Source: Patescibacteria group bacterium | Lineage (GTDB): Bacteria > Patescibacteriota > Patescibacteriia > Buchananbacterales > UBA6539 | Direction: 5' to 3' | Assembly: GCA_041662625.1 (NCBI GenBank) | Contig: JBAZSB010000001.1 | Span: forward strand, 246,467 to 310,466 | DNA: 64,000 bases | Shown: piece by piece, positions 1 through 64,000 of the stretch | Position numbering within the stretch: the stretch's first letter is position 1 | Layout of the letters: the number at the start of each line of letters is the position of its first letter | Notes under the pieces: model-generated | The model's database searches: none | What the model was told of the DNA's origin: nothing | The model's input: only the letters and a program-made list of their open reading frames with translations | Made by a program: the position numbers and the translations under genes

Positions 1-1222
1 ACTGATCATCATCACCGGATAAAGGCGGTGACGATTTCTTTTTAAAGCCGGAAAAAAGAACCAGAGCTATAACTAAAGTAAAAATTAACCAGACAGTTAG
101 CCAACATTGGGGATAACCCAAAATAGTCGGTCCCAAAACTAAAATTAAGGTAATCCACCATAAATTTTTAGCCAAAGGATTCTTAGTCCTTTTGCCCCGT
201 GACCAGATGGCGATAATCATTAATAAATTTAAAACCAAAAGCAGCCAGATATAGATGAGGCAATTTTTTGAAAGGAAAGACAATTGATCAGTGGAGGTTG
301 TTTCATTCAATGGTTTATTTTGTAATTCTTCTTGTAATTCCCCTAATTCCCCCGCGGCTACTTTGCCAGTTGTTCCGGTTTTCCATTCCGGGCTAGAGAT
401 TGATGAAATTTTTCCTTCAAATTCATCCCCTGCCATTGGACCACCCGTACCGTCGGTTAAAGAGGTGGTAGTAAAACTTAATTCCGAACTGAAAATCCGA
501 GGAGCACCTCGCCATTGTTTTGGATCAGCCAGGGCAATAATCCGAAAGTAATAAGTAGTTTCCGGCTCCAGATTAGTCAGGGTAAGGGTGTGGTAAGTCT
601 TTAGCCCAAAATCTAGTGGCGTAGAACTAGCATAACCAAAATTAATATCGTAAGCGATTAATTTAAGACCCAAAATTGAGGTTTGGTCAAAAACGATTTG
701 GCTTGTAGCCAGGTAATTAGTAAACCAAGTAACTTTGACTGCGGTCGGAGAAATAGTTTCAATTGAATAATTGGAAATATTCATCATTGGGCCCATTCCC
801 CTCTCTTCACGAATTACTTGGTAATTAGCAAAATTAATGATTGCTTTTTCTTCAGCTGATAAACTAACGAAACTGCTGCTGCCGTTTATTGCCGCCCAAG
901 AATTTGGTACCTCAACTTTTACTTGATAATCATCGGGGACAAGATTAGTAAAATCATATTCACCTGCACTATTAGTCAATTGGGTTTTAATTAATTTTTC
1001 TTTTTGGTACAGAGAAACCCGCCAATCAGCTAGCTTTGTTTCATAAAGATCCAAATTGTTATTAAAATTTAGATCTTCAAAAACAAGCCCAGAAACCGCA
1101 CCGGCGGTCTGGGCTTGTAGAGGTTGGACACAAAGTAAAGAAAAGCTAATCAAGAGGAAAGGTAGTCCAACTTGAAGTATTATTATTAACTTTTTAGAGT
1201 AGCTATTAATTGGCCAGTTCAT
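1..1222 (-). CDS. Secreted surface protein, 3'-truncated at the window edge: signal peptide, SdrD-B-like domain, PAP-N-like Fn3 domain and the shared C-terminal two-TM anchor cassette
   Basis: Hand translation from ATG (rc at 1220-1222) gives MNWPINSYSKKLIIILQVGLPFLLISF...VSGLVFEDLNFNNNLDLYE...TVKVTWFTNYLATSQIVFD...TYYFRIIA...KNCLIYIWLLLVLNL...YPQCWLTVWL. There is no stop before position 1. The C-terminus is homologous to those of ORFs 1261..7479 and 7710..9059. Confidence 0.6.
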   Translation of the reverse strand, partial: MNWPINSYSKKLIIILQVGLPFLLISFSLLCVQPLQAQTAGAVSGLVFEDLNFNNNLDLYETKLADWRVSLYQKEKLIKTQLTNSAGEYDFTNLVPDDYQVKVEVPNSWAAINGSSSFVSLSAEEKAIINFANYQVIREERGMGPMMNISNYSIETISPTAVKVTWFTNYLATSQIVFDQTSILGLKLIAYDINFGYASSTPLDFGLKTYHTLTLTNLEPETTYYFRIIALADPKQWRGAPRIFSSELSFTTTSLTDGTGGPMAGDEFEGKISSISSPEWKTGTTGKVAAGELGELQEELQNKPLNETTSTDQLSFLSKNCLIYIWLLLVLNLLMIIAIWSRGKRTKNPLAKNLWWITLILVLGPTILGYPQCWLTVWLIFTLVIALVLFSGFKKKSSPPLSGDDDQ

Positions 1223-1260
1223 TGTCAGTATAAGGCTTCTCCCTCGCAACCAATAGAAGA

Positions 1261-4200
1261 TTATTTTTTACCAGAAAGAGTATTTGGGCTGACCAGTAAA
1301 ACGATTAAGTAGATAACCGCCAAAACTAGAATGACTGCTAGCCAGGTAATCAACCAGCATTGAGGATACCAGATTATTACGGAAACAATAGCAATTAGCG
1401 CCGGAACTAACCCGGAGTATTTGACTGATTTAGTACCATTTTTGCCCTTGAAGGCAATGATTGCTGAGGCAATTAAATCCAGAATAAGTAAGAGCCAGAT
1501 ATAATTACTGCAGTTTTGCGTTGTAGCCGCTGGGGGTGTGGTTTCATCAGTAGTTTCGCCCAGTACGGTCCCTTCTTCAGCTGGCTGTTCAGCTGGCGGA
1601 GTGGGTGGAGTTTCTGTGTCGGTTGGAGTTGTTTCTTCTTGATATTCAACTCCAGCAACATTACCACTTGGATTAGCAGGCGTTCCTTCAGCTGGTGGAG
1701 GAGGAGTTGTCTCTTCGGTTGGTGGGACTTCTTCTGTTGGCGGAATTGCCGGTGGCACTTCCTCTAAAGTGAAGGTTAATTCATCGCCATAGACTTCAGG
1801 CGAAGCGGCTGAAAGTGGCCGGAAATAATAGACTGTAGCTGGTAATAAACCGGTAATTGTAACTGAATGATTGAGAACTTTGGGATCAGTATCAGTTGTG
1901 GCAGTTGACCAGGCATAGCCATAATTTGGTGCATAGCCAATAGCGGGATGGGAAACTAAATCATAGATTACCCGACTGGTAGCTTCGCGGTTAGTCATCC
2001 AAGTTACGGTTACTGAGCCAACTTCAGCTCCTCTGGTTAATCTAATGGTATGAATAAGCAAGCTATAAGGAGTACTACCGCCACCGCCACCTCCGCCACC
2101 GCCGCTGCCACCGCAAGCACCACAGTCGGCAGGACAGGCAGAGCAGGTTTCATTGCCGTTGCAAGAGCCATCTTCACAATATGGTTCGGTTTGATTGCAG
2201 CCTTCGTCAATGTTACTGTCGCAATCATTATCAATGCCGTCGCCACAAACTTCAGTAGCGCCCGGGTTTATACCTCTATCAGAGTCATTGCAGTCGTTAC
2301 CGTTCGGGCAGTAAGCTTCATTATAGACGGAATAAGTATCTTCATCAGCATCAACACATTGGATATCATGGCATTCATTGTTTTCACAATATTGACCCGT
2401 GCTGCAATCCTCATCAGTATTACATTCCGGACCAATCGATTCAGTACATAAGCTGATAGTATAAATGTCACCACCACCCTGGCCAGCACCATCGTCCCGG
2501 ATATCGATCTTATAAGAGCCATCCCAATTAACTGTTCCCCGACCAGCTAATTTAGTGAATGAATCAAGCTGATTGATAGCAACCGTAAGAGAACTTTGGC
2601 CATTAATTAAATAATTTGAATCCTGTAATAAGCTGATTGGATAAGAAACGCCATCAATTTTTATAATATCCCACCAATCTTGCGAACAATTATCATGAGA
2701 GCCGATTGGACTATAGGTTCCGTGACTTAATGATAACTGCCCGCCAGTTACTGTTAGCCAATCGCTACCATCAACGCAGGCTTGGAATTCAATGCAATTG
2801 CCTGTCTGGTTTTGGACTAACACGCAAGCGGATGTGCAAGAATAATTTTCATTTGGTACTCCATCTTGTCCATCGCACTCTTCATTGCCATTATCTTGCG
2901 GTCCGCCGGTGCCAACACCATTGGGTGTTTGCTTAATGCCATCACCGCAGAAAGTTTGGTAATTAAAGAAGTTTATTCCACCAATTCCTTGGCCATCAGC
3001 CAAAGTGACATCCTGAGATAACGGGGTGGTATTAAGCCAGCCAGTAACTAATTCTTCATAAATCGTCCAGATACCGGCAGTCAAGGCATTAAAGCAATAT
3101 AACCCGCTATCGTTAGTTTGAGTCGAGCTTAAGGTGGTATCTTTAGACGCCCAAATTGTCCAGGCTGGGATGACTACATCATTATTATTAAATATTCCAT
3201 CTCGATCATAATCATTATATTTATAACCGCAGATACTATTGGGTTCAATATCCCCTAGCCAATCATTGCCGAAATTAACATAAACGGTTTGTTCTGGAAC
3301 AGCGGTTACATCCTGAAATAAATCAGTGATATTCTTCCAACCCGGCTGCATCTCTTCCTGAACTCGGTAATTACCTGGCGTGACATCTTCAAAGCAGTAA
3401 TTTCCACCTTCGTCAGTTACCCGGTAGTCAATAATGGTTTGGTCGGTAGCGCAATGTAAAGCTTGGACACCGTCGACATCAAAACCATCAGTCTCGGCTC
3501 CGAATATTGTGGCAAACTTATTGGAAGTGTCAGTTAACTTTAAGTATTTAGCCCAAGCCAGACTACCTAAATCAAAAGTGCTGTCTTGGCAACCTTCACC
3601 AGCTAGTTCAACCCAGCTACTACCGTCTTGAGAAGCGGAAACTTTGACTTTTTCCGGATAGCTGGCGCAGCTGGGACTGCCATATGAAGTTTCAACTACA
3701 TCAATGTCATCCCCTGCTTCATTAAGAATTAAATTATCAAAGCTTAAAACCAGTTCACCGCCAAAGCCCAAAGCAACAAATTCAACCGGATCGCTATTGG
3801 AATATTGAGCCGCTCCTAATGCTTTAGAAGGATCGGTTCGTTCAGTGATAATTGGTGTACCATTTTTTCGTGTGCCGGGATTATAGCTAACCACGCCATC
3901 GGCCCATTGTTCACCTTCAGTACAGAAAGAAAACTCGATTAAATTTATAGTCCAATTTGCCAATCCGGGTTCTTCATCACGCTGTCCGTTTTCATTCTGG
4001 TCATGCCATTTATAACCGCAAATTGAGCTTTCGCAATCCTCGTCAACATATCCGTCGCAATCATTGTCAAGCTCGTCGCCACAAAATTCTTTTTCGCCTT
4101 CAGTTGGCACGGCGGAACAAACTGCCGGACCAGCTGGATCTTGCGGGTCGCAAGCGTAAGTACCACTTTGTTGGCAAATGCCTTGGCCGGCAATACATTC

Positions 4201-7200
4201 ACTGCCGACGTTCCAGCCTTCATCAATTAAGTCATCACAGTCATTATCAACGCCATCGCAGACTTCAGTGGTACACTCCGGCGGAGTGGGAATACAGCGG
4301 ACGCTGACATTATCTAAAAATGTGCCTAAAGAATTAGAAGTACCGCCGTCAGCAAATTCCAGCAAAGTTGTATAGCCACTGGCGGTTAAATTATATTGAT
4401 AAGGTGACCAGTTCAGACTACTGCCGCCAGCACCGGTAAGCGTAGAAACTAGGTTACCATCCCAGTTAAAATTCAAGACGTTATCACTGCTGCCAGTATT
4501 TGGTCGCGGTGAAAAATTGAAACTGACTAAATAGTTATAACCGGGCCAAGTGTTTAATTCCTGAGAAATTTTCACTGAAGCCGGTTCGCCATCGCCAGAA
4601 CCATTAGGGCCGGCCCAATCGCCGTCTAATTCAACATATTGGCTGCCATCAGGAATCAAACCGGAGAATAAACCTGATCGATGTAATTCTAAAGTCGCTT
4701 CAGTTGGTCTGGTCTGGCCTGGATAAGAATCAGAAGAAACCCAATCGGTAATCCAACTGGTTAAAGATGGAAGAAATATATCCCATTTGTTGGGGTTAGT
4801 AACAATTGGGTTTTCAAAACTACGGTTAAGCACTAACTCAACATCCGGATCACAGGTTGGCGGTAAGCCACATTCGGGCGAACATTCAAACGAACCGTTT
4901 GGCCCGTCATCGCAGTCTTCATCGCCTTCTTTAATATAATTGCCGCATTCTGGGCATTCTTCGGAATAAGGAGATATGGCCACACCTTCGCTTGTAAAAT
5001 TAAAGGAGAAATGAGATTGGACTGTATGGCGTTCGGCAAAAAAGATGTCCACTACATTATGGCCAGTCAAATGTAAACTGCCGGTTTTAGTGGTTGGGGC
5101 ATGAATGCCGCCATTATCAACGACTAAAACGCCGTCTAGATAAACCCAGGCATCATCATCGGAAGTCAGAGTATAATTATAATCTCCTTCAGTCTCAACT
5201 GAAACTAAGCCGCTCCAGTGAGCACCGAAATGATATTCATGGCCATTATCGATTTCTTCGACTGCTATATCAAAAGGAAAGAAATTTTCACCAAAAGTTA
5301 TAGCATTATCAATTCTTGTAAATTTTAAATATTGTGAATCATACCAATCATCGGTATCCCAGCTACCCAGCGGATCGCCATGACCGTCATCCGGCCATTC
5401 ATTGCCAGGCAAGTTCATATCCTGGTGATCTCTTGAATAATTATAATATTGGCCATACCAGCCGCTGCCTTCAGTTAGCTCTTCACAAGTTAATTGTTCA
5501 AGGCTGCAACTGGCAGAACAACCATCACCATCAGCAATATTGCCATCATCGCAAGTTTCATCACCTTCAATTTCATTATTACTGCAAACTGGTCCGGTTG
5601 GCTGACAGGTCGGATCGTTAGCACAATCTGAATCAGCACAATCAACAAAAGTATCGCCGTCATTATCTATGGTATCAGTACAATTTTGTTCTGGTTCAAT
5701 GGTGCAATTTTCGGAACAGCCGTCGCCGTTAACAGTATTGCCGTCATCGCAGGCTTCATTGCCTTCAAGGGCATCATTACCGCAAACGCTTGGAGTCGGA
5801 CCAGTACAATCAGAATTACAATGGCCATAGACGCCGTTATATTGACTGCCATCATCACAGATTTCCCGACCATTAACTGCCCCATCACCGCAACTTTGCG
5901 TTGTTATACAACTTCCCCACTGACATTCATTGCAGGCTTTACTGCCATTATAACCAGTTTCGGTAAGACATTCATCTGGGGTTTGTTGGTCACAATTTTC
6001 TGATTGTTGATTAACAATATTATCACCGCAATATGGTACATATTCTAAAGTACAGCTTTGGGTACAAATATAATGCGGGGGTACGCCATCAAGGGTATCG
6101 CATTCTTCATCGCCGTTTTTGGTTCCATCGTTACAGCCTTCCTGGGCAACACAATTGCTCCAGTCCAGACAATCTGATTGGCAGGTTTTCTGACCGGCGT
6201 AAGCACCAACAGAACAAGTGTCAGTTTGGCCAACTTCGCAAACTTCACTGTAACCTGGGTAACCCTGATCTAAAATATTATTATTACAAATTGGTAAATA
6301 GTTACCAAAATCTTTATTGGTTAAATTCTGGCCTTCGCTCAGGGTAACACTGTATGATCCGCTTACCGGATAGGTTTGTTGGTAAGGCTGACTGCTCGGT
6401 TCAGCTCCTTCAGAGACAGTATAATTGCCCGGCAATAAACCAGAGAACTGATAACAACCATTACTGTCAGTCACTTGGTTATCCGAGGTATCGCCGCTTA
6501 AAACAATTGGCCAACCAACTAAGGTGCTGTCGCCGGTAATGCTGCTGTCTTTGGCTACATCAGAATATTTACAGCCAGAGATTGAACCATACTGACAGAT
6601 CTCTTCAGAGATTGAATTGTAAATACTTTCTAGATCAGTTTGACTGGGGGCAAAATAATAACTGCCACCAGTAGCGTTAGCAATATATTGCAGCATGGTG
6701 GTGTTAACATCGCTGCCTAAACCAATGGTAAATATTTTGTAACCTAAACCGGCGGCTTCGTCAGCTTTGGCTTTGGCGTAATTAACATCAGCTTGATTTT
6801 CACCGGAGCCACTGCCATAAGGTTTATTGGCTTTGCCGTCAGTCAAAAGAATTGCAACCTTAACCGCTTGCGGATTAGCCCGAACTGAACCTAGCTCATC
6901 GTTAGACAAATCAATACCGTCACCAATATTGGTTGCACCATTAGCCGCTAAAGCATCAACGGCGATTTGTGTTGCCGGATGATCAGTTGATAAACCTTTA
7001 TCCAAATTTGCTGTGGTAGCAAAAGAAACTAAACCAGACTGGTCGTTGAGTCCCAGCAAACTTAGAAAGGTATCGGCAGCGCTTTTAGCGGCGGCTAATT
7101 TATTTGGCGTAGGTGGTACTGCTGGCGTGTAATTATGAGGACAGCTAGCTACACCTTGATTGTTACATTCAGTCTGAGTTAATCCATTTTTGGTGTGTTT

Positions 7201-7479
7201 ATTCCAGCAACCCCATAAATCACTTTTATTTTTATAATATTCACATTTACTTTGGCTACCCGAACTACCACCTTCGTCCATACTGCCTGACCGGTCAATA
7301 ATCAATACAACGTCAAGGTCAGCATCGCACATGCTTGGCGGCAACGGCGTAGCGGAAACTGCTGTTGGTATAAAGGCGGCACCATTAACCGACCAGAGAA
7401 TGGTAACCAAAGAAACAAAAATAGAAAACATTTTGTGTTTTCTAGGCTTTGAATAAGTGGGTTTTCCCATAGTTTGCAT
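1261..7479 (-). CDS. Giant (2072 aa) secreted multidomain adhesin-like protein: vWA, Cys-rich Myxococcus-type and MopE-like repeats, SdrD-B-like, DUF642/CBM-like, PA14, poly-Gly, PAP-N-like Fn3, Pro/Thr/Glu stalk and C-terminal two-TM anchor
   Basis: N-terminal signal peptide. vWA MIDAS motif DRSGSMDEGG. PA14 motif GDYNYTLTSDDDAWVYLDG (about nt 5040-5300). SdrD-B-like SICGYKYNDYDRDG and GYKWHDQNENGQRD. MopE-like motif NPGATEVCGDGIDNDCD. Myxococcus-type repeat ...CDDGN..GDGCS..C. DUF642-like NRSFENP...QYVELDGD. Fn3 TVTWMTNREATSRVIY...TVYYFRP. C-terminus NCSNYIWLLL...YPQCWLITWL. Confidence 0.85.
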   Translation of the reverse strand: MQTMGKPTYSKPRKHKMFSIFVSLVTILWSVNGAAFIPTAVSATPLPPSMCDADLDVVLIIDRSGSMDEGGSSGSQSKCEYYKNKSDLWGCWNKHTKNGLTQTECNNQGVASCPHNYTPAVPPTPNKLAAAKSAADTFLSLLGLNDQSGLVSFATTANLDKGLSTDHPATQIAVDALAANGATNIGDGIDLSNDELGSVRANPQAVKVAILLTDGKANKPYGSGSGENQADVNYAKAKADEAAGLGYKIFTIGLGSDVNTTMLQYIANATGGSYYFAPSQTDLESIYNSISEEICQYGSISGCKYSDVAKDSSITGDSTLVGWPIVLSGDTSDNQVTDSNGCYQFSGLLPGNYTVSEGAEPSSQPYQQTYPVSGSYSVTLSEGQNLTNKDFGNYLPICNNNILDQGYPGYSEVCEVGQTDTCSVGAYAGQKTCQSDCLDWSNCVAQEGCNDGTKNGDEECDTLDGVPPHYICTQSCTLEYVPYCGDNIVNQQSENCDQQTPDECLTETGYNGSKACNECQWGSCITTQSCGDGAVNGREICDDGSQYNGVYGHCNSDCTGPTPSVCGNDALEGNEACDDGNTVNGDGCSENCTIEPEQNCTDTIDNDGDTFVDCADSDCANDPTCQPTGPVCSNNEIEGDETCDDGNIADGDGCSASCSLEQLTCEELTEGSGWYGQYYNYSRDHQDMNLPGNEWPDDGHGDPLGSWDTDDWYDSQYLKFTRIDNAITFGENFFPFDIAVEEIDNGHEYHFGAHWSGLVSVETEGDYNYTLTSDDDAWVYLDGVLVVDNGGIHAPTTKTGSLHLTGHNVVDIFFAERHTVQSHFSFNFTSEGVAISPYSEECPECGNYIKEGDEDCDDGPNGSFECSPECGLPPTCDPDVELVLNRSFENPIVTNPNKWDIFLPSLTSWITDWVSSDSYPGQTRPTEATLELHRSGLFSGLIPDGSQYVELDGDWAGPNGSGDGEPASVKISQELNTWPGYNYLVSFNFSPRPNTGSSDNVLNFNWDGNLVSTLTGAGGSSLNWSPYQYNLTASGYTTLLEFADGGTSNSLGTFLDNVSVRCIPTPPECTTEVCDGVDNDCDDLIDEGWNVGSECIAGQGICQQSGTYACDPQDPAGPAVCSAVPTEGEKEFCGDELDNDCDGYVDEDCESSICGYKWHDQNENGQRDEEPGLANWTINLIEFSFCTEGEQWADGVVSYNPGTRKNGTPIITERTDPSKALGAAQYSNSDPVEFVALGFGGELVLSFDNLILNEAGDDIDVVETSYGSPSCASYPEKVKVSASQDGSSWVELAGEGCQDSTFDLGSLAWAKYLKLTDTSNKFATIFGAETDGFDVDGVQALHCATDQTIIDYRVTDEGGNYCFEDVTPGNYRVQEEMQPGWKNITDLFQDVTAVPEQTVYVNFGNDWLGDIEPNSICGYKYNDYDRDGIFNNNDVVIPAWTIWASKDTTLSSTQTNDSGLYCFNALTAGIWTIYEELVTGWLNTTPLSQDVTLADGQGIGGINFFNYQTFCGDGIKQTPNGVGTGGPQDNGNEECDGQDGVPNENYSCTSACVLVQNQTGNCIEFQACVDGSDWLTVTGGQLSLSHGTYSPIGSHDNCSQDWWDIIKIDGVSYPISLLQDSNYLINGQSSLTVAINQLDSFTKLAGRGTVNWDGSYKIDIRDDGAGQGGGDIYTISLCTESIGPECNTDEDCSTGQYCENNECHDIQCVDADEDTYSVYNEAYCPNGNDCNDSDRGINPGATEVCGDGIDNDCDSNIDEGCNQTEPYCEDGSCNGNETCSACPADCGACGGSGGGGGGGGGSTPYSLLIHTIRLTRGAEVGSVTVTWMTNREATSRVIYDLVSHPAIGYAPNYGYAWSTATTDTDPKVLNHSVTITGLLPATVYYFRPLSAASPEVYGDELTFTLEEVPPAIPPTEEVPPTEETTPPPPAEGTPANPSGNVAGVEYQEETTPTDTETPPTPPAEQPAEEGTVLGETTDETTPPAATTQNCSNYIWLLLILDLIASAIIAFKGKNGTKSVKYSGLVPALIAIVSVIIWYPQCWLITWLAVILVLAVIYLIVLLVSPNTLSGKK

Positions 7480-7709
7480 AGGTTTTTGAGATAATTTAGG
7501 TAAAATTAGTAAAAATATATAATAAATAGCTTGTTTCTCTTTCTACCATATTTACTCATAATTTGTCAATAGAGAGTATTTTTATAGCTAAAAACTGATT
7601 AATTTGAAACAAAATTTGAAAAATTAGTTTTTAACCTGAAAAACCATTTCTCAAAAATGGCTTAAAAATAATAATGATGAATAATAGCCAAAGCTAGTAA
7701 TAATTAAAA

Positions 7710-9059
7710 TTATTTTTTACCCAAAAGAGTATTGGGGCTAGTAAAAAGAATAATTAAATAGACAACCGCTAGGACTAAAACTATTGCTAACCAAGTAACC
7801 AGCCAGCATTGAGGATACCAGATTATTACTGAAACAATAGCAATTAGCGCCGGAACTAACCCAGAGTATTTGACTAGCTTATTACCATTTTTACCTTTAA
7901 GGGCAATAATTGCCGCTGTCACTAAATTCAGAACAAGTAAAAGCCAGATGTAATTAATGCAATTTTTTGGCGTAGCGGCTGGCTCTTCTTCGGTAGTTTC
8001 GGCAAGAACTTTCCCTTCTTCTTCAGTCGGCTGCTCCTTTCCGGTAACTACTGTGGAAGTCGGCGTTATTTCTTCTTGAAAGCCAACCCCAGCTACTGTA
8101 CCAGCCGGATTGGTTGGCGCAGTTGGGTTGCCAGATATTGGCGGAGTTTCAGCCGGCGGCAGGGTTTCTTCTGCCGGTGGAACTGGTAATCCAGCTGATT
8201 CGCCTGTAGTTTTGAAAGTTAAACTGCGGCTGACCGTATCAGGCGAAGCGTGGGAAATTACGCGATAATAATAAGTTGTGCCGGGCGTTAAGCCGGTCAA
8301 AGTCACGGAATGAAAAGTAACTTTGGTTAAATCATCAATCGTTGAATGGGCATAACCGTAATTCGGTGGACTGCTGAAATCAAAAGTGTGCGCTTCATTT
8401 TCCGCGCCCCAAATCACCCGGCTGGTAGATAAATAATTAGTCTGCCAAGTGAGTGTCGCCGTAACAGTCATAACATTAATTTCCGCTTCATTGAAAATCG
8501 TCAGACCGGCTGGCACACTGCCACCACCACCGCTACCGCCACCAGCTCCTCCACCGCCGCCTTGGCCGGGCGGAGTAACGGGTGTCTGCTCGCCTTGAAA
8601 ACCGACTAAGATATCGAAATTATTCAAAATTTTATTTTTGTAATCATTGCCGGCGCTGGAATTAAAAGTCACTATTAAATCATAAGTTGTACTCGCGTTG
8701 TTTGCCAAATTGGATAAAAATGTCTCGCCTTGATTGAAAAATTCAGTTAAACTTTTATTTAGAATCGTTTGGCTCCCCTCTTTTATTTCTAAATTTAAAG
8801 CATTGCCAAAATGATTTGGGTCATTGACATTAATCGCTTCAATAGCCAAGGGCTTTGATACGCCGCTTTTGTTTTTAATTTCAATGTGAGCGGTTACTGC
8901 TTGGCCGGGCAAAAAATTCACCGCGCCAAAAAGCGGATTGGGATTAAAGATGACAACTATATTACTTTCGGTCGCTAAAACTGGGCCGGCAAACATAAAT
9001 CCGGCTATCAGGGCAATAGCGGTAATTCCGATAAATTCTAATTTTTTTATTCTAAGCAT
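7710..9059 (-). CDS. Secreted surface protein (449 aa) with signal peptide, Gly-rich linker, PAP-N-like Fn3 domain, Pro-rich stalk and the shared C-terminal two-TM anchor
   Basis: The signal peptide, GQGGGGGAGGGSGGGG linker, Fn3 segment TLTWQTNYLSTSRVIWG...TTYYYRVIS and the C-terminal 85 aa are about 85% identical to the giant protein at both protein and DNA level. Confidence 0.8.
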   Translation of the reverse strand: MLRIKKLEFIGITAIALIAGFMFAGPVLATESNIVVIFNPNPLFGAVNFLPGQAVTAHIEIKNKSGVSKPLAIEAINVNDPNHFGNALNLEIKEGSQTILNKSLTEFFNQGETFLSNLANNASTTYDLIVTFNSSAGNDYKNKILNNFDILVGFQGEQTPVTPPGQGGGGGAGGGSGGGGSVPAGLTIFNEAEINVMTVTATLTWQTNYLSTSRVIWGAENEAHTFDFSSPPNYGYAHSTIDDLTKVTFHSVTLTGLTPGTTYYYRVISHASPDTVSRSLTFKTTGESAGLPVPPAEETLPPAETPPISGNPTAPTNPAGTVAGVGFQEEITPTSTVVTGKEQPTEEEGKVLAETTEEEPAATPKNCINYIWLLLVLNLVTAAIIALKGKNGNKLVKYSGLVPALIAIVSVIIWYPQCWLVTWLAIVLVLAVVYLIILFTSPNTLLGKK

Positions 9060-9070
9060 ATTGATTATTT

Positions 9071-11596
9071 TTAAGCGGCAGGAGCAGCGTCAGTCGGCGC
9101 TGGTGGCGCTGGATCAGGACCGGGAGCGGACTCTACTGGCGCGGGCGGCTCAACCGTAATCGCCGGCTCCGGCTCAAGGGCCGGATTTTGTTCGCTTAAT
9201 TCCGCCGGGGTATCCGGAATATTTTCCGTAGTATCAGCCGGCTGGTCGTTAGAATCGCCGGTTTCATTGCTAAAATTGTCTGCGGGATTATCAGCGGGCA
9301 GCTCAGGTTCAGTCACCAAACCGGTATGATCAGCTGGATCAGTAATAGTAGTTTCTTCTTCCGGCACGGTTGTTTCCAAAGGTGTATCAGTTGGTGGTTC
9401 AGCTACTGTTTCAGCCGCCTCCTGACCGGAATTATCACCAGTATTTCCCGAATCGGCCGGGATCTCAATGGCTGGCTCGGTATTACCGGTATCGGCCGGC
9501 GGATCAGTATTTTCCGGGGTAGTTGTTGCTTCATCTTGTGTTATTATAGGCGTTTCAAAAATCGATGGCTCTTCAATCGGGAACAACTCCATCCCTTCTG
9601 GCAGCAAGCCCAAAAATCTCAGCATTTCTATTTCTTCGGGCAAAAGCAAACCGTAATCAATGGGCGGACAAAAATCTTGGTCTGATTGATCCCAGGCCTG
9701 AACCATAAAGTTTTCCGGCCCATGGGCCACCACCTTAACTCTGGCTGTATGCGAAGGCGCATAATAACAACCGCCATTACCGTCATCAAAGCAAAGCGGC
9801 ACCCGGAAATCATAAGTTCCGCTATTATTGATTCCTCTCACGACATTACCCCAAGTGGCACCACTATCTTTGGAATACCAAAGGTCAATAGTTAAAGCGG
9901 AATCAGGGCCGTTAGGATTGGTTGCGGTCCAGCTTATATTATGGGTTCGGCCCACCCACCAAATTTCGCCGCCATTAGGCGATAAAACCGTAACTTGGGG
10001 CAAACCTAAATCGATGAAATCCGACGGCTGATCCGTATCAAGACCCAAAGGCACTCGGCCCAGCATATGGCCTTCTGTCACATCCGTGCAGCCAGGATCC
10101 CAAACGTTTAAATTGTAGTTTGGCCAATCTGAATCAGGCGCGCCCCAGTTCATCTGATCAATAATTTTGCCGGCGGGATTTTTTAAAATAAGCATGTCGG
10201 CGGTGTTGTTGAGGCTATTGCCGATTGGGCTACTTAAAACAATTCTGGTAACACCAGTGGGAATTTCCCAATAATTCCAGGTAGTATCTTGATTAGTAAT
10301 AATGGCAAAGCCGCCGGCGGGAATTAGAGTAGAATCTGGTAAAATATCGCAAGCGTTATTGTCGCAAATTTTCCAATTTGATAAATCAACAGAACCAGAG
10401 GCCGGATTATAAAGTTCAATCCACTCGTTGTCAGCTTCATCACCGTGGCTTGAATCCACATCATAATAAACTTTATTTATGGCCACATAACTCCAGTCAC
10501 CGGAGGAAACCGTATCAGCAATTGTTTCTTCATCGGTAAAACCTTGGCTTTCGTTGGTAAAATCCGTCTGCCAACCAAAAACAGTATATTTGAATTCGCA
10601 GGTTTTATTTTGCAGTGAAGAAGGCGCATCAGCTGGCAAGCCGATATCTAGCTGCCATTCATTGGTTAAAATTGAAAAGATGCTTGGCGTGTAAGTAAAA
10701 TCCAGTAAATTTCCCGAGTATACTAAAGTTCCGTTAAGGTAAGCATCAACATCAAGGGCTTGGCAAAAATCAGTGTCGCCTGATGTTTGTTCGATATTCA
10801 TCTGATATTGAAAATTCAAAAGGCCGATATTAATAATATCAATCCACCGCCCGACAGATTCGTCAGGTGTTATTTTTCGGGTTAGGCCGTCATCAAATTT
10901 GTTATTAATTTCATCAATGCAGCCATTGATAACCGACGGACTGAAAACGCTTAGTTGTCCGGCTAATATATTATTGGCTTCAGTCAAAACTTCGCCGGCC
11001 GTCATGTCTTCGCACGGACTGGCTGGTTCGTTGGCATAATAATTTTCCAGCGTGCTGGTGTTGACGCTAAAATTGGGATCATAAACGTCAAAGCCGAGGT
11101 TAAGCGTTAGGGCAACAACTTGGCCGGCCAAGACTCCGGCTTCGGTATCAGTCGGGTTTTCATGGTTTTGCGAAAATGGCGCCGGTGGTCCCCCGCTTGG
11201 CAAAAAATTTTCTATATCCGCGCTGGTTGCAAAATGGGCAGAATAGCCAAACCCCCCGCCGATAGTCAAACCAGTGGGAAAGGCCAGATCAAAATTAGCG
11301 TCGCGGTAAACGGCTGGGTTATCACCATGAGCAGAGGCTCCCCAACCGCCTTGGGTTTGGGTGCGAAAGCCGTCTGAGCGGGTAAAATCCAAAGAAAAAT
11401 CCAGGGTACTGGCGGTAAAATTACCATCTGAAGTTTCCAAATCGTTATAATAGGCAATGGTCTGACCAATTGCCGAAAGTCCGGTCCAATTAAGGCCAAA
11501 CAATAACAAAATCGCTACTACTTTTAATAATGGTTTTTTTACCAAATCAAAATTAGTTTGTTTTTTCTGGATTTTTCTTTTTCTTGATTTCCGCAT
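9071..11596 (-). CDS. Secreted 841-aa protein with camelysin/TasA-type (SipW-cognate) N-terminus, lamin-tail domain, BNR/Asp-box and an acidic Pro/Thr/Glu-rich C-terminal tail
   Basis: N-terminus ...LSAIGQTIAYYNDLETSDGNFTASTLDFSL matches the camelysin-type mature N-terminus. LTD motif EWIELYNPASGSVDLSNWKI. BNR motif SKDSGATWGN. The start overlaps the sipW-like ORF by 44 nt, so an alternative TTG/GTG start is possible. Confidence 0.7.
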   Translation of the reverse strand: MRKSRKRKIQKKQTNFDLVKKPLLKVVAILLLFGLNWTGLSAIGQTIAYYNDLETSDGNFTASTLDFSLDFTRSDGFRTQTQGGWGASAHGDNPAVYRDANFDLAFPTGLTIGGGFGYSAHFATSADIENFLPSGGPPAPFSQNHENPTDTEAGVLAGQVVALTLNLGFDVYDPNFSVNTSTLENYYANEPASPCEDMTAGEVLTEANNILAGQLSVFSPSVINGCIDEINNKFDDGLTRKITPDESVGRWIDIINIGLLNFQYQMNIEQTSGDTDFCQALDVDAYLNGTLVYSGNLLDFTYTPSIFSILTNEWQLDIGLPADAPSSLQNKTCEFKYTVFGWQTDFTNESQGFTDEETIADTVSSGDWSYVAINKVYYDVDSSHGDEADNEWIELYNPASGSVDLSNWKICDNNACDILPDSTLIPAGGFAIITNQDTTWNYWEIPTGVTRIVLSSPIGNSLNNTADMLILKNPAGKIIDQMNWGAPDSDWPNYNLNVWDPGCTDVTEGHMLGRVPLGLDTDQPSDFIDLGLPQVTVLSPNGGEIWWVGRTHNISWTATNPNGPDSALTIDLWYSKDSGATWGNVVRGINNSGTYDFRVPLCFDDGNGGCYYAPSHTARVKVVAHGPENFMVQAWDQSDQDFCPPIDYGLLLPEEIEMLRFLGLLPEGMELFPIEEPSIFETPIITQDEATTTPENTDPPADTGNTEPAIEIPADSGNTGDNSGQEAAETVAEPPTDTPLETTVPEEETTITDPADHTGLVTEPELPADNPADNFSNETGDSNDQPADTTENIPDTPAELSEQNPALEPEPAITVEPPAPVESAPGPDPAPPAPTDAAPAA

Positions 11597-12071
11597 AAAT
11601 TTTTCTGGCTTCGTCGAAAATTATAGCTAAGGCCGGCACGATGATTATTAGCAGGAATCCCAGCGGTTTTCTGGCAAAATCAACGGCATAACCGGCAAAG
11701 GGAACGGAAAACAGAACTTTGCCGTGAATCTCGGCTGGCGTAACCTCTCTGGTATCTGGCGCGTTATTAGCGTCGCCCTTGGTGATATAAATCGGCTTAC
11801 CTTCCTGAACGCGAATGTCATTAATCCGGTGGGTAATCGGCGTTTGGGTTTTACCGATTTTGCCGAAAGTAATGATGTCGCCGATCTGATAATTAGTTGC
11901 CGGCTTTACCATTACAATACTGCCGGTATGAATTGCCGGCTCCATTGAACCGGAAAGCACAGTCAGAACCTTGAAATTACCGGTCAGGGGCAAAATCGAA
12001 ATCACCAAAAGCAAGGCGATCGCCGCAATCAGCGCAATAAATATGTAATAAACAACTTTAAAGATTTTCAT
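11553..12071 (-). CDS. sipW: Signal peptidase I, ER/archaeal type (SipW class, S26B)
   Basis: N-terminal TM helix followed by VLSGSMEPAIHTGSIVMVKP (SGSMEP catalytic-Ser motif of Sec11/SipW-type SPases). Size 172 aa. Sits directly adjacent to camelysin/TasA-like genes, as in Bacillus tapA-sipW-tasA. Confidence 0.8.
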   Translation of the reverse strand: MKIFKVVYYIFIALIAAIALLLVISILPLTGNFKVLTVLSGSMEPAIHTGSIVMVKPATNYQIGDIITFGKIGKTQTPITHRINDIRVQEGKPIYITKGDANNAPDTREVTPAEIHGKVLFSVPFAGYAVDFARKPLGFLLIIIVPALAIIFDEARKIYAEIKKKKNPEKTN

Positions 12072-12095
12072 GGATTTTCATGGATTATTTTATTC

Positions 12096-14111
12096 TTACC
12101 AGCCAAAATCTGGTAAATCTGGTGGCCAATCAATTGTACAAGTCGGATAATTTAGTCCCGGCATATAGCAAATACAGCCGGTTTGACCGGTATTGGGATC
12201 ACAATATCCATACGATGAACTTGTGCAAGTAGGCAGGATTGTAGGATTATGCGCACAACCAGCTATGCCGCAAATGTCGGCTGTACAGGCGTTACTGTCA
12301 TCGCAATTATTCGGACAATTTGGATTGAGGTTGCAGCTGACTACGCCGGCGCTGCAAGTACCGCTAAATGTGCATTGTAAAGAAACTAAGCTCACATGCT
12401 GGCAAATGGTTGCCGAGCAGGAATCAGCAGTACAGCTGTTATTGTCATTACAATCGGCACTGGAAGTGCAGCCGCCCGGAGGAATTAGTGGCGCAATGCA
12501 TGCTCCAATTGCGCTGCAGGTATATCCGTTGCAACCGCCGCCTAACATACAGGTTAAATTTGAGCACGATGCGCCCACATTGGGACTTGCCTCGTAAACA
12601 CAGCCCCACATGTCTCCGCCCGCGCCGATGCAAGTCGATAATAGACAGGAATTCATCGCCTGGCTAGCGCATATATTATTACTCGGCGTATGAACGCAGC
12701 TGCCATTCACGCAAGTATCAACAGTGCAAGCTACGCCATCATTATTACAATCGTTATTACTTGTACATTCAGGCGCTGGTGGCAGACAATCGGCCGCACA
12801 GGTGGCAGTCGTTTCCGAAGGCGAGCAAGTGCCATCCGGACAGACCGGGTTACAATCTAAACTATTTAGAAAACAACCATAATCAGCGCAATCGATTTGG
12901 CCATCACCTTCATTGTCTATACCGTCATGGCAGTTAGTTTCCGGGCTGCAAACGCCATCTTCATCAGTTGCGCCATCACAGTCATTATCAAATGAATCAC
13001 AAGCTTCCACACCGTTGTTTGTCGGGGTGCAATCACTGCAATTATTATCAGTACTACCGTCGCAATCATCGTCTAAGCCATTGTCACAGATTTCAGTTCC
13101 GGCTTGATTATTTTGCGTACATTGAAGCGCCCCGCCAGTACAAGTTAAAGTTCCAGCTGAACAAACACCCGATAAGCCCGTGTTGCACACGCTTCCGCCG
13201 CCTGGATTTCCTTCATCAACAACTTGGTCGCAATCATCATCTAGGCCATTACAGACTTCTGTGGTTGGCGTGCAAGTGGGCTCGCATGCTAAATCGCTGC
13301 CGTTACAATCTTCATCAATATCATTGCCGCAGATTTCGGTTGTCGGAGAGCAGCCGCCGGTAGCGTTACAAACAAATTGGGGCAAATTTCTGGCTTGAAC
13401 CGCGGTAAAGATAATATCCGCTAGTAAACTGTCAGTTTGGATTTCATTGCCGGTGGCCAAAGGCACATTCCATTTAACGCCCAAACAATGAGTAGTGCCG
13501 CCTTGCATTGGCGCGCCTAAAGATGAATCGGCAATCGGCCAGTAACCCGCCTGGACGGTCTGGTTTTGAATTACATAAGTTTCGTCTTCATCTTTGATAT
13601 TATTACAATTATGCTCACCGGCTCCGTTATCGTTCCAAATTGTGAAAAATAAATTATTTTGCAGTTCACCTTCGCCCGCGCCGCAGGTGGAGTCAACCTT
13701 GTTTTCCGGACTGTCGCAACCGTTGTCATCTTTAACTAAATTGGCAATTTCGGCGCACATCCAGGCGTCATTATTATCCACGTGCAAGCTGATAGTGTCT
13801 TCACCACTATCCCCGGGCTTAACATCCAAAAGATTAAAATAAAGTTCACCATTCAAATCTTTGGCTGACCAGGTACAGAAACATTCCTCTTGTGTCCCCT
13901 GCCAGAAATACTTTCCTGATCCGCTCGGATCTAAAATGCAAACTTTGCCGTTGTAATGGCAGGTGTTATCAATTTGTAAATTGAATTTTCCGGCTTTAAA
14001 AGTATTTCCGACTGAGCTTTCGGTGTCGGAAAAATAGGCAATGGTTCCGCCAATGGCAATGGCAGCCACAATTGCGATGACACCGAGACTGATTACGATT
14101 TTTTTCTTCAT
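12096..14111 (-). CDS. Camelysin/TasA-like domain (Peptidase M73 family) fused to a long C-terminal Cys-rich MopE-like repeat region
   Basis: MKKKIVISLGVIAIVAAIAIGGTIAYFSDTESSVGNTFKAGKFNLQID is the SipW-cognate signal plus TasA-like N-terminus. Residues ~250-671 carry repeated C..DxDCDG..DE motifs (CGNDIDEDCNG, CNGLDDDCD, CDNGLDDDCDG, CDSFDNDCDG). Confidence 0.8.
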   Translation of the reverse strand: MKKKIVISLGVIAIVAAIAIGGTIAYFSDTESSVGNTFKAGKFNLQIDNTCHYNGKVCILDPSGSGKYFWQGTQEECFCTWSAKDLNGELYFNLLDVKPGDSGEDTISLHVDNNDAWMCAEIANLVKDDNGCDSPENKVDSTCGAGEGELQNNLFFTIWNDNGAGEHNCNNIKDEDETYVIQNQTVQAGYWPIADSSLGAPMQGGTTHCLGVKWNVPLATGNEIQTDSLLADIIFTAVQARNLPQFVCNATGGCSPTTEICGNDIDEDCNGSDLACEPTCTPTTEVCNGLDDDCDQVVDEGNPGGGSVCNTGLSGVCSAGTLTCTGGALQCTQNNQAGTEICDNGLDDDCDGSTDNNCSDCTPTNNGVEACDSFDNDCDGATDEDGVCSPETNCHDGIDNEGDGQIDCADYGCFLNSLDCNPVCPDGTCSPSETTATCAADCLPPAPECTSNNDCNNDGVACTVDTCVNGSCVHTPSNNICASQAMNSCLLSTCIGAGGDMWGCVYEASPNVGASCSNLTCMLGGGCNGYTCSAIGACIAPLIPPGGCTSSADCNDNNSCTADSCSATICQHVSLVSLQCTFSGTCSAGVVSCNLNPNCPNNCDDSNACTADICGIAGCAHNPTILPTCTSSSYGYCDPNTGQTGCICYMPGLNYPTCTIDWPPDLPDFGW

Positions 14112-14142
14112 AGATTTTTGCTGATTGAAAATTTAAATTAAA

Positions 14143-14169
14143 ATATTTGGTGGCTGCCTTAGTCTCACT
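14143..14169 (-). terminator. Hairpin (possible terminator/attenuator) between TasA-like paralogues 2 and 1
   Basis: ggctgccttag-tctca-ctagggcagcc with an A/U-rich tail on the minus strand. Confidence 0.5.
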
Positions 14170-14296
14170 AGGGCAGCCTTTACCCCCACACCAAATAAGT
14201 CTAGTGCATTTTAAACTTATTTAGTGTAGGGGAAAATCCCCTAAGCACTCCCCCTTTCACCAAAAATAATTGGTGTGGGGGTAAATATTTCAAGTA

Positions 14297-15586
14297 TTAG
14301 TAGTCTAAGTCTTGAATCGGAGGCAGAGCTACACTATCACAACTGAAGTTTTCGTTGTTTCTTTGCTGAGTGGCATACAAAACAATGTCAGCAAGCAGTT
14401 GATCTGTTTGCGCGTTGTTTTGATTACCGCTACCCGAGCATGAAATAGTTCCGTCCAAAGCAACTGTTTGAGTTCCAACACACCAGGCAATTCCCAAATT
14501 ACCAGAGCCATTTGCCAAAATCGGTAATCTGCCAATTGCTGGAAGAGTATCAAACGGCCCATTATATAGGAGTGGTGACTCTGTACCCGGTTCATATACT
14601 CCATCGCCATCATCTTCCCAAACAACTAGATTAAGGTATTGAGACAATTCTCCTGGTTCACCGGTATCTCCTGAAGCTGTTTCCGGTTCAGCTAAGCTGT
14701 TCTCTAAATTCTGCTCATTATTTACCAGCATACAAACATAAGCGTCATTGCTTTCAACATGCAGAGAAATTACATTAGTTCCCCAGTCGCCCGGTTTAAC
14801 ATCACCGAAATTCCAGAAAGTGTCGCCTAAGCCGAGATCTCTCTCACCCCAAAGCGTACAAATGCCGCCGCCTTCGAACTGGCTGGTGCAGTTAAGTTCC
14901 ATAACGCTGATATCATCCAAATATCCGCCGTAGGAATTATTGGTCCCTAAATCGGAAAACATCACTTTTGTGGCAGCATCGGTGGCAATAAAGTTATAGG
15001 TATATGCTGTCCAAACCGTATTTGAACCGCCGGCAGAAGCTGCGCCAATGGTGTCATTTACCAAAATGGTGCTGTCGCTCACGACTTTGACTATGGCGCC
15101 AATGGTGTTATCGCCAGCCGGACGATTCGGGCGGGGCGAATACCAAAAGGTCAGGCGGTACTGCTGGCCGGCAACTGTTGTTAAAGTTTGGGAAATAGCA
15201 GATGAATTATTACTGTCTAATTCCGCTAACTGGCTGCCGCCATGTGGCGCACCCGCGGCGTTGTCCTGGATTTCTAGACCCGCGCCAGATTCCACTGTCC
15301 AAGAAGTTAGGCTGGCATCAGGATAAATTGCCCAACCGCCTGATGGCACGTTTGGCGTCTCAAAGCCGCCATTTAAAATAAGATTACTGCCAGTCTCTAC
15401 ACAAATGCCCACACAATTATGGCCATTATAGGTCTGTTTGGTGTGATCGACTTTTAAGTCAATCGAACCGGCGGTAAAGGTATTACCGCTGGAAATTTCC
15501 GTGTCGCTGAAATAAGCCACGGTTGCCCCGATTGCCAAAGCGGCGACGACCGCGATGACACTCAAGCTTAGTACGATTTTCTTCAT
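14297..15586 (-). CDS. Camelysin/TasA-like protein with inserted DUF642/CBM-like beta-sandwich domain
   Basis: N-terminus MKKIVLSLSVIAVVAALAIGATVAYFSDTEISSGNTFTAGSIDLKVD. Insert contains LNGGFETPNVPSGGWAIYP...LTSWTV. The conserved TasA-like C-terminal half (ISLHVESNDAY...QTDQLLADIVLYATQQRN) is shared with the paralogues. Confidence 0.8.
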   Translation of the reverse strand: MKKIVLSLSVIAVVAALAIGATVAYFSDTEISSGNTFTAGSIDLKVDHTKQTYNGHNCVGICVETGSNLILNGGFETPNVPSGGWAIYPDASLTSWTVESGAGLEIQDNAAGAPHGGSQLAELDSNNSSAISQTLTTVAGQQYRLTFWYSPRPNRPAGDNTIGAIVKVVSDSTILVNDTIGAASAGGSNTVWTAYTYNFIATDAATKVMFSDLGTNNSYGGYLDDISVMELNCTSQFEGGGICTLWGERDLGLGDTFWNFGDVKPGDWGTNVISLHVESNDAYVCMLVNNEQNLENSLAEPETASGDTGEPGELSQYLNLVVWEDDGDGVYEPGTESPLLYNGPFDTLPAIGRLPILANGSGNLGIAWCVGTQTVALDGTISCSGSGNQNNAQTDQLLADIVLYATQQRNNENFSCDSVALPPIQDLDY

Positions 15587-15637
15587 AGTTTTTGTTGATT
15601 TATTAATTTTTAAAATAATTATTTAAAACCTTTATCG

Positions 15638-15664
15638 GTTGCCTTAGCGAGGCTAAGGCAACCT
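15638..15664 (-). terminator. Hairpin (possible terminator/attenuator) between TasA-like paralogues 3 and 2
   Basis: ggttgccttagc-gag-gctaaggcaacc perfect 12-bp stem with an A/U-rich tail on the minus strand. Shares the gccttag core with the 14143 hairpin. Confidence 0.55.
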
Positions 15665-15688
15665 AAAAGATTTCTAGTATTATCGGTT

Positions 15689-16960
15689 TTAGTTCAGTAG
15701 TAGAGTTGTGCTGGCACAACTGAAATTCTCGTTGTTTCTTTGCTGTTCTGCATAAGCGGTAAAGGAAGCAGACAGAATGTCAGTTTGGGCAATATCACCC
15801 ATACTGGAACCATCGCAAAGAATATTATTACCGCTCAAACTCTGCGTTCCGGCACACCAGGCAAAGCCAATATATTGGGTATTGGATGCCACAAGCGATA
15901 TATTACCTATTGCCGTATTGAAGGAGGCGTTTGGTCCGGTGATTACTGTTTCACCTTCGTATACGCCATTACCGTCGTCTACCCAGGCAAAAACCTTGAT
16001 AAACTGCGAAAGCTCTCCGACTACGGAATTGATATTATCACCCGCGGTAATTTCCGGATCAACAACGGTTTCTTCTACGTCAACAATGTCGCTGGTGATT
16101 AAACAAGCATAAGCGTCATTGTTGTACACGTGCAGGCTGATAAGATTCGTTCCTCGGTCACCAGGTTTGACATCGTCAAAGCTGAAGAATTTTTCATTGG
16201 TCAAATCTTTTTCGCCCCAAAGCTGACAATGAGCTTTGTAGTAGTTATCCTGGCAATTCCCGCTAATGAAGAACTTATAAATAAGTCCGCCGGGATTGTT
16301 GAACGGCGTACCGGGCGGATTTAACAAAGCCCAGTTTTTAACTTCAAAGGTGAGAACATTTGTGCCTTGCACGATATAGCTGTTGACCAATGCTCCGGGA
16401 ATATGAAGCATGTTTCCCTGCCGATAACCAAACTCCATGGTATTTTCGGCAATTAGTGTACCGTTTAGCCAAATTTTGATGCTGTTATCAGAACCGACGC
16501 CAAACCAGAGGTCAGATGAAAGAATCGGACCATACCACTCAAATGTCTTTTCAAAAGTGTAAGTGACATCCGAAGTGGTATCTTCTTGTCTGGTTGGGTC
16601 TGATTCCCAGATCCATTTAGCGCCCGCGGCTACTAAGTCGGGGTCATTTTGCGCTGTCCAGGCTGAATGGATGAAGAAAGGCGTAAGGCTGCCAACAAAC
16701 ACCGCGGGATATGGAGTAACTGAAACTCCGTTTCTTTTAACCACGATGTTGCTCGGGTTGCTTATTAAGGTGAGGTTGCAAGTATTGCAATCAACATCAT
16801 TATAAGTCTGCCGCAAGTGATCCACTTTCAAATCCATGGTGCCGGCAACTAAGATATTGCCAGCTGAAGTCTCCGTATCATTGAACAAAGCCACAGTTGC
16901 TCCAATTGCTACTGCCGCAACTATTCCGATAACACTCAAGCCGAGTATTATTCTTTTCAT
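15689..16960 (-). CDS. Camelysin/TasA-like protein with a different inserted beta-sandwich domain
   Basis: N-terminus MKRIILGLSVIGIVAAVAIGATVALFNDTETSAGNILVAGTMDLKVD. C-terminal half (ISLHVYNNDAYACL...QTDILSASFTAYAEQQRN) is paralogous to 14297..15586. Only a 27-nt gap separates it from the upstream paralogue. Confidence 0.8.
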   Translation of the reverse strand: MKRIILGLSVIGIVAAVAIGATVALFNDTETSAGNILVAGTMDLKVDHLRQTYNDVDCNTCNLTLISNPSNIVVKRNGVSVTPYPAVFVGSLTPFFIHSAWTAQNDPDLVAAGAKWIWESDPTRQEDTTSDVTYTFEKTFEWYGPILSSDLWFGVGSDNSIKIWLNGTLIAENTMEFGYRQGNMLHIPGALVNSYIVQGTNVLTFEVKNWALLNPPGTPFNNPGGLIYKFFISGNCQDNYYKAHCQLWGEKDLTNEKFFSFDDVKPGDRGTNLISLHVYNNDAYACLITSDIVDVEETVVDPEITAGDNINSVVGELSQFIKVFAWVDDGNGVYEGETVITGPNASFNTAIGNISLVASNTQYIGFAWCAGTQSLSGNNILCDGSSMGDIAQTDILSASFTAYAEQQRNNENFSCASTTLLLN

Positions 16961-16987
16961 ATCGGTTTAATGATTATTGCGGGTTAA

Positions 16988-17719
16988 TTAGGATTGGAAA
17001 GGATTTGGATTATTTCTGTACTGTTCAACTTGGAATTCCATTGTTGCACTCATGCTATCATTCTGGACTTCATTGCCAACTGTGGTTGGTAAATTCCAGG
17101 TAATCCCAAAACAGACGGTTTGATCACCTAATACAGGAGTTGGCAAGGTCCAAGTTTCACCGTTAGCATCAATGGTTCCAGCAGAAATCAATTCAACATC
17201 GCTTTCATTTAGAATGTTATCACAATTACCATCTGCAAAAACGGTAAATATGAGATTTTCTCTTAACTCACCGGACGTTAAGCCATCAGTATCTACGCTT
17301 GCTTCCGGTTCGGTAAGCGTATTGTCATTATCGGTAACATCATCAATAACTAATCTCAACCAGGCATCATTATTATTGACGTGTAAGCTTATAGTGTTTT
17401 CTCCAGAATCACCTGGCTTAAGATCGGAGAAATTAAAGAATTTCTGAACGCCTAAATCAGTTGCTGTCCAAGTGCCATCGCAAAGAGTTCCTGGTACTGG
17501 GTAAATATCAGTTCCTTGCCATACATATACCTCTTGGTCATTAAGAGCACAAACATTTCCGTTGTAATGCTGGGTACTATCAACTGTTAAATCAATTGCT
17601 CCAGCAGTAAAAGTATTACCAGCTGAAGTTTCGGTGTCGCTGAAGTAAGCAACGGTTGCGCCAATGGCAATCGCGGCCACAATGGCAATCGCGCTTACGC
17701 TAATTAGAATTTTTTTCAT
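16988..17719 (-). CDS. Camelysin/TasA-like protein, minimal 243-aa form
   Basis: MKKILISVSAIAIVAAIAIGATVAYFSDTETSAGNTFTAGAIDLTVD...ISLHVNNNDAWLRL...QNDSMSATMEFQVEQYRN. First gene of the minus-strand cluster, preceded by about 600 bp of non-coding DNA. Confidence 0.85.
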   Translation of the reverse strand: MKKILISVSAIAIVAAIAIGATVAYFSDTETSAGNTFTAGAIDLTVDSTQHYNGNVCALNDQEVYVWQGTDIYPVPGTLCDGTWTATDLGVQKFFNFSDLKPGDSGENTISLHVNNNDAWLRLVIDDVTDNDNTLTEPEASVDTDGLTSGELRENLIFTVFADGNCDNILNESDVELISAGTIDANGETWTLPTPVLGDQTVCFGITWNLPTTVGNEVQNDSMSATMEFQVEQYRNNPNPFQS

Positions 17720-18347
17720 AGTTTTTTATTATTCTTTCTTATCCCCCACCACTTTTTATTATTAAACGAAAGTAGTGAGAGAGTTTATTAAGTAACTTAC
17801 CCTATCATTTAAGACAGGGCCTTGCCCTTTTTTGATGGGGCAAGCCACTTAATCTAATCTCGGTTACGACCCGAGAACGTCGACCTTTATCCGCCTAAAT
17901 TTTGGCGGATTAATTATTTTATTAGGTAAGTTACAACTTGTTATTTAATTTCTCAAGGAACAAAAAAATCTCTACCAATCGAGCAGAGACTTAATATATA
18001 TAAATTTTTTATTGTTGAAATCTGGCAATTACAGCAATGCTTCCCAATTTGCCAATAAAGATATTCTTTTGTGCTTTTATTACCCATGTCTTAATTCTTA
18101 AATTAAAATAAAAAACCAATTTCTAACCCCCTATTTTTCACCCCCTTTGCTTTTTGAAGCTTTTATGCCCGTCTTTGGCAGGTTAAATTTGGTTTTTGGT
18201 TTTTTCTTTTTTGTCGATTTTAGCTTAATGAAAGTAAAATCTCCCCCTTAGCTTATCAAAAATATTTTTTATTAGCAATAGCTATCGAGCCTGATTTATC
18301 CACACTTTAAAAACTATTTGGTCACCCTAATTTTTAAAACAAAACTA

Positions 18348-19430
18348 TTAATTTGTCAATTCTAATCCACCACTAGTATAGCGGTTGGAGGCATTCCATA
18401 AAAGCCAGCCATAACCGCCAGAGTCATTATTGGCCTGAATTTGGGTTTTAATCATTTCCGGCGTATAAACCGCGCCTAAATCAAAGGCTTGCAGCCAAGG
18501 CCGAATTTTGGTCTGGCTGGAGCCTAATTTATCTTTTGCCTTAATTAAGCTGCGATAAATTATTTCATAAGGATGTTCAGCTGGATTATTGAAGTCTTCA
18601 AACCCGGCTGGGTAGTGGGAGGGGTAAACCATCGGGCAGATATAGTCGAAATTGCCCACGGCGTCTTCCAGTCTTTGGCCAATATTTAAGCCATCGGACC
18701 GCCATAAAACCATGCCGAAAAGATCAGCCGAAGTTAAGGCCGGATAAAAAACTAAGGTCTTTTTAACATACTGATAAAACTCAGCCATCACCTTAGCCTT
18801 GCCCTCGAAAGTGGCATTGTCTAGATTAGCGTAGACAATTTGTTTAATGTTGCCGTCTGAAGGAAAACGGATGTAGTCAAAATTGACTTCAGCAAATCCG
18901 AGTTTAATTGCTTCTTTAGCTAAATCCAAGTTATATTCCCAAACCTGCTTTTGGGTTGGGTCAACCCAGGCTAAACCTTTGTAATCCCGCCAGATTCCCC
19001 CGCCCTTGGCTTTCAGGGCAATGTCTGGCTGCTTTTCGGCCAAATAAGGATCCTGGAAGACGACAATTCGGGCAATCGGGTAAATCTCCTGCTTTTTTAA
19101 TTCTTTTAGCCAACTAGCCAGGTCCGGGATGCGAATTTCTTCGGCATCAATTTCTTCGGCCAAAGGGTTAGAAGTATCAAAAAAGACCTTGCCGCTATAA
19201 TCTTTAAGGTCAATAACAATGGAATTTAGTTCAGTACTTTTGATTAAATCAACCAATTCCGCTCGCCTTGTCTTGGCGCCGGCCGTATAAGCGGTCAGAT
19301 AAATCCCTTTATTTTCGATTTTTTCTGGTTTTTTCAAAACCTGGTAGGTTGGTTGCTGATTAAAGGTAAAAACCAAAGAAAAAAGAATTACTGGGATAAT
19401 CACTAATAAGTTGACTAAAGGTAAAAACAT
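18348..19430 (-). CDS. Putative glycoside-hydrolase-like TIM-barrel protein (DUF4015/GHL-type) with N-terminal TM anchor
   Basis: N-terminal hydrophobic helix. Motifs IKGIYLTAYTAG...IVIDLKDYSG...EVNFDYIRFP resemble the GHL10/DUF4015 family. The family assignment is uncertain. Confidence 0.45.
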   Translation of the reverse strand: MFLPLVNLLVIIPVILFSLVFTFNQQPTYQVLKKPEKIENKGIYLTAYTAGAKTRRAELVDLIKSTELNSIVIDLKDYSGKVFFDTSNPLAEEIDAEEIRIPDLASWLKELKKQEIYPIARIVVFQDPYLAEKQPDIALKAKGGGIWRDYKGLAWVDPTQKQVWEYNLDLAKEAIKLGFAEVNFDYIRFPSDGNIKQIVYANLDNATFEGKAKVMAEFYQYVKKTLVFYPALTSADLFGMVLWRSDGLNIGQRLEDAVGNFDYICPMVYPSHYPAGFEDFNNPAEHPYEIIYRSLIKAKDKLGSSQTKIRPWLQAFDLGAVYTPEMIKTQIQANNDSGGYGWLLWNASNRYTSGGLELTN

Positions 19431-19635
19431 TAGTTTAATTTTACCCCTTCACCTTAACAATAAACTCTAGGGGGTCATACATAAAACTATAACAAATAAT
19501 TACATTTTTTAAAACTTAATCTATTGTGGGCAAGGTGAAGGGGTTTAGCAAAAAACGGCTTTAAAAAGAAATAGCCCTATTTTTTAAAACGCTGCCTGGT
19601 TTAGGCAGCTTATTTAATCTGTTTTTACCAATTCA

Positions 19636-19890
19636 TTAAAACCCTAGGTTCATTCCTTGAAGTTTTTGGGCCATGCCTTTTTGGGCTTTAGTGATTGCTT
19701 CGTTTATACAGTCTTTGATTATTTGGTTTTGTTGTTCAGCCGGTAACTCCGGATTTATGATTACTTCTTCGACCTGGAGGTTACCATTCATTACGATTTT
19801 AAAGCCTTCTTTTTCAACAATAAATTTTTCGCTTTTCATTGAATCTTGTAAAGCTTTGAGTTGGCCGAGTTGTTTGAGTTTATCGAGCAT
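19636..19890 (-). CDS. ybaB: YbaB/EbfC family nucleoid-associated protein
   Basis: 84 aa, MLDKLKQLGQL...IVMNGNLQVEEVIINPEL... pattern. Sits downstream of dnaX, the conserved dnaX-ybaB arrangement. Confidence 0.8.
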   Translation of the reverse strand: MLDKLKQLGQLKALQDSMKSEKFIVEKEGFKIVMNGNLQVEEVIINPELPAEQQNQIIKDCINEAITKAQKGMAQKLQGMNLGF

Positions 19891-19922
19891 AAGGTTGTGA
19901 AATGATTCACCTAGTTAATTCA

Positions 19923-20085
19923 AATATCCACTTCTCGGGGACCCGCCTACGTCCCTTCGGGACTACGGCGGGCAGGCAGAATCTGGCGTCTCCCGACGTC
20001 GCCCATTGCTTTATTTTTATGGCGAGTCGGGATGCCGACCTTACGTCGGCACTACTTAGTCAACAATGTTCACTTCTCGGGGACC
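19923..20085. repeat. About 21-bp direct repeats (aat[ag]t[tc]cacttctcggggacc at 19923..19943 and 20065..20085) flanking a 121-bp insert; the right copy is the 3' end of tRNA-Gln
   Basis: Seen directly. The 3' acceptor segment of tRNA-Gln (ggtccccgagaagtg) is duplicated 142 bp away. The intervening DNA carries the 26-nt motif gaatctggcgtctcccgacgtcgcc, also present at 37598..37623. Confidence 0.6.
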
Positions 20086-20146
20086 AGGAATCGGACCTGG
20101 ATTAGCAGAGCCAGAATCTGCCGTCCTACCATTAGACGATCCCCGA
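20076..20146 (-). tRNA. tRNA-Gln (anticodon CUG)
   Basis: Manual fold of the minus-strand RNA: acceptor tcgggga/tccccga with U1-A72 and G73 discriminator (the Gln identity set), D-arm gtc/gac, anticodon arm gcaga-ttCTGgc-tctgc, T-arm ccagg-tccgatt-cctgg. CCA is not encoded. Confidence 0.7.
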
Positions 20147-20304
20147 GAAGTGAACACTTGGATTAAAAACCTTTTAAATGTTTCACCTTCATCCCGCCGT
20201 AGGCAGGACAAGTTAGATTCACCCGCCGAAGTCCCGACCTCAAGGAGGGACGTAAGCGGGCGATCCCCGAGTTATGTCTTGGAGAGTTTGCAAATTCAGA
20301 AATT

Positions 20305-21903
20305 CTAGTTGACAATCTGACCGCCGAAGGTTTCTAAAACATTTTTTAATGATTCATCAGTTGGGCTTTCCGCCAAAGCTTCAACTTCCACTTTGTCATC
20401 TGCTAAATCTTTGACAATTACGGTTTTAACAATTAGCTTAACCCCAAAAATTTCTTCTAAAACTTTTTCCAAAGTTTGTTTGTTTTTTAAATCATTAACC
20501 CGTTGCTGATGGAATTTATGCTTAAAGCAAAGTTCCAAAGTGCCATCTTCTTTAACCGTCGATGGTCGGCCAATTCTTAAAGTTGAGGCCAAGCTTTGAT
20601 TATACTTTTTTAAACAAATCAGCACTTCTTCCCATTTTTCTTTGATTTGTTCCAGGCTTAGTTTGACTTTGCTTAAATTTTTTTCTGGTCTCGGTTTTGG
20701 TAAAGGATTTATAATCGGCACCTCAGCTTTTTTATTTTCACCTTGATTTAAACCGCCCGAAAAATTGCTATCATCATTTTTATTTTTTGGGCTGTCATTT
20801 GAGTCTTGGTGGCTAGTAATAATTTCTAAAACTGCTAGTTCCAAAGGCAATTGCGGGATGTCGGCAAATTTGATTTCATAGCGTTTGGCAACAAAAATTT
20901 CAATGACTTTAACCAATAATTCTAAAGAGATCTTTTCGGCGGTATCAACTATCCTTTTTTCTAAGTCTTTACTAAAAGAGGCAGTGAATTCATTTAATTT
21001 AGTGCTGACCTTGACTAGTAAGATTTTCCGCAAGACTTCAATTAAGTCGTTGGTAAATCTTTCCAAATCAATTCCATTTTCCACCAGCCGATTGATTAAG
21101 GCTATTGCCGATATTGAATCTGATTTAATTAAATAGTCAATTAATTCAAGGACTAAATCAAAATGGGAATGGGGTAAAACTAATTCAGCCTGTTCAAGAG
21201 TTATTTCTTTTTCACCCAAAGAAAGAACCTGACCCAGCAGACTTTCGGCATCGCGAATGCAACCTTCAGAATGATAAGCAATATTTTCTAAAATGGCTTG
21301 ATCAACCTTTTTGCCTTCTTTACTTACAAGTTGGGCGAGACGCTGGATAATATCTTTTTCCGGCACTTTATGAAAATCAAAATGCTGGCAGCGGGAAATA
21401 ATCGTTTGGGGGACTTTATGAATTTCGGTAGTGGCCAAAACAAAAATGACATGGCTGGGTGGTTCTTCCAAGGTTTTCAGTAAAGCATTAAAAGCAGCAG
21501 TAGAAAGCATATGGACTTCATCAATAATGAAGACCTTGAATTTCCGGCTGGTCGGAGTAAAACGAGAATTATTAATGATATTTTCCCGTACATTATCAAC
21601 GCCGGTATGCGAAGCCGCATCAATTTCAATCACATCTAAAGATTTATTGGCGATTAATTCAAGGCAAGAATCGCAACTGTCACAAGGTTCACTTTCGCCT
21701 TCTTTCCGCTTGAGGCAATTGACAGCTTTAGCTAAAAGTCGGGCGGTGGTAGTTTTACCTAACCCGCGGGGACCGGAAAACAAATAAGCGTGAGCGACTT
21801 TTCCGTTTTCCAGCTCACTTTGAATCGTTGTTCGGATGTGGTTTTGGCCAACCAGTTCTTTAAATTTCTGGGGCCGATATTTTCGATAGAGGGTTGATGA
21901 CAT
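20305..21903 (-). CDS. dnaX: DNA polymerase III subunit gamma/tau
   Basis: AAA+ Walker A YLFSGPRGLGKTTTARLLAKAVNC, zinc module CDSCDSC, 532 aa. Confidence 0.9.
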   Translation of the reverse strand: MSSTLYRKYRPQKFKELVGQNHIRTTIQSELENGKVAHAYLFSGPRGLGKTTTARLLAKAVNCLKRKEGESEPCDSCDSCLELIANKSLDVIEIDAASHTGVDNVRENIINNSRFTPTSRKFKVFIIDEVHMLSTAAFNALLKTLEEPPSHVIFVLATTEIHKVPQTIISRCQHFDFHKVPEKDIIQRLAQLVSKEGKKVDQAILENIAYHSEGCIRDAESLLGQVLSLGEKEITLEQAELVLPHSHFDLVLELIDYLIKSDSISAIALINRLVENGIDLERFTNDLIEVLRKILLVKVSTKLNEFTASFSKDLEKRIVDTAEKISLELLVKVIEIFVAKRYEIKFADIPQLPLELAVLEIITSHQDSNDSPKNKNDDSNFSGGLNQGENKKAEVPIINPLPKPRPEKNLSKVKLSLEQIKEKWEEVLICLKKYNQSLASTLRIGRPSTVKEDGTLELCFKHKFHQQRVNDLKNKQTLEKVLEEIFGVKLIVKTVIVKDLADDKVEVEALAESPTDESLKNVLETFGGQIVN

Positions 21904-22006
21904 AAAGGATATAGCATAAAAATTCTAACTCTTTTTGAATTTTTAAGCAAGCTAAACAAAAATAAAAATAACCTCAAATTTTTAGGTTACCGAAAACAAA
22001 TTTTTG

Positions 22007-23137
22007 CTAATTAAACACTAATTCTATCCAGATCGTTCCGGGGTTAAATTCGACTTCTTCACCAGTCTGATTGTAAAATCTAGTTCGGCCACCACTTTTC
22101 TTCCACTCCCCTTCAATTTTTCGGCCATCTTGATAGATTTCGGCCACCCCACCGCTTTTAACGTTGACTTCTAAACGACCATAATCATCGATAATTCTAT
22201 AATCGACATACTGAACAATGATATTTTTGGCTTTAAGAATAATGCCTGATTCGGTTTTATGAAATTCTCCGGCTAAATAGCGGGTGTAGTCATTATTGAT
22301 AGGATTATATTGGTATTCCACTTGATAATCAGGATTACTGGCAAACTCAACTTTGACTGGTGAGACAATATTTGCTGAAGCGGCATTTTCTTTTTTAAAC
22401 AGCCAAGGAGAAAAATCAGCCCGGGCTTCTATTTCTTTAGCGGTAATGGCCCGCTTCATTAAATCAGCTGAAGTAAAAAGATTATGGGGCTCATTACGTT
22501 TTGGATCACGCCAGAAATAAATACCGTCAGCGGAAATTTCATTGATACTGTAAACAGGACTATAGGTTAATTTATACATGGCGTCCGAACTTCCGCCGGC
22601 ATGAAACAAAACCACTTGCCATTCTTCCGCGAGTTCAACAAAAAAAGGCCTGACTGATCTGACTGGCCCAATTCGGGTGGCCTTAATTTGGGGATCAAAG
22701 ATTGCTAAAAATCGGGTGATGTCTCCTTCGACAATACTTTCATAAATAATACTGGCACTTTCTAAACCGGCAAGGGGGCGACTATCAACGTGGTTTTCCA
22801 GCATTACGGCAATTGGTCTTAGAGCTGATTTTTCGGTTGGAATTAGCCGACCATCAAGCAAACGATGGGTTCGGGGGTTGGCTTGATGATTAATTTGTGA
22901 TTGCCAATTAAACTTTTGGTCAGTTACTAAATAGCTGGCAATGAGCCCAAAAGCAACTAAAAAAATAATAATTAAAATAATCAAGAAGCGATAATCACTG
23001 ATTATCTTTTTAAGTTCAATTTTCATTTGATTATTATCCCTCCAACTTGGGGGGGGGTTGAAGACTTTATTATTTTTCTTTACCTTCAGCTTTTTTGTCA
23101 GCCGGAGTGGTTTCTTCAGTTTCGGCTTCAGCTGCAA
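22007..23137 (-). CDS. DUF3048 domain-containing membrane-anchored protein (YerB-like); true start probably at 23026
   Basis: Motif IAVMLENHVDSRPLAGLESASIIYESIVEGDITRFLAIF is typical of DUF3048. The annotated start overlaps rplY by 68 nt; an internal Met (MKIELKK, nt 23026) precedes the TM helix. Confidence 0.7.
   Translation of the reverse strand: MQLKPKLKKPLRLTKKLKVKKNNKVFNPPPSWRDNNQMKIELKKIISDYRFLIILIIIFLVAFGLIASYLVTDQKFNWQSQINHQANPRTHRLLDGRLIPTEKSALRPIAVMLENHVDSRPLAGLESASIIYESIVEGDITRFLAIFDPQIKATRIGPVRSVRPFFVELAEEWQVVLFHAGGSSDAMYKLTYSPVYSINEISADGIYFWRDPKRNEPHNLFTSADLMKRAITAKEIEARADFSPWLFKKENAASANIVSPVKVEFASNPDYQVEYQYNPINNDYTRYLAGEFHKTESGIILKAKNIIVQYVDYRIIDDYGRLEVNVKSGGVAEIYQDGRKIEGEWKKSGGRTRFYNQTGEEVEFNPGTIWIELVFN
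23049..23057. repeat. G9 homopolymer tract between rplY and the DUF3048 gene
   Basis: cttgggggggggttg. Unique long G/C run in an AT-rich backbone. Confidence 0.8.
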
Positions 23138-23747
23138 CTTCGGGTTCTTTTGGCTTAACTTCCAGGCCTTCTAATTCCTTGTCAGTTCTGGGCTGTTGGA
23201 TTAAAGCCACCACGTCATGAGGATTATTAGTAATGGTTAAACCCGAGGGTATTTTTATATCCGCAATATGGATGACATCCTCAAAAGTTTTTAGAACTGA
23301 CAAATCAACATTAATTTCATGGACTAAATCTTGAGGTAAACATTCCACTTCCAAAGAATCAATAGTGGTGACTAAAATGCCACTCAATTCTTTGACTGCC
23401 GGCGGTTCATTGATAAAATTCAAAGCAATTTCGGCATGAAGCTTTTCATCCATTCTCACTTGGTGAAAATCAGTATGGATAATTTGATTGGTTTTCGGAT
23501 CAAGCTGGTAATCCTGAACCAAAACTTTTACCGGTTTTTGATCATCAATTGTTAAATCAATTAGAGTACTTTCGCCAGCTTCCGTAAAAATCTTCTCAAA
23601 AGTCGAGTAATCTAAAGTCAGGTTTAATGGTTTAATTTTATGACCATACAAAACAGCCGGGATTTCACCCTGCTTTCTTAATTGATTGACTTGTTTACCT
23701 GTTTCTTTGCGGGTTTTAGCTTTCAGGCTTAAATTTAAATTGGTCAT
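23070..23747 (-). CDS. rplY: 50S ribosomal protein L25 / general stress protein Ctc
   Basis: N-terminus MTNLNLSLKAKTRKETGKQVNQLRKQGEIPAVLYGH, followed by an acidic/Lys-rich C-terminal tail. Confidence 0.85.
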   Translation of the reverse strand: MTNLNLSLKAKTRKETGKQVNQLRKQGEIPAVLYGHKIKPLNLTLDYSTFEKIFTEAGESTLIDLTIDDQKPVKVLVQDYQLDPKTNQIIHTDFHQVRMDEKLHAEIALNFINEPPAVKELSGILVTTIDSLEVECLPQDLVHEINVDLSVLKTFEDVIHIADIKIPSGLTITNNPHDVVALIQQPRTDKELEGLEVKPKEPEVAAEAETEETTPADKKAEGKEK

Positions 23748-23773
23748 TACTGTTTTTTATCCTTTCTTAATAA

Positions 23774-24109
23774 TTAATCAAAATTATCAATCATTACTTT
23801 TTCCTTGCTAAGAAATTGATGGACTTCAATTACATCATCACAGCTAATCGGTTTAGCCTTTTTAAATCGTAAAACATCTTCACCGTTTAAGTCAGTGATT
23901 AAACCTACCGAGCTCACCCCCAGGTTATTAGTGACAATAACAGCCAGAATTGCCGATTGACAATGGCGGCAATGGATATAAACCAGATGAGCGTTTTTCC
24001 CCTCTTCCAAAATCTTGGCTTCTAAAGGATCGTAACGCAGATTGCAAATCGGACAGTGGGTAATTAGGCTAGGATTATCGCCAAATAAATTAAACAGTCT
24101 GTCGTCCAT
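23774..24109 (-). CDS. Small zinc-ribbon (CxxC...CxxC) hypothetical protein
   Basis: HCPICN...CRHCQS cysteine pairs. 111 aa. No family recognised. Confidence 0.5.
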   Translation of the reverse strand: MDDRLFNLFGDNPSLITHCPICNLRYDPLEAKILEEGKNAHLVYIHCRHCQSAILAVIVTNNLGVSSVGLITDLNGEDVLRFKKAKPISCDDVIEVHQFLSKEKVMIDNFD

Positions 24110-24152
24110 ATTAATAAATAGAGTGTAGCTAAAATCTTTGATTTCGTCAAGC

Positions 24153-25259
24153 TTAGGAAGTTTGGTTCCTAATTATCATACTTTCAACTATGCCAATTGC
24201 CATCAGACTAATCAACAAAAAACTGCCGCCATAGCTTAAAAAAGGCAAAGCAATGCCGGTCACCGGTACTAAGCCAAGATTCATTCCAATATTAATGATA
24301 ATTTGACTAAAAAATAAAGCCGAGATACCTAGTATTACTAAAAGAGAGAAGTTGTCCCGCATCATTTTTGCGGCTTTAATCAGCCGGTAAAAAATTACCC
24401 CCCACAAAAAGAAAACTAAGCCAATTCCCAGAAAGCCTAATTCTTCGGCAATGACAGCAAAAATGAAATCAGTCTGGCTGGCCGGAATAAATTTTAACTG
24501 GCTTTGTGAGCCAAAACCAAGACCACGGCCCAAAAAACCGCCTGCCCCAACCGCTGTTAAAGCCTGCCGGACATGGTAAGATCGACCGTAAGGATCAGCC
24601 TGGGGATCAAAAAATGTTAAAATTCGATCTTTTTGATAATCATGGAAAAGAAAAATCCAGGCCAGAGCCGATAGAATGATTAAAGTTAAACCTAGAAAGG
24701 CCAGATGCTTTTTATCAGCGCCGGCAAAAAATATCATCACTAACCAGACAAAAAATAAAATCAGGCCAGAACCAAAATCAGGTTGTAAAACAACTAATAG
24801 AAAAAATAAACCGACAGCCGAAGCGCTCAAGAGAAAAATCTTAAATTCTCTGATCAGACGGGCCTGCTTATTTATAAACCAAGCCGAAAAAATAATTAAA
24901 GCAATTTTAGCTAATTCAACCGGTTGAAAATTAAAACCAAAAATAGAAAACCATCCGGTCGTGCCGCGAATTGTCTGGCCAAAAAGTAAAACCGCCACTA
25001 AAACTAAACCTACGGCGATATATAAGAGATAACTATAATCTTGCCAGAGGCGATAATCCAAAAAGCTAATCAAGAAAAGCAAAACTAAACCAATCAAAGC
25101 GGCAATAATTTGTTTTTTGAAATTCAAAAAATCAGGATTTTCTGAGCTGATGGTGATGCTATAAATGCCACTTAGGCCAAAACAAATTAGCAAAGATATT
25201 GCCCCAAATAATACCCAATCAAAGTTTTTTAGGCTATTGAAAAGCCTACGGAAGACCAT
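24153..25259 (-). CDS. SEDS family peptidoglycan glycosyltransferase (RodA/FtsW)
   Basis: About 10 TM helices and typical FtsW/RodA/SpoVE sequence character (…GFQPVELAKIALII…). 368 aa. Confidence 0.8.
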   Translation of the reverse strand: MVFRRLFNSLKNFDWVLFGAISLLICFGLSGIYSITISSENPDFLNFKKQIIAALIGLVLLFLISFLDYRLWQDYSYLLYIAVGLVLVAVLLFGQTIRGTTGWFSIFGFNFQPVELAKIALIIFSAWFINKQARLIREFKIFLLSASAVGLFFLLVVLQPDFGSGLILFFVWLVMIFFAGADKKHLAFLGLTLIILSALAWIFLFHDYQKDRILTFFDPQADPYGRSYHVRQALTAVGAGGFLGRGLGFGSQSQLKFIPASQTDFIFAVIAEELGFLGIGLVFFLWGVIFYRLIKAAKMMRDNFSLLVILGISALFFSQIIINIGMNLGLVPVTGIALPFLSYGGSFLLISLMAIGIVESMIIRNQTS

Positions 25260-25271
25260 AGAAAATCTATT

Positions 25272-26966
25272 TTACTTCTTTACTTCGCGGATAAAAGTAA
25301 TTACCTGATCACCAATCTTTAGTCCGGATTTTACTTCAACTAATCCCTCATCGCCTTTTAGACCTAAAATTACCTCAACTGATTTTGGTTGGTTATTTTC
25401 TAAGATTTGGACTACTGCTTTATCACCTTCGTCTTTAACCGCTCGTTGGGGAATGATTAAAACATCCTTAACAAAAGCCGTATTAACTGTAACATTAGCT
25501 GTCATACCGGGTTTAATTTTATCCATCAAAGCGCTGACCGGTTCGGGCTGATCTTCCTGAAAAGTCACAGTAACCCGATAATAGATAACATCCTGAATTT
25601 CAGTTTGGGCCGGGTTAATAGTTGTTATTACCCCTTGGAAAATATCATTACTACTAAAGGCATCAAGAGTTATTTCGACTTTATCACCAGCACTAATTTT
25701 TACAATATCTGATTCAGGAATATCCACTTCAATTTCATAATTTTCTACAGCTAGCATCTTGATTACCGGCTCACTTAAATTAGTTTGTTCACCAACATTA
25801 AAATTAATGTCAGTAATTACCCCATTAATTGGCGCCCGAATAATAGTTTCTTCGTATTTGTCTTGAGCTAAATTTAACTCGGCCCGGGCCCTATTCAATC
25901 GCGCTTCATACAGAGTAATGTCTTCCGGTCGGGCCGGAGCTTCTTTAAAGTTCAAATCAGCCTGGGCTTTAGCTAAATTTTTTTCCGCGACGCTAATGGC
26001 ATCTTGAGCCGCATCAACTTTTGTTTGATAATTCAACCGGGCATCAGCTAAATCTTCTTTAGACGTCTGGACCGCCGAGCTGCTTGAATCAATGGTTGTC
26101 CTTTGAGTGTTAATTGTGGTCTTTAAAGTATCAAGTTCGGTTTGAGTCAAAACTGTGTTAACCAGAACATAATTTAAAAGGTCACTTAAATCATTTAAAA
26201 GAGCCGAAACATTATGGACCGTCACTAGACTTTCTTCAATTAGGCTATCAATGGCGTCGTCATTGTTGGGATCAAGTTTAGTCTGATTATAGACTGATTC
26301 AGTTTGATCTAATTTTTCTGATGCCAAATCGTATCCCGTATTGACTTTTATTTCCAATCCCATATTAGTCGCGCTGAAATTATCACTAGTGCCCTTGAAA
26401 TGGAGGGTATCATAAACTTCTTGCAAAGCAATACTAGACTTAGTTAAAGCACTATCAATATCAACTAAAATGCTGCCCCGCTCATTAACTAAAGCTTGTT
26501 TGTAAGTGTCTTCGGTACTCACCAAGTCATTTTGAGCGTTGGCTAAATCGGTTTGGGCTTTTTCGACTGCGGCCTCACTCACTGTAACATCTTGGGTCGT
26601 TGCGCCAGCCTTCAGCTTATCTAAATTTGCTTGAGCTTCCTTAAGATCGGCTTGAGCACTGCTGACCTGAATAGATAAATCAGTCGCTTTGAGCTGAGCC
26701 AATATTTGATTAGCGGTGACAGTATCGCCTACTTTTACATTCAAAATTGCCAGTTTGCCGGTATTTTTAAAATTCAGTTCGATTTCCGAAGCCGATTTAA
26801 TTTTACCGGTCGCCGAAACTGTTTGTTTAATGTCGCCACTCTTTACTTCGGTGGTGACGTATTCGACACTTTTTGCTTTCGGGCCGAATTTAAGATAAGC
26901 GCCAACGGCAATCACTAAAATTATAATGATTACCCAAACGATTTTAGATTTGATAATTTTTTTCAT
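25272..26966 (-). CDS. HlyD-family membrane fusion / efflux adaptor protein
   Basis: N-terminal TM, long coiled-coil (…DLKEAQANLDKLKAG…ARAELNLAQDKY…), C-terminal beta-barrel segments. Next to a TetR regulator. Confidence 0.7.
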   Translation of the reverse strand: MKKIIKSKIVWVIIIILVIAVGAYLKFGPKAKSVEYVTTEVKSGDIKQTVSATGKIKSASEIELNFKNTGKLAILNVKVGDTVTANQILAQLKATDLSIQVSSAQADLKEAQANLDKLKAGATTQDVTVSEAAVEKAQTDLANAQNDLVSTEDTYKQALVNERGSILVDIDSALTKSSIALQEVYDTLHFKGTSDNFSATNMGLEIKVNTGYDLASEKLDQTESVYNQTKLDPNNDDAIDSLIEESLVTVHNVSALLNDLSDLLNYVLVNTVLTQTELDTLKTTINTQRTTIDSSSSAVQTSKEDLADARLNYQTKVDAAQDAISVAEKNLAKAQADLNFKEAPARPEDITLYEARLNRARAELNLAQDKYEETIIRAPINGVITDINFNVGEQTNLSEPVIKMLAVENYEIEVDIPESDIVKISAGDKVEITLDAFSSNDIFQGVITTINPAQTEIQDVIYYRVTVTFQEDQPEPVSALMDKIKPGMTANVTVNTAFVKDVLIIPQRAVKDEGDKAVVQILENNQPKSVEVILGLKGDEGLVEVKSGLKIGDQVITFIREVKK

Positions 26967-26986
26967 AATAAATATTCATTCTTAAG

Positions 26987-27733
26987 TTATTTAAGTTTTT
27001 CCCCATATTTTTTATAAAGCCCGCTAATTTTTTGTCGGCCAATGTTGACTGAGCCGGGCTTTGCTCCTAAAACTCGGGTGATGACTTCTTCGATAAAATT
27101 TAATCTTTCTTCAATAACATTTAAATTTTCCGGATATTTTTTGAAATCCAAAGAAAGTTTAACAATTGCTGAACGGGTATAAAAGGCAAGCAAAATAATG
27201 AGCTCGAAAATTTCTTTGGGATAATCAGTTTTAAAATTACCTTCCTTTACTCCTTGCTTAATAATTTTTTCAAAGGTTTGACTGACTGATTCAACAATTT
27301 TTTCAAATAATTCGTGGGTTAGTTTCCAATCCAAAATATTGCCTTGTCTTAAAAATTTATCAACCTTAAGTAATTCTTCTAAATTGGCAAATTTGTAGTC
27401 CTGGATCGTCACTATTGCCTGATTAAGTTTTTCTTGAGCATTGAGTTTGGGGTTTTGGACAATTCGCTCAGTTAAAACGTTTATTTCTTCGGCAAAGTTA
27501 GTAAGAATCCCCTCTAGGACTTCTTCTTTAGTGGTAAAATAATGATAAAAAGCGCCTTTTGATACCCCGGCTTTTTTGACGATAGCGTCAATTGACGTTT
27601 TGTCATAGCCCTCACGGGAAAATAAATCTAAAGCCGTATTTTGTAGTTTTTGTTTGGTCGATTGTTCAGTTGAGGCATATACCATATTTTTCTCTCTTCT
27701 TTTAAGATAACATACCGACGGTCGGTATGTCAA
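26987..27733 (-). CDS. TetR/AcrR family transcriptional regulator (probable start 27685)
   Basis: HTH segment TSIDAIVKKAGVSKGAFYHYFTTKEEVL. Confidence 0.8.
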   Translation of the reverse strand: MTYRPSVCYLKRREKNMVYASTEQSTKQKLQNTALDLFSREGYDKTSIDAIVKKAGVSKGAFYHYFTTKEEVLEGILTNFAEEINVLTERIVQNPKLNAQEKLNQAIVTIQDYKFANLEELLKVDKFLRQGNILDWKLTHELFEKIVESVSQTFEKIIKQGVKEGNFKTDYPKEIFELIILLAFYTRSAIVKLSLDFKKYPENLNVIEERLNFIEEVITRVLGAKPGSVNIGRQKISGLYKKYGEKLK

Positions 27734-27793
27734 GAAAATACTAAGAAAAATAGGTAAATTCTATCCGTTATTTTTGTCTCAATCAAGCTAAAT

Positions 27794-28138
27794 TTATTTA
27801 GTTTCAGCGGTAATTTGATTTAAAACAAAACTAACAATCGACAAAACCAAACTGAACAGCAAAGCCCACCAAAAATTAGTCACTTCAAATCCCGGAACAA
27901 TAATACTGGCTAGCAACACCAAAAGGGCATTAATCACCAGCGTGAATAAACCCAGGGTCAGAATATTAATCGGTAGGGTGATAATAATCAGAATCGGTTT
28001 TAGGAAAGCATTAATTAAGCCCAAAACTAAGGCTGCCACTAAAGCGGCAAAGAGCCCATTAATGGCGATTCCGGGTAGTAAATAAGCCGTAATCAGAATG
28101 GCTAAAGTAGCCACCAACCAACTTAACAAAAATTTCAT
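27794..28138 (-). CDS. DUF360 / phage-holin-4-like small membrane protein
   Basis: Four TM helices with LLPGIAINGLFAALVAALVLGLINAFLKPIL...TLGLFTLVINALLV pattern. Confidence 0.6.
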   Translation of the reverse strand: MKFLLSWLVATLAILITAYLLPGIAINGLFAALVAALVLGLINAFLKPILIIITLPINILTLGLFTLVINALLVLLASIIVPGFEVTNFWWALLFSLVLSIVSFVLNQITAETK

Positions 28139-28155
28139 ATTTTTAAAATTAAGAA

Positions 28156-29403
28156 TTAGTTAAACCCAAAAATTGAAGAAAAAACTAAAACGAAGGTGGC
28201 CAAAATGATGCCAGCAATCGTCACCCAGGCAATTATATTATCAAATAGTTTATTGGTTTGATCCCCCATTATCCGTTTATTATTAATAATCAGCATCACA
28301 AAAATTAAAATGAACGGCAGTAAAATTCCATTGACATCCTGGGATAAAATCATGAGATTAATCAAAGAAATTTTTGGCAAAATGACAATGAGTGCCGGAA
28401 TAATGATGCTTAAAGCAATAATGGTATAAAAAGCTTTTCCATCTTTCCATTTGGTATCAAAGCCGTATTCCCAGCCGGCGGCTTCACAAATGGCGTAAGC
28501 GGTAGCCGTTGGTAAAATAAAAGCTCCTAAAACTGAGGCGCTAAATAAACCAAAAGCAAATAAAATTTCTGCCAGGTGGCCAGCCAGCGGTTCAAGAGCA
28601 ATGGCGGCATCCTTGGCGTCAGTAATTTGGATGCCGTGCTGGTAAAGGGTGGCGGCGGTACCAATGATAATGAAAAAGCTGACAATATTAGTGATAAAAG
28701 CGCCCAGATAGACTTCGGCTTTTTCCGCTTTGTAATGTTTAATTTCTAAACCTTTATCAACCACGTAAGACTGGATGAAAAATTGGCCCCAAGGGGTAAT
28801 CGTTGTACCAATCAAAGCAATCATTGCCAGAAAAAACGGGGTACTCCATTCTAAAGTTGGCCTGACCATGCTGGACAAAGCGTCGCCAAAATCCGGTTTA
28901 ATGATAAAACCATTAATAATATAAACTATATAGAAAGCCGAAAAAATCAAAAAGATTTTTTGGGTGGTCTTAAAAGAACCTTTATAAAGAATAAACCAAA
29001 TAGCCAAAGCAGCAATGGGCACGGCCAGATATTTAGAAATGCCAATGATTGATAATGAAGCGCCGATGCCGGCAAACTCTGCCGTCATGGTGCCGAGATT
29101 GGCAATCAGCATAGTAATCATGGCAAAAGCTGTCCAGCGCACGCCAAAATTTTCCCGGATAATGCCCCCTAAGCCCTGCCGCGTGACTAAGCCAATTCTA
29201 ATGCCCATTTCCTGAGTTACAGCTAAAGAAAAAGTGATCAAAAGCAATACCCACAGCATTTTGGTGCCAAAATGGGCACCGACAACTGAATAAGTCGTGA
29301 TTCCGCCGGCATCATTATCAGCATTAGCCGAGATTATGCCGGGTCCAACCACGCTGAAGAAAAATAAAATTTTATACCAATGGCGGCGTAATTTCTCTTT
29401 CAT
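28156..29403 (-). CDS. NRAMP-family divalent metal cation transporter
   Basis: GPGIISANADNDAGGITTYS motif; 415 aa polytopic. Confidence 0.7.
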   Translation of the reverse strand: MKEKLRRHWYKILFFFSVVGPGIISANADNDAGGITTYSVVGAHFGTKMLWVLLLITFSLAVTQEMGIRIGLVTRQGLGGIIRENFGVRWTAFAMITMLIANLGTMTAEFAGIGASLSIIGISKYLAVPIAALAIWFILYKGSFKTTQKIFLIFSAFYIVYIINGFIIKPDFGDALSSMVRPTLEWSTPFFLAMIALIGTTITPWGQFFIQSYVVDKGLEIKHYKAEKAEVYLGAFITNIVSFFIIIGTAATLYQHGIQITDAKDAAIALEPLAGHLAEILFAFGLFSASVLGAFILPTATAYAICEAAGWEYGFDTKWKDGKAFYTIIALSIIIPALIVILPKISLINLMILSQDVNGILLPFILIFVMLIINNKRIMGDQTNKLFDNIIAWVTIAGIILATFVLVFSSIFGFN

Positions 29404-29414
29404 AAAACAAAACT

Positions 29415-30629
29415 TTAGGCATCAGGCACAATATTTCGCATGATATCATCAACATTGACTATGCCGAGCAACCGTCTTTTACGGTCCAAAACTACAGCCG
29501 TAAACAAATTATATTTAGTCATGATTTTAATAATGTCACTGAATTTTTGCGCGGGTTTTAAAATCGAAGTGCTCGGGTAGGGTTTAAGCAGTTCTTGTAA
29601 TTTTTGGTTTGGTTCAGAAATTATGAGTCGCCGTAACGACACTGCCCCGTAAAAATATCTTTTTTCGTCAGTAACGTAGATATAAATGATTGACCGAAAC
29701 TTGGGCGAACTGGCCTTAATTTCTTCAATTGTTTGCTGAACTGTCCATTCCGGCCGGACCATCATGTAATCCAGACTCATTAAACCGCCAGCGGTATCAT
29801 CGGGATAAGTAATTAAATTTTCAACCTTTTCCACCACGCCGGCTTGAAGTTGGCCTAAATAAACTTTTGCCTCTTCTTTGCTTAAAGTTTTTATTAAGTC
29901 GACGACTTCATCAGTTGACATCTGGGACAAAATTTTACCGGCCCTATTCGGACCTAAAAATTTTACTAAAATTTTCTGCAAACGAGGGTCAACTTCTTCC
30001 AAAACTTTTGCCGCTTTCAAATCATCCAAAGAAGTGACCAGCTGGCTGCCCTGTTTAATGTTTAGGTCTTCAATGATATTAGCTAAATCAGCCGGATGAA
30101 GTTTATTCAGGTCTTTGGAAACAATATCCAGCTTTAATGTTCCTCTGACTGGCTGGGCAGAGCGCCAGTCAATTAGATGGACTGCACGCAGATTAAAAAT
30201 TTTTAATCGCTCAATACCAAGCCGTCGCATTAAACCCCGGCTAGAAATATCAACGCCGATGACACACATTTTTTCGCCAAAAATACCTAATCTTAAATCA
30301 TTAACTCGGACCACTCTGGCGCCGGCCATATCAACAATTTGTTGGTCTAAAATGTCTTTTTTCAAAAAGGTATAGTCTTCCCCGACTTCTTCCAACTGAT
30401 TGACATTGCTAAAAACATTTTTTAAAGAAATTTCCTGCCGGCTTAAATTTTCCACGTAGCGGTAAGGAATATAAATTATCTTCTTCGGCCTCTTAGTCTT
30501 GACTACTAAAAATTCCAAAGGGTCATATTCCCCGGCTTTTGGGATAATCAAAATATCCTTCAGACGGCCAATCACTTCATCGGCGCTGTCTTGGACCTTA
30601 CTGTTTAAGAGGTGGCTTAGATAAGGCAT
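29415..30629 (-). CDS. Cytosolic MgtE-N / CBS-domain protein with N-terminal PRC-barrel-like region
   Basis: No TM segments. MgtE_N-like helical region (…MSTDEVVDLIKTLSKEEAKV…) and a CBS pair near the C-terminus. Confidence 0.55.
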   Translation of the reverse strand: MPYLSHLLNSKVQDSADEVIGRLKDILIIPKAGEYDPLEFLVVKTKRPKKIIYIPYRYVENLSRQEISLKNVFSNVNQLEEVGEDYTFLKKDILDQQIVDMAGARVVRVNDLRLGIFGEKMCVIGVDISSRGLMRRLGIERLKIFNLRAVHLIDWRSAQPVRGTLKLDIVSKDLNKLHPADLANIIEDLNIKQGSQLVTSLDDLKAAKVLEEVDPRLQKILVKFLGPNRAGKILSQMSTDEVVDLIKTLSKEEAKVYLGQLQAGVVEKVENLITYPDDTAGGLMSLDYMMVRPEWTVQQTIEEIKASSPKFRSIIYIYVTDEKRYFYGAVSLRRLIISEPNQKLQELLKPYPSTSILKPAQKFSDIIKIMTKYNLFTAVVLDRKRRLLGIVNVDDIMRNIVPDA

Positions 30630-30777
30630 ACTTTTAAAAACTAAAAAATCCCCCGGTCAATTTCGTTTATTAACGCTAAGTTATATCTATCTTAATTATA
30701 CTCCAATAAATTATAACTAGACAAGAAAAATCGCCTTTTCAGCGATTTTTTGGGTCAATCATCATCTAGTTTTCTTT

Positions 30778-32580
30778 TTAGGCCTTACTCTTTTTGCGTT
30801 TAACCCGAGTGCGGTCTATTTCGGTTAAATATCTTTTCCGTAAACGAATATTTTTTGGGGTCACTTCTAAATATTCATCATTATTCATAATACTTAAGCC
30901 AATTTCCAAAGTCAGGGCTAAAGGTGGAGTCAAAATGATTGCTTCGTCTGAGGCTTTGGAGCGCATATTGGTCAATTGTTTGCCTTTAATCGGATTAACG
31001 CTCAAGTCCTTGCCTTTGGCCGCATTGCCAATAACCATGCCTTCATAAACTTCGGTATTTGGTCCGATATACAAATCGCCCCGATTCTGCAGGTTGGCCA
31101 AAGAATAAGCCAAAGTTTTCCCAGTTACCATTGAGACCATTGCCCCCAGTGAACTATGCTCAATTTCACCGGCTAAAGGCCGGAATTCTAAGAAATGGGA
31201 GCATAAGATCCCTTCGCCGCGCGTATCCATCATAAATTCGTTTTGATAACCCAGCAAGCCGCGGGTTGGCAATTCAAAAAGCAATTTAACCTGACCGTGA
31301 TGATTTTTTAAATCCATCATTTGCCCTTTTCTTTTGGCTAGTTTTTCAATTACTACGCCAGACATTTTTTCCGGGACATCAACTACCACTTCTTCAAACG
31401 GTTCATACTTTTTGCCCGCTATTTCTTTGATAATTACCTGGGGTTGCGAAACTTGCAGTTCATAACCTTCGCGCCGCAAATTTTCCAGCAGAATTGCAAT
31501 GTGTAATTCCCCCCGGCCGCAAACTTTGTAAAAAGCCGGATCAGAAAAATCGATTTTCAAACCAACGTTTATCTCCAATTCTTTTTCGAGGCGTTCCCGA
31601 AGCTGGCGGTTAGTGACAAATTTTCCTTCCCGGCCGGCAAACGGCGAATTATTAACCAAAAAATCCAAAGAAATTGTCGGCTCATCAATTTTAATTGCTG
31701 GTAGTGGCTCTTGATCAGGGTTAGCGGCAATAGTTTCACCAATATCAATATCTGGTAAACCGGCAATCATAACGATATCACCGGCACTGGCCTGATTAAT
31801 TTCCTGGCGCTTTAAACCTTCGAAAGTAAATAATTTGGTGATTTTACCCTTGTGCTTTTCACCGATTGAATTTATAACATAAACTTCCTGTGCTGCTTTA
31901 ACAGTTCCGGCATAAATTCGGCAAATGGCACAGCGGCCCAAAAAATTATCATAAGCCAGATTAAACGGCTGAGCCGCCAAAGGCAGATTAACCAAATTAC
32001 TGTCAGCGGGTTTTACTTTTTCTAAAATGAAATCAAGCAGTGGCGTTAAATCTTTTGTCTCGTCATTCAAATTGAGCTTGGCAATCCCCTGCTTGGACGA
32101 AGTGTAAATTACCGGAAAATTTAATTGCTCATCACTGGCGCCAAGGTCGAAAAATAATTCATAAACCAGGTCCACAACGTGCTTGGGCCGGGCCGTTGGC
32201 TTGTCGATTTTATTAATCACCACAATCGGATCAAGCCCTAATTCTAATGACTTTTTCAGGACAAATTTGGTCTGGGGCATGGGGCCTTCCTGGGCGTCAA
32301 CCAAAAGCAAAACGCAGTCAATTGAGCGCAAAATCCGCTCGACTTCCGAACTGAAATCAGCGTGTCCGGGGGTATCAACAATATTGATTTTAGTGCCTTT
32401 ATAAAAGACTGAGGTGTTTTTGGAGTAAATCGTAATCCCCCGCTCTTTCTCCAAATCATTGCTGTCCATGCTGCTGCTTTCGTCCGACATCCCCGTTTGG
32501 CGCATCAAAGCATCGGTCAGAGTGGTCTTACCGTGATCAACGTGGGCAATAATTGCGATGTTTCTAATTTCCATTGGCAA
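30778..32580 (-). CDS. typA: Translational GTPase TypA/BipA
   Basis: IRNIAIIAHVDHGKTTLTD G1 motif, DTPGHADF motif, 600 aa. Confidence 0.9.
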   Translation of the reverse strand: MPMEIRNIAIIAHVDHGKTTLTDALMRQTGMSDESSSMDSNDLEKERGITIYSKNTSVFYKGTKINIVDTPGHADFSSEVERILRSIDCVLLLVDAQEGPMPQTKFVLKKSLELGLDPIVVINKIDKPTARPKHVVDLVYELFFDLGASDEQLNFPVIYTSSKQGIAKLNLNDETKDLTPLLDFILEKVKPADSNLVNLPLAAQPFNLAYDNFLGRCAICRIYAGTVKAAQEVYVINSIGEKHKGKITKLFTFEGLKRQEINQASAGDIVMIAGLPDIDIGETIAANPDQEPLPAIKIDEPTISLDFLVNNSPFAGREGKFVTNRQLRERLEKELEINVGLKIDFSDPAFYKVCGRGELHIAILLENLRREGYELQVSQPQVIIKEIAGKKYEPFEEVVVDVPEKMSGVVIEKLAKRKGQMMDLKNHHGQVKLLFELPTRGLLGYQNEFMMDTRGEGILCSHFLEFRPLAGEIEHSSLGAMVSMVTGKTLAYSLANLQNRGDLYIGPNTEVYEGMVIGNAAKGKDLSVNPIKGKQLTNMRSKASDEAIILTPPLALTLEIGLSIMNNDEYLEVTPKNIRLRKRYLTEIDRTRVKRKKSKA

Positions 32581-32768
32581 AAAATTAAAAGAATTACGAA
32601 TCAGCGTAATTCTCGGGTATCATTCCAATATGATAACAGTTTTTCGCTTTAATGTCAAAAATTATGTTAGTACGGAATTAAATGAGATAAAAAAAGCGGT
32701 TGGCAGCGGTAACCCTTTTGGGTCGTTGCTGTCAACCACTGTCAAAATAGAAAACGCTGGACTGTCCC

Positions 32769-34061
32769 TCAGTCAGCCAGTCGCTGGACTTCGCCGATGT
32801 TATCGACCACCTTCTGTACCGCCTTGGCGATGAGGTCCATGTTGCTTCTGGGACCCATCAAAATGGCATGGTGGACGACCACGCCACTGTGCTCGTTGGC
32901 TTCCTTACAGACCGACAGATCGAAGCGCTTGGGGTTAATCGCGTCCCAGTATTCATTGTCGAGGTGGTGACGCCGCTTGGTCCACGGCTTGTAAAGGTCG
33001 CACTTGTTCAATGAATCGTATGGCGGCTCGAAGGAACCGTCTTGGCCTTCTTCGAAACCGAGTTCGGCGTTCAGGGCCCGGCAGAATTTCCGATTGCCGA
33101 TTCCGAGATCCTCTGTGGCCAGACGAAACGCATAGTTGAAGTAGCTCTGCCGGGTGACTTGCGGCCGACGATACATCGTCAGAACGCCGGGAATCTGCTC
33201 CAACAGGCCGTTCAGATACTGGGCATTGTCATCGCGCTGGGCGACTTGTGCCGGTAAGCGGCTCAGTCCGCCAAGCAGGATTGCTGCTTGCCATTCCGTC
33301 AGCCGGCAGTTACCTGATTGCACGGTATTTCTTGGTTTGCCGGATCCTTCAAGGCCAAAGGCTTTGACGCCTGATTCGGCAAACGGCCGGCCGCAGTTAC
33401 GCAGCGAGTATAGCCGCTCGAACATCTTCCTGGTTTGGCAAGTGTTGTACCCGCCTTCACCACTGCTCAGGACTTTGGATTCCTGGAAGCTGAAGCAGCC
33501 AACATCGCTAAGGGTACCAACACCCTTGCCTTCCCATAACGAGCCGTGCTGGTGGGCGCAATCCTCAATGAGACGCAGATGGCGCTTCTTGCACAGTCGT
33601 TGCAGGCTTGCCATATCAGGCATGCAGCCGTAGAGATGCACGGCGATGACGGCTTTAGTCTTTGGCGTAATTGCCGCCTTGACCTTGTCGACGTCGATGC
33701 ACCAAGTGCTTGGTTCCACGTCAACCAGGATGGGAACGGCATTGACGTCGATGCAGGCCGCAGCCGTGGCTTGCCAGGTCATGCCTGGCACAATCACTTC
33801 ATCGAACGCGCCGATGTCGAGAGCTTCCAGCGCCAACTGGATCGCGACGGTTCCGTTGGCACAACAGGCACCGTATTTGGCGCCAAGGAAGGCAGCGAAC
33901 CGCCGGGCAAACTCCCATTCATAGGGGCCGTCATACGACCATTTCCCCGATCTGGTTATTGCCGCTAATCGTCTGACATCAGCTTCGTAGCCTCTTGGCC
34001 AGCGGGGCCATTTCTTACCAGGAGCAGCTACTGGCTTGCCACCGTTGATTGCCAGTTTCAT
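32769..34061 (-). CDS. DegT/DnrJ/EryC1/StrS-family PLP-dependent sugar aminotransferase, in a GC-rich island
   Basis: Fold-type I DegT pattern: ...KYGACCANGTVAIQLALEAL...VIAVHLYGCMPDM...LIEDCAHQHGS...GCFSFQESKVLSSGEGG. GGAGGGAGAAUC-AUG RBS. GC is much higher than the flanks. Confidence 0.8.
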   Translation of the reverse strand: MKLAINGGKPVAAPGKKWPRWPRGYEADVRRLAAITRSGKWSYDGPYEWEFARRFAAFLGAKYGACCANGTVAIQLALEALDIGAFDEVIVPGMTWQATAAACIDVNAVPILVDVEPSTWCIDVDKVKAAITPKTKAVIAVHLYGCMPDMASLQRLCKKRHLRLIEDCAHQHGSLWEGKGVGTLSDVGCFSFQESKVLSSGEGGYNTCQTRKMFERLYSLRNCGRPFAESGVKAFGLEGSGKPRNTVQSGNCRLTEWQAAILLGGLSRLPAQVAQRDDNAQYLNGLLEQIPGVLTMYRRPQVTRQSYFNYAFRLATEDLGIGNRKFCRALNAELGFEEGQDGSFEPPYDSLNKCDLYKPWTKRRHHLDNEYWDAINPKRFDLSVCKEANEHSGVVVHHAILMGPRSNMDLIAKAVQKVVDNIGEVQRLAD

Positions 34062-34201
34062 GATTCTCCCTCCTAAACGTGGAAGACAAAAAACGGAGGA
34101 ACACCCTCCTTGAACTTGCTAATTTTTTACCACGCCTGAATACAAAAGTCAATCTAAAACAAAAAACACTTGGCGATTAAACCAGTGTTTTTTAAACTAA
34201 C

Positions 34202-34699
34202 TTATTCAATCTTAATTACTTTGTATTCTATCACTGCATCTTTGGCCTTAATCCTTATTGTATCCCCAACTTTATGTCCTAAAATGGCCGAGCCAATCGG
34301 TGAATTGCGCGAGATAATGCCTTGGCTTGGATCAGTTTCCGAAGATCCCAGGATCAGATAAGTTTTTTGCTTGCCAGCAGTTTCAATAGTTACCTTGTGC
34401 CCCAGCTGAACCGTATCCGTGTTTTTGTTCGGCTTAATAATTACAGCGTGGTGCAGATAGTCTTCAAGCTCTAAAATTCTTTGGTTAATACTCCGCAGGT
34501 GTCCTTTGGCCATTTGATAAGCGGCATTTTCGGATAAATCACCCATCTCGGACAAACGCTTCACTTCCCGGGCTGCCTCCGGCTGGCTGGCTTTTAATTT
34601 GGCCAGCTTATCTTTAAATTCAATAAATTTATCCTCAGTCAAGTGAGGGTCAGGTTTGTCATGGGTATATTTACCCGGTTTTCTTATTGGTACTTGCAT
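34202..34699 (-). CDS. greA: Transcription elongation factor GreA
   Basis: Coiled-coil N-terminal domain plus FKBP-like C-terminal domain (…GDLSENAAYQMAKGH…ISRNSPIGSAILGHKVGD…). Confidence 0.85.
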   Translation of the reverse strand: MQVPIRKPGKYTHDKPDPHLTEDKFIEFKDKLAKLKASQPEAAREVKRLSEMGDLSENAAYQMAKGHLRSINQRILELEDYLHHAVIIKPNKNTDTVQLGHKVTIETAGKQKTYLILGSSETDPSQGIISRNSPIGSAILGHKVGDTIRIKAKDAVIEYKVIKIE

Positions 34700-34709
34700 C
34701 TAATTACTT

Positions 34710-34952
34710 TTAATTCTTTATTAGTTTTATTTTCTCTTGTCGCGACAAAGCTTTGATTCTAAATTCTTCTTTTTGGGCACTTGACCGGGTGCGAAACTTT
34801 TTTGAGTAAACCAGTTTAAGGGGCCGCCGCGATCTGGTATATTTTGCCCCAAGTTTTGACAAATTATGTTCTTTCAGTCTCTTTTGTAAATCAATGGCAA
34901 TACCAGTATAAAGTGTTTTATCAGCGCACTTGAGGATATAAAGATAATACAT
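34710..34952 (-). CDS. GIY-YIG nuclease-family small protein (UPF0213-like)
   Basis: MYYLYILKCADKTLYTGIAIDLQKRLKEHN. Confidence 0.75.
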   Translation of the reverse strand: MYYLYILKCADKTLYTGIAIDLQKRLKEHNLSKLGAKYTRSRRPLKLVYSKKFRTRSSAQKEEFRIKALSRQEKIKLIKN

Positions 34953-34971
34953 GCTTTGGTAATAATATTTT

Positions 34972-36207
34972 TTATTTTTGGCAAATATAAAATACGGGCG
35001 ACTTATCAGCCTGATCCTTTTTTGTCAGTGTGCTTCGGCGGTTGGCAGCGTCGGATTCTGAAAGTTTAGCCATCACGACAGTTTCAACCAGTTTAAACCC
35101 GGAATTTTGGATTTGCTTTTTGACTTCAGAAACGTTGGGGATATGGATATATTGCCATTGGTTTGTTTTTTTACCGTTGACGTTTCTTTGGAAAAAGCGG
35201 TCGCCAAATTCAAGTTCTTTAACCTTAAAGCCTAACGGTTTGAGAAGATAAAGTTTTAACCATTGCTTTAGCCAAAAAAATATATGGTACGGCGAATAGT
35301 ATCTTTGATGGGCGGTAAAAATAAAATAGCCACCAGGCTTTAAGACTCGATAAATTTCATCCAGGGCTTTCTGCCTTTTAGTCGAGCCGGGAATTTGCGT
35401 CCAGCCGTTATTGGCAAAAATCGCGTTGTCAAAAAAATTATTTTCAAATTCCAATTTGGTCGCGTCTCCTATCTGGTAATGAATATCCAACTTTTTAGCA
35501 GTGATGATTTTTTTGGCCGACTCAATCATCATGGGCGTAATATCAACGCCAAGAACTTGATAGCCTTTAAGATGCAAAGGAATAGTAGTGCGACCGGTGC
35601 CGCAGCCAATATCCAAAACACTGGAATTTTTTGGAAAATACTTGTCAATTACAATTTCCTCGCTTTGCCATAAGCCTTTCTCCGCCTGCGCCAAATACAT
35701 GTCTTTGGTCAGCTCAGAACTAAATTCATCTATAACGTCTTGCTGGAGCTCATTGGCGCAGTTAAAACTTTTTACTCGACTGGCGTTTATTAATTCTTCA
35801 GCCTTATTTTTATCTAAAAATTTGCCTAACTGATATTGCTTATCTGTCCGATTAGCAATAAACTGCACGGCAAAATCAGTAATTTTTCGTTGGACTGCAC
35901 CATCTACTTCCCTCTGTTCATCCATAAGCCTTGCTAAAATCTTATGGTCTGCTTGCCCATCTTCAAACCATTCCACCATTCCAACCGGTTCACACTCGAC
36001 AATACTGCTTATTGCCAGCTTTCTGTCTGAAATGACGTAACAATCTAAGCTGCCACCGTCAGACGCTTTAGTATCTAAAATATAGCCGTATGGATATGGA
36101 TAACTCAACGGAATTATGACAGTATCTAAAAATTTCCCGGTCTTTTCATCAAAGACATTTTTCTTGTTTAATTCACCAGTTTGTTCAATAAATACTTTTA
36201 TCACCAT
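34972..36207 (-). CDS. Fusion protein: inorganic-pyrophosphatase-like N-domain plus class I SAM-dependent methyltransferase C-domain
   Basis: N-terminal PPase-like segment (…EKTGKFLDTVIIPLSYPYPYGYILDTKASDGGSLDCYVIS…). C-terminal MTase motif I VLDIGCGTGRTTIPL plus post-I acidic loop. Confidence 0.6.
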   Translation of the reverse strand: MVIKVFIEQTGELNKKNVFDEKTGKFLDTVIIPLSYPYPYGYILDTKASDGGSLDCYVISDRKLAISSIVECEPVGMVEWFEDGQADHKILARLMDEQREVDGAVQRKITDFAVQFIANRTDKQYQLGKFLDKNKAEELINASRVKSFNCANELQQDVIDEFSSELTKDMYLAQAEKGLWQSEEIVIDKYFPKNSSVLDIGCGTGRTTIPLHLKGYQVLGVDITPMMIESAKKIITAKKLDIHYQIGDATKLEFENNFFDNAIFANNGWTQIPGSTKRQKALDEIYRVLKPGGYFIFTAHQRYYSPYHIFFWLKQWLKLYLLKPLGFKVKELEFGDRFFQRNVNGKKTNQWQYIHIPNVSEVKKQIQNSGFKLVETVVMAKLSESDAANRRSTLTKKDQADKSPVFYICQK

Positions 36208-36240
36208 AACGCATTATCTCCTAATTTTAGTACTACTCTA

Positions 36241-36897
36241 CTATTTTACCTCTACACTCTCAATTGTCACAGCTGTAGTTGGCCGCGCAGAACTGTCAGT
36301 TGGCACATTTTTGATTTTATCGATAACATCCATACCAGAAATTACCTCACCAAAATTAGTATGTTTGCCGTCAAGCCAAGGCGTTTCAGGAATTACCACG
36401 ATAAAAAACTGGCTGCCGTTGGTGTTAGCTCCGGAATTAGCCATAGCTAATGATCCCTGGACTAATTTATGGCTATTAATTTCATCGGCAAATTTATAGC
36501 CCGGCCCGCCGGTTCCCCATCTGGCTTTTAGGCTGTCGTCTTTGGACAACGGATCGCCGCCCTGAATCATAAAGTCTGAAATTATCCGGTGAAATCTGGT
36601 GCCATCGTAAAAGCCGGCTTTTGCCAATTTAACAAAATTAGCAACGGTTTTTGGTGCATCTTCTTTGTAAAATTTTACGGTAAAACTGCCTAAATTGGTT
36701 TTAACAACTGCCTGGGTGATGTTTTCTAAATCACTAGCAGTAGTATCATTTTGGCTGGGCATAGTTTGGTTTTGGTTAACTGCCTGATTAAGATTTTGGG
36801 CAGGCTGATTTAAATTGCTTGACTCGGTATTAGCAGCATTTTGCTGACAACCAGCCAAGGTAAGACTGAAAACTACTAGAATAACTAATTTTTTCAT
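36241..36897 (-). CDS. Cyclophilin-type peptidyl-prolyl cis-trans isomerase, lipoprotein
   Basis: Lipobox LTLAGC; FYDGTRFHRIISDFMIQGGDP cyclophilin signature. Confidence 0.85.
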   Translation of the reverse strand: MKKLVILVVFSLTLAGCQQNAANTESSNLNQPAQNLNQAVNQNQTMPSQNDTTASDLENITQAVVKTNLGSFTVKFYKEDAPKTVANFVKLAKAGFYDGTRFHRIISDFMIQGGDPLSKDDSLKARWGTGGPGYKFADEINSHKLVQGSLAMANSGANTNGSQFFIVVIPETPWLDGKHTNFGEVISGMDVIDKIKNVPTDSSARPTTAVTIESVEVK

Positions 36898-36907
36898 AAA
36901 TTATTTT

Positions 36908-37315
36908 TTAATTATTAATTTTGAAATCAGCCAAAAAATCTGCCATATATGACATTGCCGGAAGCTTTTTTATTTCATCAACATCAGCCCACTTATAATC
37001 ATCATGCTCAAAATTTATCCTTACTTCGCCGGCAATAACCTCGGCCATAAATATAATAAATTTAACTGATTTTTTGTTCAGTTCGCCAAAATATGTCCCA
37101 AGAATCTCTTTCGGTTTGATATCCAAGGCGGTCTCTTCTTTAACTTCCCTGATTAAGCTTTGCTCATCATTTTCCCCGATTTCCGCTTTGCCCCCGGCAA
37201 AATCCCATAGTCCCGCAAACGCCTTTTCAGTTTGACTTCTTTTTAAAATCAAAAGCTGAGTGCTTTTGATAATAACTGCCTTTTGCGTAATTATTTCTTC
37301 TTTTTGCTCAGCCAT
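36908..37315 (-). CDS. NUDIX hydrolase
   Basis: Nudix box GGKAEIGENDEQSLIREVKEETAL. Confidence 0.8.
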   Translation of the reverse strand: MAEQKEEIITQKAVIIKSTQLLILKRSQTEKAFAGLWDFAGGKAEIGENDEQSLIREVKEETALDIKPKEILGTYFGELNKKSVKFIIFMAEVIAGEVRINFEHDDYKWADVDEIKKLPAMSYMADFLADFKINN

Positions 37316-37322
37316 TATTTTG

Positions 37323-37517
37323 TTAATTAATGATATTTTTCACCCGGCCCACTTCCCCGCTAACTAAACGTACCTTTATCCCATGGGGATGATTTGAAGA
37401 ATTAGTTAAAATATCAGCCACAATGCCTGAGGTTAATTTTTCCGTCGGCTGGTCTTGCTTTTGCACAATCTCAACCCGCAAGCCAGGTTTAATATTTTCT
37501 CGGATAGTTCCGTCCAT
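37323..37517 (-). CDS. YwbE-family small protein (TIGR03833-like)
   Basis: NIKPGLRVEIVQKQDQPTEKLTSGIVADILTNSSNHPHGIKVRL matches Bacillus subtilis YwbE. Confidence 0.7.
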   Translation of the reverse strand: MDGTIRENIKPGLRVEIVQKQDQPTEKLTSGIVADILTNSSNHPHGIKVRLVSGEVGRVKNIIN

Positions 37518-37526
37518 AATTTAATT

Positions 37527-37623
37527 GGTAGCCCCAAGCGGAATCGAACCGCTGTTACATGGATGCCACCCTATTGGGTGGTCGCCCGAAAGGGCGAAGA
37601 ACCTGGCGTCTCCCGACGTCGCC
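37527..37623 (-). other. tRNA-like 3' fragment (T-arm, acceptor 3' strand and encoded CCA) fused to the 26-nt motif shared with the tRNA-Gln locus; no matching 5' acceptor strand
   Basis: Minus-strand RNA ...catccatgtaac-agcgg-ttcgatt-ccgct-tggggct-a-cca. The required 5' partner agcccca is absent. Upstream is gcggcgacgtcgggagacgccag (motif at 37598..37623). Confidence 0.45.
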
Positions 37624-37733
37624 GCATGCTTATTTATTCATCTCATTTTTACCGCCACGGGGAATCTCCGCCGATGGCGGATGCGCCTTTTTTTATTAAT
37701 TAAGGTGGCGCAGAACCCCAAATATTGGCAATT

Positions 37734-37805
37734 TAGCCCGTGGGAGAATCGAACTCCCGTTACATGGATGAGAACCATGCGTCCTAGCCGCTAGACGAAC
37801 GGGCC
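37734..37805 (-). tRNA. tRNA-Glu (anticodon CUC)
   Basis: Manual fold: acceptor ggcccgt/acgggct (G1-U72), D-arm gtct-agcggcta-ggac, anticodon arm catgg-ttCTCat-ccatg, T-arm gggag-ttcgatt-ctccc, 72 nt. CCA not encoded. Confidence 0.8.
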
Positions 37806-37885
37806 ACGTATTTTGATTAGATTGGTAGACCGGTAGGTTGGTAGGTAGGCGCCTACCGTTCTACTCCCTACTTACTAACGGAAGT
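37806..37885. repeat. Intergenic palindromic repeat, family 1 (ggtagg/cctacc units plus gttagtaagtag), copy 1
   Basis: ...ggtagaccggtaggttggtaggtaggcgcctaccgttctactccctacttactaac... Confidence 0.65.
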
Positions 37886-38534
37886 CAAACCGGGAGCCGC
37901 GGCCTTTGAAAAAGACTAAGGCCAAAATCGGCAGAACAATCCAGCAAAACTTGCCTAAATCGCTTAAAAAAACTATTTGGGTAAAATGCGATAAATGCTC
38001 AACTGCAACACTGGGCAAAAATGAAAGGATGATACTAGCCAAAAGCCCGACTTGTAAAAGCGAAAAGATGATTACCTGCCACCAGCCGCCGGAAAGACTG
38101 CTGAAACCTTGAACCAAAACACTACGAGATAAAAAGACAAAGAGGAGGGCAAAGACAATCAGAAAAGCAGAAATTTGGAAAGAGAAAACCGAAATACTGT
38201 TTATCATTGTTGTCAGCTTATCCATATAAGGCAGATTGGTGGTAACAGCCAAAGCTAAATAGGTGCTGATTAAAATTGAGACGATCCGATTACGGCCTAA
38301 AGTGAAACTATAAATTAAAACGCTGACAATGAAAAAAAGTAGGATCACTATATCCCAGGTTGGCGTTGACCAGTCAATTCCTAAAAAACTAAACCAGATG
38401 TCTTTGCCGCCAGCGGCAGCTTGGTTTGCAACTGGCGTGACCTGCTCCTGAAGCGAATTGGCTAAGTCCATTAGGGTAGTGGTAGCGGTTTCTAGGGTCA
38501 TACATTTAGAATCAAGAATTAAGGGGCCGTTCAA
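37875..38534 (-). CDS. Polytopic membrane protein, unknown function
   Basis: 219 aa with 5-6 predicted TM helices; no recognisable motif. Confidence 0.5.
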   Translation of the reverse strand: MNGPLILDSKCMTLETATTTLMDLANSLQEQVTPVANQAAAGGKDIWFSFLGIDWSTPTWDIVILLFFIVSVLIYSFTLGRNRIVSILISTYLALAVTTNLPYMDKLTTMINSISVFSFQISAFLIVFALLFVFLSRSVLVQGFSSLSGGWWQVIIFSLLQVGLLASIILSFLPSVAVEHLSHFTQIVFLSDLGKFCWIVLPILALVFFKGRGSRFDFR

Positions 38535-38547
38535 TTTTCTTTAACTC

Positions 38548-39663
38548 TTAATCATTTTGTTCTAACTCTTTTAAAAGCTCTTTCTGGCGGCGGGATAATC
38601 GGGAAGGCGTTTTGACAATTATTTCAACCAACTGGTCACCCCGGCCGCGGCCATGAAGAATGGGTACACCTCTGCCTTTGAGCTGAAAGATTTTGCCGCT
38701 TTGGGTGGCTTCGGGAATTTTCAACCGAACCGTGCCGTCAAGAGTCTCAATATCAATTTTAGCACCTAAAGCCGCCTGAGTAAAAGAAATTTCTTTTTTA
38801 GTTTTCAAGTCAAAACCAGCTCGCTTAAACCGCAAGTCGGGCAAAACTTTGATGCGCAAATAAAGATCACCGGCTTGCCCGCCTTTATTGCCCGCCTGGC
38901 CTTTGCCGGCTAAACGGACAGTCTGGCCGTTATCAATTCCGGCCGGAATTTTAACTTTAATATGTTCAGTTTCTTTGGTGACACCCTGACCGCGGCACTG
39001 GCTGCATTCCTTTTCCGCTTTTTTGCCCGTACCTTCACAAGTGGGGCAGACACTGGGAAAGCCAATGCCAAAACCCATATTTCTCACCACTTGGCCGGTT
39101 CCCCGGCAAGTTGAGCAAGTCATGACTTTTGCGCCTGGTTCAGCGCCTTCGCCTTTGCATTTTTGACAGACACTATTTTTATTTAGGCTGAGTTCTTTTT
39201 CCGTACCAAAAACCGCTTCCTGAAAATCCAAGGTCAGCTCGGCTTCAATATCGGCACCCTGAAATTTACTAGCCCGGCGTGACTTGCTGCGGCTTGAGCC
39301 CATACCAAACAAATCACCAAAGATATCGCCTAAGTCGCCAAATTCAAAAGAGAAATTATTGCCGCCCTGGCCGCCTTGCTGGCCAAAAGCTGAAGCAAAA
39401 TCGGAAAAATCACGAAAGCCACCGGCACCAGAAAAACCGCCTTGTGAGCGGGCTTGTTCAAAAGTTTGGCCGTACTGGTCATACTGGGCTTTCTTTTCAG
39501 CGTTACCTAAAACGCTATAAGCCTCATTGATTTCTTTCATCTTGGCTTCATCGCCGCCTTTGTGCGGATGATGCTGATGGGCCATTTTGTAATAGGCTTT
39601 TTTAACTTCTTCCGGGCTGGCACCCTTAGAAATGCCTAAAGTTTGATAGTAGTCTTTTGCCAT
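38548..39663 (-). CDS. dnaJ: Chaperone DnaJ
   Basis: J-domain HPD (YYKMAHQHHPHKGG), G/F-rich region, four CxxCxGxG zinc-finger repeats. Confidence 0.9.
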   Translation of the reverse strand: MAKDYYQTLGISKGASPEEVKKAYYKMAHQHHPHKGGDEAKMKEINEAYSVLGNAEKKAQYDQYGQTFEQARSQGGFSGAGGFRDFSDFASAFGQQGGQGGNNFSFEFGDLGDIFGDLFGMGSSRSKSRRASKFQGADIEAELTLDFQEAVFGTEKELSLNKNSVCQKCKGEGAEPGAKVMTCSTCRGTGQVVRNMGFGIGFPSVCPTCEGTGKKAEKECSQCRGQGVTKETEHIKVKIPAGIDNGQTVRLAGKGQAGNKGGQAGDLYLRIKVLPDLRFKRAGFDLKTKKEISFTQAALGAKIDIETLDGTVRLKIPEATQSGKIFQLKGRGVPILHGRGRGDQLVEIIVKTPSRLSRRQKELLKELEQND

Positions 39664-39760
39664 AGGTTAGTAAGTAGGGCGGTAGGTTGGTAGGACGGTA
39701 GGATATTGAAATTATTCCTACCGATCTGCCGCTCTACCAACCTACTAATCTATTCTGCTT
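39664..39760. repeat. Intergenic palindromic repeat, family 1, copy 2 (about 30-bp imperfect stem)
   Basis: gttagtaagtagggcggtaggttggtaggacggtagga-N11-tcctaccgatctgccgctctaccaacctac. Confidence 0.7.
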
Positions 39761-40040
39761 TAAACCCAATCTCACTTTTTGGTGCTTCGGCTTCTTCAAC
39801 TTTGCCAAAAGTGGCTTCGTATTTTTTTAAATTTTCGTCCAAAGCCCGGATAATCCGCTTAAGATGACCGGGACTGGTGATGATTTTGCCGACAACGCGG
39901 CCAGAGGGTGCAACAATGTTTAGAAAAGTCAGCAAGAATTCTTCTTTAGTGTGGCCGACTGACATGGCATTAGCATATTCGCCGCCAGCAAAAGTGTCAC
40001 GGATTTGAATTTGATTTGGTGTTGGTTGTTGTTTGTCCAT
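39750..40040 (-). CDS. Small conserved hypothetical protein between dnaK and dnaJ (likely start MDKQQ)
   Basis: ORF of 96 aa from the internal Met; no assignable family. Confidence 0.45.
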   Translation of the reverse strand: MDKQQPTPNQIQIRDTFAGGEYANAMSVGHTKEEFLLTFLNIVAPSGRVVGKIITSPGHLKRIIRALDENLKKYEATFGKVEEAEAPKSEIGFKAE

Positions 40041-40148
40041 ATGATTATTGGATGCCGGATCAAGTCCGGCATGACACGACAAGGCGGAGCAGGACTGCCC
40101 CGCCTTTATTTTCTTAATTTTTTAATTTATTATTTTCTTACTCTTAAG

Positions 40149-42083
40149 TTATTTCTTAGAATCCTCAACTTCGCCTTCAACGACTTCGCCTTCTTCTGGC
40201 TTTCCGCTAGAGGCGGATTCACCTTCGGCGGATTTCTGTTCTCCGGCTTGCCCATTAGCCTGCTGACTAGCTTGCTGTTGCTGCTGTTGTTGATACATGG
40301 CCTGGCCAATTTTTTGGGCCACCTGGCTTAATTCCTGGCTGTGCCGCTTTATTGCTTCTAAATCTTCGCCATCTTTGACTTTCTTTAGTTCATCAACCTT
40401 AGCTTCAATTTCTTTTTTGTCAGCTTCCCCGACTTTGTCACCGGCATCGCGCAAAGCCTTTTCTGTAGAGTAAACCAAAGTATCAGCCATGTTTCTGGCT
40501 TCAATCAGTTCCTTTTTCTTCAAATCTTCCGCCGCATGAGTTTCGGCTTCGCGTTTCATCTTTTCCACTTCTTCTTTGGAAAGCCCAGATGAAGCAGTAA
40601 TAGTGATTTTTTGTTCCCGGCCAGTCCCCCGGTCTTTGGCACTGACATTCAAAATGCCATTGGCATCAATGTCAAAAGTGACTTCAATTTGAGGTAAACC
40701 TCGGGGTGACGGCGGAATACCATCCAAGATAAAGCGGCCTAAAGTTTTATTGTCATGAGCCATTGGCCGTTCGCCCTGGAGGACATGAATTTCAACCGAT
40801 GGCTGGTTATCCGCTGCTGTAGAGAAAACCTGTGACTTGGTGGTCGGGATCGTAGTGTTTCTTTCAATCAAAGGTGTGGCGACACTGCCCAAGGTTTCAA
40901 TACCTAAAGTTAACGGCGTCACGTCAAGCAATAATACATCTTTGACATCACCCTGCAGAACTCCAGCTTGCACTGCCGCACCCAAAGCGACCACTTCATC
41001 AGGATTAACTGAGATATTTGGTTTTTTACCGAAGAATTGCTCAACCGTTTTTAAAACCAAAGGCATGCGGGTCATACCGCCGACCATAACCACTTCTTCA
41101 ATATCTTTAGTTTGCACACCGGCATCAGCCAAGGCTTTTTTACAAGGCTCTAAAGTCTTTTGAACTAAATCTCCGACTAATTCTTCGAGTTTGGCCCGGG
41201 TCAGTTTCATAACCAGGTGCTTTGGTCCGGAAGCATCAGTTGTGATAAACGGCTGGTTAATTTCAGTTTCTTGAGCCGTCGAAAGTTCAATTTTGGCTTT
41301 TTCCGCTGCTTCCTTAATCCTTTGTAAGGCTAAAGGATCTTTGGACAGATCAATCCCCTGATCCTTTTTAAATTCTGCGATAACCCATTCAATCAGGCGC
41401 TGATCAAAATCATCACCGCCCAAATGAGTGTCACCATTGGTTGATTTGACTTCCACGGTATCTTGAGAAATATCTAAAACCGAGATATCAAAGGTACCGC
41501 CACCGAGGTCATAAACTGCAATTTTTTGGCCTTTCTTTTTCTCAAAGCCATAAGCCAAAGCTGCGGCGGTTGGTTCATTGATAATCTGCTTAACTTTCAA
41601 ACCGGCAATTTCTCCGGCATCTTTAGTCGCTCGGCGTTGTGAGTCATTGAAGTAAGCCGGCACGGTAATAATGGCTTCAGTGATTTTTTCACCGAGTCTG
41701 GCTTCGGCATCAGCTTTCAGTTTAGCTAAAATCATCGCCGAAATTTCTTGCGGCGTGTATTCTTTGCCCGACATCACGATTTTAATGCCATCGCCCGCTT
41801 TAACCATTTTAAACGGCATTAGCTTAACATCGCGCTGGACTTCGTCTTCTTCCCAGCGGCGGCCGATTAAGCGTTTGATGGAAAATAAAGTATTCTGCGG
41901 ATTGGTCACGGCTTGCCGCTTGGCCAGTTGGCCGACTAAGCGTTCACCAGTTTTATTAATGGCTACCACTGAAGGCGTGGTACGGGCACCTTCGGCGTTT
42001 TCCAACACCTTCGGCTCGCCGCCTTCAATAATTGCCATGCAGGAATTAGTGGTTCCTAGATCAATACCTAAAATTTTACTCAT
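40149..42083 (-). CDS. dnaK: Chaperone DnaK (Hsp70)
   Basis: [36 protein letters not shown] signatures. 644 aa with a Q-rich C-terminal tail. Confidence 0.95.
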
Positions 42084-42102
42084 AGTATTTTGTAATTAAT
42101 TA

Positions 42103-42516
42103 TTATTTTTTATTTACCGAAATCGGAATAGTCTTAGGTTTGACTTCTGGGGACTTGGGAATGCTGATTTTTAGCACGCCATCATTGTATTCGGCTTTGG
42201 CATCATTAGGCATAACGTGGGTTGGCAAAGCGACCGACCGGAAAAAACTGCCCGAGCGAATTTCTTTGCGGTAATAATTCTTTTCTTCCACTTCTGACTC
42301 TTTCTTGGCTTCACCTTTGATTGTTAAAACGTCATTTTCTACCGAAATCTCAACGTCTTTGGGGTCAATGCCAGCCAGCGGCGTTTCCACCACCACATCA
42401 TTTTTAGTTTCATAAACATCAATTGCCGGGGCAAAGCCCTGATTGCCGTGCTCGGTCATAAACTTTTCCATTTCCTCGAATGGTTCAAGAAATGGGGTCC
42501 ATTTTATAATAGCCAT
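42103..42516 (-). CDS. Hsp20/alpha-crystallin family small heat-shock protein
   Basis: PAIDVYETKNDVVVETPLAGIDPKDVEISVENDVLTIKGE...GSFFRSVALP. Confidence 0.85.
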   Translation of the reverse strand: MAIIKWTPFLEPFEEMEKFMTEHGNQGFAPAIDVYETKNDVVVETPLAGIDPKDVEISVENDVLTIKGEAKKESEVEEKNYYRKEIRSGSFFRSVALPTHVMPNDAKAEYNDGVLKISIPKSPEVKPKTIPISVNKK

Positions 42517-42559
42517 AAATTTATTTCCTTTTACAGCTTCTCGGAAAATCCGAGTTAGC

Positions 42560-42660
42560 TTGATTAATTTTTATTAGGAATTAGGAAGTTAAGAATTTAG
42601 GAGTTAGCACATTGTCTAAGTCTAATTCCTAATTTCCTAAATTCCTAAAGCCTAACTTCC
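42560..42660. repeat. Intergenic palindromic repeat, family 2 (aggaatt/aattcct units), copy 1
   Basis: ttaggaattaggaagttaagaatttaggagttag ... ctaattcctaatttcctaaattcctaaagcctaacttcctac. Confidence 0.7.
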
Positions 42661-43160
42661 TACTTCGCCACTTTCACCTTGGCCGGATAAATCACTTTAC
42701 CATGCAAAGTATAGCCGGCTTTGACTTCTTCAAAGATAACATCTGTTTCAAAACCTTCTTTTTCTTCATGACTGGCTGCTTCATGAAACTGGGGGTCAAA
42801 CTTTTCACCAACTGTTTTGATTTCTTCAATGCCAAGCTGTTTCAAAAAGTCTTCAAACTGTTTTTTAATATGGAAAAACCCAATTACCCAATCGGCTTTT
42901 TTTTGTTCGGGCGGCACATGCTGCAAAGCCAGTTTAAAATGGTCGAAAACCGGCAAAAGCTGGGCCACCAAAGCGGCATTGGCAAATTGGATTAATTCTC
43001 CTTGTCTTTTTTCGGTATCTTTCTTTAAATTCAAATAATCCGCCTTAGCCCGTTTCCAGCCGTCTAAATGTTCCTCGGCTTTTCTTTGGGCTAGCTCAAG
43101 TTCTGATTTTAGTTCATCGATATCAAAGTCGTTGTCTTGTTGTTGAGTTTTGTTTTGCAT
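42660..43160 (-). CDS. grpE: Nucleotide exchange factor GrpE
   Basis: Coiled-coil N-terminus, GrpE C-terminal beta domain, position within the hrcA-grpE-dnaK operon. Confidence 0.85.
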   Translation of the reverse strand: MQNKTQQQDNDFDIDELKSELELAQRKAEEHLDGWKRAKADYLNLKKDTEKRQGELIQFANAALVAQLLPVFDHFKLALQHVPPEQKKADWVIGFFHIKKQFEDFLKQLGIEEIKTVGEKFDPQFHEAASHEEKEGFETDVIFEEVKAGYTLHGKVIYPAKVKVAK

Positions 43161-43255
43161 AAATTAGTATTTAGTAAGTAGAACGGTAGATTGGTAGAAC
43201 GGTAGGTGCTTGCCTACCAATCTACTTTCCTACCGACCTACCGATCTAGGCTGTT
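43161..43255. repeat. Intergenic palindromic repeat, family 1, copy 3
   Basis: tttagtaagtagaacggtagattggtagaacggtagg-tgcttg-cctaccaatctactttcctaccgacctacc. Confidence 0.7.
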
Positions 43256-43960
43256 AATTATCTGCTGGCTATACTTAACTAAACTAAAATTAGTTTGGTA
43301 GTCCATTCTGGTTGGACCTAAAATCCCCAAAATACCCTGACTGTTTTTCACCTGATACTTAGCTAAAACCGAACTGCAATCCTGGCCAAAGGGATTTTTG
43401 CTGCCGATTACCACTTCGACTTCAGAGTCAATTTTATTAAAAATTTTATTAACTACTTTATCCAAATGGTCAATTACCCGGCTTAAATGATAAACCACTT
43501 GATGCTGGGTAAATTCTGGCTGCTCAAAAAGATTAGAAAGGCCGGTGTAATAAAAATCGTTATCGGCAAAAGCAATAAAAACGGCATTGTCCGAAAGCTC
43601 AGCCAGACTTTTAGCCAATTCTTTTAAAGTTCTGGGTTCAAAATTCTTGAGGCTTTTAAAAGTCTTGTCAATCAGCTCCTGCTGCTTTTTGGCTAGCTTC
43701 AAATCCTGCAAAAAATTATCGACAAAAAATTGATAGCCAAGTTCGGTCGGCACCCTCCCGGCAGAAGTATGCGGGTGAGAGATATAGCCCTGGTCTTCGA
43801 GCTCGGCCATTTCGTTTCTGATGGTGGCCGAACTCAAATCAAAATTCCCCGCTTCGGTAATGAATTTGGAGCTTACCGGCTGGGCGGTTTTAATATATTG
43901 GGAAGTAATAATTTTAAGCAAATTTTGCTGGCGTGGGTTCATTTTTGCTAAATTTAGCAA
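43238..43960 (-). CDS. hrcA: Heat-inducible transcription repressor HrcA (short form)
   Basis: Winged-helix N-terminus (…SSKFITEAGNFDLSSATIRNEMAELEDQGYISHPHTSAGRVPT). A CIRCE operator lies immediately upstream. Confidence 0.85.
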   Translation of the reverse strand: MLNLAKMNPRQQNLLKIITSQYIKTAQPVSSKFITEAGNFDLSSATIRNEMAELEDQGYISHPHTSAGRVPTELGYQFFVDNFLQDLKLAKKQQELIDKTFKSLKNFEPRTLKELAKSLAELSDNAVFIAFADNDFYYTGLSNLFEQPEFTQHQVVYHLSRVIDHLDKVVNKIFNKIDSEVEVVIGSKNPFGQDCSSVLAKYQVKNSQGILGILGPTRMDYQTNFSLVKYSQQIINSLDR

Positions 43961-43965
43961 TCTTA

Positions 43966-43992
43966 GCTTATTAGCACTCTCTTACTTAGAGT
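43966..43992. promoter_or_regulatory. CIRCE operator (HrcA binding site)
   Basis: TTAGCACTC-N9-GAGTGCTAA perfect inverted repeat upstream of hrcA. Confidence 0.9.
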
Positions 43993-44073
43993 GCTAATTT
44001 TATTCTAACTGGTTAGAAAATAGCTGTCAAGACTATTGGCATACCCTATATCAAAAGGTTTTAGTTAATTCAT

Positions 44074-44103
44074 TGACAGTCAAGTTACGATACGATAAAA
44101 TTA
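44074..44103 (+). promoter_or_regulatory. Sigma-70-like promoter for the plus-strand GC-island gene
   Basis: TTGACA - 17 bp - TAAAAT about 55 bp upstream of the 44161 start. SD GGAGGAG 6 nt before the ATG. Confidence 0.55.
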
Positions 44104-44160
44104 GAAGACATTTACCGCTCATTTGTCAGGAGGATACAGAATACACTGGAGGAGAATGGC

Positions 44161-44586
44161 ATGGCCCCTTATCGATTTAGTTTCCGTCACCCTTTTTCCC
44201 GAGACGGCCACCTTAAACCCCTGATATCAGGGTGCCGGCTGGTTTTCCGGGTGGAAGTCAGATGCCGCAAAGGCGAGAAACAATGCTATGGCGTATTGGT
44301 CCTGATCAACGAATTGCCGGCTGCGGCAGGAGGTAACGACAGGTTCTTCGATTGGCTCTACAGCCGCCTCGAAAGTCGTGCAGTCAAACTGCCGGCCAAT
44401 CTGCTAGTCTGGGATAAAGGGATCGTTCGCACCAAAAGGACTATCAGAATTTCGTTTTCTTTCAAGCCCGAGAAGAGTGGCGACTTTATGACGGCTGCCG
44501 AGGAAGCCAGGGTTTCCTTAGTTGGTATGCAACAGCATATCGCTGAAGCAATCGCGCCTTTCGAAAGAGAATGCAGCCAGCAATAA
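44161..44586 (+). CDS. Hypothetical protein (141 aa) in a GC-rich island
   Basis: Strong promoter, SD and terminator frame the ORF. No recognisable family. Confidence 0.55.
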   Translation: MAPYRFSFRHPFSRDGHLKPLISGCRLVFRVEVRCRKGEKQCYGVLVLINELPAAAGGNDRFFDWLYSRLESRAVKLPANLLVWDKGIVRTKRTIRISFSFKPEKSGDFMTAAEEARVSLVGMQQHIAEAIAPFERECSQQ

Positions 44587-44610
44587 CTGGAGGGTAAACC
44601 GGAATCATCA

Positions 44611-44648
44611 GTCTGGGACAGTAAGTTTAGGTCCCAGACTTTTTTTGT
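44611..44648 (+). terminator. Rho-independent terminator
   Basis: gtctgggac-(11 nt loop)-gtcccagac followed by TTTTTTTG. Confidence 0.8.
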
Positions 44649-44737
44649 TGCTTATTTTTAGATTAAAAAAAGAGAGTGTACATGCCACTCTCCATAAGAT
44701 TCCTCCACGAGTAATTTACCCCCCACTATTGTTGCGG

Positions 44738-45805
44738 CTACACGCCGACTGGCTGTCCTGATTCAGCCGAGACATAGATAGCCTGGGCAAGAGCCACGGC
44801 TTTTCGGGCCTCTTTACCATCAACCACTGGCTGACGGCCCGACTGAATCGCCTCGGTGAAATCGCGCAGTTGAAGCAGATGGCCCTCACCCTTCAAAGCC
44901 GCAATCGGGTCTTTGGCTGCGGAACCGGTTCCCGATTCCCCGCCAATCTCAGCTTTGACTCTGTCATCTGCATCCTTGTGTTCGGCGTAATCGGCAAATT
45001 CCCAGAGTATGATTTTGCCGTCTTCGAGAACCACTGTACCCTTGGTGCCGTAGATTCCAAACCGCACCGCGCCACCCGGCCAAGTAGCGGTCGTGGACAT
45101 GACGGTACCCAATGCCCCGTTCTCGAATTCAAGAAGAGCACCGGCGAGATCTTCCATCTCTATCCCCTGATGGAATCTCTTTCTCGTCTGCCCAAAAACC
45201 CGGCTGATCGGTCCCAAAAACCACTGGGCCAAATCGAGTTGGTGGATACCTTGGTTGATGAGCGCTCCTCCACCATCGAACTTCAGCGTACCGCGCCAAG
45301 AGACTGATGTGTAGTAATCAGGTTCCCGCCACCAGGGAATGTGGACTAAGCAGGAAACAAACTGCCCAAAGCGGCCCTGGTCAATGGCCTGTTTTGTCAA
45401 CTGCGGCCCGCGCAGAAAACGACTCTGGAAGATACAGCCGAGTAAGACATCGGCCTGCTCCGCCGCAGCGATCAAATCGTCCGCCCGTGCGATATTAACC
45501 TCAATTGGTTTCTCGCACATGATGTGTTTACCTGCCTGAATACAGTCCAGGCCAATTTCCAGTCGCATGCCGCTTGGCACGCACAGGCAAACGGCATCTA
45601 TCTCCGGCCGCTCCAGCATTTCCCGAAAGTCAACATAACGGTCCACGCCATACTTCAAACCCAACCGTGAGGCCGCTGCATAAACTACGTCCGAAACAGC
45701 AACCAAATGGGCACCGGGAATACTGGCGATAGCATCGGCGTGCTTCGGCGCGATGTTGCCGCAGCCGATTATACCGTAACCGACTTTGTCTTTCTTACTA
45801 GCCAT
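44738..45805 (-). CDS. Gfo/Idh/MocA-family NAD(P)-dependent oxidoreductase, GC-rich
   Basis: N-terminal Rossmann motif VGYGIIGCGNIAPKHADAI...AVSDV; 355 aa. Confidence 0.8.
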   Translation of the reverse strand: MASKKDKVGYGIIGCGNIAPKHADAIASIPGAHLVAVSDVVYAAASRLGLKYGVDRYVDFREMLERPEIDAVCLCVPSGMRLEIGLDCIQAGKHIMCEKPIEVNIARADDLIAAAEQADVLLGCIFQSRFLRGPQLTKQAIDQGRFGQFVSCLVHIPWWREPDYYTSVSWRGTLKFDGGGALINQGIHQLDLAQWFLGPISRVFGQTRKRFHQGIEMEDLAGALLEFENGALGTVMSTTATWPGGAVRFGIYGTKGTVVLEDGKIILWEFADYAEHKDADDRVKAEIGGESGTGSAAKDPIAALKGEGHLLQLRDFTEAIQSGRQPVVDGKEARKAVALAQAIYVSAESGQPVGV

Positions 45806-45848
45806 ACGCTCTCCTTCTCCTGATCATCAGGTGGTTGACTGCGTTTCG

Positions 45849-46649
45849 TCAAAGTCCCAGCATTTGGTCCATCGTGTACCACCCAGCGGGTTTACCGGCA
45901 ATCCACTTAACCGTTGCCAACGCCCCTTCGGCAAAAACCTGGGGACTCTGAGCATGGTGCTCAAGGCACAGGGTTTCGCTTGGGCCGGCGAAGAGCACTG
46001 CGTGGTCACCGGCGATACTGCCAGCCCTGAGGGAATGAATGACGACCTGCTCGTCAAGTCTGGGGCTCTCGCTACGCCCAGCTTGACGACCGACGCTGAT
46101 CGCTAATTCAGGATTCCATTCCCGGGATTGACAGACGGTCTGAGCCAACATCCTGGCGGTGCCGCTGGGCGCATCCAGCTTTCGGCCATGGTGAGCCTCA
46201 ACAATCTCGATCTGAAAATACGGCGGCAGAGCCTTGGCCATTTTAGCCAACACTGCATTCATCACGTTGACGCCCAGGCTGAAGTTATTCGACACCAGCA
46301 CGGGCACGCTTCCGCTGAGCACTCTCAACGAAGCCAAGCGGGTTTCGCCCAAGCCTGTCGTGGCCACGACCACAGCGGTCTTGGTTTTGGCGGCGGACTC
46401 GGCTTGCACCACCACAGAATCCGGATCGTTGTTGAAGATCAACAGAACGTCAATGCCTGCAGTAGCTTGGGCGGGTAATGGTTCGCCTGGTTTGACTTGA
46501 ATCGTGCTGGTCGTGACCAAGCGGGTATCGATTCCAGAAACCGGACCGATACCAGGTTCTTTTATGGCTAATGCCTCAACCAACTGGCCCATTCTTCCCC
46601 CTACTCCTGAGATAATCAAACTTACTGGTTTCATCGTTCGCTCCTCCAA
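45849..46649 (-). CDS. Dihydrodipicolinate-reductase-like (DapB-family) oxidoreductase, GC-rich; probable start 46634
   Basis: N-terminal GVGGRMGQ dinucleotide-binding motif; C-terminal DapB-like domain (…EIVEAHHGRKLDAPSGTA…). Confidence 0.65.
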   Translation of the reverse strand: MEERTMKPVSLIISGVGGRMGQLVEALAIKEPGIGPVSGIDTRLVTTSTIQVKPGEPLPAQATAGIDVLLIFNNDPDSVVVQAESAAKTKTAVVVATTGLGETRLASLRVLSGSVPVLVSNNFSLGVNVMNAVLAKMAKALPPYFQIEIVEAHHGRKLDAPSGTARMLAQTVCQSREWNPELAISVGRQAGRSESPRLDEQVVIHSLRAGSIAGDHAVLFAGPSETLCLEHHAQSPQVFAEGALATVKWIAGKPAGWYTMDQMLGL

Positions 46650-46744
46650 TTTAGGGACACAAGGTTAAACACGACACTCACTAAACTAGCTCTAAATTAC
46701 CCCATTTCTTCCCTTAATGTCAATTTTTATGGTAAAATAATAAT

Positions 46745-47182
46745 ATGACAACAATCAGCAATAGAAACAAAAATCAAAAAGATACGGCTGACCGCTGGGT
46801 TTTGAAGACTATCTTAAACCTTTGGACCATCCTGACGATGGCTCTTTTCGTTATTGATTTTATTTCTGGCAATAAATTTGATAGCTCTGCAAGCGTCATT
46901 GGTATCATTTACCTGGCAATTTTAGGGATTTATGTCAGTGAAAAAGAATATATCCGCTGGCGAAGCAAATTCATCTCTTATTTTCTCGGCGAAGGCTTTA
47001 TTATTGCCTGGACCGTGATCATGGTGATGTTTGTTATCGGTGCTCCCCTTTCCTTTGGCCGTTTTCGTCTGCCAGCCGAATTTGCCATGGTTTATACTAG
47101 CGTAGTTGGTGCTTATGCCATCAGCCAGCATTCAAAAAACCTTTACCAGCAAAAAACAACCAAGGGCTTGCCAAAAAAATAA
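46745..47182 (+). CDS. Small membrane protein, unknown function
   Basis: 145 aa, about 4 TM helices. Confidence 0.5.
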   Translation: MTTISNRNKNQKDTADRWVLKTILNLWTILTMALFVIDFISGNKFDSSASVIGIIYLAILGIYVSEKEYIRWRSKFISYFLGEGFIIAWTVIMVMFVIGAPLSFGRFRLPAEFAMVYTSVVGAYAISQHSKNLYQQKTTKGLPKK

Positions 47183-47230
47183 GATAATGCTAATATATGC
47201 CAATAACAGATTAAATTACTACATTTACCT

Positions 47231-47518
47231 ATGAAAAAAGATATTCATCCCAAATATTATCCTGAGGCCAAGGTTATCTGCGCTTGCGGTAACCAGTTTA
47301 AGGTTGGTTCAACGATGCCGGAAATCCATGTGGAAATTTGCTCAATGTGTCACCCTTTTTATACGGGTAAACAAAAATTAGTGGATAGTGCCAGACGGGT
47401 AGAAAAATTCCAGGAAAGACTGGCTAAAAAGGCAGAAATTTCTGCCACCCGTAAAGGCAAAAAAGCCAAACGAGCAACTAAAACGAAGACGAAAAAAAGA
47501 GCCGAGAAAGAAAAATAA
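47231..47518 (+). CDS. rpmE: 50S ribosomal protein L31 with Lys-rich C-terminal extension
   Basis: [28 protein letters not shown]...[13 protein letters not shown]. Confidence 0.9.
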
Positions 47519-47568
47519 CTAAGCTAAACTTAAAACTCCCTCAAGGGGTTTTTTGTTATAATCAAAAT

Positions 47569-48609
47569 ATGAAAAAAGAATTTGACCAAATTAAAAAACA
47601 GTACCAAAAATTAGAGCAGGATTTAAGTGATCCTAAAGTTATTGGTGATAAAGAAAAACTGAAGAAAATTTCCCAAGAGTTTAATCATTTGGAGCCAATC
47701 CTCAAAAAAATTGAAGAATTAGAAAAAACGGAACGGCAAATCGCTGCTTCTCAAGCCACACTCAGTGAAGAGACTGATAATGATTTATTGACTATTGCCC
47801 AGGAAGAACTGACTAGCCTTAGTGAACTTAAAAATGAATTGGAAAAAGATATCAATGACGCTTTAAAGCCATTTGATCCGATGAATCAAAAAAATATCAT
47901 CGTGGAAATCCGGGCGGGAACGGGTGGTGATGAAGCGGCTTTATTTGCTGCTAATTTATTTAGGATGTATTCTCGTTACGCCGAAACACAGGGTTGGCAG
48001 GCAAAAATTTTGAGTTCTAATCGGACTGGAATTGGCGGTTTTAAGGAAATAATTTTTGAAATTACCGGTAAAAATGTTTATTCCAATCTTAAATATGAAA
48101 GCGGCGTCCACCGGGTCCAAAGAGTACCGGAAACCGAAAAAAGCGGCCGGGTTCATACATCTGCGGCAACAGTTGCCGTTTTGCCCGAAGCCGAAGAAGT
48201 TGATATTGCCATTAAACCAGAAGATCTAAGAATTGATGTATTTCGCTCCGGCGGCCATGGCGGGCAAAGTGTTAACACTACTGATTCAGCGGTCCGGATC
48301 ACTTACCTGCCCACTAATACCGTTGTGACTTGCCAAGATGAAAAATCACAGCAAAAAAATAAAGTTAAAGCGATGCAAATTCTACGTTCCCGGCTTCTGG
48401 CCGCTGAACAGGAAAGATTAGCCAAGGAACGAGGTGAGCAAAGAAAATCGCAAATCGGTTCCGGCGACCGTTCGGAAAAAATCAGGACTTATAATTTTCC
48501 TCAAGACCGAGTGACTGACCATCGGCTCAAAGAAAATTGGCATAATATTATGGTGATTATGGATGGCAAAATCCAGCCAATTATTGATAAACTTAAAGAA
48601 GTTGAGTAA
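47569..48609 (+). CDS. prfA: Peptide chain release factor 1
   Basis: GGQ motif SGGHGGQSVNTTDSAVRITY; PxT-type tripeptide PET; 346 aa. Confidence 0.9.
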   Translation: MKKEFDQIKKQYQKLEQDLSDPKVIGDKEKLKKISQEFNHLEPILKKIEELEKTERQIAASQATLSEETDNDLLTIAQEELTSLSELKNELEKDINDALKPFDPMNQKNIIVEIRAGTGGDEAALFAANLFRMYSRYAETQGWQAKILSSNRTGIGGFKEIIFEITGKNVYSNLKYESGVHRVQRVPETEKSGRVHTSAATVAVLPEAEEVDIAIKPEDLRIDVFRSGGHGGQSVNTTDSAVRITYLPTNTVVTCQDEKSQQKNKVKAMQILRSRLLAAEQERLAKERGEQRKSQIGSGDRSEKIRTYNFPQDRVTDHRLKENWHNIMVIMDGKIQPIIDKLKEVE

Positions 48610-48639
48610 TAAAAAAAGGGGTGCTACCCTTTCACAAAG

Positions 48640-49110
48640 AACGATTTTAGGGGCGACGAAGGTCTGCCAACTGCTTTCTGAAAGTCGCGACTTCTTGTTG
48701 GTGTGATATCTCACGATGAGATGTCAGGTGGCGAGAATTGCAGTCGCCACGGTGAATCCAAGAAGGCAAACATTCGGGATTGTACGCACTTGGGAGTGTG
48801 TCTGTCATATGGAGTGGTCTTCGAATCAAACACCCCCCATCTTTACCACAGACGCAGCAAAGATGATTCTCGTAGGCAATCCGGCGCCTTACTGCCTGTC
48901 GGGCCTCCTCTCCCTCTGGCAGCCATAAAGCTGATTGTTCGTGCCGGTGGCGACACCGGCCCTGATGGACAGACTTTACTTCTCCAGCCGGGTTGTAGTG
49001 ACTCCTTAGTGAAGTCGCTGTTAGTGGCCAAAAAGGCCACCAAGTGATACCCTGACAGACGCAACATGTCTTACTGAATATGCCGGTTAGTTTGGGCATC
49101 ATACAAAGGA
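48640..49110. other. GC-rich, about 470-bp insert separating prfA from prmC; coding status doubtful, possibly a structured RNA or a degraded gene
   Basis: Only mutually antisense ORFs (151 aa on minus, 114 aa on plus) with no protein-like features. No convincing RBS. A sharp GC jump against the AT-rich flanks. Confidence 0.35.
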
Positions 49111-49152
49111 CCCTCCCTTCCTATACTATCAGCAAAGCAGGTATTTTTATTT

Positions 49153-50028
49153 ATGTCAAGGATAAAAAATAACAATAATACAAGGAATGAAATTAAAAAA
49201 ACCTTGGTTTTAGTTACCAGGTCTTTAAAATCAGCTAAAATTACAACTGCCCTACTTGATGCTGAAGTATTGCTAGCCTTTGTTTTGAAAAAGCCGAAAG
49301 AATTTTTATATACTCACCCTGAATATAAGCTAAATAAACAGCAACTAGCTCAGTTGAAACAAATGGTGAATCGGCGAGGCAAGGGTGAACCAGTGGCTTA
49401 CTTAAGAAATACTAAAGAATTTTATGACCTGGATTTTTATGTTGATAAACGTGTCTTAATCCCCCGTCCGGAAACAGAAGTATTGGTTGAAGAAGTGCTT
49501 AAGCAGTTCAGAGTTCAGAGTTCAGAGTTCAGAGCTATTGCTGATATTGGCACGGGATCTGGATGTATTGCAATTACCTTGGCTAAACATCTGCCAAAAG
49601 CTAAGATTTTAGCAACTGACATCTCTAAGTTAGCTCTAGATGTGGCTAGAAAAAACGCTAAAAAACATCAGGCTAAGATAAAATTTTATCATGGTGATTT
49701 ACTGGAACCACTAAAAAATAAAAGAATTGACATTATCGTTGCCAATCTTCCCTATTTGGATAATTACTATAAATCTTCAAAAAATCCTGGTTTAAAATTT
49801 GAGCCAAAAACCGCTTTAGAAGGTTACCAACAAGGTTTGGCAGTCTATGAAAAACTCTTCAAACAAATTGCCGGCCTAAAACATAAACCGAAAATAATCA
49901 TCTGCGAAATTGGACCAACGCAGGCGGAAAAAATGAAAAGGCTAACAAAAAAATACCTGCCTAAAAGTAAAACAGAAACAAAAAAAGACTTAGCCGGACT
50001 AAATCGTTTATTGATTACTAAGATTTAA
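49153..50028 (+). CDS. prmC: Release factor glutamine N5-methyltransferase PrmC/HemK
   Basis: NPPY-type motif VANLPY; motif I ADIGTGSGCIAI; directly downstream of prfA. Confidence 0.9.
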   Translation: MSRIKNNNNTRNEIKKTLVLVTRSLKSAKITTALLDAEVLLAFVLKKPKEFLYTHPEYKLNKQQLAQLKQMVNRRGKGEPVAYLRNTKEFYDLDFYVDKRVLIPRPETEVLVEEVLKQFRVQSSEFRAIADIGTGSGCIAITLAKHLPKAKILATDISKLALDVARKNAKKHQAKIKFYHGDLLEPLKNKRIDIIVANLPYLDNYYKSSKNPGLKFEPKTALEGYQQGLAVYEKLFKQIAGLKHKPKIIICEIGPTQAEKMKRLTKKYLPKSKTETKKDLAGLNRLLITKI

Positions 50029-50345
50029 AAAAAGAGACCTTAGTCAGTCAAGCTTACCAAACCAAGGCTTCTTATGAAGCAAGGTACGAACTATCAGGTG
50101 AGACGATGAATCGGACGAACTCTATCGCCCTGATAACGACCCCAAAAGTCCGGGTCTGGCTCAGGCCGATACGCCGGGATAGAGTCCATTATCGCCTGTA
50201 TGGTTGCAGCCGCTTCTGCGAACTCGTCCATAACCTGTCCTCCTATTAGACACGGGTTTATCCTTATAAATAATCTAACAAGATAATATAATTTTGGCAA
50301 ATAAAAAAAGACTTAGCCGGGCTAAATCGTTTGTTAATTGTTAAG
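49981..50345. repeat. Imperfect 42-bp direct repeats (49981..50022 and 50303..50345) duplicating the 3' end of prmC and bracketing a 270-bp GC-rich insert
   Basis: aaaaaagacttagccgg[ag]ctaaatcgttt[ag]tt[ga]att[ag][ct]taag seen in both copies; 5 mismatches in 42 positions. Confidence 0.75.
50094..50231 (-). CDS. 45-aa ORF inside the GC-rich insert, with a perfect AGGAGG RBS
   Basis: AGGAGGACAGGUU-AUG precedes MDEFAEAAATIQAIMDSIPAYRPEPDPDFWGRYQGDRVRPIHRLT. Confidence 0.45.
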   Translation of the reverse strand: MDEFAEAAATIQAIMDSIPAYRPEPDPDFWGRYQGDRVRPIHRLT

Positions 50346-50361
50346 TGTTAATTGTTAAAAG

Positions 50362-50982
50362 CTATCTATTCCCGTTTCTAATAATATTTTCCACCGCCGC
50401 CCATTTACTCTCGCCGTCATCAGGCGTCAAAATTACCACTTCATCACCTGGCGCCCCATGGAAATAAGTGACTGACGCCGTCAGCAATTTCCATTTCTTT
50501 TTGCCGTCAACCGCATACCACTCGCCGGCTTTTTCGTCCTGGACTAAAGTGGCCACCAATTGTTTTCTTTCCACCGGACCAATTTGTTTATAAATAAAAG
50601 AACCATCTTTGCGGATGGTTAATTTCAAAATATCACCTTCAACTAGTTTTGATTTCGAGGCATAATTGGCCGGCACGTTATATTCAATCCCGTCACCCCC
50701 AACCATCTTTTCACCGGTAAAAACGCCTTCGATAATCCGTTCACTGCCTTCGCTTAAATTAATAAAGCCTTCACTGGCTTCTTTAGTATCTTTAAGGCTA
50801 TCAAGTAAAGCAGCCGGATTAACATCTTTTTCATTCAATAACTTCAAAGCTTTCTTGATATTAGCTTGAGTATTTTCTAAAATATCCTTCAATAAATCCA
50901 AATGACGTTTGGTATCTTCGTCATCTAATTCTGGAGTTTCAAAGTTTTCGTCTTTTTGATTTTTTTTCTTTTTTCCCACCAT
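50362..50982 (-). CDS. Hypothetical protein (206 aa)
   Basis: Charged N-terminal region; no recognisable motif. Confidence 0.5.
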   Translation of the reverse strand: MVGKKKKNQKDENFETPELDDEDTKRHLDLLKDILENTQANIKKALKLLNEKDVNPAALLDSLKDTKEASEGFINLSEGSERIIEGVFTGEKMVGGDGIEYNVPANYASKSKLVEGDILKLTIRKDGSFIYKQIGPVERKQLVATLVQDEKAGEWYAVDGKKKWKLLTASVTYFHGAPGDEVVILTPDDGESKWAAVENIIRNGNR

Positions 50983-50999
50983 TTTTATTTTTATTAATT

Positions 51000-51536
51000 T
51001 TATTTTTGGTAAAGATAGATTGTGGCTTTTTTTGGGTTTGGTTTATCAACGATTTTGGGCGGCCAACCGGGCAGGCTGAAGGCATAAGAAACAATCCGGC
51101 AGCCGGGTTTAGTTTCTTTTTCTAATTTTGGTTTTATTTTTTTCATGGCTGGCGGGGTCAAAAACATGCAAATGACATCAGCCTGGCTTAGATCCTGACT
51201 GAAAAAATTGGCATATTTGAGCTTAACTTTCCCCGCTAAGCCCCTTAATATTATTTTAGTATACCCTAGCAGATATGGCAAGGTAGCAATTTCAAATCCG
51301 GTCGCTTTAGCGCCAAATTCTGTTGCCGCAATGATGATAATTCGGCCATCGCCGGCGCCCAAGTCATAAACAATTTCTCCGGGTTTAACCTCAGCAATTT
51401 TCATCATTCGCCGGATGTCGTCTTTCCAAAGCGGTACCCAGGGAGCAGCAGAAATTCCACCCAAAACAAAGGTGCCGAGTATCAAAAACAAAAAAATAAT
51501 GAATAACACCCAAAAAATAAAGATTAAAACCGTCAT
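51000..51536 (-). CDS. Membrane-anchored class I SAM-dependent methyltransferase
   Basis: N-terminal TM helix; motif I VYDLGAGDGRIIIIAA. Confidence 0.65.
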   Translation of the reverse strand: MTVLIFIFWVLFIIFLFLILGTFVLGGISAAPWVPLWKDDIRRMMKIAEVKPGEIVYDLGAGDGRIIIIAATEFGAKATGFEIATLPYLLGYTKIILRGLAGKVKLKYANFFSQDLSQADVICMFLTPPAMKKIKPKLEKETKPGCRIVSYAFSLPGWPPKIVDKPNPKKATIYLYQK

Positions 51537-54106
51537 AAGGACCGCTCCAGCGGCGGATTAAATTCATCGGCCTTTCTTAAACCAAGCTGACTACGCCGCG
51601 AAACATCAGCTTCGACTTTTTTCCGGTCAGCCCCGTATTTCCAGCGGGAAAATTCTTTAATTTCCGAAGCAATATCCTTGTTGCCAATTTTAGGGGGAAA
51701 AGCATGAAAATTGAAAGCCCGCGCCGGCTGATTATCAATCAATAATCTCACATAAGCATTAAATTTTTCAATATTCATCAAATCATACTCATCAACGACT
51801 GGCGCCATTTGTTTGGCGATTTCCTCGGCATCTTCCGGGCCAATCCGAAAAGCAGCAATCGTACCGACATTACCAAAGATAGCGTCTTTAACTTTATTCC
51901 CCTGGTTTTTGCCTTCCGGTCCGCTACTTTCAGTTAATTGCCCGATATACTGATGGGCTAAAATTAAATTAAGTTTATATTTTCTGGCTTCGGCTAAAAT
52001 TGTAGCGATACTATCAGTAATAAAGTTTTGGAACTCATCAATATATAAATAAAAATCATGACGCTTTTCTTCAGAAATATCTGTTCGTGACAAAGCCGCC
52101 ATTTGAAGTTTAGCCACAATAATTAGCCCCAGCAAATTACTGTTAACTTCGCCCGTTGTACCTTTAGCCAAATTAACTAATAATATTTTTTGCTGATCCA
52201 TCACTTCACGAAAATTAAAGCCGGATTTTGGTTGGCCGATGATATTTCTGATCATTTGATTTTCCACAAACCGGCCAACCTTGGAAATTAAATAGCCAAG
52301 CATTTCTGATTTATGGAAGTCGGAAGTTTTGGCCATTTCCTGTTCCCAAAACGACCGGACCATCGGATCAGTAACTTTAGTCAATTTATATTTTTGGAAA
52401 TCTTTGTCCGTAAACATCCGAGGGATTTCGGCAATCGTGCCTGGATATTCCCGATCCGCCATCAAAGTCAGCATAGCATTTCTCATGTTATGCTCAAACA
52501 TTGGGCCAATCATTGAAGGATCGGTGACCAATTTATAAAAAATCGAAATCATTTCTTGAATCGCAAAATCCTGCTGGTCAATGGTTTCTGCTTCCAACAT
52601 ATTCAAACCAATTGGCCGCTCCATATCAGAAGGATTGAAATAAATTACATCTTCTACTCTTTCTTTAGGGACATGGGGTAAAATATCTTCAACAAAACTA
52701 CCGTGCGGATCAATGATACAGACACCTTTACCATTTTTAATATCCTGAACCGCTAAATTAATCAATAAATTAGATTTACCAGTTCCGGTCATCCCGATGA
52801 TATAAAGATGACGCCGTCGGTCGTTAGTTTTTAAATAAATATTACTCGTTACGCCGCGATAAATATTTTCCCCCAGTAATATTCCTTCCTCGCCTAAATT
52901 AGACGGCGGGGGTAATCTTTTGGCCAAAAGCCACCGGACATTTGGCGTTTCCAAATAAGGGGTGGGAAAATGAAAGAGACTGGCCAATTCTTCCGTGTTT
53001 AAAATCAATTTTTGGTTATGATGAAAAGTCCGATAAATGAAGCTACTCACAAGCTTGTTGGCTGATTCTTTAACTAATTTAAAGCTGTTGCCATATTGGT
53101 AAAAATTGAACTGAGCAAAGGAATCAACGACGCTATTGAGATGCGCTTCAGCCCTGGCTTTATCCGGCGCTGAGGCAACAATTCTAATATTGCAATCCAG
53201 GCCGGCTTTAGAGGTTTTTTCTTCTAAACCTTTAACTAATTCTTGCTCCATCGGCGAAAGAGTCCTTGGGGCTTTAACTTTTTCCGCCTCAATTTGCTTT
53301 GCGGTCTTAGTATTAAATAAATTAAAAACACTACTAAAACTCAATTTGGACATTGCTTCATTAACGGTTTTTCCTTTCTGAACTTCAGTGGCCACTCTTG
53401 AACCTTTGGCGTGCCAGCCTTTTTTAGCCGACCGGGCGATAATTTGAATCGCAACGCCGTCGGTCTTATTAATTTTGCTCAAGGAATTAGTAACGGCATT
53501 CAAGGGGTCAGTGCCCAATTTTTGGTAAGTTTTGATGGGAAAAATATAACTGCGGGTAAATTTTAAATAACCGGTTATTACCTCCTCTTGGGGCGAAAAA
53601 ATATTATAATCCTGGACTTCAGACAAATTCGCTTCGGGATGTTGGGCCAAAATTTGCTGTTCCAGATGGTTTTGTAGATATTTAGGAGCGGCGACATAAA
53701 AAGAAATTAAACCATCCCGGGCAACAATCTCAAAAGAAAAAACATCAGTCCTGCCCCAAAACCAGGCCCGTAGTCCGCGCTGGGCTTTTAGGCCACCGAT
53801 AGTTGAAAGCCAGCTTTCGGCCAAAGAAATCTGGCTGCGAATTTGCTCAATAGTTTTTTCTTGATCAGCCGATTCAGCCGATTCCTTGGGGACGGTGACT
53901 AAAAAAATTACTTTTTGGAATGCCGCCGGCAAAAAATTCCTCAATCGTAATAATGCCCTAATCAAAAAAACCAAGATAACCAAAAGTATTATCAAGGTTA
54001 ATATATCAATGGCGATAAAAAGGTATGCCTGGTTAATTGTCACTGTCGGATCAATGGTCGGATATTGGGGGCTAGGAACACCAAATTGAGTTGCCAGTAA
54101 ACTCAT
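51533..54106 (-). CDS. VirD4/TraG/TraD-like coupling-protein ATPase (T4SS DNA-binding domain), membrane-anchored
   Basis: N-terminal TM; Walker A IIGMTGTGKS; Walker B YLYIDEFQNF; 857 aa. Confidence 0.6.
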   Translation of the reverse strand: MSLLATQFGVPSPQYPTIDPTVTINQAYLFIAIDILTLIILLVILVFLIRALLRLRNFLPAAFQKVIFLVTVPKESAESADQEKTIEQIRSQISLAESWLSTIGGLKAQRGLRAWFWGRTDVFSFEIVARDGLISFYVAAPKYLQNHLEQQILAQHPEANLSEVQDYNIFSPQEEVITGYLKFTRSYIFPIKTYQKLGTDPLNAVTNSLSKINKTDGVAIQIIARSAKKGWHAKGSRVATEVQKGKTVNEAMSKLSFSSVFNLFNTKTAKQIEAEKVKAPRTLSPMEQELVKGLEEKTSKAGLDCNIRIVASAPDKARAEAHLNSVVDSFAQFNFYQYGNSFKLVKESANKLVSSFIYRTFHHNQKLILNTEELASLFHFPTPYLETPNVRWLLAKRLPPPSNLGEEGILLGENIYRGVTSNIYLKTNDRRRHLYIIGMTGTGKSNLLINLAVQDIKNGKGVCIIDPHGSFVEDILPHVPKERVEDVIYFNPSDMERPIGLNMLEAETIDQQDFAIQEMISIFYKLVTDPSMIGPMFEHNMRNAMLTLMADREYPGTIAEIPRMFTDKDFQKYKLTKVTDPMVRSFWEQEMAKTSDFHKSEMLGYLISKVGRFVENQMIRNIIGQPKSGFNFREVMDQQKILLVNLAKGTTGEVNSNLLGLIIVAKLQMAALSRTDISEEKRHDFYLYIDEFQNFITDSIATILAEARKYKLNLILAHQYIGQLTESSGPEGKNQGNKVKDAIFGNVGTIAAFRIGPEDAEEIAKQMAPVVDEYDLMNIEKFNAYVRLLIDNQPARAFNFHAFPPKIGNKDIASEIKEFSRWKYGADRKKVEADVSRRSQLGLRKADEFNPPLERSL

Positions 54107-54111
54107 TTATT

Positions 54112-54603
54112 TTATTTTAAGTGGATTATTTTATCGGTTTTTATTTTAGCTTCTTGGCGAATAAAGAATTTGCTGACTCCGGGGATAATCTTTAGCCAAG
54201 CCAAAATCAGCTTAAAAATTTTTTTAGTTTTTACTTTAGTCTTAGCTAAAATTTTTTCAATTTGCTTAGCTGTATCTTCGCCTTTAGCTTTGAATTGTTG
54301 CCTCAGCGCCGGGTCCATCTTAAAATAGGCATCTTCTAATTCTTCTTCCAAAATACCTTCAATTTTAATCAACGCCTCACTTTTATCCAAAGGCACAATT
54401 TTTGCTGCCATTGCTGGCGGCGGGATAGGGGTTGGTTTAAACCCCGCTTCCTTTTCTTGGGCAACTTCAGCCACTCCTTCTTCTACTGGTTCACTTTCCG
54501 GCTTTACCAGCTTTTCTTTTGACTCCGGCTCAAATTCTTTTGGCGGAATTATCTCGCGCCTAGGGGTTGGTTCAGTTTGTTTTTGAAAAAATTGAGGGCT
54601 CAT
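54112..54603 (-). CDS. Hypothetical Glu/Lys-rich protein (163 aa)
   Basis: Low-complexity charged protein; only a 5-nt gap from the upstream ATPase gene. Confidence 0.45.
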   Translation of the reverse strand: MSPQFFQKQTEPTPRREIIPPKEFEPESKEKLVKPESEPVEEGVAEVAQEKEAGFKPTPIPPPAMAAKIVPLDKSEALIKIEGILEEELEDAYFKMDPALRQQFKAKGEDTAKQIEKILAKTKVKTKKIFKLILAWLKIIPGVSKFFIRQEAKIKTDKIIHLK

Positions 54604-54716
54604 ATATCCTAATTATAATACAAAAAACCAAAAATTACCAGCTCTTCTTTCCTAGCAAGGCTAATTATGGTATTATATAAGTAATTTAGATACTCAATAT
54701 TATTAATTAAATCTCT

Positions 54717-55649
54717 ATGGCGACAACCCAAAAAGTGGAATTCCCTAATTTTACTTGGATTAATATTGGTAACCCAACAGAATCAGATATCAGGCAACTA
54801 GGCGAAAAATACAAATTCCATCCCCTAGATCTGAATGACTGTCTGACCCTAAGCCATCGCAGTAAAATTGACATTTATTCTAAATATACTTTTTTAGTCT
54901 TTCTTTTTCCTGTTTACCGTGAAGCAACTCGTGAGATTGTTGCCTCAGAACTTAACCTTTTCATCGGCAAGGATTATTTAATCAGCATCCACCGCGGTGA
55001 TTTGAAGGTTTTCAGTGATTTTTTTGACCTTTTTCGTCTGAGCTCAGATTTACGACAAAGATACCAGGACAAATCCCCCGAAAAGCTGCTTTATGAAATC
55101 TTAAATAAGCTTTTCTTGTATTGTTTCCCGATGATGGATCATTTAAGTGATGATTGTGACGCCATTGAAAAAGCCATCTTCTCCGGCCGGGAAAGGCATA
55201 TGGTTTCCGAGATTTTAGTTATCAGACGTAATATTACTGATTTTCGCCGGATTATGCAGGTTCATAAAAACGTTTTGAAAAAAGCCATCATCCATTTTAA
55301 AGAAAACCCAATCTATGTGATGAAAAAGGCCGATCTGTATTTTGAAAGTCTGATCGATTATGCCAAAGAAATCTGGGACAATCTAGAAAATCTTAAAGAA
55401 AGGATTGAAGCCCTCCAACAGACTAACGAATCCCAGATTTCCTTTAAGCTCTCCGACATCATGCGAATTTTGACAATTATTTCAGTCACCACTTTCCCTG
55501 TCACACTTTTAGCCACAATTTTTGGGATGAATACCATTAATGCCATGCCTTTCATGGGACATCCTTTTGGTTTTTGGATGGTAATCAGTTTAATGGTTAT
55601 TATAGTTTTCGGAATGTTAACTATATTCAAAAAAAAGGGCTGGCTGTAA
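54717..55649 (+). CDS. corA: CorA-family magnesium/cobalt transporter
   Basis: GMN signature in IFGMNTINAMPF; two C-terminal TM helices; 310 aa. Confidence 0.85.
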   Translation: MATTQKVEFPNFTWINIGNPTESDIRQLGEKYKFHPLDLNDCLTLSHRSKIDIYSKYTFLVFLFPVYREATREIVASELNLFIGKDYLISIHRGDLKVFSDFFDLFRLSSDLRQRYQDKSPEKLLYEILNKLFLYCFPMMDHLSDDCDAIEKAIFSGRERHMVSEILVIRRNITDFRRIMQVHKNVLKKAIIHFKENPIYVMKKADLYFESLIDYAKEIWDNLENLKERIEALQQTNESQISFKLSDIMRILTIISVTTFPVTLLATIFGMNTINAMPFMGHPFGFWMVISLMVIIVFGMLTIFKKKGWL

Positions 55650-55676
55650 TCCCCTATATATTTTCCAAATAGTTTT

Positions 55677-55707
55677 ACCCCAACACTAAAGTGTCATGGG
55701 GTTTTTA
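55677..55707 (+). terminator. Probable intrinsic terminator of corA
   Basis: accccaacac-taaa-gtgtcatggggt hairpin followed by TTTTTAT. Confidence 0.5.
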
Positions 55708-55824
55708 TATTGACAAAAATAGGATATTATGATACTTTCAAATGATGTTCATTTTGTTATAGTGATTGAGGAGAGAAGCAAGGGAATCACATTCTTCCAT
55801 TAGGAAGGAAGGAAGGAGCAAGTC

Positions 55825-56067
55825 ATGGCGAAGTTATTGTCTGATAAAGACATAGTCTGTAGACGTACAACAGGATGTCGAGGCACTGACCGGGTCAGAC
55901 GATACGCTTGTGGCTGCAGGCGAGAGACAAATGAAAATCCGCATAGCCCAGAATGTCTGGCCAGTATGCGGGTCAATAGCCGCGGCAATCGTTCCTGCGG
56001 TCAACCCGGAGAACCTGAAACACACACTGCTCGGAGACGAGCAAGGAGGTGCGCATGTCGACACTAG
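55825..56067 (+). CDS. Cys/Arg-rich 80-aa ORF, first gene of the GC-rich three-gene unit; coding status uncertain
   Basis: GGAAGGAAGGAAGGAGC SD-like run 5 nt before the ATG. Its stop overlaps the next gene's start (ATGTCGACACTAG). Composition is unusual (15 Arg, 8 Cys). Confidence 0.35.
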   Translation: MAKLLSDKDIVCRRTTGCRGTDRVRRYACGCRRETNENPHSPECLASMRVNSRGNRSCGQPGEPETHTARRRARRCACRH

Positions 56068-56342
56068 CCCCTACCACAGATCTGACGAGTTTGGTCTACA
56101 CGATTCTGACAATGGCCGCGCCGGGAGCGTGGATGGAGGACGCAGTACCCGTTCTTACTGCTGCTTGTGCGGCAGAAGTATTTGGCGGGTCTACTGCCAA
56201 CGTCATCGTGATCGTTGGCAATCATGGCCTTGATGACATCAAAAAGGCCCTGGGGTTGTCCACCGACACCTTGGGCTTTACACACGAAGTTATCGATGGC
56301 CAAACCGCAAGCCAGCGCGGACTACTCCCGCCACAACGATAG
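56055..56342 (+). CDS. Hypothetical 95-aa protein, GC-rich unit gene 2
   Basis: AAGGAGG 5 nt before the ATG. MSTLAPTTDLTSLVYTILTMAAPGAWMEDAVPVLTAACAAEVFGGSTANVIVIVGNHGLDDIKKALG... Confidence 0.55.
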   Translation: MSTLAPTTDLTSLVYTILTMAAPGAWMEDAVPVLTAACAAEVFGGSTANVIVIVGNHGLDDIKKALGLSTDTLGFTHEVIDGQTASQRGLLPPQR

Positions 56343-56361
56343 ACAGGAAGGAAAGCAAACG

Positions 56362-56559
56362 ATGCAGATCCCAGAATTCGGAGTAGCAGACTGCGACGGA
56401 CAGAAACGTCCGGTCAGGGTGACCAAGGTGGCCATAAGCGTCGAATTCCTCGACACACACGAAAGTGGCGAGGTCACGGCTGAACAAATCGTTCACACTT
56501 CCTGGAGCGGAGCTGATGCAGCCAACGACGCCAAGGCTCTGAGCGAAAAGCAGCCATAG
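56362..56559 (+). CDS. Hypothetical 65-aa protein, GC-rich unit gene 3
   Basis: GGAAGGAAAG 7 nt before the ATG. MQIPEFGVADCDGQKRPVRVTKVAISVEFLDTHESGEVTAEQIVHTSWSG... followed by a terminator. Confidence 0.5.
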   Translation: MQIPEFGVADCDGQKRPVRVTKVAISVEFLDTHESGEVTAEQIVHTSWSGADAANDAKALSEKQP

Positions 56560-56582
56560 TCCCTCCCCCTCCTCACTGCGAA

Positions 56583-56637
56583 GAGCCCCGCGTCTGAACT
56601 GTAATGGTTCGGACCGGGGCTCGCATTTTTTTATTAA
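56583..56637 (+). terminator. Rho-independent terminator closing the GC-rich three-gene unit
   Basis: gagccccg ... cggggctc stem followed by gcaTTTTTTTaTT. Confidence 0.7.
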
Positions 56638-56926
56638 AAAATTGGAACTAACTACCGCAACCAACCCAAAAATTTTTAAATTTAAATCAATAATGATGGT
56701 TCAAGGGATGGGGGTTTGGGGGTCAACTTTGAGCCCACTGCGAGCCGGAAGAGATTTGATTGGCGTTAAAGGCGAATAGTTGACCCCCAAAACTTTTGGT
56801 TACTTTTGGTTACAAAAGTAACCCCTGCCGGAGGCAAAAGCTAAAAAGTAGGTTAGAGATTTGATTGGCCTGGGTGATAGAAAGAGAAAAATAACTTATT
56901 AGAGCTTATAATCATTAAAGAAACAT

Positions 56927-57862
56927 TCACTTTAAAATCTCTTTAATGTCTTTAATGCTTTCGACTCTAACCAACCTTTGGCGCAAATCCGCCGCACCGG
57001 GGAAACCCTTGGCATAGTAAGCCAGATGTTTTCTGGTTTCAATAATCCCCCACTTCCCTTTGGTTTTTTCGGCCAACCTCGCATGTTTAATGGCCACTTT
57101 TTTTATATCTTTGAAGTCTAATTCGTGATAATTACCTTTTTTTAAAAAATCCTTGATTTGTTTAAACAGCCAAGGCTTGCCATAAAGCCCGCGGGCCAAA
57201 CCCACTCCATCAACGCCAGTTTTTTCCAGCATCAGTTTAGCGTCTTCAGGCCTATTAATCCCGCCATTGCCTAAAACAATGCCGGAAAAATTAACTTTTA
57301 CTTTTCTAATCATTTCATAATCAATCGGCGCCGAGTAAGGATTTTTGAAAGGCCGGCCGTGAATCATAACGGCGGCTAATCGCAGATCGCTAATCGCTTT
57401 AATAAAATCCAAGGCAGTAACTTTATCATATCCCGAACGAATCTTAACTGAAACTGGCAAGCTGGTATTCTCTAGCACTACTTGGATTAGTTTGCGGCAA
57501 TGCTTTAAATCACGCATCATGGTTACGCCACCGCCGTGCGCCACAACTTTTCTGGCCGGACAGCCGAAATTCAAATCAATCCCATCAAAGCCGGCTTTTT
57601 GGACAATCTTTGCCGCTTTAGCAAACATTTCTGGCCGCTTACCAAAAAGCTGGCAGACAATAGGTTTTTCTGCCTTTTTAAACTTTAGTAATTCTAAAGT
57701 TTTTTTAGCATCATAATGCAAACCGTCAGCGGAAATCATTTCAGTGTAAACTACATCCGCGCCAAAAGACTTGCAAAGCTGACGGAAAGCTGAGTCAGAA
57801 ACACCCGCCATTGGGGCGAGCGCTAAAATTGGCTTATGAAGTTTTAACCAGAAGTTATTCAT
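56927..57862 (-). CDS. tRNA-dihydrouridine synthase (DusB-like)
   Basis: LAPMAGVSDSAFRQLCKSFGADVVYTEMISADGL; TIM-barrel Dus pattern; 311 aa. Confidence 0.85.
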   Translation of the reverse strand: MNNFWLKLHKPILALAPMAGVSDSAFRQLCKSFGADVVYTEMISADGLHYDAKKTLELLKFKKAEKPIVCQLFGKRPEMFAKAAKIVQKAGFDGIDLNFGCPARKVVAHGGGVTMMRDLKHCRKLIQVVLENTSLPVSVKIRSGYDKVTALDFIKAISDLRLAAVMIHGRPFKNPYSAPIDYEMIRKVKVNFSGIVLGNGGINRPEDAKLMLEKTGVDGVGLARGLYGKPWLFKQIKDFLKKGNYHELDFKDIKKVAIKHARLAEKTKGKWGIIETRKHLAYYAKGFPGAADLRQRLVRVESIKDIKEILK

Positions 57863-57954
57863 ATTCTTACTTTTTCTTTGTCACCCTAAATTTAATTCAG
57901 GGTCTCATTAATATAATGAGATTCCGGATTAAATCCGGAATGACAATAGTAAGA

Positions 57955-59082
57955 CTATTTTTCATTAATCTTATTATAAACAAAATCAGCTAAATCAGTA
58001 GCAGAATTTGGTTTACCAATCTTTTTTGCCGCTTCTTTCATGGCCGAAATCTTTTCTGGATTGTTAAGCAATTCATTAACGACACCGGCCACTTCGGAAA
58101 AATTACTGACTTTTACCGCCGCGCCTTTGCTGACTAAATAATTAACGTTATCTTCCTCCTGACCCGGGATCACTTTGTTAATTATCATTGGCAGGCCTTT
58201 GGCCATGCATTCCGAAACGGTCAGGCCGCCGGCTTTGGAAAAAATAACATCAGAAACCGTCATTAATTCATGCATGTTATCAATAAAACCAAAAACCTTA
58301 GTATTGGAATCACCGTCTAAGTTTGAATTTTCAATCGCGGTTTTTAATTCCTTATCTCGGCCAGCCACCACTAAAAATTGGACCTTATCTTTATTCGCTT
58401 TTTGGACTCCGCCAATTACCTTTTGTAAGGCGGCAAAAGTGAACTGGCCGCCGACAATCAACATGGTAAATAAATTGGGATCCAGACCGAATTTTTTCAT
58501 TAACTCGGGTTTAGAGAAATTTTGGCTGAATTTAAGCTCAATTGGAATTCCAGTCACCACCATTTTATTTGGCACGGCATCATAATTTTGCAGACATTTG
58601 GCAACGTCTTGGGTGGCCACAAAATAATAATTTACCTCGGGATCAACCCAAAAACTGTGGCAGCCAAAATCAGTCACGACCATCGAGGACAAAATATCAA
58701 TTATATCTTTTCTTTTAGAGCTGGAAACCAATATCATTGGTAAAGGATGGGTGGAAACAATGAAATCGGGGTTAAATTCCTTGATAAACGGAATAAAATT
58801 GCCTTCAATGGCCAGCTTAGACAAGGCAGTGGGCAATTTTTGGCTGGATTTTTTATTAAAAGTCCGGTACAACCAACCCCAAAGCTCCGGCTTTTTGGCG
58901 CTGACATAATTATAACCATCAACAAAAACTTTCTTGTAGAGCTTGGCAGCATAATCAATCACATCAACTCGCTTAACTTCCACTTCCGGATATTTATTTT
59001 TGAAAGCCTCTTCAACGGCTTTCGCCGCGGTGACATGGCCCATGCCACCAGTGGCATATACGATTAAGACTTTTTTTGGCAT
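57955..59082 (-). CDS. MGDG-synthase-like / GT28 diacylglycerol glycosyltransferase
   Basis: KVLIVYATGGMGHVTAAKAVEEAF N-terminal MGDG_synth pattern; C-terminal GT28-like domain; 375 aa. Confidence 0.75.
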   Translation of the reverse strand: MPKKVLIVYATGGMGHVTAAKAVEEAFKNKYPEVEVKRVDVIDYAAKLYKKVFVDGYNYVSAKKPELWGWLYRTFNKKSSQKLPTALSKLAIEGNFIPFIKEFNPDFIVSTHPLPMILVSSSKRKDIIDILSSMVVTDFGCHSFWVDPEVNYYFVATQDVAKCLQNYDAVPNKMVVTGIPIELKFSQNFSKPELMKKFGLDPNLFTMLIVGGQFTFAALQKVIGGVQKANKDKVQFLVVAGRDKELKTAIENSNLDGDSNTKVFGFIDNMHELMTVSDVIFSKAGGLTVSECMAKGLPMIINKVIPGQEEDNVNYLVSKGAAVKVSNFSEVAGVVNELLNNPEKISAMKEAAKKIGKPNSATDLADFVYNKINEK

Positions 59083-59085
59083 TAT

Positions 59086-59160
59086 ATTTAGGAATTAGGA
59101 ATTAGGAATTAGGAATTAGGACCAATTTCCTAACTTCCTAATTCTTAATTCCTTATTCAC
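59086..59160. repeat. Intergenic palindromic repeat, family 2, copy 2, with (aggaatt)x4 tandem core
   Basis: tttaggaattaggaattaggaattaggaattagga-ccaatttcctaacttcctaattcttaattcctta. Confidence 0.75.
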
Positions 59161-60557
59161 TTCCTTGTCTTGATAACAAAACTATCATTAGCATCCTCAA
59201 CTAAATAACCTTCTAACTCAATTTGTTTGCGTAGATCATCAGCTTTCTGCCAGTCTTTTGACAGCCGAGCTTTTTGCCGCTGCTCGGCAAGATTGATGAC
59301 TTCTTTAGGTACTTCTTTGACTTCAGCTAAATTTAGGCCAAGCACTTGATCAAAATCCAGCAACGTTGCTTTTTTGTCACCAGACTTTTCGCTGCTTCTT
59401 AGTAGATCCCAAACAACTGATAAGGCTTTTGGAATATTAAAATCATCACTCAGAGCAGCAATAAACTTATCTTGATATTCTTTAGCTACTTTGCCCTTAC
59501 CATCTAAAAGTCTGATTTCATTTTGCAGCTGAACTAAAGCATTACTCGCTGACTGTAAAGCCGGCCAAGTAAAATTCTGTTTTGACCGATAATGGGCCTG
59601 CAAAAAAAAGTAACGCAGCACCAACGGGTCAAAATCTTTATCTCTAATTTCCTGCAAAGAATAACTGGTGCCGGCAGATTTTGACATCTTACCGCCATCA
59701 ACAGTCAAGTGCTCATTGTGTAACCAGTAGTTAACGAATTTTTTGCCACTTGCCGCTTCGCTTTGAGCGATTTCGTTAGTGTGGTGAACCGGAATATGCT
59801 CAATGCCGCCCATATGAATATCTAAAGTGTCGCCCAAGTATTTCTGCGACATGGCTGAGCATTCAATATGCCAGCCGGGAAAACCTTCACCGTCTTTAAC
59901 CAAAGCAGAATTAAACGGACTGGGCCAAGTCTGCAAAGCGTTTTTATGCACGCCGGCTTTAAAAAACCACAAAGCAAAATCCGCCGGGTGCTTCTTGGCT
60001 GGATCGCTGACTTCGCCTTTACCGGCATCGCTGATATTTTTTTCCAAATCCTGGCCGGAAAGCTGGTTATAATTTTTTGCCTTACTGACGTCAAAATAAA
60101 CTGCTAAATCGGTCTGATAAGCATAGCCATTATCTAGAAGCATCTGCACCATTTTTATCATTTCTTTAATATGCTTGGTAGCCACTGGTTTTTTCCAGGG
60201 TTCTAAAACATTTAAATCTTTAACATCTTGCTCAAAAACTTTTGTGTACTTGGCGGCGATTTCTTCTGGCGTTTTGCCTTCACGCCTTGCCCCTTTTTCC
60301 AATTTATCTTCGCCTAAATCTTGATCACTGGTTAAATGGCCGACATCCGTGTAATTCCTGACAAATTTTACTTTATAGCCTAAGTAATCCAATGACCGCA
60401 CCATCAAATCCGCTAAAACCATGGCCCGCATATTGCCGATATGCTGGGTCCAGTAAACCGTAGGCCCGCACTGATAAAAAGTGACCACTTTATCTTTAAG
60501 CGGCTTAAATTCTTCTTTTTTACGAGCCAGGGTATTATATAAAAATAATTTTTCCAT
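59157..60557 (-). CDS. cysS: Cysteine--tRNA ligase
   Basis: CGPTVY signature, HIGN (HIGH-type) motif, KMSKS motif; 466 aa. Confidence 0.9.
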   Translation of the reverse strand: MEKLFLYNTLARKKEEFKPLKDKVVTFYQCGPTVYWTQHIGNMRAMVLADLMVRSLDYLGYKVKFVRNYTDVGHLTSDQDLGEDKLEKGARREGKTPEEIAAKYTKVFEQDVKDLNVLEPWKKPVATKHIKEMIKMVQMLLDNGYAYQTDLAVYFDVSKAKNYNQLSGQDLEKNISDAGKGEVSDPAKKHPADFALWFFKAGVHKNALQTWPSPFNSALVKDGEGFPGWHIECSAMSQKYLGDTLDIHMGGIEHIPVHHTNEIAQSEAASGKKFVNYWLHNEHLTVDGGKMSKSAGTSYSLQEIRDKDFDPLVLRYFFLQAHYRSKQNFTWPALQSASNALVQLQNEIRLLDGKGKVAKEYQDKFIAALSDDFNIPKALSVVWDLLRSSEKSGDKKATLLDFDQVLGLNLAEVKEVPKEVINLAEQRQKARLSKDWQKADDLRKQIELEGYLVEDANDSFVIKTRK

Positions 60558-60640
60558 AATTAAATTTTAGCTGTTTTTAAGCTTTTAGGCAAGAAAAAAG
60601 CCCGGCGTTTTGTACCAAGCTAATTTACTTTCTTACTTTC

Positions 60641-61948
60641 TTATCTCACCCACTCTTTATCCTGTCTAACCAGCAATTCTGCTGCTTTCTGCGGTTCAGC
60701 CATTAATTCTTTGACTGCCTTTTCCATCCGCATACCTTGCGAACCTTTAATTAAAAGCAAGTCACCTTCATTAATTCGCTGCTGTAAAAATTTACCAGCT
60801 TCTAAACTATTTGGGAAATTGAAACAGTGATCTTTAGACATTCCTTTTTTGATTGCCCCCCGGACCGTATCACGCGAAATTTCACCAACCGTGATTAAAT
60901 AGTCAATCCCATATTCAACCACAGCTTCGCCAATTTCCTGATGGGCTTGTTCGGCAATTACCCCTAGCTCCAGCATATCCCCTAAAACGGCATACTTTTT
61001 ATGGTGCGAGTTTAAATTGATCTGGCTGAGCTGATACAAAGCCTGGCGCACTGCTAAAGGCGAAGAATTATAAGTATCGTCAATAATCAAAGTATTTTTA
61101 ATGCCTGGAATTATCCGCATCCGGCCAAGAGGTGGTTGGAAGTTTTTTAGGGCCGCAACAATATTGTGTAAATTTAAATTATAAATTATACCAACCGCAA
61201 TCGCTGCTAAAGCTGTGGGAACCAAATGCCGGCCTAAAACTTTGGGTAAAAGTACTGGAACGGTTTTACCTTGATAAACGACTTTAAAACTGATTCCTTG
61301 AATGGTAGAAACATCTTTATAACTAACGTCATGACTGATGGCAATGTCTGAGGCCGAAACATCGGCCTGGGGCAAATTGCCAAAAGTTATCACTTTAGCT
61401 TTGGTTCTTTCCCTCATCGGCTGAACTAACTTATCGTCATAATTTAAAACCGCATAACCGTCTTTGGCCAAATTTTGGATTAACATTCCTTTTTCTTTAG
61501 CAATCATCTCTAAAGTGCCAAAAAATTCTAAATGGACTGGGGCAATTGTCGTTATCACTCCGACTTTGACCGGAACAAAGCTGGTTAAATATTTGATATC
61601 GCCAACTCGGTCTGCCCCCATTTCCAAAACTAAAATTTTTGGATAGTTATTGTCCTTTTTGATTAATAAACCTGCAGCTTTTATAAATACACCAAACCAC
61701 TTAAATGGATTCTTACCACCAGCTTCAGCGCCAATAATTGTTAAAGGAATGCCAATCTCATTATTATAATTTTTTTGGTTCCGCCGGCAATTGAAAGCCG
61801 AGGCTAGTACGGTATAAATTGCTTCTTTAGTTGAAGTTTTGCCAACGCTGCCAGTAATGGCTACAACTTCGGGCTTATATTTATTCAAAATCGCCTTAGC
61901 CAGAAATCTAAGTTTTAGCTCAAGAATTTTCTTAAAAATATTTTTCAT
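60641..61948 (-). CDS. murF: UDP-N-acetylmuramoyl-tripeptide--D-alanyl-D-alanine ligase MurF
   Basis: VVAITGSVGKTSTKEAI P-loop; Mur ligase middle and C-terminal domains. Confidence 0.85.
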   Translation of the reverse strand: MKNIFKKILELKLRFLAKAILNKYKPEVVAITGSVGKTSTKEAIYTVLASAFNCRRNQKNYNNEIGIPLTIIGAEAGGKNPFKWFGVFIKAAGLLIKKDNNYPKILVLEMGADRVGDIKYLTSFVPVKVGVITTIAPVHLEFFGTLEMIAKEKGMLIQNLAKDGYAVLNYDDKLVQPMRERTKAKVITFGNLPQADVSASDIAISHDVSYKDVSTIQGISFKVVYQGKTVPVLLPKVLGRHLVPTALAAIAVGIIYNLNLHNIVAALKNFQPPLGRMRIIPGIKNTLIIDDTYNSSPLAVRQALYQLSQINLNSHHKKYAVLGDMLELGVIAEQAHQEIGEAVVEYGIDYLITVGEISRDTVRGAIKKGMSKDHCFNFPNSLEAGKFLQQRINEGDLLLIKGSQGMRMEKAVKELMAEPQKAAELLVRQDKEWVR

Positions 61949-61957
61949 AGCTTATAG

Positions 61958-63703
61958 CTAATAATCCGGCGGTATCTGATAATAGTTTAACAGAAATTCA
62001 GCAATTTGCCTAAACAACGGCCCTAGGCTATCTGAAGCAAAACCAATCCCTTGCGGATTATTGAGTTTCAGTAGCATGACAAATTTCGGTTTACTTACCG
62101 GCCCATAGCCGATAAAAGTATGGATAGTTTTTCCGCTATAACCGCCGTTTTTCCCAGCCACCTGGGCGGTACCAGTCTTTGCCGCTAAATAATACCCGGC
62201 GACTTTGGCTTTTTTATCATAACCTTTTTCCGTCACTGAAACCAGCATCCCGGTCAGTAAAGCGGCTGACTTTGGCGCCATCACTTGTCTGATTGTCTGA
62301 GGTTGAATCACTTCTTTGGTACCATCAAGCTTGATAATTTCGGAAACAATATAAGGTTTGCTTAAAATGCCATTATTAGCCATGGCGCCATAAGCCGCGA
62401 CTAACTGTAAAGGCGTTATGGTAATCCCTTGACCAAAAGAAGCAGTTAAATAATAAACATCGCCTTTCTTATCTAATTGGGAAATATCACCCGGCACTTC
62501 TTTATCTAAAGTAATGCCGGTATTTTTGCCGAATCCAAAATCATTAACATACTTTCTGAGAGTTTCCTTACCAACTTTTTCCGCGGCAAACATGGCACCG
62601 GTATTAAGTGACTCTTCCAGGACTTCAGTCATGGTTTTAACCCCATGGGCTTTATTGTCAAAATTTCTAATTTTAAAAGGGCCAACTTTGACTTCACCCG
62701 TATCCTCATAAGTAGTGTCCGGAGAAACCTTCCCTGTATCCAAGGCGGCGGCCATCGTGATTGGTTTAAAGACTGAACCAGGTTCGTAATCAGAAAAAAT
62801 CGCCGGGTTGTTTAAATAATTGATATCTTCAACGGCATTATAATTATCCGGGTCAAAATCAGGAAAATTACACATCGCTAAAATTGCCCCCCTTGGTTCC
62901 ATAATAATTACTGTGGCACTCTCCGCTTTGAAATACTCATAAAAGTGTTTAAGTTTCTGGCAGGCAGTGAATTGAACGTGGCGGTCAATGGTTGTAACTA
63001 AATCCACACCGTTTTCTGCTTTTTGAACTGAACGCGGACCAATGGTAATCAAAGAACCCAGGGCATCTTTGACTGACTTAAGTAAACCCGATTTGCCGGA
63101 AAGTTCTTTATTAAAATAACCTTCCAGACCATACTGACCAATTCTTTTATCATTTTCAACACTGACAAACCCAAAAATATGGCCGCCAATCCCCGTCTCC
63201 GGATAAAACCGATATGATTCGGGGGAAAAACCAATGCCGGTTAAATTCAAAGCTTTAATTTGTTCCATCTGCTGTTTAGTTACTTTATGTTTAATTGGTT
63301 CATAGGGGTCATTAGTTTTAGCTAAACGGCCGAGTAAATCCTTCCATTCTTCTTCCTTTAAATCTAAAATTGGCGTAATTGAATCAACAATTTTTTTGGG
63401 GCTTTCAATCTTGACCGGTTCGGCAAAAACCAGATAATAATCCCGATTGGTGACTAGGGGGTAAAGTTCGCCTTGCTCATTAGTATAAATTGATCCCCGG
63501 ACCGGAAATAAATTTTTATAAACTTCCTGTTTGTCTGAAGCCAAAGCCAAATAAAAGGAATTTTGTAATACTTGAAGACTAAATAAGCGTAAAATTATAA
63601 TCAGACCAAAGACAAAAATAAAACCGACTAAAATTAATAGCCGTTTTTCAAAAACTGATGGTAAAACGTCTGGTTTTTGCCGCAGTAAAATTGCCATAAT
63701 CAC
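61958..63703 (-). CDS. Penicillin-binding protein 2 / FtsI-type transpeptidase
   Basis: N-terminal TM; SxxK (SVFKP), SxN (SLN), KTGT (KTGTAQ) motifs. Confidence 0.9.
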   Translation of the reverse strand: MIMAILLRQKPDVLPSVFEKRLLILVGFIFVFGLIIILRLFSLQVLQNSFYLALASDKQEVYKNLFPVRGSIYTNEQGELYPLVTNRDYYLVFAEPVKIESPKKIVDSITPILDLKEEEWKDLLGRLAKTNDPYEPIKHKVTKQQMEQIKALNLTGIGFSPESYRFYPETGIGGHIFGFVSVENDKRIGQYGLEGYFNKELSGKSGLLKSVKDALGSLITIGPRSVQKAENGVDLVTTIDRHVQFTACQKLKHFYEYFKAESATVIIMEPRGAILAMCNFPDFDPDNYNAVEDINYLNNPAIFSDYEPGSVFKPITMAAALDTGKVSPDTTYEDTGEVKVGPFKIRNFDNKAHGVKTMTEVLEESLNTGAMFAAEKVGKETLRKYVNDFGFGKNTGITLDKEVPGDISQLDKKGDVYYLTASFGQGITITPLQLVAAYGAMANNGILSKPYIVSEIIKLDGTKEVIQPQTIRQVMAPKSAALLTGMLVSVTEKGYDKKAKVAGYYLAAKTGTAQVAGKNGGYSGKTIHTFIGYGPVSKPKFVMLLKLNNPQGIGFASDSLGPLFRQIAEFLLNYYQIPPDY

Positions 63704-63770
63704 TAGTAATTATACACTATTAAACCCCGTTAATAAAACGGGGTTTAAATATGAAGTTAAATTGAAAATT

Positions 63771-64000
63771 TTAACGGGCCAAAGCAACCGGTGTGGGCAT
63801 TAAATAAGCTGGCTCACCCGCTGCGACTAACCCAAGCTGACTTACCTTTTCCTGGACTGTTCCCATTGATTGTAAACTTAAAGTCTGAAGCTCCAAATCG
63901 GCTTTTTCTTGATTCAAATCCGTAATTTTGTTTTCCAGTTCTTTAATTTGATAGCCACGAGTAGCCAAACTATTAATTTGGACTAGGTAACTGACTCCGC
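63771..64000 (-). CDS. FtsL-like cell-division protein, 5' end beyond the window
   Basis: Open frame continues to position 64000. The visible part has a hydrophobic segment then a coiled coil (QIKELENKITDLNQEKADLELQ). Sits upstream of ftsI and murF. Confidence 0.6.
   Translation of the reverse strand, partial: GVSYLVQINSLATRGYQIKELENKITDLNQEKADLELQTLSLQSMGTVQEKVSQLGLVAAGEPAYLMPTPVALAR

Follow-up and report, generated by a model that had tools for sequence, protein, structure and literature searches.

GC-rich, Shine-Dalgarno-led gene cassettes between housekeeping genes of a Buchananbacteria-like chromosome: probable horizontal acquisition and exchange by recombination

The chromosome analysed here is AT-rich and poor in Shine-Dalgarno (SD) sequences, and its GC-rich islands are best explained, with a probability of roughly 0.75, as horizontally acquired accessory cassettes that are exchanged within the clade by recombination. 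Five such segments lie in the window, the whole 64-kb stretch of DNA analysed (64,000 nucleotides), which belongs to a MAG contig of 922 kb from a member of the Patescibacteria (Buchananbacteria-like). All occupy intergenic gaps between conserved housekeeping genes, and they are foreign both in composition and in translation signals. On this reading they exemplify a commonplace kind of horizontal transfer, seen here with rare clarity.

An earlier, sequence-only reading had described five islands of 55-60% GC in a backbone of 35-40%. The backbone minus the islands measures 40.9%, and all but one of the five islands are genuine outliers, at 52-56%. Island 1 (32683-34121, 55.9%), island 2 (44112-46619, 54.1%) and island 5 (55836-56672, 54.4%) are richer in GC than any other window of their length in the 64 kb (z = 3.7-4.7 against such windows), and island 3 (48649-49099, 52.5%) falls in the top 0.2%. 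Island 4 (50038-50276) reaches 49%, or 45% on the coordinates first proposed, and is unexceptional (top 7%); its 45-codon ORF is deviant at 56% GC though the segment as a whole is marginal. The island genes are also outliers in codon usage (two-fold third-position GC, z = 2.3-7.9), one of the checks proposed earlier, and their proteins in amino-acid composition (GARP content, z = 1.3-5.9). The gene content is confirmed: DegT; a hypothetical gene with Gfo/Idh/MocA and DapB; and prfA, prmC, corA, dus, hrcA and greA as flanks. The AGGAGG-type ribosome-binding sites and intrinsic terminators attributed to the islands stand as well. An SD core of 5 nt or more precedes 8/9 island ORFs as against 1/50 other ORFs (Fisher p = 3.6e-8), and terminator hairpins were found at every island. 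Each cassette is a self-contained transcription unit in which a sigma-70-type promoter and a long leader with a strong GGAGG-type RBS precede one to three ORFs, and an intrinsic terminator closes the unit.

Sharp GC steps could also arise if GC-rich fragments of another organism had been stitched into an AT-rich contig, a chimerism that had been raised as an option. This is refuted by contigs from four other datasets (SRR18595301, ERZ27249449, SRR6484324 and JGI Ga0172379), which span every junction at 99.88-100% identity; since some differ by a few SNPs, the datasets represent independent populations. Moreover, homologous islands stand at the same positions in other species, and the island promoters are AT-rich like those of the host. 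Nothing but the GC steps speaks for a chimera, the probability of which is negligible.

Island 1 illustrates most directly what a cassette is. Its features are:

32659..34201, minus strand: island 1, whole inserted segment, from the greA stop codon to the typA -35 box
32690..32742, minus strand: intrinsic terminator of DegT, with a homologous terminator in L083
32769..34061, minus strand: DegT/DnrJ/EryC1-family PLP aminotransferase, 430 aa (GC 57%, GC3 0.66)
34066-34074, minus strand: true SD of DegT
34087..34109, minus strand: leader hairpin GGAGG-GUGUU-CCUCC plus U-run, upstream of the true SD
34122..34152, minus strand: DegT promoter (TTGACT, 17-nt spacer, TAAAAAAT), read from sequence and kept in the L083 cassette

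Besides the DegT cassette, the segment brings a new terminator hairpin for greA and a tail rich in AT. In the close relative L094 the site is empty: the greA TAA is followed by 9 nt and then by the typA TTGACA box, leaving greA and typA 97 bp apart. The proposed recent acquisition is thus borne out for this island. Its junctions recur in L093, and comparison with the L094 empty site disclosed no target-site duplication. L083 has a 76% identical copy of DegT whose surroundings, AT-rich too, are different; promoter, leader hairpin (as GGAGGGTGGTCCTCC + TTATTTT) and terminator are retained there, which argues that the cassette is the unit of transfer. Synonymous sites are saturated between the two copies (dS 1.57) and both are still GC-rich, a combination that slow amelioration would appear to fit less well than repeated acquisition or selection.

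Island 2 carries an orphan gene and a two-gene operon:

44073..44101, plus strand: hyp141 promoter (TTGACA, 17-nt spacer, TAAAAT)
44161..44586, plus strand: hyp141, orphan protein, 141 aa (GC 52%, SD GGAGG)
44610-44646: hyp141 terminator
44661-44693: Gfo terminator
44738..45805, minus strand: Gfo/Idh/MocA oxidoreductase by Pfam, 355 aa (GC 55%)
45849..46634, minus strand: DapB (4-hydroxy-tetrahydrodipicolinate reductase family), 261 aa from the ATG at 46634 (SD GGAGG)
46718-46723, minus strand: -35 box of the Gfo-DapB operon promoter

The DegT protein matches Pfam PF01041 at E = 4e-80 (270 bits against a gathering score of 19.8) and reaches no NCBIfam equivalog cutoff; its best PDB match, over the full length, is L-glutamine:2-deoxy-scyllo-inosose aminotransferase (E = 3e-87). 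Gfo has an N-terminal Rossmann domain and a C-terminal domain, both above Pfam gathering scores, and falls short of the NCBIfam inositol 2-dehydrogenase equivalog (150 against a cutoff of 355). Its best PDB matches are 3q2k/3q2i (E = 6e-47), which we take to be WlbA; the record titles say merely "oxidoreductase" and "dehydrogenase". From these matches, DegT and Gfo would plausibly form an oxidation-transamination couple making an amino sugar or aminocyclitol. They resemble couples of a WbpB/WlbA-type sugar 3-dehydrogenase and a WbpE/DegT-type aminotransferase in their complementary chemistry and PDB matches, and differ from them in lying 10 kb apart and below the NCBIfam equivalog cutoffs; the full-length match of DegT recalls the 2-deoxy-scyllo-inosose aminotransferases of aminocyclitol synthesis. 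DapB reaches the TIGR00036 equivalog cutoff of NCBIfam (160 bits against 122) and is presumably a co-operonic reductase.

Where these genes came from is suggested by their named homologues. Among the best 120 matches, 5/5 named homologues of DegT (62-64% identity) and 12/12 of Gfo (52-58%) are from Hydrogenedentes. The donor-type genes have 61-65% GC, a GC3 of 0.82-0.83 and an SD, and reside in genomes of 63-65% GC; in those examined, the DegT and Gfo genes are not adjacent. These data support derivation of both from a lineage near Hydrogenedentota that is high in GC and uses SD, although which way the genes moved, and from which exact donor, is deduced from few named matches. Both genes would since have been partly ameliorated, with GC3 near 0.6, between the 0.82 of donor-type genes and the host value of about 0.4. 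The high-GC donor of the sequence-only reading thus finds backing in DegT and Gfo, whose nearest named relatives outside Patescibacteria are all Hydrogenedentota. hyp141, isl3, isl4 and isl5A-C are orphans that match no known donor.

Comparison with related genomes indicates how cassettes move. Synteny is kept in L003-L010 and L087, with three gaps that range from 17 bp to 2.2 kb: hrcA|membrane gene (island 2), prfA|prmC (island 3) and corA|dus (island 5). In related species these gaps hold homologous or other SD-led, GC-raised ORFs, and some are empty (prfA|prmC in L004, L005, L006 and L009; corA|dus in L006 and L009), so that the sister-genome comparison proposed earlier brought out patchy presence and empty sites in syntenic relatives. 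Island 2 is particularly informative. At the same spot DapB is 87% identical in L089 and 44-47% in L007 and L009, and hyp141 has an 84% identical orthologue in L089 (dN/dS 0.33) and homologues in a single other cluster among 5.8e9 proteins. Gfo is only 64% identical to its positional homologue in L089, the closest species, as against 75% in the more distant L087, the next matches being those in Hydrogenedentes. Against L089, the Gfo ORF alone falls to 53-74% nucleotide identity between flanks of 87-97%, and its dS is 1.53 versus 0.29-0.58 in neighbouring genes; against L087, the membrane gene and Gfo have a dS of 0.53-0.56 versus 0.98-1.47 for prfA and dnaK. Together, these identities and dS values hint that the history of Gfo may be incongruent with that of the species. 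As read from these alignments, the mosaics at synonymous sites show that homologous recombination between lineages has replaced alleles of whole ORFs. Two IS3 copies adjoin island 2 in L089.

Cassettes would accordingly pass between related lineages and be replaced allele for allele by homologous recombination anchored in the flanking core genes, which would make the three gaps long-lived variable hot spots. The recombination tracts themselves are seen; the route into the cell was probably DNA uptake. Island genes with a close orthologue have dN/dS of 0.10-0.33, which argues that they are real and under purifying selection.

Around prmC, two islands of different character lie close together:

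48611-48633: prfA terminator hairpin, shared with island 3
48647..49102, minus strand: island 3 protein (isl3), 151 aa, two CxxC...(Y/F)NPxG...H..C repeats (SD GGGAGGG)
49976..50028, plus strand: direct repeat copy 1, the in-frame prmC 3' end, including a bidirectional terminator hairpin
50029..50298, minus strand: island 4 insert, 270 bp
50094-50231, minus strand: island 4 ORF, 45 codons (SD AGGAGG), terminated by the copy-1 hairpin
50300-50272, minus strand: island 4 promoter-like site TTGCCA-17-TAGATT
50299..50351, plus strand: direct repeat copy 2, a prmC 3' end displaced from its proper context

The isl3 protein has orthologues at the same prfA|prmC position in L003, L007, L008, L087 and L173. 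The split of prfA from prmC is therefore real, as first proposed, but due to an old clade-restricted resident gene and not to a fresh insertion. Its Cys/His columns are conserved in the alignment (dN/dS 0.17), and the repeats suggest a tandem zinc-finger-like Cys/His protein; an AF2 model (pLDDT 78) gave no significant fold match. The features of island 5 are:

55704..55738, plus strand: promoter-like site of island 5 (TTGACA at 55710), with an 86-nt leader downstream
55825..56067, plus strand: isl5_A, Cys/Arg-rich protein, 80 aa (SD AAGGAG)
56055..56342, plus strand: isl5_B, orphan protein, 95 aa (SD AAGGAGG), called in ENA and Logan assemblies
56362..56559, plus strand: isl5_C, orphan protein, 65 aa
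56583-56633, plus strand: island 5 operon terminator

In L003, the corA|dus gap contains a same-length positional homologue of isl5_A (pairwise E = 6e-5) and a weak match to isl5_B (E = 0.021) that is not significant pairwise. Judged by their matches, the small ORFs of the islands are lineage-restricted orphans. That they have no Pfam matches, and that the codon-position GC pattern of isl5_A is atypical, might suggest that islands 3, 4 and 5 are structured non-coding RNA genes, GC-rich in an AT-rich genome. Such a reading is extremely improbable given the absence of any Rfam covariance-model match even at E <= 1, the correctly spaced SD at every ORF, the conserved columns and low dN/dS of isl3, and the alignment of isl5_A as a protein with its positional homologue.

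A more serious alternative is that the islands, or 3 and 5 at the very least, are old native genes, ancestral to the clade, whose GC and SD reflect amino-acid content and selection for expression. Positional orthologues do occur in several species, the isl3 family is confined to the clade (4 clusters in 1.8e9 representatives), and GC at four-fold sites is host-like in isl3 (0.42) and isl5_A (0.41-0.42 for the two), both rich in Cys, Arg and Gly. A native origin of isl3 is possible because its GC excess stems in part from its Cys/Arg/Gly/Pro content. Against this stand the patchy presence with empty sites in the four relatives named above, a two-fold third-position GC still 2.3-4.3 SD (standard deviations) over the host, SD use unlike that of nearly all host genes, and the C-terminal half of isl3, which is saturated against a relative in which prfA has a dS of 0.66; as to DegT and Gfo, outgroup comparison gives clear evidence. 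We regard native ancestry as unlikely, and favor horizontally acquired cassettes. Their acquisition was not uniformly recent, as had been claimed: the term suits islands 1 and 4 only, since islands 2, 3 and 5 have positional homologues in related species, being common to species at 72-80% prfA identity. Islands 1 and 4 would be later insertions, specific to the lineage, that arose through illegitimate or short-homology recombination.

The direct repeats reported around island 4 are genuine: 53 nt long and 85% identical, they duplicate the prmC 3' end. Copy 2 serves as terminator of the convergent gene at 50362-50982, and the sequence extending upstream of it retains a resemblance to L006 prmC. 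Between prmC and hyp206, 6/7 relatives (L003, L004, L006, L007, L008 and L010) have just 3-102 bp, and L009 has 974 bp with unrelated ORFs; gene calling in L175 and in L176 recovered the island 4 ORF independently. A flanking duplicate of a gene's 3' end, with the gene intact and the second copy displaced, recalls the attL/attR of integrative elements that target 3' ends or tRNA genes. Island 4 differs in that its insert is 270 bp, holding just the 45-codon ORF and no integrase or recombinase, with no integrase elsewhere in the window either, and in that a terminator hairpin coincides with the repeat. The repeat is explained equally well by recombination of the Campbell type or facilitated by homology. 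The tRNA-Glu locus has a similar displaced 3' half.

These repeats bear on the suggestion that one mobile mechanism or event (integron-like cassettes, a MITE, transposon or integrative element, a single donor) delivered all islands. The shared architecture of promoter, SD leader and terminator, the common donor phylum of DegT and Gfo, the parallel between island 4 and the tRNA-Glu locus, and the IS3 copies in L089 are in keeping with it. But the junctions have no common motif beyond A/T runs; the window contains no integrase, transposase or relaxase, and no PHROGs, PADLOC, phage, plasmid or viral matches; island 1 lacks a target duplication; the island 4 and tRNA-Glu inserts are unrelated in sequence; and the islands differ in age. 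A single mechanism is quite improbable, and the claim is not sustained.

Several known classes were considered and set aside. Integron gene cassettes were rejected (no integrase in the window, dispersed cassettes, ends without a common imperfect inverted-repeat site), as were IS, MITE or transposon copies (no terminal inverted repeats at island ends, no second copy in the window or compared loci). No PADLOC model for anti-phage defence matched the islands. Prophage morons, described by Hendrix and colleagues, are autonomous promoter-gene-terminator units of deviant GC that sit between conserved genes. The islands are like them in having their own promoter and terminator, deviant composition, variable presence and insertion between genes adjacent in relatives; the likeness is an analogy only, as the setting is a bacterial chromosome, where the genes on either side are housekeeping genes that relatives conserve, and the islands have no PHROGs, phage or IMG/VR matches.

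Closer parallels exist in Patescibacteria/CPR, whose streamlined genomes contain foreign-composition segments exchanged mostly within the phylum, with occasional donors from other phyla and a divergence indicating that most transfers are not recent (PMC12455944, mSystems 2025). The present islands share all these properties with those islets. In contrast, the present ones are very small units of 0.3-2.6 kb, one transcription unit apiece, placed at intergenic hot spots with conserved synteny; the outside donor we infer, Hydrogenedentota, is absent from the donor table there; and here it is explicit that the island genes are SD-led and those of the host SD-less.

One could go further and envision the SD-led, GC-rich cassettes as a distinct exchangeable gene pool of Buchananbacteria, seeded from Hydrogenedentota and reaching fixed hot spots by a hairpin- or terminator-associated recombination route, as hinted by the duplicated prmC end at island 4 and the displaced 3' half at the tRNA-Glu locus. 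We consider this extension rather improbable. If it were true, Hydrogenedentota would become a candidate host or close physical associate of these bacteria, and the strong SD would give the cassette genes a translation regime of their own within a genome that otherwise lacks leaders or SD.

The stretch had been read as carrying five GC-rich islands, acquired recently from a high-GC donor, possibly through one mobile mechanism, or created by chimeric assembly. Overall GC in the window is 42%, or 40.9% once the islands are removed, and four segments depart from it:

GC-raised segments of the window
32683-34121, island 1 (DegT): 55.9% GC, above all same-length windows elsewhere in the 64 kb
44112-46619, island 2 (orphan protein hyp141, Gfo, DapB): 54.1% GC, above all same-length windows elsewhere in the 64 kb
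48649-49099, island 3 (the 151-aa protein isl3): 52.5% GC, top 0.2%
55836-56672, island 5 (isl5_A, isl5_B, isl5_C): 54.4% GC, above all same-length windows elsewhere in the 64 kb

The remaining island, number 4 (a 45-codon ORF), is unexceptional at 49%. The two-fold third-position GC of island genes deviates (z = 2.3-7.9), as does their GARP/FYMINK amino-acid content; the assignments of DegT, Gfo/Idh/MocA and DapB in the islands, like those of the housekeeping genes that flank them, are borne out by Pfam and NCBIfam. The window's proteins are identical to NCBI MFA62546xx (locus tags WC675_), from a Patescibacteria MAG contig of 922,082 bp; the nearest species representatives are Buchananbacteria-like, with prfA identity of 69-74%. 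Chimeric assembly can be dismissed: contigs from SRR18595301, ERZ27249449, SRR6484324 and JGI Ga0172379 jointly cross all island junctions at 99.88-100% identity, some of these datasets differing from the window by a few SNPs.

The islands are autonomous transcription units. In each, a TTGACA-type promoter within AT-rich DNA is followed by a long leader, a Shine-Dalgarno (SD) sequence, at least one ORF and a hairpin terminator. The sequence-only reading was right about the ribosome-binding sites: an SD core of 5 nt or more precedes 8 of 9 island ORFs versus 1 of 50 other ORFs (p = 3.6e-8). Where a close orthologue exists, dN/dS values of 0.10-0.33 indicate that the island genes are real. Host genes throughout the window nearly lack SD sequences, the sole clear exception being a pyrophosphatase-methyltransferase fusion (34972-36207), and in about 15 of 38 a TANNNT (-10-like) box stands 3-10 nt ahead of the start codon. 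A box so close to the ATG, seen in many host genes, suggests leaderless mRNAs, and that leaderless translation is widespread among host genes. High-GC Buchananbacteria (L011, 57% GC) were considered as donors of the SD signals and rejected, the SD being absent there as well. At 1261-17719, where GC is slightly raised (43-47%), successive genes for very large secreted or surface proteins also have no SD; among the products are one of 2072 aa with VWA, PA14 and SdrD_B domains and others containing LTD and DUF642.

The claim of recent acquisition holds for islands 1 and 4. In L094, a close relative (TypA 94%, GreA 88%, dS 0.6-0.7), greA and typA are 97 bp apart, and alignment with this empty site places the island 1 insertion at 32659-34201, with no target duplication. 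DegT has two or three short-contig matches at 69-76%, then homologues at 60-66% identity; all five named homologues among the best 120 matches are from Hydrogenedentes. The 76% match (L083) lies in a different AT-rich genome (32-39% GC) beside a different neighbouring gene, and its cassette retains the promoter, the leader hairpin (AGGAGGGTGKTCCTCC and a T-run) and a homologous terminator. By this comparison the cassette is the unit transferred. In the conserved hairpin (34087-34109, minus strand; about 770-795 in L083), upstream of DegT, an SD-like GGAGG is paired with CCUCC ahead of a U-run, and the hairpin might act as an attenuator or as a regulator that mimics an SD.

The Gfo enzyme of island 2 tells a similar story, with matches at 75% and 64% followed by homologues at 51-58%, the named ones among the best 120 being Hydrogenedentes/Hydrogenedentota in 12 of 12 cases. 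Its best PDB match is 3q2k/3q2i, which we take to be WlbA sugar-nucleotide 3-dehydrogenases, and JGI labels some homologues UDP-N-acetyl-2-amino-2-deoxyglucuronate dehydrogenase. DegT aligns along its entire length with L-glutamine:2-deoxy-scyllo-inosose aminotransferases (E = 3e-87), and it is plausible that the two form an oxidation-transamination couple. Donor-type DegT and Gfo genes have 61-65% GC, a GC3 of 0.82-0.83 and SD sequences, in genomes of 63-65% GC. With a GC3 of 0.59-0.66, the copies in the window fall between these and the host (about 0.4), in keeping with partial amelioration.

Islands 2, 3 and 5 have positional homologues and are, on this comparative evidence, older. The gap between hrcA and the membrane gene, which houses island 2, contains DapB in L007 and L009 (44-47% identity), Gfo in L087 (75%) and all three genes in L089 (GCA_041643015.1); a word-based search with hyp141 yielded one further cluster only. 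On the host side, island 2 is bounded by a CIRCE operator (TTAGCACTC-N9-GAGTGCTAA, 43970-43998) upstream of hrcA, kept in relatives. L089 is a close relative (HrcA 97% identical) in which two tandem IS3-family copies (70-2396 of JBGGHJ010005584.1) sit in the membrane gene adjoining DapB, leaving only 26 codons of that gene. Orthologues of isl3, a tandem CxxC...(Y/F)NPxG...H..C protein, occupy the identical prfA-prmC position and strand in L003, L007, L008, L087 and L173. The family is tiny: exhaustive HMMER searching found only 4 clusters among 1.8 billion representatives, and an AF2 model (pLDDT 78) had no significant neighbour in the PDB (best E = 1.6) and hence no fold assignment. Within prmC, three tandem GTTCAGA heptamers (49509-49535) code for a short repeated peptide. 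As to island 5, isl5_A aligns with an equal-length ORF in the corA-dus gap of L003 (E = 6e-5); the pairwise match of isl5_B to a 137-aa ORF of L003 is not significant, and we therefore claim homology for isl5_A only.

The genes from grpE-hrcA through to dus keep their order in L003-L010 and L087, with three gaps whose size ranges from 17 bp to 2.2 kb. In relatives these hot spots carry other ORFs that are likewise SD-led and raised in GC; several are small and rich in Cys:

Hot-spot gap ORFs in relatives
L003, 7233-8879
L006, 8797-9084
L007, 16511-16699
L008, 17855-18130

The L003 gap holds two 235-aa paralogues, and the small Cys-rich proteins of L007 and L008 have in common the motif CCVCxKIxV..QW...SHGYCPxC. 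Three comparisons point to homologous recombination anchored in core genes, by which islands are swapped and replaced between related lineages. Between the window and L089, nucleotide identity is mostly 87-97% in the flanks, hyp141 and DapB and drops to 53-74% in the Gfo ORF alone, with a dS of 1.53 for Gfo versus 0.29-0.58 for hyp141, DapB and hrcA. In the comparison with L173, for which prfA dS is 0.66, isl3 is saturated over its C-terminal half (no alignment of the prmC N-terminus was obtained). Against L087, dS is 0.53-0.56 for the membrane gene and Gfo and 0.98-1.47 for prfA and dnaK; the former pair shares later ancestry with L087 than the latter.

Island 4 is a 270-bp insert between 53-nt, 85%-identical copies of the prmC 3' end, both resembling genuine prmC ends, the duplicated segment containing a bidirectional terminator hairpin. 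The gap between prmC and hyp206 measures 3-102 bp in six relatives, and L009 has 974 bp of unrelated ORFs there. The insert may be an integrase remnant, or may stem from Campbell-type or homology-facilitated recombination; no integrase, transposase or relaxase gene was found within the window. This absence, and an all-against-all comparison in which the island junctions had only A/T runs in common, speak against one shared mobile mechanism. The small island ORFs had no match in PHROGs, PADLOC or NCBIfam, nor islands 3-5 by blastn among phages and plasmids, nor isl5_B, hyp141 and the isl3 alignment in IMG/VR, and phage, defence or integron identity was rejected. RNA genes were rejected too: the only Rfam matches in the window are two tRNAs, and the islands have none, at gathering thresholds and even at E <= 1. 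Between islands 4 and 5 lies a four-gene cluster (50362-54603, minus strand), syntenic in all relatives, with a VirB4/TrwB-like ATPase (857 aa); it is probably part of the type IV secretion system described in Patescibacteria (PMC12102498).

Other repeated or structured elements were seen in the window:

56708-56820, plus strand: structured element with a long stem (GGGGGTTTGGGGGTCAACT...AGTTGACCCCCAAAAC) and, after it, TTTTGGTTACTTTTGGTTACAAAAG (fold z = -2.7), located between dus and the terminator of island 5
56750 and 56855: 15-nt direct repeat AGAGATTTGATTGGC
37529-37806, minus strand: intact tRNA-Glu(CUC) of L008 type (37733-37806), then GC-rich hairpins over about 168 nt and, last, the displaced 3' half of a tRNA (37529-37566)
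37810-37890, 39659-39740, 43164-43248, also 42575-42666 and 59083-59127: REP-like intergenic repeats

The structured element matches nothing in Rfam or viral sequences and has a second copy in a distant Patescibacteria genome (L048, 16708-16905; prfA 58%), in which the outer stem and tail are conserved and the inner stem has compensatory changes (TCAACT/AGTTGA versus TAATTG/CAATTA). The displaced tRNA half is 100% identical to that of L006-type tRNA-Glu, and the locus resembles a scar left by replacement or integration; homology alignable with L087 stops nearby, at 37875. Hairpin-forming repeats built of GGTAGG/CCTACC units part the genes of the hrcA-grpE-dnaK-dnaJ cluster, and the motif recurs in L004; with the CCTAATTCC-type repeats found elsewhere, they resemble REP elements.

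Islands of horizontally acquired genes are already on record in Patescibacteria, mostly reflecting exchange inside the phylum, most transfers not being recent (PMC12455944). Current views are not overturned; this is a well-resolved fresh example, not a new kind. It offers a clean, fully junction-verified case of accessory-gene gain and reshuffling in an ultra-small symbiotic bacterium, with single-operon cassettes at conserved hot spots, partial amelioration and ORF-precise allele replacement all visible in one window. The dichotomy between SD-led and SD-less genes and the orphan tandem Cys/His protein between prfA and prmC are small, concrete targets for CPR biology, and the Hydrogenedentota signal, consistent for two enzymes, is a lead on whom this uncultured organism lives with.

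What the first reader, a model, noticed from the sequence alone, without database searches (positions are those of the whole stretch)
49981..50345. 270-bp GC-rich insert bracketed by a duplicated prmC 3' end, carrying a perfectly RBS-led 45-aa ORF
The last about 42 nt of prmC (aaaaaagacttagccggactaaatcgtttattgattactaag) recur, with 5 mismatches, 280 bp downstream. Between the copies lies GC-rich DNA encoding, on the minus strand, AGGAGG-N7-ATG and a 45-aa acidic/Pro-rich peptide (MDEFAEAAATIQAIMDSIPAYRPEPDPDFWGRYQGDRVRPIHRLT). Flanking direct repeats that duplicate a gene end are the footprint of site-specific integration or a miniature insertion element. The cargo peptide resembles small antitoxin or regulatory peptides.
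Basis: seen in the sequence. Interest (0 to 1): 0.6.

Follow-up and report, generated by a model that had tools for sequence, protein, structure and literature searches.

The report
Foreign mini-gene inserted in prmC's end
A 323-base piece of foreign DNA landed in the last 17 codons of the prmC gene of an uncultured Patescibacteria bacterium; prmC stayed whole because its end is present twice, the displaced original end looks like the transcription stop signal of the opposing operon, and the small gene on the insert has no known relatives, so this is a well-documented but fairly ordinary insertion scar.

Summary
Positions 49976-50028 (the end of prmC) recur at 50299-50351: 45 of 53 bases match, both copies are in frame, and both end in TAA. 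Between them lie 270 bases carrying AGGAGG-N7-ATG and a 45-codon ORF on the minus strand.

Four more distant relatives have the empty site, with the prmC stop 1-26 nt from the stop of a convergent 206-aa gene. The downstream copy sits 10 nt from that stop, so it is the displaced original end. It also forms a hairpin plus T-run on the minus strand, the predicted terminator of the 206-aa operon.

The insert is a complete antisense unit: promoter-like site, SD, ORF, and its own hairpin plus T7. It is GC-rich and SD-led in a genome whose native genes are AT-rich and mostly lack an SD.

The sister lineage (L005) has the same cassette at 90% identity plus about 350 extra bases. A third lineage (L006) shares the junction and promoter but carries different cargo.

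The ORF has no homologue among 1.84 billion representative proteins, and dN/dS is about 0.7. No recombinase, inverted repeats or further copies were found.

Verdict: a relic of an integration at a hotspot, not a miniature insertion element and not a recognisable antitoxin.

The parts
49153..50028 (+). prmC (release-factor glutamine methyltransferase), intact, 291 aa
   Evidence: Pfam PrmC_N and MTS. Homologues are named as release-factor N5-glutamine methyltransferase.
49976..50028 (+). Functional copy of the prmC 3' end (last 17 codons plus TAA). It carries two derived changes (ACA for ATA, GGA for GGG) that weaken the embedded hairpin.
   Evidence: The terminator scan lists only the other copy.
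50027..50073 (-). The cassette's own terminator: an imperfect hairpin (50073->50037) followed by T7 (50033->50027). The T-run overlaps the prmC stop codon.
   Evidence: RNAalifold of window plus L005: six one-sided changes in the stem (A-U to G-U, U-A to U-G twice, U-G to U-A, G-U to G-C) all keep pairing.
50094..50231 (-). 45-codon ORF ('gene B'), MDEFAEAAATIQAIMDSIPAYRPEPDPDFWGRYQGDRVRPIHRLT
   Evidence: called as a gene by the collection's gene calls. One homologue, P0002, at 80% identity. dN 0.102, dS 0.144. AlphaFold predicts one N-terminal helix and the rest at low confidence.
50239..50244 (-). Shine-Dalgarno AGGAGG, 7 nt before the ATG, identical in L005
50245..50256 (-). Junction of a roughly 350-nt deletion relative to L005, lying between two SD-like repeats (AATTGGAGGA / AATAGGAGGA in L005). 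The deletion removed a 116-codon upstream ORF.
50272..50300 (-). Promoter-like site TTGCCA-17-TAGATT with TG. Its position and 17-nt spacing are conserved in L005 and in L006 (TTGACA-17-TAAAAT).
50299..50351 (+). Displaced original prmC 3' end (non-functional). It keeps the states shared by all relatives and the ancestral distance of 10 nt to the 206-aa gene stop.
50303..50328 (-). Intrinsic-terminator-like site of the convergent 206-aa operon: GATTTAGCCCGGCTAAGTC plus T7
   Evidence: All 56 pair cells pair on the minus strand in 7 sequences.
50362..50982 (-). Convergent 206-aa conserved hypothetical gene, the last gene of an operon that includes a TraG/VirD4-like ATPase

Best explanation
A short piece of foreign DNA was integrated into the last 17 codons of prmC in the ancestor of a small Patescibacteria clade (window strain, L005, L006).

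In the ancestral state prmC and a 206-aa gene converge almost stop-to-stop. The hairpin encoded by the prmC codons KKDLAGLN, followed on the opposite strand by a T-run, acts as the terminator of the 206-aa operon.

The integration left prmC intact because a second copy of its 3' end lies on the prmC side of the insert. The displaced original end stayed next to the 206-aa gene. I infer that it survives there because it still terminates that operon.

What remains of the insert in the window is one self-contained antisense transcription unit: promoter, strong SD, 45-codon ORF and its own terminator. It is a deletion derivative of the two-ORF cassette still present in L005.

The peptide may be made but shows no sign of purifying selection. 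The selected parts today are most probably the two terminators and the intact prmC end.

- **Shown:** the insertion, the duplication, the empty sites, the foreign composition, and the anatomy of the cassette.
- **Inferred:** that integration was site-specific (attL/attR left by a recombinase-bearing element that has since decayed; my estimate about 35-40%), that the displaced end works as a terminator, and that the ORF has little or no function.
For: **Empty sites.**
- L007, L008, L009-L012 and L013 have 26, 4, 5 and 1 nt respectively between the prmC and 206-aa gene ends.
- The downstream copy lies 10 nt from the 206-aa stop.
- It keeps ATA and GGG, as all relatives do.

**Clade distribution.**
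- Only the window, L005 and L006 carry an insert, and they are each other's closest relatives: the 206-aa protein is 96% and 90% identical, against 78% or less for the rest.
- They are the only three members of that protein's 90%-identity cluster.
- All three share the junction TTTTTTTATTT|G(C/A)CA(A/G)AATTA and a promoter with 17-nt spacing.

**Foreign signature.**
- The ORF is 56% GC with a perfect AGGAGG.
- 5 of the 6 genes with GC >= 0.52 have an SD matching at least 5 of 6 positions. Only 2 of the 42 AT-rich genes do.

**Complete unit.** Promoter, SD, ORF, and a hairpin plus T7 whose six one-sided stem substitutions between the window and L005 all keep pairing.

**Terminator in the prmC end.**
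- The scan lists it on the minus strand.
- 100% of pair cells pair on the minus strand, including one compensatory change (L006). In L013 a further change extends the stem. On the plus strand the six G-U cells would be C-A mismatches.

**Deletion derivative.** L005 has 350 extra nucleotides between two SD-like repeats.

**A second scar of the same layout.** In the same window tRNA-Glu is followed by a displaced tRNA 3' half. Direct repeats that include a gene's 3' end are the standard mark of integrase-mediated integration (10.1101/2020.11.02.365908, read).
Against: - No integrase or other recombinase lies at the locus in the window or in L006. The L005 contig is only 2 kb long.
- The insert is 270-700 nt, far below the smallest integrase-bearing islands (3.5 kb).
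- The history is not cleanly vertical. The cassette differs by only about 10% between the window and L005 at all site classes, while synonymous sites of the adjacent 206-aa gene differ by 43% (dS 0.63).
- L005's displaced end resembles L006's degenerate hairpin rather than the window's well-kept copy.
- In L005 the sequence to the left of the cassette is not prmC.
- The pair statistics for the terminator hairpin are not significant on seven sequences (142 of 500 shuffles reach the observed values).
- Terminator and promoter activity are predictions only.
Confidence: 0.55

Rival explanations
1. The insert is a working small-protein gene, for example a regulatory peptide or the surviving half of a two-gene module, kept by selection. 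The duplication is only the trace of how it arrived.
For: - SD, ATG and reading frame are conserved between the window and L005, with no indel in 230 nt.
- The core DSIPAYRPEPDPDF.G.YQGDRVRPI has 2 changes in 26 residues.
- The unit has its own promoter, and a terminator whose substitutions keep pairing.
- The ORF survived a deletion that fused it directly to the promoter.
- Several gene callers predict it.
Against: - dN/dS is about 0.7 (10 non-synonymous and 4 synonymous changes), and differences are not enriched at third codon positions.
- The antisense frame is open too and scores a lower dN/dS.
- No relative was found among 1.84 billion representative proteins or in Pfam, PHROGs, PADLOC or PDB.
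- Only one helix is predicted with confidence.
- The ORF is missing from the NCBI source list, whereas its neighbours are present.
Confidence: 0.3
2. The cassette is still mobile: a small promoter-ORF-terminator module exchanged between related lineages and inserted at terminator A/T-runs. The 53-nt duplication in the window is a fairly recent product of that process.
For: - The cassette differs by about 10% between the window and L005 in the ORF, UTR and promoter alike, against 43% at synonymous sites of the neighbouring gene.
- Similarity stops sharply at both cassette ends, and the flanks differ on both sides.
- Both ends carry TAAAAAAAG(A) in both lineages.
- L006 has different cargo at the same junction.
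- The window's displaced copy is much better preserved than those of L005 and L006.
Against: - Only two copies are known, both at the orthologous site.
- No copy turned up elsewhere in the window or in the collections searched.
- The A-runs are simply the T-tracts of two terminators.
- No recombinase or inverted repeats were found.
- Recombination between relatives could give the same pattern; prmC itself is mosaic, 97% to 69% identical to L006 along its length.
Confidence: 0.1
3. The GC-rich segment encodes a structured or antisense RNA, not a peptide, that acts on prmC or on the convergent operon.
For: Conservation is uniform and independent of codon position. The predicted transcript is antisense to the prmC 3' region.
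Against: - Folding is no better than shuffled sequence (z -1.06 and -1.42).
- Rfam gives no match even at E <= 10.
- Outside the terminator stem there is essentially no covariation (one changed pair kept on the minus strand, none on the plus strand).
- The cassette's own terminator ends the transcript at the prmC stop codon, leaving almost no antisense overlap.
Confidence: 0.04
4. It is a miniature transposable element (MITE) with a target-site duplication.
For: A short insert flanked by direct repeats.
Against: - The repeat is 53 nt long, 85% identical, and ends exactly at a stop codon.
- The insert has no terminal inverted repeats.
- It is single-copy in the window and absent from the collections searched.
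Confidence: 0.02

Closest known systems
attL/attR scars of integrase-mediated integration into the 3' end of a gene (genomic islands, prophages, integrative elements at tRNA, tmRNA and some protein-coding genes)
   Same: - Same layout: intact gene, foreign DNA, displaced 3' fragment of the same gene as a direct repeat.
- The repeat length (53 nt) falls within the reported 15-221 nt range.
- The repeat contains a symmetric hairpin.
- The insert is variably present among relatives.
- Its composition differs from the host genome.
   Different: - No integrase is present.
- The cargo is only 270-700 nt.
- The repeats are 85% rather than near 100% identical.
- The target is prmC; I know of no described element that uses it, and one literature search found none.
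Bidirectional or shared intrinsic terminators between convergent genes (established from transcript-end mapping in model bacteria; from my own knowledge)
   Same: A hairpin flanked by an A-run and a T-rich run sits between two convergent genes and is predicted to terminate the minus-strand operon.
   Different: Here the hairpin lies inside the coding sequence of one gene (codons DLAGLN). After the insertion it exists twice, once coding and once as a free-standing terminator.
Orphan (lineage-restricted) small ORFs on horizontally acquired DNA
   Same: - The ORF is short.
- It has no homologues.
- It has a foreign GC content and SD signature.
- It is under weak constraint.
   Different: It comes with a complete and partly conserved promoter, SD and terminator set, and it sits at a site with cargo turnover among sister lineages.
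Type II antitoxins and small regulatory peptides
   Same: Only its size, its acidic character and its strong SD.
   Different: It matches no family. It has no adjacent toxin. The upstream ORF of L005 also has no family.

Membership tests
Integrase-type integrated element or its scar | [quoted passage not shown] | tested here: met
Integrase-type integrated element or its scar | Variable presence: relatives with an uninterrupted (empty) site | tested here: met
   L007, L008, L009-L012 and L013.
Integrase-type integrated element or its scar | A tyrosine or serine recombinase gene within the element | tested here: not met
   The only ORFs between the repeats are the 45-aa ORF and its antisense frame. 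L006 carries a single 100-aa ORF with no Pfam match. The L005 contig is too short to tell.
Integrase-type integrated element or its scar | Composition that differs from the host genome | tested here: met
   GC 0.56 against about 0.40, and a perfect SD in a genome that mostly lacks one.
Integrase-type integrated element or its scar | Excision and integration activity (circular form, attP) | not testable with these tools
   Needs raw reads or an experiment.
MITE / miniature insertion element | Terminal inverted repeats | tested here: not met
   the only long inverted matches come from the palindromic prmC end itself.
MITE / miniature insertion element | A short, identical target-site duplication | tested here: not met
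   The repeat is 53 nt and 85% identical.
MITE / miniature insertion element | Multiple dispersed copies | tested here: not met
   one other copy only, at the orthologous site.
Type II toxin-antitoxin antitoxin | Sequence membership of a known antitoxin family | tested here: not met
Type II toxin-antitoxin antitoxin | An adjacent co-transcribed toxin gene | tested here: not met
   None in the window. The upstream ORF in L005 has no family or homologue.
Intrinsic (factor-independent) terminator, for 50303-50328 on the minus strand | A G+C-containing stem-loop followed directly by a T-run at the end of an operon | tested here: met
   8 pairs, then T7, 34 nt past the 206-aa gene stop.
Intrinsic (factor-independent) terminator, for 50303-50328 on the minus strand | Pairing kept in evolution | tested here: inconclusive
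   100% of cells pair, with 1 compensatory and 6 wobble changes that fit the minus strand only. However, 142 of 500 shuffles do as well.
Intrinsic (factor-independent) terminator, for 50303-50328 on the minus strand | Transcripts end there | not testable with these tools
   Needs 3'-end mapping.
Known structured RNA families (Rfam) | A match to a covariance model | tested here: not met

The most novel reading that the evidence does not exclude
The locus is a recombination hotspot at which recombinase-less promoter-ORF-terminator modules are swapped between related Patescibacteria. They would insert at the A/T-run of a terminator embedded in prmC and duplicate the gene end as they do so. That would be a miniature integrative cassette system riding on a host or helper recombinase, of which the tRNA-Glu scar in the same window would be a second trace.
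Probability: 0.07. Interest if true: 0.6.

Novelty: new member of a known kind. Interest (0 to 1): 0.27.

Why it matters
It is a clean, small example of three things:
- a streamlined genome with stop-to-stop convergent genes can accept foreign DNA without losing either gene's 3' end signals;
- a displaced coding fragment can persist as a terminator;
- an orphan small ORF can ride in with a full expression kit.

It also gives a practical marker for recently acquired genes in this Patescibacteria genome: GC-rich sequence plus a strong SD, against AT-rich native genes without an SD.

It does not reveal a new mechanism or a new functional family.

Tried and rejected
**Searches with no result**
- Rfam over the whole window at gathering thresholds, and over 48400-50500 at E <= 10, gave nothing at the insert.
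- Single-strand folding of the insert on both strands was not better than shuffles.
- Pfam, PHROGs, PADLOC and PDB on the 45-aa and 68-aa ORFs, the antisense ORF, the L005 upstream ORF and the L006 ORF gave no family.
- A profile search of 1.84 billion representative proteins returned only the query's own cluster plus two repetitive chance hits.
- A word-based search for the L005 upstream ORF found nothing.

**Collection scans**
- Genome and metagenome scans with the peptide alignment found nothing.
- The same scans with the 206-aa alignment found nothing, because the tool chose low-complexity Lys-run patterns.
- Two scans of viral contigs and BLAST against phages and plasmids found no real match.
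- An exact look-up of ribosomal protein L31, tried as a way to reach sister-lineage contigs, returned only the same strain.

**Ideas dropped**
- The L006 100-aa ORF and the L005 upstream ORF are not detectably related.
- I first took the upstream GC-rich island (48610-49152) for a structured RNA (z -4.8). It is a small Cys/His-rich protein gene with homologues at the same position in L007 and L008.
- The 10-nt TAAAAAAAGA at both cassette ends could be read as a target duplication. I rejected this because both are the T-tracts of terminators.
- The literature search for prmC as an attachment site found nothing relevant.

Full report
**Where we are.** The window comes from an uncultured Patescibacteria (CPR) genome. 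The public name of the neighbouring protein is 'MAG... Patescibacteria group bacterium', and the longest contig carrying these proteins is 922 kb. The local gene order is rpmE, prfA, prmC on the plus strand (prmC at 49153..50028; Pfam PrmC_N and MTS). These converge on a minus-strand operon made up of a 206-aa conserved hypothetical gene (50362..50982), a 178-aa methyltransferase-like gene, and an 857-aa TraG/VirD4-like ATPase.

- Positions 49976-50028 and 50299-50351 are a 53-nt direct repeat: 45 of 53 bases identical, spacing 323 nt.
- The next best ungapped match of this 53-mer in the window is 31/53 on the plus strand (36/53 on the minus strand, not inspected further; the repeat is partly palindromic), and shuffled versions never exceed 33/53. 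The A-run therefore does not explain it.
- Both copies keep the prmC reading frame and stop at the same position (…KKDLAGLNRLLITKI* and …KKDLAGLNRLLIVKC*).
- The 270 nt between them carry, on the minus strand, AGGAGG (50244->50239), 7 nt, ATG (50231) and 45 codons.
- The structure is base-for-base identical in contigs from three other samples, so it is not an assembly artefact.

**Empty sites exist.** I retrieved prmC homologues and then their contigs.
- Four more distant lineages have prmC and the 206-aa gene almost stop-to-stop. They are L007, L008, L009-L012 and L013, with PrmC 67-72% and the 206-aa protein 67-78% identical to the window. The gaps are 26, 4, 5 and 1 nt.
- In the window the downstream copy ends 10 nt from the 206-aa stop, which is the ancestral geometry.
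- That copy also keeps two states shared by every relative (ATA Ile and GGG Gly). The copy now attached to prmC has ACA and GGA.
- The downstream copy is therefore the displaced original end, and 323 nt were added on the prmC side of it.

**Why the displaced end may persist.**
- On the minus strand the prmC codons KKDLAGLN read GATTTAGCCCGGCTAAGTC followed by T7. The terminator scan lists this site at 50328->50310, 34 nt past the stop of the 206-aa gene.
- Across seven sequences (both window copies and five relatives) all 56 stem cells pair on the minus strand. There are six G-U cells and one compensatory T-A to C-G change in L006. In L013 the stem is lengthened by a change that costs a Gly-to-Lys replacement.
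- On the plus strand the G-U cells would be C-A mismatches, so the hairpin fits the minus-strand RNA.
- The statistics are weak with seven sequences (142 of 500 shuffles reach the observed values). I treat the terminator role as a well-founded inference, not as shown.
- The coding copy has a G-to-A change that turns a G-C pair into G-U, and the scan does not list it. That fits relaxed terminator constraint on that copy.

**Anatomy of the insert.** Read on the minus strand it contains:
- a promoter-like site, TTGCCA-17-TAGATT with TG (50300->50272);
- the SD and the ORF (50231->50094);
- an imperfect hairpin (50073->50037) followed by T7 (50033->50027), which overlaps the prmC stop codon.

Between the window and L005 this stem carries six one-sided substitutions, and every one keeps the pair. 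The insert is thus a complete transcription unit that ends exactly where prmC ends.

**Foreign signature.** In this window 40 of 42 AT-rich genes (GC 0.34-0.47) have no SD, taking an SD as a match to at least 5 of the 6 positions of AGGAGG. Five of the six genes with GC >= 0.52 have one. These are a DegT-type aminotransferase, a GFO/IDH/MocA oxidoreductase, a 141-aa ORF, the Cys-rich 151-aa ORF and this 45-aa ORF. The insert belongs to the second class on both counts.

**Relatives of the insert.**
- The peptide has exactly one homologue in the 5.8-billion-cluster collection: P0002, 46 aa, 80% identical.
- It has no relative among 1.84 billion representative proteins searched with a profile.
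- P0002 lies on L005, a 2-kb contig of another assembly, next to the same 206-aa gene (96% identical protein).
- The cassette aligns without gaps over 230 nt at 90.4% identity, and the promoter region aligns at 92%.
- L005 has about 350 extra nucleotides between promoter and SD. They hold a 116-codon ORF with its own GGAGGA and are bounded by AATTGGAGGA and AATAGGAGGA. The window looks like a deletion between these two SD-like repeats.
- That upstream ORF has no family and no homologue.
- L006, the next closest lineage (206-aa protein 90% identical), has at the same place a different 100-aa minus-strand ORF. It shares the junction TTTTTT(T)ATTT|GACAGAATTA… and a TTGACA-17-TAAAAT promoter at the same spacing.
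- In L005 and L006 the sequence where the displaced prmC end should be is a different AT-rich hairpin plus T-run. It may be a degenerate descendant of that end that kept only its terminator shape. The right flank of L006 is homologous to the prmC tail and spacer of L007 by my reading.

**Age and selection.**
- Between the window and L005 the 206-aa gene has dN 0.021 and dS 0.63 (54 synonymous and 10 non-synonymous changes).
- The 45-codon ORF has dN 0.102 and dS 0.144 (4 synonymous, 10 non-synonymous). Its differences are spread evenly over codon positions, and the antisense frame is also open.
- First conclusion: the peptide shows no purifying selection in the only comparison available.
- Second conclusion: the whole cassette (ORF, UTR, promoter) is about four times less diverged than neutral sites next door. 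The simplest reading is that the two lineages shared the cassette more recently than they split, by recombination or transfer.
- The locus is mosaic in other ways. prmC identity between the window and L006 runs from 97% at the 5' end down to 69-78%. In L005 the sequence to the left of the cassette is not prmC at all.
- I therefore cannot say whether there was one old insertion followed by exchange and cargo turnover, or repeated insertion at one hotspot.

**How the duplication arose.**
- The layout is that of attL/attR after integration into a gene's 3' end. Such direct repeats are reported at 15-221 nt and commonly include the target's 3' part (10.1101/2020.11.02.365908).
- A second scar of the same layout lies in the same window. 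tRNA-Glu(CTC) at 37733..37806 (minus strand) is followed 167 nt downstream by a displaced tRNA 3' half. The fragment starts in the anticodon loop, has its own compensated T-stem, and is followed by CCA.
- Against integration: no recombinase is present at either scar, and the cargo is tiny.
- Selection alone would retain only those insertions that kept prmC whole, so the exact fit to the stop codon does not prove site-specific recombination.
- I put integrase-mediated integration followed by decay at about 35-40%. Illegitimate or homology-assisted insertion takes most of the rest.

**What it is not.**
- Not a MITE: no inverted ends, single copy, and a long diverged repeat.
- Not a known RNA: no Rfam match, and folding z of -1.1 and -1.4.
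- Not a recognisable antitoxin or defence component.
- AlphaFold gives one N-terminal helix (residues 2-17) and a low-confidence Pro-rich tail, so there was no fold worth searching with.

**Verdict.** This is a real and well-bounded insertion scar at a local hotspot, in a genome where convergent genes share a terminator embedded in coding sequence. Its cargo is an orphan SD-led mini-gene of doubtful function. It is neat, but it fits within known kinds.

Noticed in passing
window 37526-37806 (minus strand): tRNA-Glu(CTC) at 37733..37806 is followed 167 nt downstream by a displaced tRNA 3' half (37529-37565, then CCA at 37526-37528). It is 29/37 identical to the gene and starts in the anticodon loop with 12 identical bases (CATCCATGTAAC). 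It has its own compensated T-stem (AGCGG/CCGCT against GGGAG/CTCCC). This is a second gene-3'-end duplication around a short GC-rich insert. No integrase lies nearby.
   Followed up: partly
window 48647-49102 (minus strand); L007 220-327; L008 2753-2863; L006 2-109: The 540-nt GC-rich spacer between prfA and prmC holds a 151-aa Cys/His-rich ORF with a strong SD. It has two repeats of CxxC…(Y/F)NP…HxGxC. Single-repeat homologues sit at the same place in L007 and L008 (tblastn E 2e-6 and 3e-4), and L006 shares it. L009 and L013 have only 57-67 nt there. It matches no Pfam family and is absent from the NCBI source list. The region also folds unusually well (z -4.8 on the minus strand).
   Followed up: partly
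whole window: There are two classes of genes. About 42 are AT-rich (GC 0.34-0.47) and almost never have a Shine-Dalgarno. Six are GC-rich (>= 0.52) and five of those have a strong SD. The GC-rich set includes a DegT/DnrJ/EryC1 aminotransferase (32769..34061), a GFO/IDH/MocA oxidoreductase (44738..45805), DapB (45849..46649) and a 141-aa ORF (44161..44586). These are probably acquired genes.
   Followed up: partly
window 49987-50005 and 50310-50328; same position in L006-L013: The prmC codons DLAGLN form a 19-nt near-palindrome preceded by the KK A-run. On the minus strand this is a hairpin plus T7. Substitutions in relatives keep minus-strand pairing, twice at the cost of an amino-acid change (N to D in L006, G to K in L013).
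   Followed up: yes
window 49505-49532; L006 about 500-700: prmC carries a perfect 14-nt tandem repeat (AGTTCAGAGTTCAG x2, coding FRVQSSEFR). At the same variable spot L006's PrmC has about 32 extra residues in two blocks.
   Followed up: no
window 37810-37853, 39667-39702, 43171-43206: A repeated GGTAGG-rich motif (TTAGTAAGTAG..CGGTAG.TTGGTAG.ACGGTAGG, 89% identical between two copies) lies directly upstream of dnaJ (38548..39663), of the grpE-like gene (42660..43160) and of tRNA-Glu. It may be a shared promoter or operator of the heat-shock genes.
   Followed up: no
window 49153-50028 against L006 160-1131: prmC identity to L006 is strongly mosaic: 94-97% over the first 150 nt and 69-78% further on. 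This suggests recombination between lineages at this locus.
   Followed up: no
L005 1769-2001: Beyond the cassette's terminator, where prmC should follow, L005 has 171+ nt of AT-rich sequence with stops in all frames and no similarity to prmC or to the window. The contig ends there.
   Followed up: partly

Follow-up and report, generated by a model that had tools for sequence, protein, structure and literature searches.

A self-contained operon of three rapidly diverging small proteins downstream of corA in a Candidatus Buchananbacteria genome

The DNA analysed here, a stretch of 64 kb referred to as the window, belongs to a Candidatus Buchananbacteria genome and carries a self-contained plus-strand operon that encodes three small proteins between a promoter and a terminator of its own. 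ORF1 (55825-56067, 80 aa) and ORF2 (56055-56342, 95 aa) overlap by 13 nt and are followed by ORF3 (56362-56559, 65 aa); the neighbouring genes encode CorA, Dus, MGDG synthase, CysRS and a Mur ligase. The 5' boundary of the unit is the intrinsic terminator of the upstream corA gene (55678-55706, plus strand), read from the sequence as a CCCCA...TGGGG hairpin with a T-run. A near-consensus sigma-70-type promoter is predicted at 55710-55738 of the plus strand, composed of TTGACA (55710-55715), a 17-nt spacer ending in the TGA of an extended -10, and TACTTT (55733-55738). Perfect TTGACA boxes with the same spacing occur at 5 sites in the window, compared to 0.83 expected. The intrinsic terminator of the operon (56583-56632, plus strand) consists of a 40-nt two-tier GC-rich hairpin (56583-56622) and a run of seven T (56626-56632). 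Its hairpin is seen in the RNA fold of the region, while its long inner stem caused a simple scanner to miss it.

Each of the three ORFs is preceded by a strong Shine-Dalgarno site on the plus strand. The tract of ORF1, GGAAGGAAGGAAGGAG (55803-55818), ends 6 nt 5' of the ATG; the site of ORF2, AAGGAGG (56043-56049), lies within the 3' end of ORF1 at a spacing of 5 nt; and that of ORF3, GGAAGGAAAG (56346-56355), has a spacing of 6 nt. These signals recur in L011, a relative whose CorA is 94% identical to that of the window and which served as the partner in the coding and selection comparison. Hereby, GAAGGGAGGAG and AGGAGGGG take the equivalent positions upstream of ORF1 and ORF3, the ORF2 start region AAGGAGGTGCG[C/T]ATGTC is kept, and the promoter block shows 87% identity over 55 nt. 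The operon terminator is likewise highly conserved, with a compensatory change of C89-G16 to T-A and one change of G-C to G-U. An earlier note on this DNA had described three plus-strand ORFs of 80, 95 and 65 aa with a 13-nt overlap, strong Shine-Dalgarno sites, an upstream TTGACA and a GC hairpin with a U-tract, all of which were located as given above. It had also considered translational coupling likely, which the overlap together with the ORF2 Shine-Dalgarno site inside ORF1 does suggest.

The 5' leader (55740-55824, plus strand) starts with a conserved palindrome, AAATGA-N3-TCATTT (55740-55754). A 9-bp helix, in which positions 55742-55750 pair with the Shine-Dalgarno/AUG region of ORF1 (55816-55826), is predicted for the window as well as for L011, which differ in it by one double change of U-A to C-G. 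The folding z-score of the leader is only about -0.9 and thus not significant, so that the leader was dropped as a stable regulatory structure. The predicted helix over the ORF1 start is kept solely as a lead.

Since the region is open in several further frames, ORF length by itself is weak evidence for coding; when the region was simulated with a first-order Markov model, 0.4% of the simulations contained three ATG ORFs with lengths of 95, 80 and 65 codons or more. It is the comparison with L011 that settles the matter. All three frames are intact there, with equal or nearly equal lengths (ORF1 80 aa, 46% identity; ORF2 95 aa, 65% identity; ORF3 63 aa, 51% identity). The indels between the two genomes measure 3, 6 and 3 nt inside the ORFs, and 5 and 4 nt in intergenic sequence. 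Differences at codon positions 1/2/3 number 27/28/45 in ORF1, 23/14/31 in ORF2 and 23/18/29 in ORF3, and the third-position excess pooled over the three ORFs is significant (Fisher P = 8e-6). For ORF1 by itself the excess has P = 6e-4, and its frame is the sole one without stops in both genomes; over the whole comparison, only the annotated frames are free of stops. Antisense ORFs conserved with L011 were rejected as by-products of nucleotide conservation, with stops in one or both genomes. Judged by this comparison, ORF1, ORF2 and ORF3 are protein-coding frames under purifying selection, the frames being conserved in a relative without frameshift and the region being coding rather than a non-coding RNA, two points on which the earlier note had staked its proposal. 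Compared to dN/dS values of 0.03 for CorA and 0.085 for Dus, we obtained 0.30 for ORF1, 0.53 for ORF2 and 0.32 for ORF3, at operon dS values of about 0.5-1.75. The dN of the operon genes (0.26-0.52) exceeds that of the flanking genes (0.04-0.08) by 3-14 times.

ORF1 is a basic protein (pI 10.3, charge +10.7) with 8 Cys, 3 His and 19 Arg+Lys residues, in which 7 of the 8 window Cys are invariant between the window and L011. Its conserved core reads C-x5-C-R-G-x-D-R ... C-G-C ... T-N-E-x2-H ... P-x-C-L-A ... C-G-Q ... R-R-C-x-C, and its Arg-rich C-terminus, which carries conserved Cys residues, looks structural. Going by the conserved Cys and His residues alone, ORF1 probably binds zinc. Searches with the zinc-ribbon, metallothionein and metallochaperone models of Pfam and NCBIfam gave no match to it. 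ORF2 is acidic (pI 4.5, charge -5.3), Ala-rich and on average hydrophobic (GRAVY +0.37); a convincing transmembrane segment was not found in it, and beta and alpha elements are predicted to alternate. Its AF2 single-sequence model (pLDDT 49) is too low in confidence to use. The first gene of the cassette at locus L012 is a probable homologue, to judge from its syntenic position and a profile match (HMM E = 0.036 among 5,692 peptides), whereas the second ORF of L044 (96 aa) shows no similarity and was discarded. Beyond this candidate, ORF2 has no match among 5.8 billion proteins and is an orphan. ORF3 is acidic as well (pI 4.7, charge -5.3) and carries the motif F-G-V-x4-G-x2-R-P-V-x-V ... D. 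The properties that the earlier note had read from the letters, i.e. an Arg/Cys-rich and zinc-binding-like first protein, a hydrophobic, Ala-rich second and an acidic third, are thus borne out, the zinc binding as a probability.

The operon is one variant of an undescribed, fast-diverging cassette located just downstream of corA. Among 40 related loci, about half have such a cassette behind corA. The gene order T4CP-p163-CorA -> <- (Dus)-MGDG-CysRS-Mur is kept in 31 fetched loci; of these, 19 have a spacer shorter than 150 nt downstream of corA, and in the rest the spacer contains GC-rich cassettes of small ORFs. The site is empty in L005 and L009. The cassettes share a common design as stand-alone units: a near-consensus -10 is followed by a leader some 50-110 nt long, the genes have strong Shine-Dalgarno sites, and a large hairpin closes the unit as its terminator. 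Of the 15 loci scanned, 13 have a perfect TTGACA promoter at the spacing of the window, and hairpin-plus-T-run equivalents of the corA terminator precede the cassette promoter in related loci. Between one and three small proteins are encoded per cassette, from a handful of families, and the most frequent combination is that of Z and A, two families defined in the present work; the cassette of the window combines ORF1 (basic, 8 Cys) with ORF2 (acidic) and ORF3, an acidic protein of the A type.

Z is an unannotated family of zinc-ribbon proteins of about 60 aa with 5 Cys and 2 His (M-I-V-Q-C-C-V-C-K-K...W...S-H-G-Y-C-P-x-C). It is spread as a lone gene over many phyla, including Hydrogenedentes, Nitrospiraceae and Parcubacteria, and in four loci of other lineages it does not adjoin corA. 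ORF1, ORF2 and A are restricted to the corA-downstream locus of one lineage. In the literature, we found no paper on the Z motif or on small zinc-ribbon proteins of Candidate Phyla Radiation (CPR) bacteria. The window has no Z gene. By eye, ORF1 resembles a degenerate Z ribbon in an SH..P.C stretch and in its spacing, but it was rejected as a member of the Z family by hhalign (probability 0.7%) and by an HMM test, with scores of 0.1 and -1.4 bits that are no better than those of shuffles (p = 0.16 and 0.22).

As A family we defined proteins of about 65-90 aa with the pattern [FY]-[GA]-[VIM]-A-x3-G-x2-[RVIT]-P-V-x-[VLI], followed by a beta-strand ending in D. On sequence grounds ORF3 belongs to this family. 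It scores 85 bits (E = 1.6e-25) against an 8-member profile that includes ORF3 itself, and an independent BLASTP match to the A protein of L008 has E = 2e-5. Invariant columns of the family are F6, V8, G13, R16, P17, V18, V27 and D31. The DGH[ML]GDGRE loop of most members is absent from the window (LDTHESGEV) and L011 (LDELESGTI), which by these sequences form a divergent A subgroup. True members number 7 among 1.84 billion representatives; the further hits P0068 and P0070 of the profile search are repeat-protein noise, and the second ORF of L020, tried as a member, was not detected by the profile. A has a Cys-rich partner in all 8 of its known contexts. Z and A are fused in P0003/L028 and adjacent, in either order, in L008, L039, L045 and L046, while P0069 is a fusion of A to an ORF1-like Cys-rich tail, the similarity of which to ORF1 is weak (hhalign probability 7.5%, P = 0.005; HMM E = 0.04). 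The window follows the same arrangement, with ORF1 upstream of ORF3 in one operon within the corA-downstream cassette. An AF2 model of ORF3 (pLDDT 78), computed from a 4-sequence alignment, predicts a small beta-sheet or barrel of 4-5 strands followed by one C-terminal helix. The best Foldseek matches of this model are PWWP, Tudor and SH3-like domains, none of them significant (E about 0.09, TM 0.58).

That no homology was recognisable by eye agrees with the database searches, in which no named family matches the operon in Pfam, NCBIfam, PADLOC, PHROGs, Rfam or PDB; the best PHROGs match reaches 13.8 bits (E = 0.16). A known RNA family was discounted, as Rfam yielded no match at the gathering score and nothing beyond noise when E was raised to 10. 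Relatives were also absent from phage, viral and plasmid collections (IMG/VR pattern scans, INPHARED tblastn, BFVD fold search). Single-sequence searches with ORF2 and ORF3 recovered their own entries alone, by a word-index search that failed to recover even the ORF3 orthologue of L011; the homologues were found through synteny. No further copies of the operon were detected within the 64 kb.

In composition, the operon forms a GC-rich island of about 55% (51-63% over 55850-56600) compared to 42% for the window, with a GC3 of 0.57 in ORF2 and 0.62 in ORF3 against about 0.40 in host genes. Further GC-rich islands of the window carry enzyme genes that look acquired. The operon island shows no similarity to the rest of the window and no boundary repeats, and was dismissed as a repeat or mobile element. 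The foreign composition proposed in the earlier note stands as far as GC-richness is concerned, but not as a sign of recent import. The same operon occupies the same site in L011 at a saturated dS of about 1, and cassette-protein identity tracks CorA identity, remaining below it in 43 of 43 pairs. From these two observations, the operon appears to have a long history of vertical inheritance, over which it has remained GC-rich.

In summary, the best explanation, to which we assign a probability of roughly 45%, is that of a chromosomal, vertically inherited and rapidly diverging operon, a local variant of the corA-downstream cassette, whose products form a small binding or regulatory complex. 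Here, ORF1 would bind zinc as well as a polyanionic target that is most likely a nucleic acid, and the acidic ORF3 barrel, possibly ORF2 too, would bind ORF1 directly. ORF1 and ORF3, perhaps with ORF2, would then make up the complex, the members of which would be set in fixed proportions by translational coupling. An interaction of ORF1 with ORF3 is suggested by charge complementarity, operon linkage and the one fusion weakly similar to ORF1. The fast amino-acid change, together with the frequent loss or replacement of modules, suggests a quickly changing target or a dispensable function. Rapid divergence with gain and loss is a pattern of conflict systems too. This explanation accounts neither for the persistently high GC nor for the low dS of ORF2. 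A more far-reaching version, which we put forward tentatively as a rather unlikely one, sees in the cassettes an undescribed two-part system specific to Patescibacteria. It would consist of a zinc-binding protein (Z or ORF1-type) and A as its dedicated beta-barrel partner, expressed from one chromosomal site under a conserved strong promoter and diversified, at several times the rate of the adjacent genes, by a changing target, be it host cell, phage or competitor of these episymbionts; the window operon would represent a lineage-specific re-invention replacing the canonical zinc ribbon.

The earlier note had compared the operon to toxin-antitoxin, immunity or anti-defence modules, a reading we consider unlikely. 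Hereby, the basic ORF1 might for example be toxic or blocking and be neutralised by an acidic partner, with an arms race driving divergence. Such a module would account for the small, tightly coupled genes with their basic and acidic pairing, for a dN 3-14 times that of the flanking genes and for presence/absence variation and module shuffling at the locus, and the conserved promoter palindrome could serve as an autoregulatory operator. However, the search of defence and toxin-antitoxin databases that the note had suggested returned no toxin, antitoxin or defence match for any of the three proteins (Pfam, NCBIfam, PADLOC and PHROGs, E up to 10), and dN/dS is clearly below 1 in all three genes. 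The protein families are not multi-copy, are confined to one locus in one lineage and are absent from phages, viral contigs and plasmids. Moreover, A is fused to its partner twice. Fused toxin-antitoxin proteins exist, but fusion of A with a Cys-rich partner fits cooperating domains better than antagonists, and the note's proposal finds no positive support.

Unlikely, too, is a role as metal-handling accessory of CorA, in which the Cys/His-rich ORF1 and Z would act as buffers or chaperones for the zinc, cobalt or similar cation transported by the adjacent channel, or as regulators of that channel. The CorA family includes zinc and cobalt transporters, all cassettes fetched from Buchananbacteria-type genomes (about 20 loci) lie directly 3' of corA on the same strand, and the metal-ligand content is high, with 8 Cys and 3 His per 80 aa in ORF1 and 5 Cys and 2 His per about 60 aa in Z. 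Yet a corA terminator and a separate promoter stand between the genes, and about half of the related genomes have corA without a cassette. The whole region is strongly syntenic, which makes adjacency little informative, and Z in the four loci of other lineages lies away from corA. The Z motif resembles a structural zinc ribbon, the Pfam metallothionein and metallochaperone models are not matched, and divergence as fast as that observed is unusual among metal-homeostasis proteins.

We regard it as improbable that the proteins are small effectors directed at a host in an episymbiotic lifestyle, for whose recruitment the VirD4/TrwB-like ATPase two genes upstream might be responsible. The fast evolution, the lineage restriction and signals suggesting high expression could be read in this sense, as could the conserved synteny with this 857-aa DUF87/TrwB/T4SS-DNA_transf ATPase and the Arg-rich ORF1 C-terminus. 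Opposed to this, no signal peptide and no effector domain of a known kind is present, corA separates the cassette from the ATPase, which is encoded on the opposite strand and kept in genomes without a cassette, and the ORF1 C-terminus with its conserved Cys looks structural. A recent foreign import or mobile cassette without a long-term role in the lineage is improbable as well. While the raised GC and the GC3 of ORF2 and ORF3, the acquired-looking enzyme genes of the other GC-rich islands and the empty site in L005 and L009 would agree with it, L011 has the operon in the identical place even at a dS of about 0.5-1.75, cassette divergence follows CorA divergence, the promoter is conserved across cassettes, and neither an integrase, a transposase or an att-like duplication in the neighbourhood, nor a plasmid or phage relative, nor a donor homologue among 5.8 billion proteins was found. 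Finally, a structured non-coding RNA with the ORFs as by-products of GC-rich sequence would suit a GC-rich island in an AT-rich genome, the several open frames and a plus strand more stably folded than its shuffled versions (z = -7.8 with 20 shuffles, -4.8 with 40), but is, as sole explanation, contradicted by the frame-preserving indels, the third-position excess, dN/dS below 1 and stop-free annotated frames only, by protein homology that is still recognisable once DNA similarity is lost and by the lack of an Rfam family even at E up to 10, and GC-rich enzyme genes of the window also reach z-scores of -2.6 to -3.5.

CPR bacteria have tiny genomes in which much of the coding capacity consists of unannotated small proteins with few leads. 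Here, three hypothetical proteins turn into a defined recurrent unit that is tied to one locus, keeps the design of its promoter and terminator, comprises two or three protein families joined by natural fusions and has a measured rate of change well above that of its neighbours. Experimenters gain a concrete pair, a Cys-rich protein and its A partner, the corA-downstream site becomes a marker locus for rapid evolution in Buchananbacteria, and a widespread unannotated zinc-ribbon family, Z, is uncovered. The finding would be a modest one if the operon served ordinary housekeeping regulation, and a new system if it took part in host interaction or conflict.

Compared to known systems, the operon shares with type II toxin-antitoxin operons its two or three small co-translated genes, the pairing of basic and acidic products, patchy presence and fast evolution. 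It differs from them in having three genes instead of two, no known domain, a single fixed chromosomal site without a link to mobile elements, and partners that are sometimes fused. The model of ORF3 resembles SH3-like beta-barrels, such as the prokaryotic PWWP domain bound to ssDNA (PDB 6kco), Tudor and Sac7d/Sso7d, in its predicted order of strands followed by a helix and its length of about 65 aa, and all its top Foldseek matches fall into this class. Those fold matches are not significant and come without sequence similarity, and DNA binders of the Sac7d type are basic whereas ORF3 is acidic. Small stand-alone zinc-ribbon proteins of prokaryotes (about 50-70 aa with two Cys knuckles, some of them regulators) are a further point of reference, as ORF1 and Z are likewise small, Cys-rich and mostly basic and are encoded in monocistronic or tiny operons. 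Z has the classic CxxC...CPxC arrangement of such ribbons, from which the Cys spacing of ORF1 (C-x5-C ... C-G-C ... C ... C ... C-x-C) differs. Whereas Z is a widespread lone gene and ORF1 is restricted to the corA locus, in sister lineages Z takes the same cassette, promoter and position as ORF1, and both pair with A.

With a GC content of 42%, the window carries the majority of its genes on the minus strand, and the proteins flanking the operon place the host in or near Candidatus Buchananbacteria (Patescibacteria/CPR). Here, a CorA-family gene (54717-55649, plus strand) and a convergent tRNA-dihydrouridine synthase gene (Dus; 56927-57862, minus strand) enclose a spacer of 1,277 nt, within which the GC content climbs to 51-63% (about 55850-56600). 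An earlier note had described in this region three ORFs of 80, 95 and 65 aa with a 13-nt overlap of the first two, strong Shine-Dalgarno (SD) sequences, an upstream TTGACA box and a closing GC hairpin with U-tract, all of which are present. ORF1 (55825-56067) overlaps ORF2 (56055-56342) by 13 nt and is followed by ORF3 (56362-56559), all on the plus strand, and purine-rich tracts lie 5-6 nt 5' of every ATG. The TTGACA at 55710 is accompanied by extended near-consensus elements (17-nt spacer with TGA at its end, -10 box TACTTT), and a 40-nt GC hairpin (56583-56622) followed by T7 is seen in the minimum-free-energy fold; its long inner stem kept a simple terminator scanner from flagging it. A separate corA terminator (hairpin and T-run, 55678-55706) is located directly 5' of the operon promoter. 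Taken together, these signals suggest a self-standing, strongly expressed unit.

Using the flanking CorA as anchor, related loci were fetched from GTDB genomes (6) and metagenomes (25). The closest relative with the same operon, L011 (CorA 94% identical), encodes orthologues of 80 aa (ORF1', 46% identity, 7 of the 8 window Cys invariant), 95 aa (ORF2', 65%) and 63 aa (ORF3', 51%), and the ORF1/ORF2 junction AAGGAGGTGCG[C/T]ATGTC is identical in both. Several overlapping frames of the operon region are open on either strand, and ORFs of these sizes co-occur in 0.4% of composition-matched simulations, which is suggestive, not decisive. In the DNA alignment with L011, however, indels within the ORFs measure 3, 6 and 3 nt, compared to 5 and 4 nt between them, and only the annotated frames are stop-free in both sequences, so that none of the three is frameshifted; a frameshift is what the earlier note would have held against its reading. 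Differences accumulate at third codon positions (ORF1 45, ORF2 31, ORF3 29) over the other two (27/28, 23/14 and 23/18, respectively; pooled Fisher P = 8e-6), and Nei-Gojobori dN/dS amounts to 0.30, 0.53 and 0.32. Thus, ORF1, ORF2 and ORF3 are protein-coding genes under purifying selection.

They evolve rapidly nonetheless, with dN values of 0.52 (ORF1), 0.26 (ORF2) and 0.36 (ORF3), i.e. 3-14 times those of the flanking CorA (0.037) and Dus (0.076) genes. Conservation exceeds that of the ORF1 coding sequence in the promoter block (87% identical over 55 nt) and in the terminator hairpin, whose stem shows a compensatory C-G to T-A change. For ORF2 (56055-56342; L011 6343-6630), dS is 0.49, well below that of ORF1 (1.75), ORF3 (1.13), CorA (1.23) and Dus (0.89), and third positions are identical over long runs of codons; an overlapping constraint at the RNA level may be the cause, or the ORF2 segment may have been exchanged more recently. 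A palindrome at the predicted transcript start (AAATGA-N3-TCATTT, 55740-55754), conserved in L011, may serve as an operator or in translational control. In the transcript, pairing of its first half with the SD/start codon of ORF1 (55816-55826) is predicted for both sequences, which differ there by a U-A to C-G double change; the folding z-score of the 5' leader is not significant. The remaining spacer (56640-56926) is a separate AT-rich segment missing in L011. It has strong hairpins at two places (arms 56715-56735/56771-56791 and 56798-56808/56813-56823), the 15-mer AGAGATTTGATTGGC is directly repeated (56750 and 56855), and a 53-nt stretch is 91% identical, in opposite orientation, to L008 9748-9799. 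A small repeat element is one possible reading of the segment, a bidirectional terminator region of Dus another.

Throughout the relatives the gene order is kept (T4CP-like ATPase, p163, CorA, oppositely oriented Dus, MGDG synthase, CysRS, Mur ligase). The ATPase, in the window an 857-aa membrane protein (51533-54106, minus strand) with DUF8128, DUF87, T4SS-DNA_transf and TrwB_AAD_bind domains (VirD4/TraG-like), is syntenic two genes 5' of the site in all relatives, with or without a cassette. Of the 31 loci retrieved via CorA, 19 have a post-corA space below 150 nt that holds terminators only, and two further spacers (L025, 206 nt; L027, 365 nt) are devoid of a cassette-type promoter. A GC-rich small-ORF cassette is present in the window, L007, L008 (= L026), L011, L012, L020, L021, L023, L024 and L028, and in the later-found loci L036-L038, L039, L045 and L046. 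Behind the corA terminator, 13 of 15 scanned loci have an exact TTGACA, a spacer of 17 nt (often TG-ended) and a near-consensus -10, and such a promoter also occurs in L045 and L046. L011 and the 1-kb metagenome contig L044 each carry two tandem cassettes with individual promoters and terminators. The second L011 cassette (5011-5913, TTGACA at 5011), between corA and the three-gene operon, encodes a GC-rich 230-aa orphan (5221-5913) without match in Pfam or NCBIfam. In the window, perfect TTGACA-N17-TAnnnT matches (20411, 32658 minus, 44030 minus, 44073, 55710) are rare yet enriched (5 in 64 kb, 0.83 expected by shuffling), and two lie on either side of the 44-kb GC-rich island. Besides the operon region, two islands of 55-57% GC (32668-34153 and 44641-46665) hold ordinary enzyme genes (DegT/DnrJ-type aminotransferase, GFO/IDH/MocA oxidoreductase, DapB-like reductase), probably acquired sugar or amino-acid modification genes.

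All-against-all comparison of the cassette proteins defined four groups. Family Z is an approximately 60-aa zinc ribbon (M-I-[IV]-Q-C-C-V-C-K-K...W...S-H-G-Y-C-P-x-C; L007 in tandem, L008, L020, L021, L023, L028, L036, L039, L045, L046), and family B (108-117 aa) occurs in L021, L023 and, weakly, L036. Family A (F-G-V-x4-G-x2-R-P-V-x-V...D-G-H-M-G-D-G-R-E) comprises ORF3, ORF3' and proteins of L008, L028, L039, L045 and L046; ORF3 is placed there by BLASTP (E = 2e-5 vs L008-A) and the family alignment, and the A profile finds seven true members only among 1.84 billion representative proteins. ORF1 and ORF2 are orphans of the window and L011, apart from a probable ORF2 homologue that opens the L012 cassette (HMM E = 0.036 among 5,692 peptides, syntenic site). 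The Z family (P0006-P0066; L036, L039, L040, L043, L047, L048) is unannotated and has members in many phyla; a large number of those outside the CPR terminate in -AA, resembling an ssrA-type degradation tag. In L040 a stand-alone Z gene is overlapped by that of a 192-aa protein which weakly matches a receiver domain and has a Z-like motif at its end. A 30-aa stop-to-stop fragment from a six-frame scan of the window (24379-24468, minus strand; E = 8e-4, 15.5 bits) is a marginal Z match and probably noise within a larger gene.

A occurs together with a Cys-rich protein in 8 of 8 genes with known genomic context (window, L011, L008, L028, L039, L044/P0069, L045/P0067, L046/P0071), and 7 of these are at the corA locus, L044 having no flanking genes. 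The partner is Z in L008, L039, L045 and L046, Z fused to A in L028 (P0003, 123 aa), and ORF1, in one operon, in the window and L011. In the first L044 mini-cassette (contig 1-1037, each unit with TTGACA-type promoter, SD and hairpin terminator), P0069 (145 aa) joins an A module to a Cys-rich tail (E-C-G-G...E-C-G-C-N-E-L-D-H-V-G-H-R-T-D-P-L-C...C); the second encodes a 96-aa acidic orphan with a CxxC motif. Five Cys, a His and two Pro of the tail align in register with the ORF1 core (hhalign P = 0.005), and the tail is the top non-self match of the ORF1 HMM (E = 0.04 among 5,692 peptides), so that two methods concur in weakly suggesting a relationship. Profile tests ruled out ORF1 as a Z protein, and we therefore regard it as a putative functional stand-in for Z in this lineage rather than as a proven homologue.

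At pH 7 ORF1 is strongly basic (+10.7), and ORF2 and ORF3 are acidic (-5.3 each), as the earlier note had stated for gene 3. Structure prediction was among the checks it proposed. The AlphaFold2 model of ORF3 (four family members as input, pLDDT 78) contains four strands of at least 3 residues and a short bridge, followed by a C-terminal helix, while ORF2 modelled alone is poor (pLDDT 49). The best PDB matches of the ORF3 model are all SH3-like barrels, including an ssDNA-bound prokaryotic PWWP domain, Tudor and SH3 domains and Sac7d, all below significance (E >= 0.09, TM about 0.58); the viral structure library gave nothing significant.

The best overall explanation, to which we assign a probability of roughly 0.45, is a coupled operon encoding a zinc-binding ORF1 in complex with ORF3 and maybe ORF2. 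Translational coupling would supply ORF1 and ORF2, probably also ORF3, in fixed proportions; ORF1 would coordinate zinc through its conserved Cys/His and, being positively charged, would attach to a polyanion, for which nucleic acid is the most likely candidate. The predicted acidic barrel of ORF3 would bind ORF1, as implied by the A-Z and A-Cys-rich fusions, and ORF2 may join them. Of this picture, the coding nature of the ORFs, selection on them, family membership, linkage and fusion and vertical inheritance are demonstrated by the analysis, and metal binding, complex formation, target and biological role are inferred.

Among the alternatives, the toxin-antitoxin, immunity or anti-defence module that the earlier note saw resembled here is unlikely. 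The database search it called for gave no match: Pfam, NCBIfam, PADLOC and PHROGs revealed no toxin, antitoxin or defence domain, no relatives were found in IMG/VR, INPHARED phages or PLSDB plasmids, and no further copy exists in the 64-kb window. The cassettes invariably come after corA. We regard CorA-linked metal handling as slightly less likely still; that the proteins are secreted effectors appears improbable. Recent import, which the "foreign composition" of that note would suggest, is likewise improbable. The GC island itself is real (51-63% vs 42%), but cassette-protein identity is below CorA identity in 43 of 43 pairs and climbs with it (e.g. window-L011, L021-L023, L039-L045), a pattern that points to vertical inheritance of rapidly diverging, repeatedly lost cassettes and not to repeated import. 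As GC3 of ORF2 and ORF3 is moreover held at 0.52-0.62 in both lineages despite saturated synonymous sites, the high GC is not a sign of recent transfer; no integrase or transposase was found near the operon. A structured non-coding RNA, also raised earlier, could account for an island of high GC within an AT-rich genome whose folding far exceeds that of shuffled sequences (z = -7.8), but it is practically dismissed by the clear coding signature and by Rfam, where no family passes gathering scores across the window and none appears over the operon region with E relaxed to 10. Refolding with 40 shuffles gives z = -4.8 for the operon, -2.2 to -6.0 for other cassettes, -2.6 to -3.5 for GC-rich enzyme genes of the window and about 0 for host genes; the signal is partly generic, and cassette mRNAs fold somewhat better than comparable genes.

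In conclusion, the locus is well defined, unusual for CPR biology, and offers a testable protein pair. The note's view that no homology is recognisable holds for named families, the cassette families matching nothing in Pfam, NCBIfam, PADLOC, PHROGs or PDB sequences, and a literature search on the Z motif and on small CPR zinc-ribbon proteins found no papers. No library searched contains the three operon proteins or families A and Z; small operons centred on zinc-binding mini-proteins are, as a general kind, already familiar.
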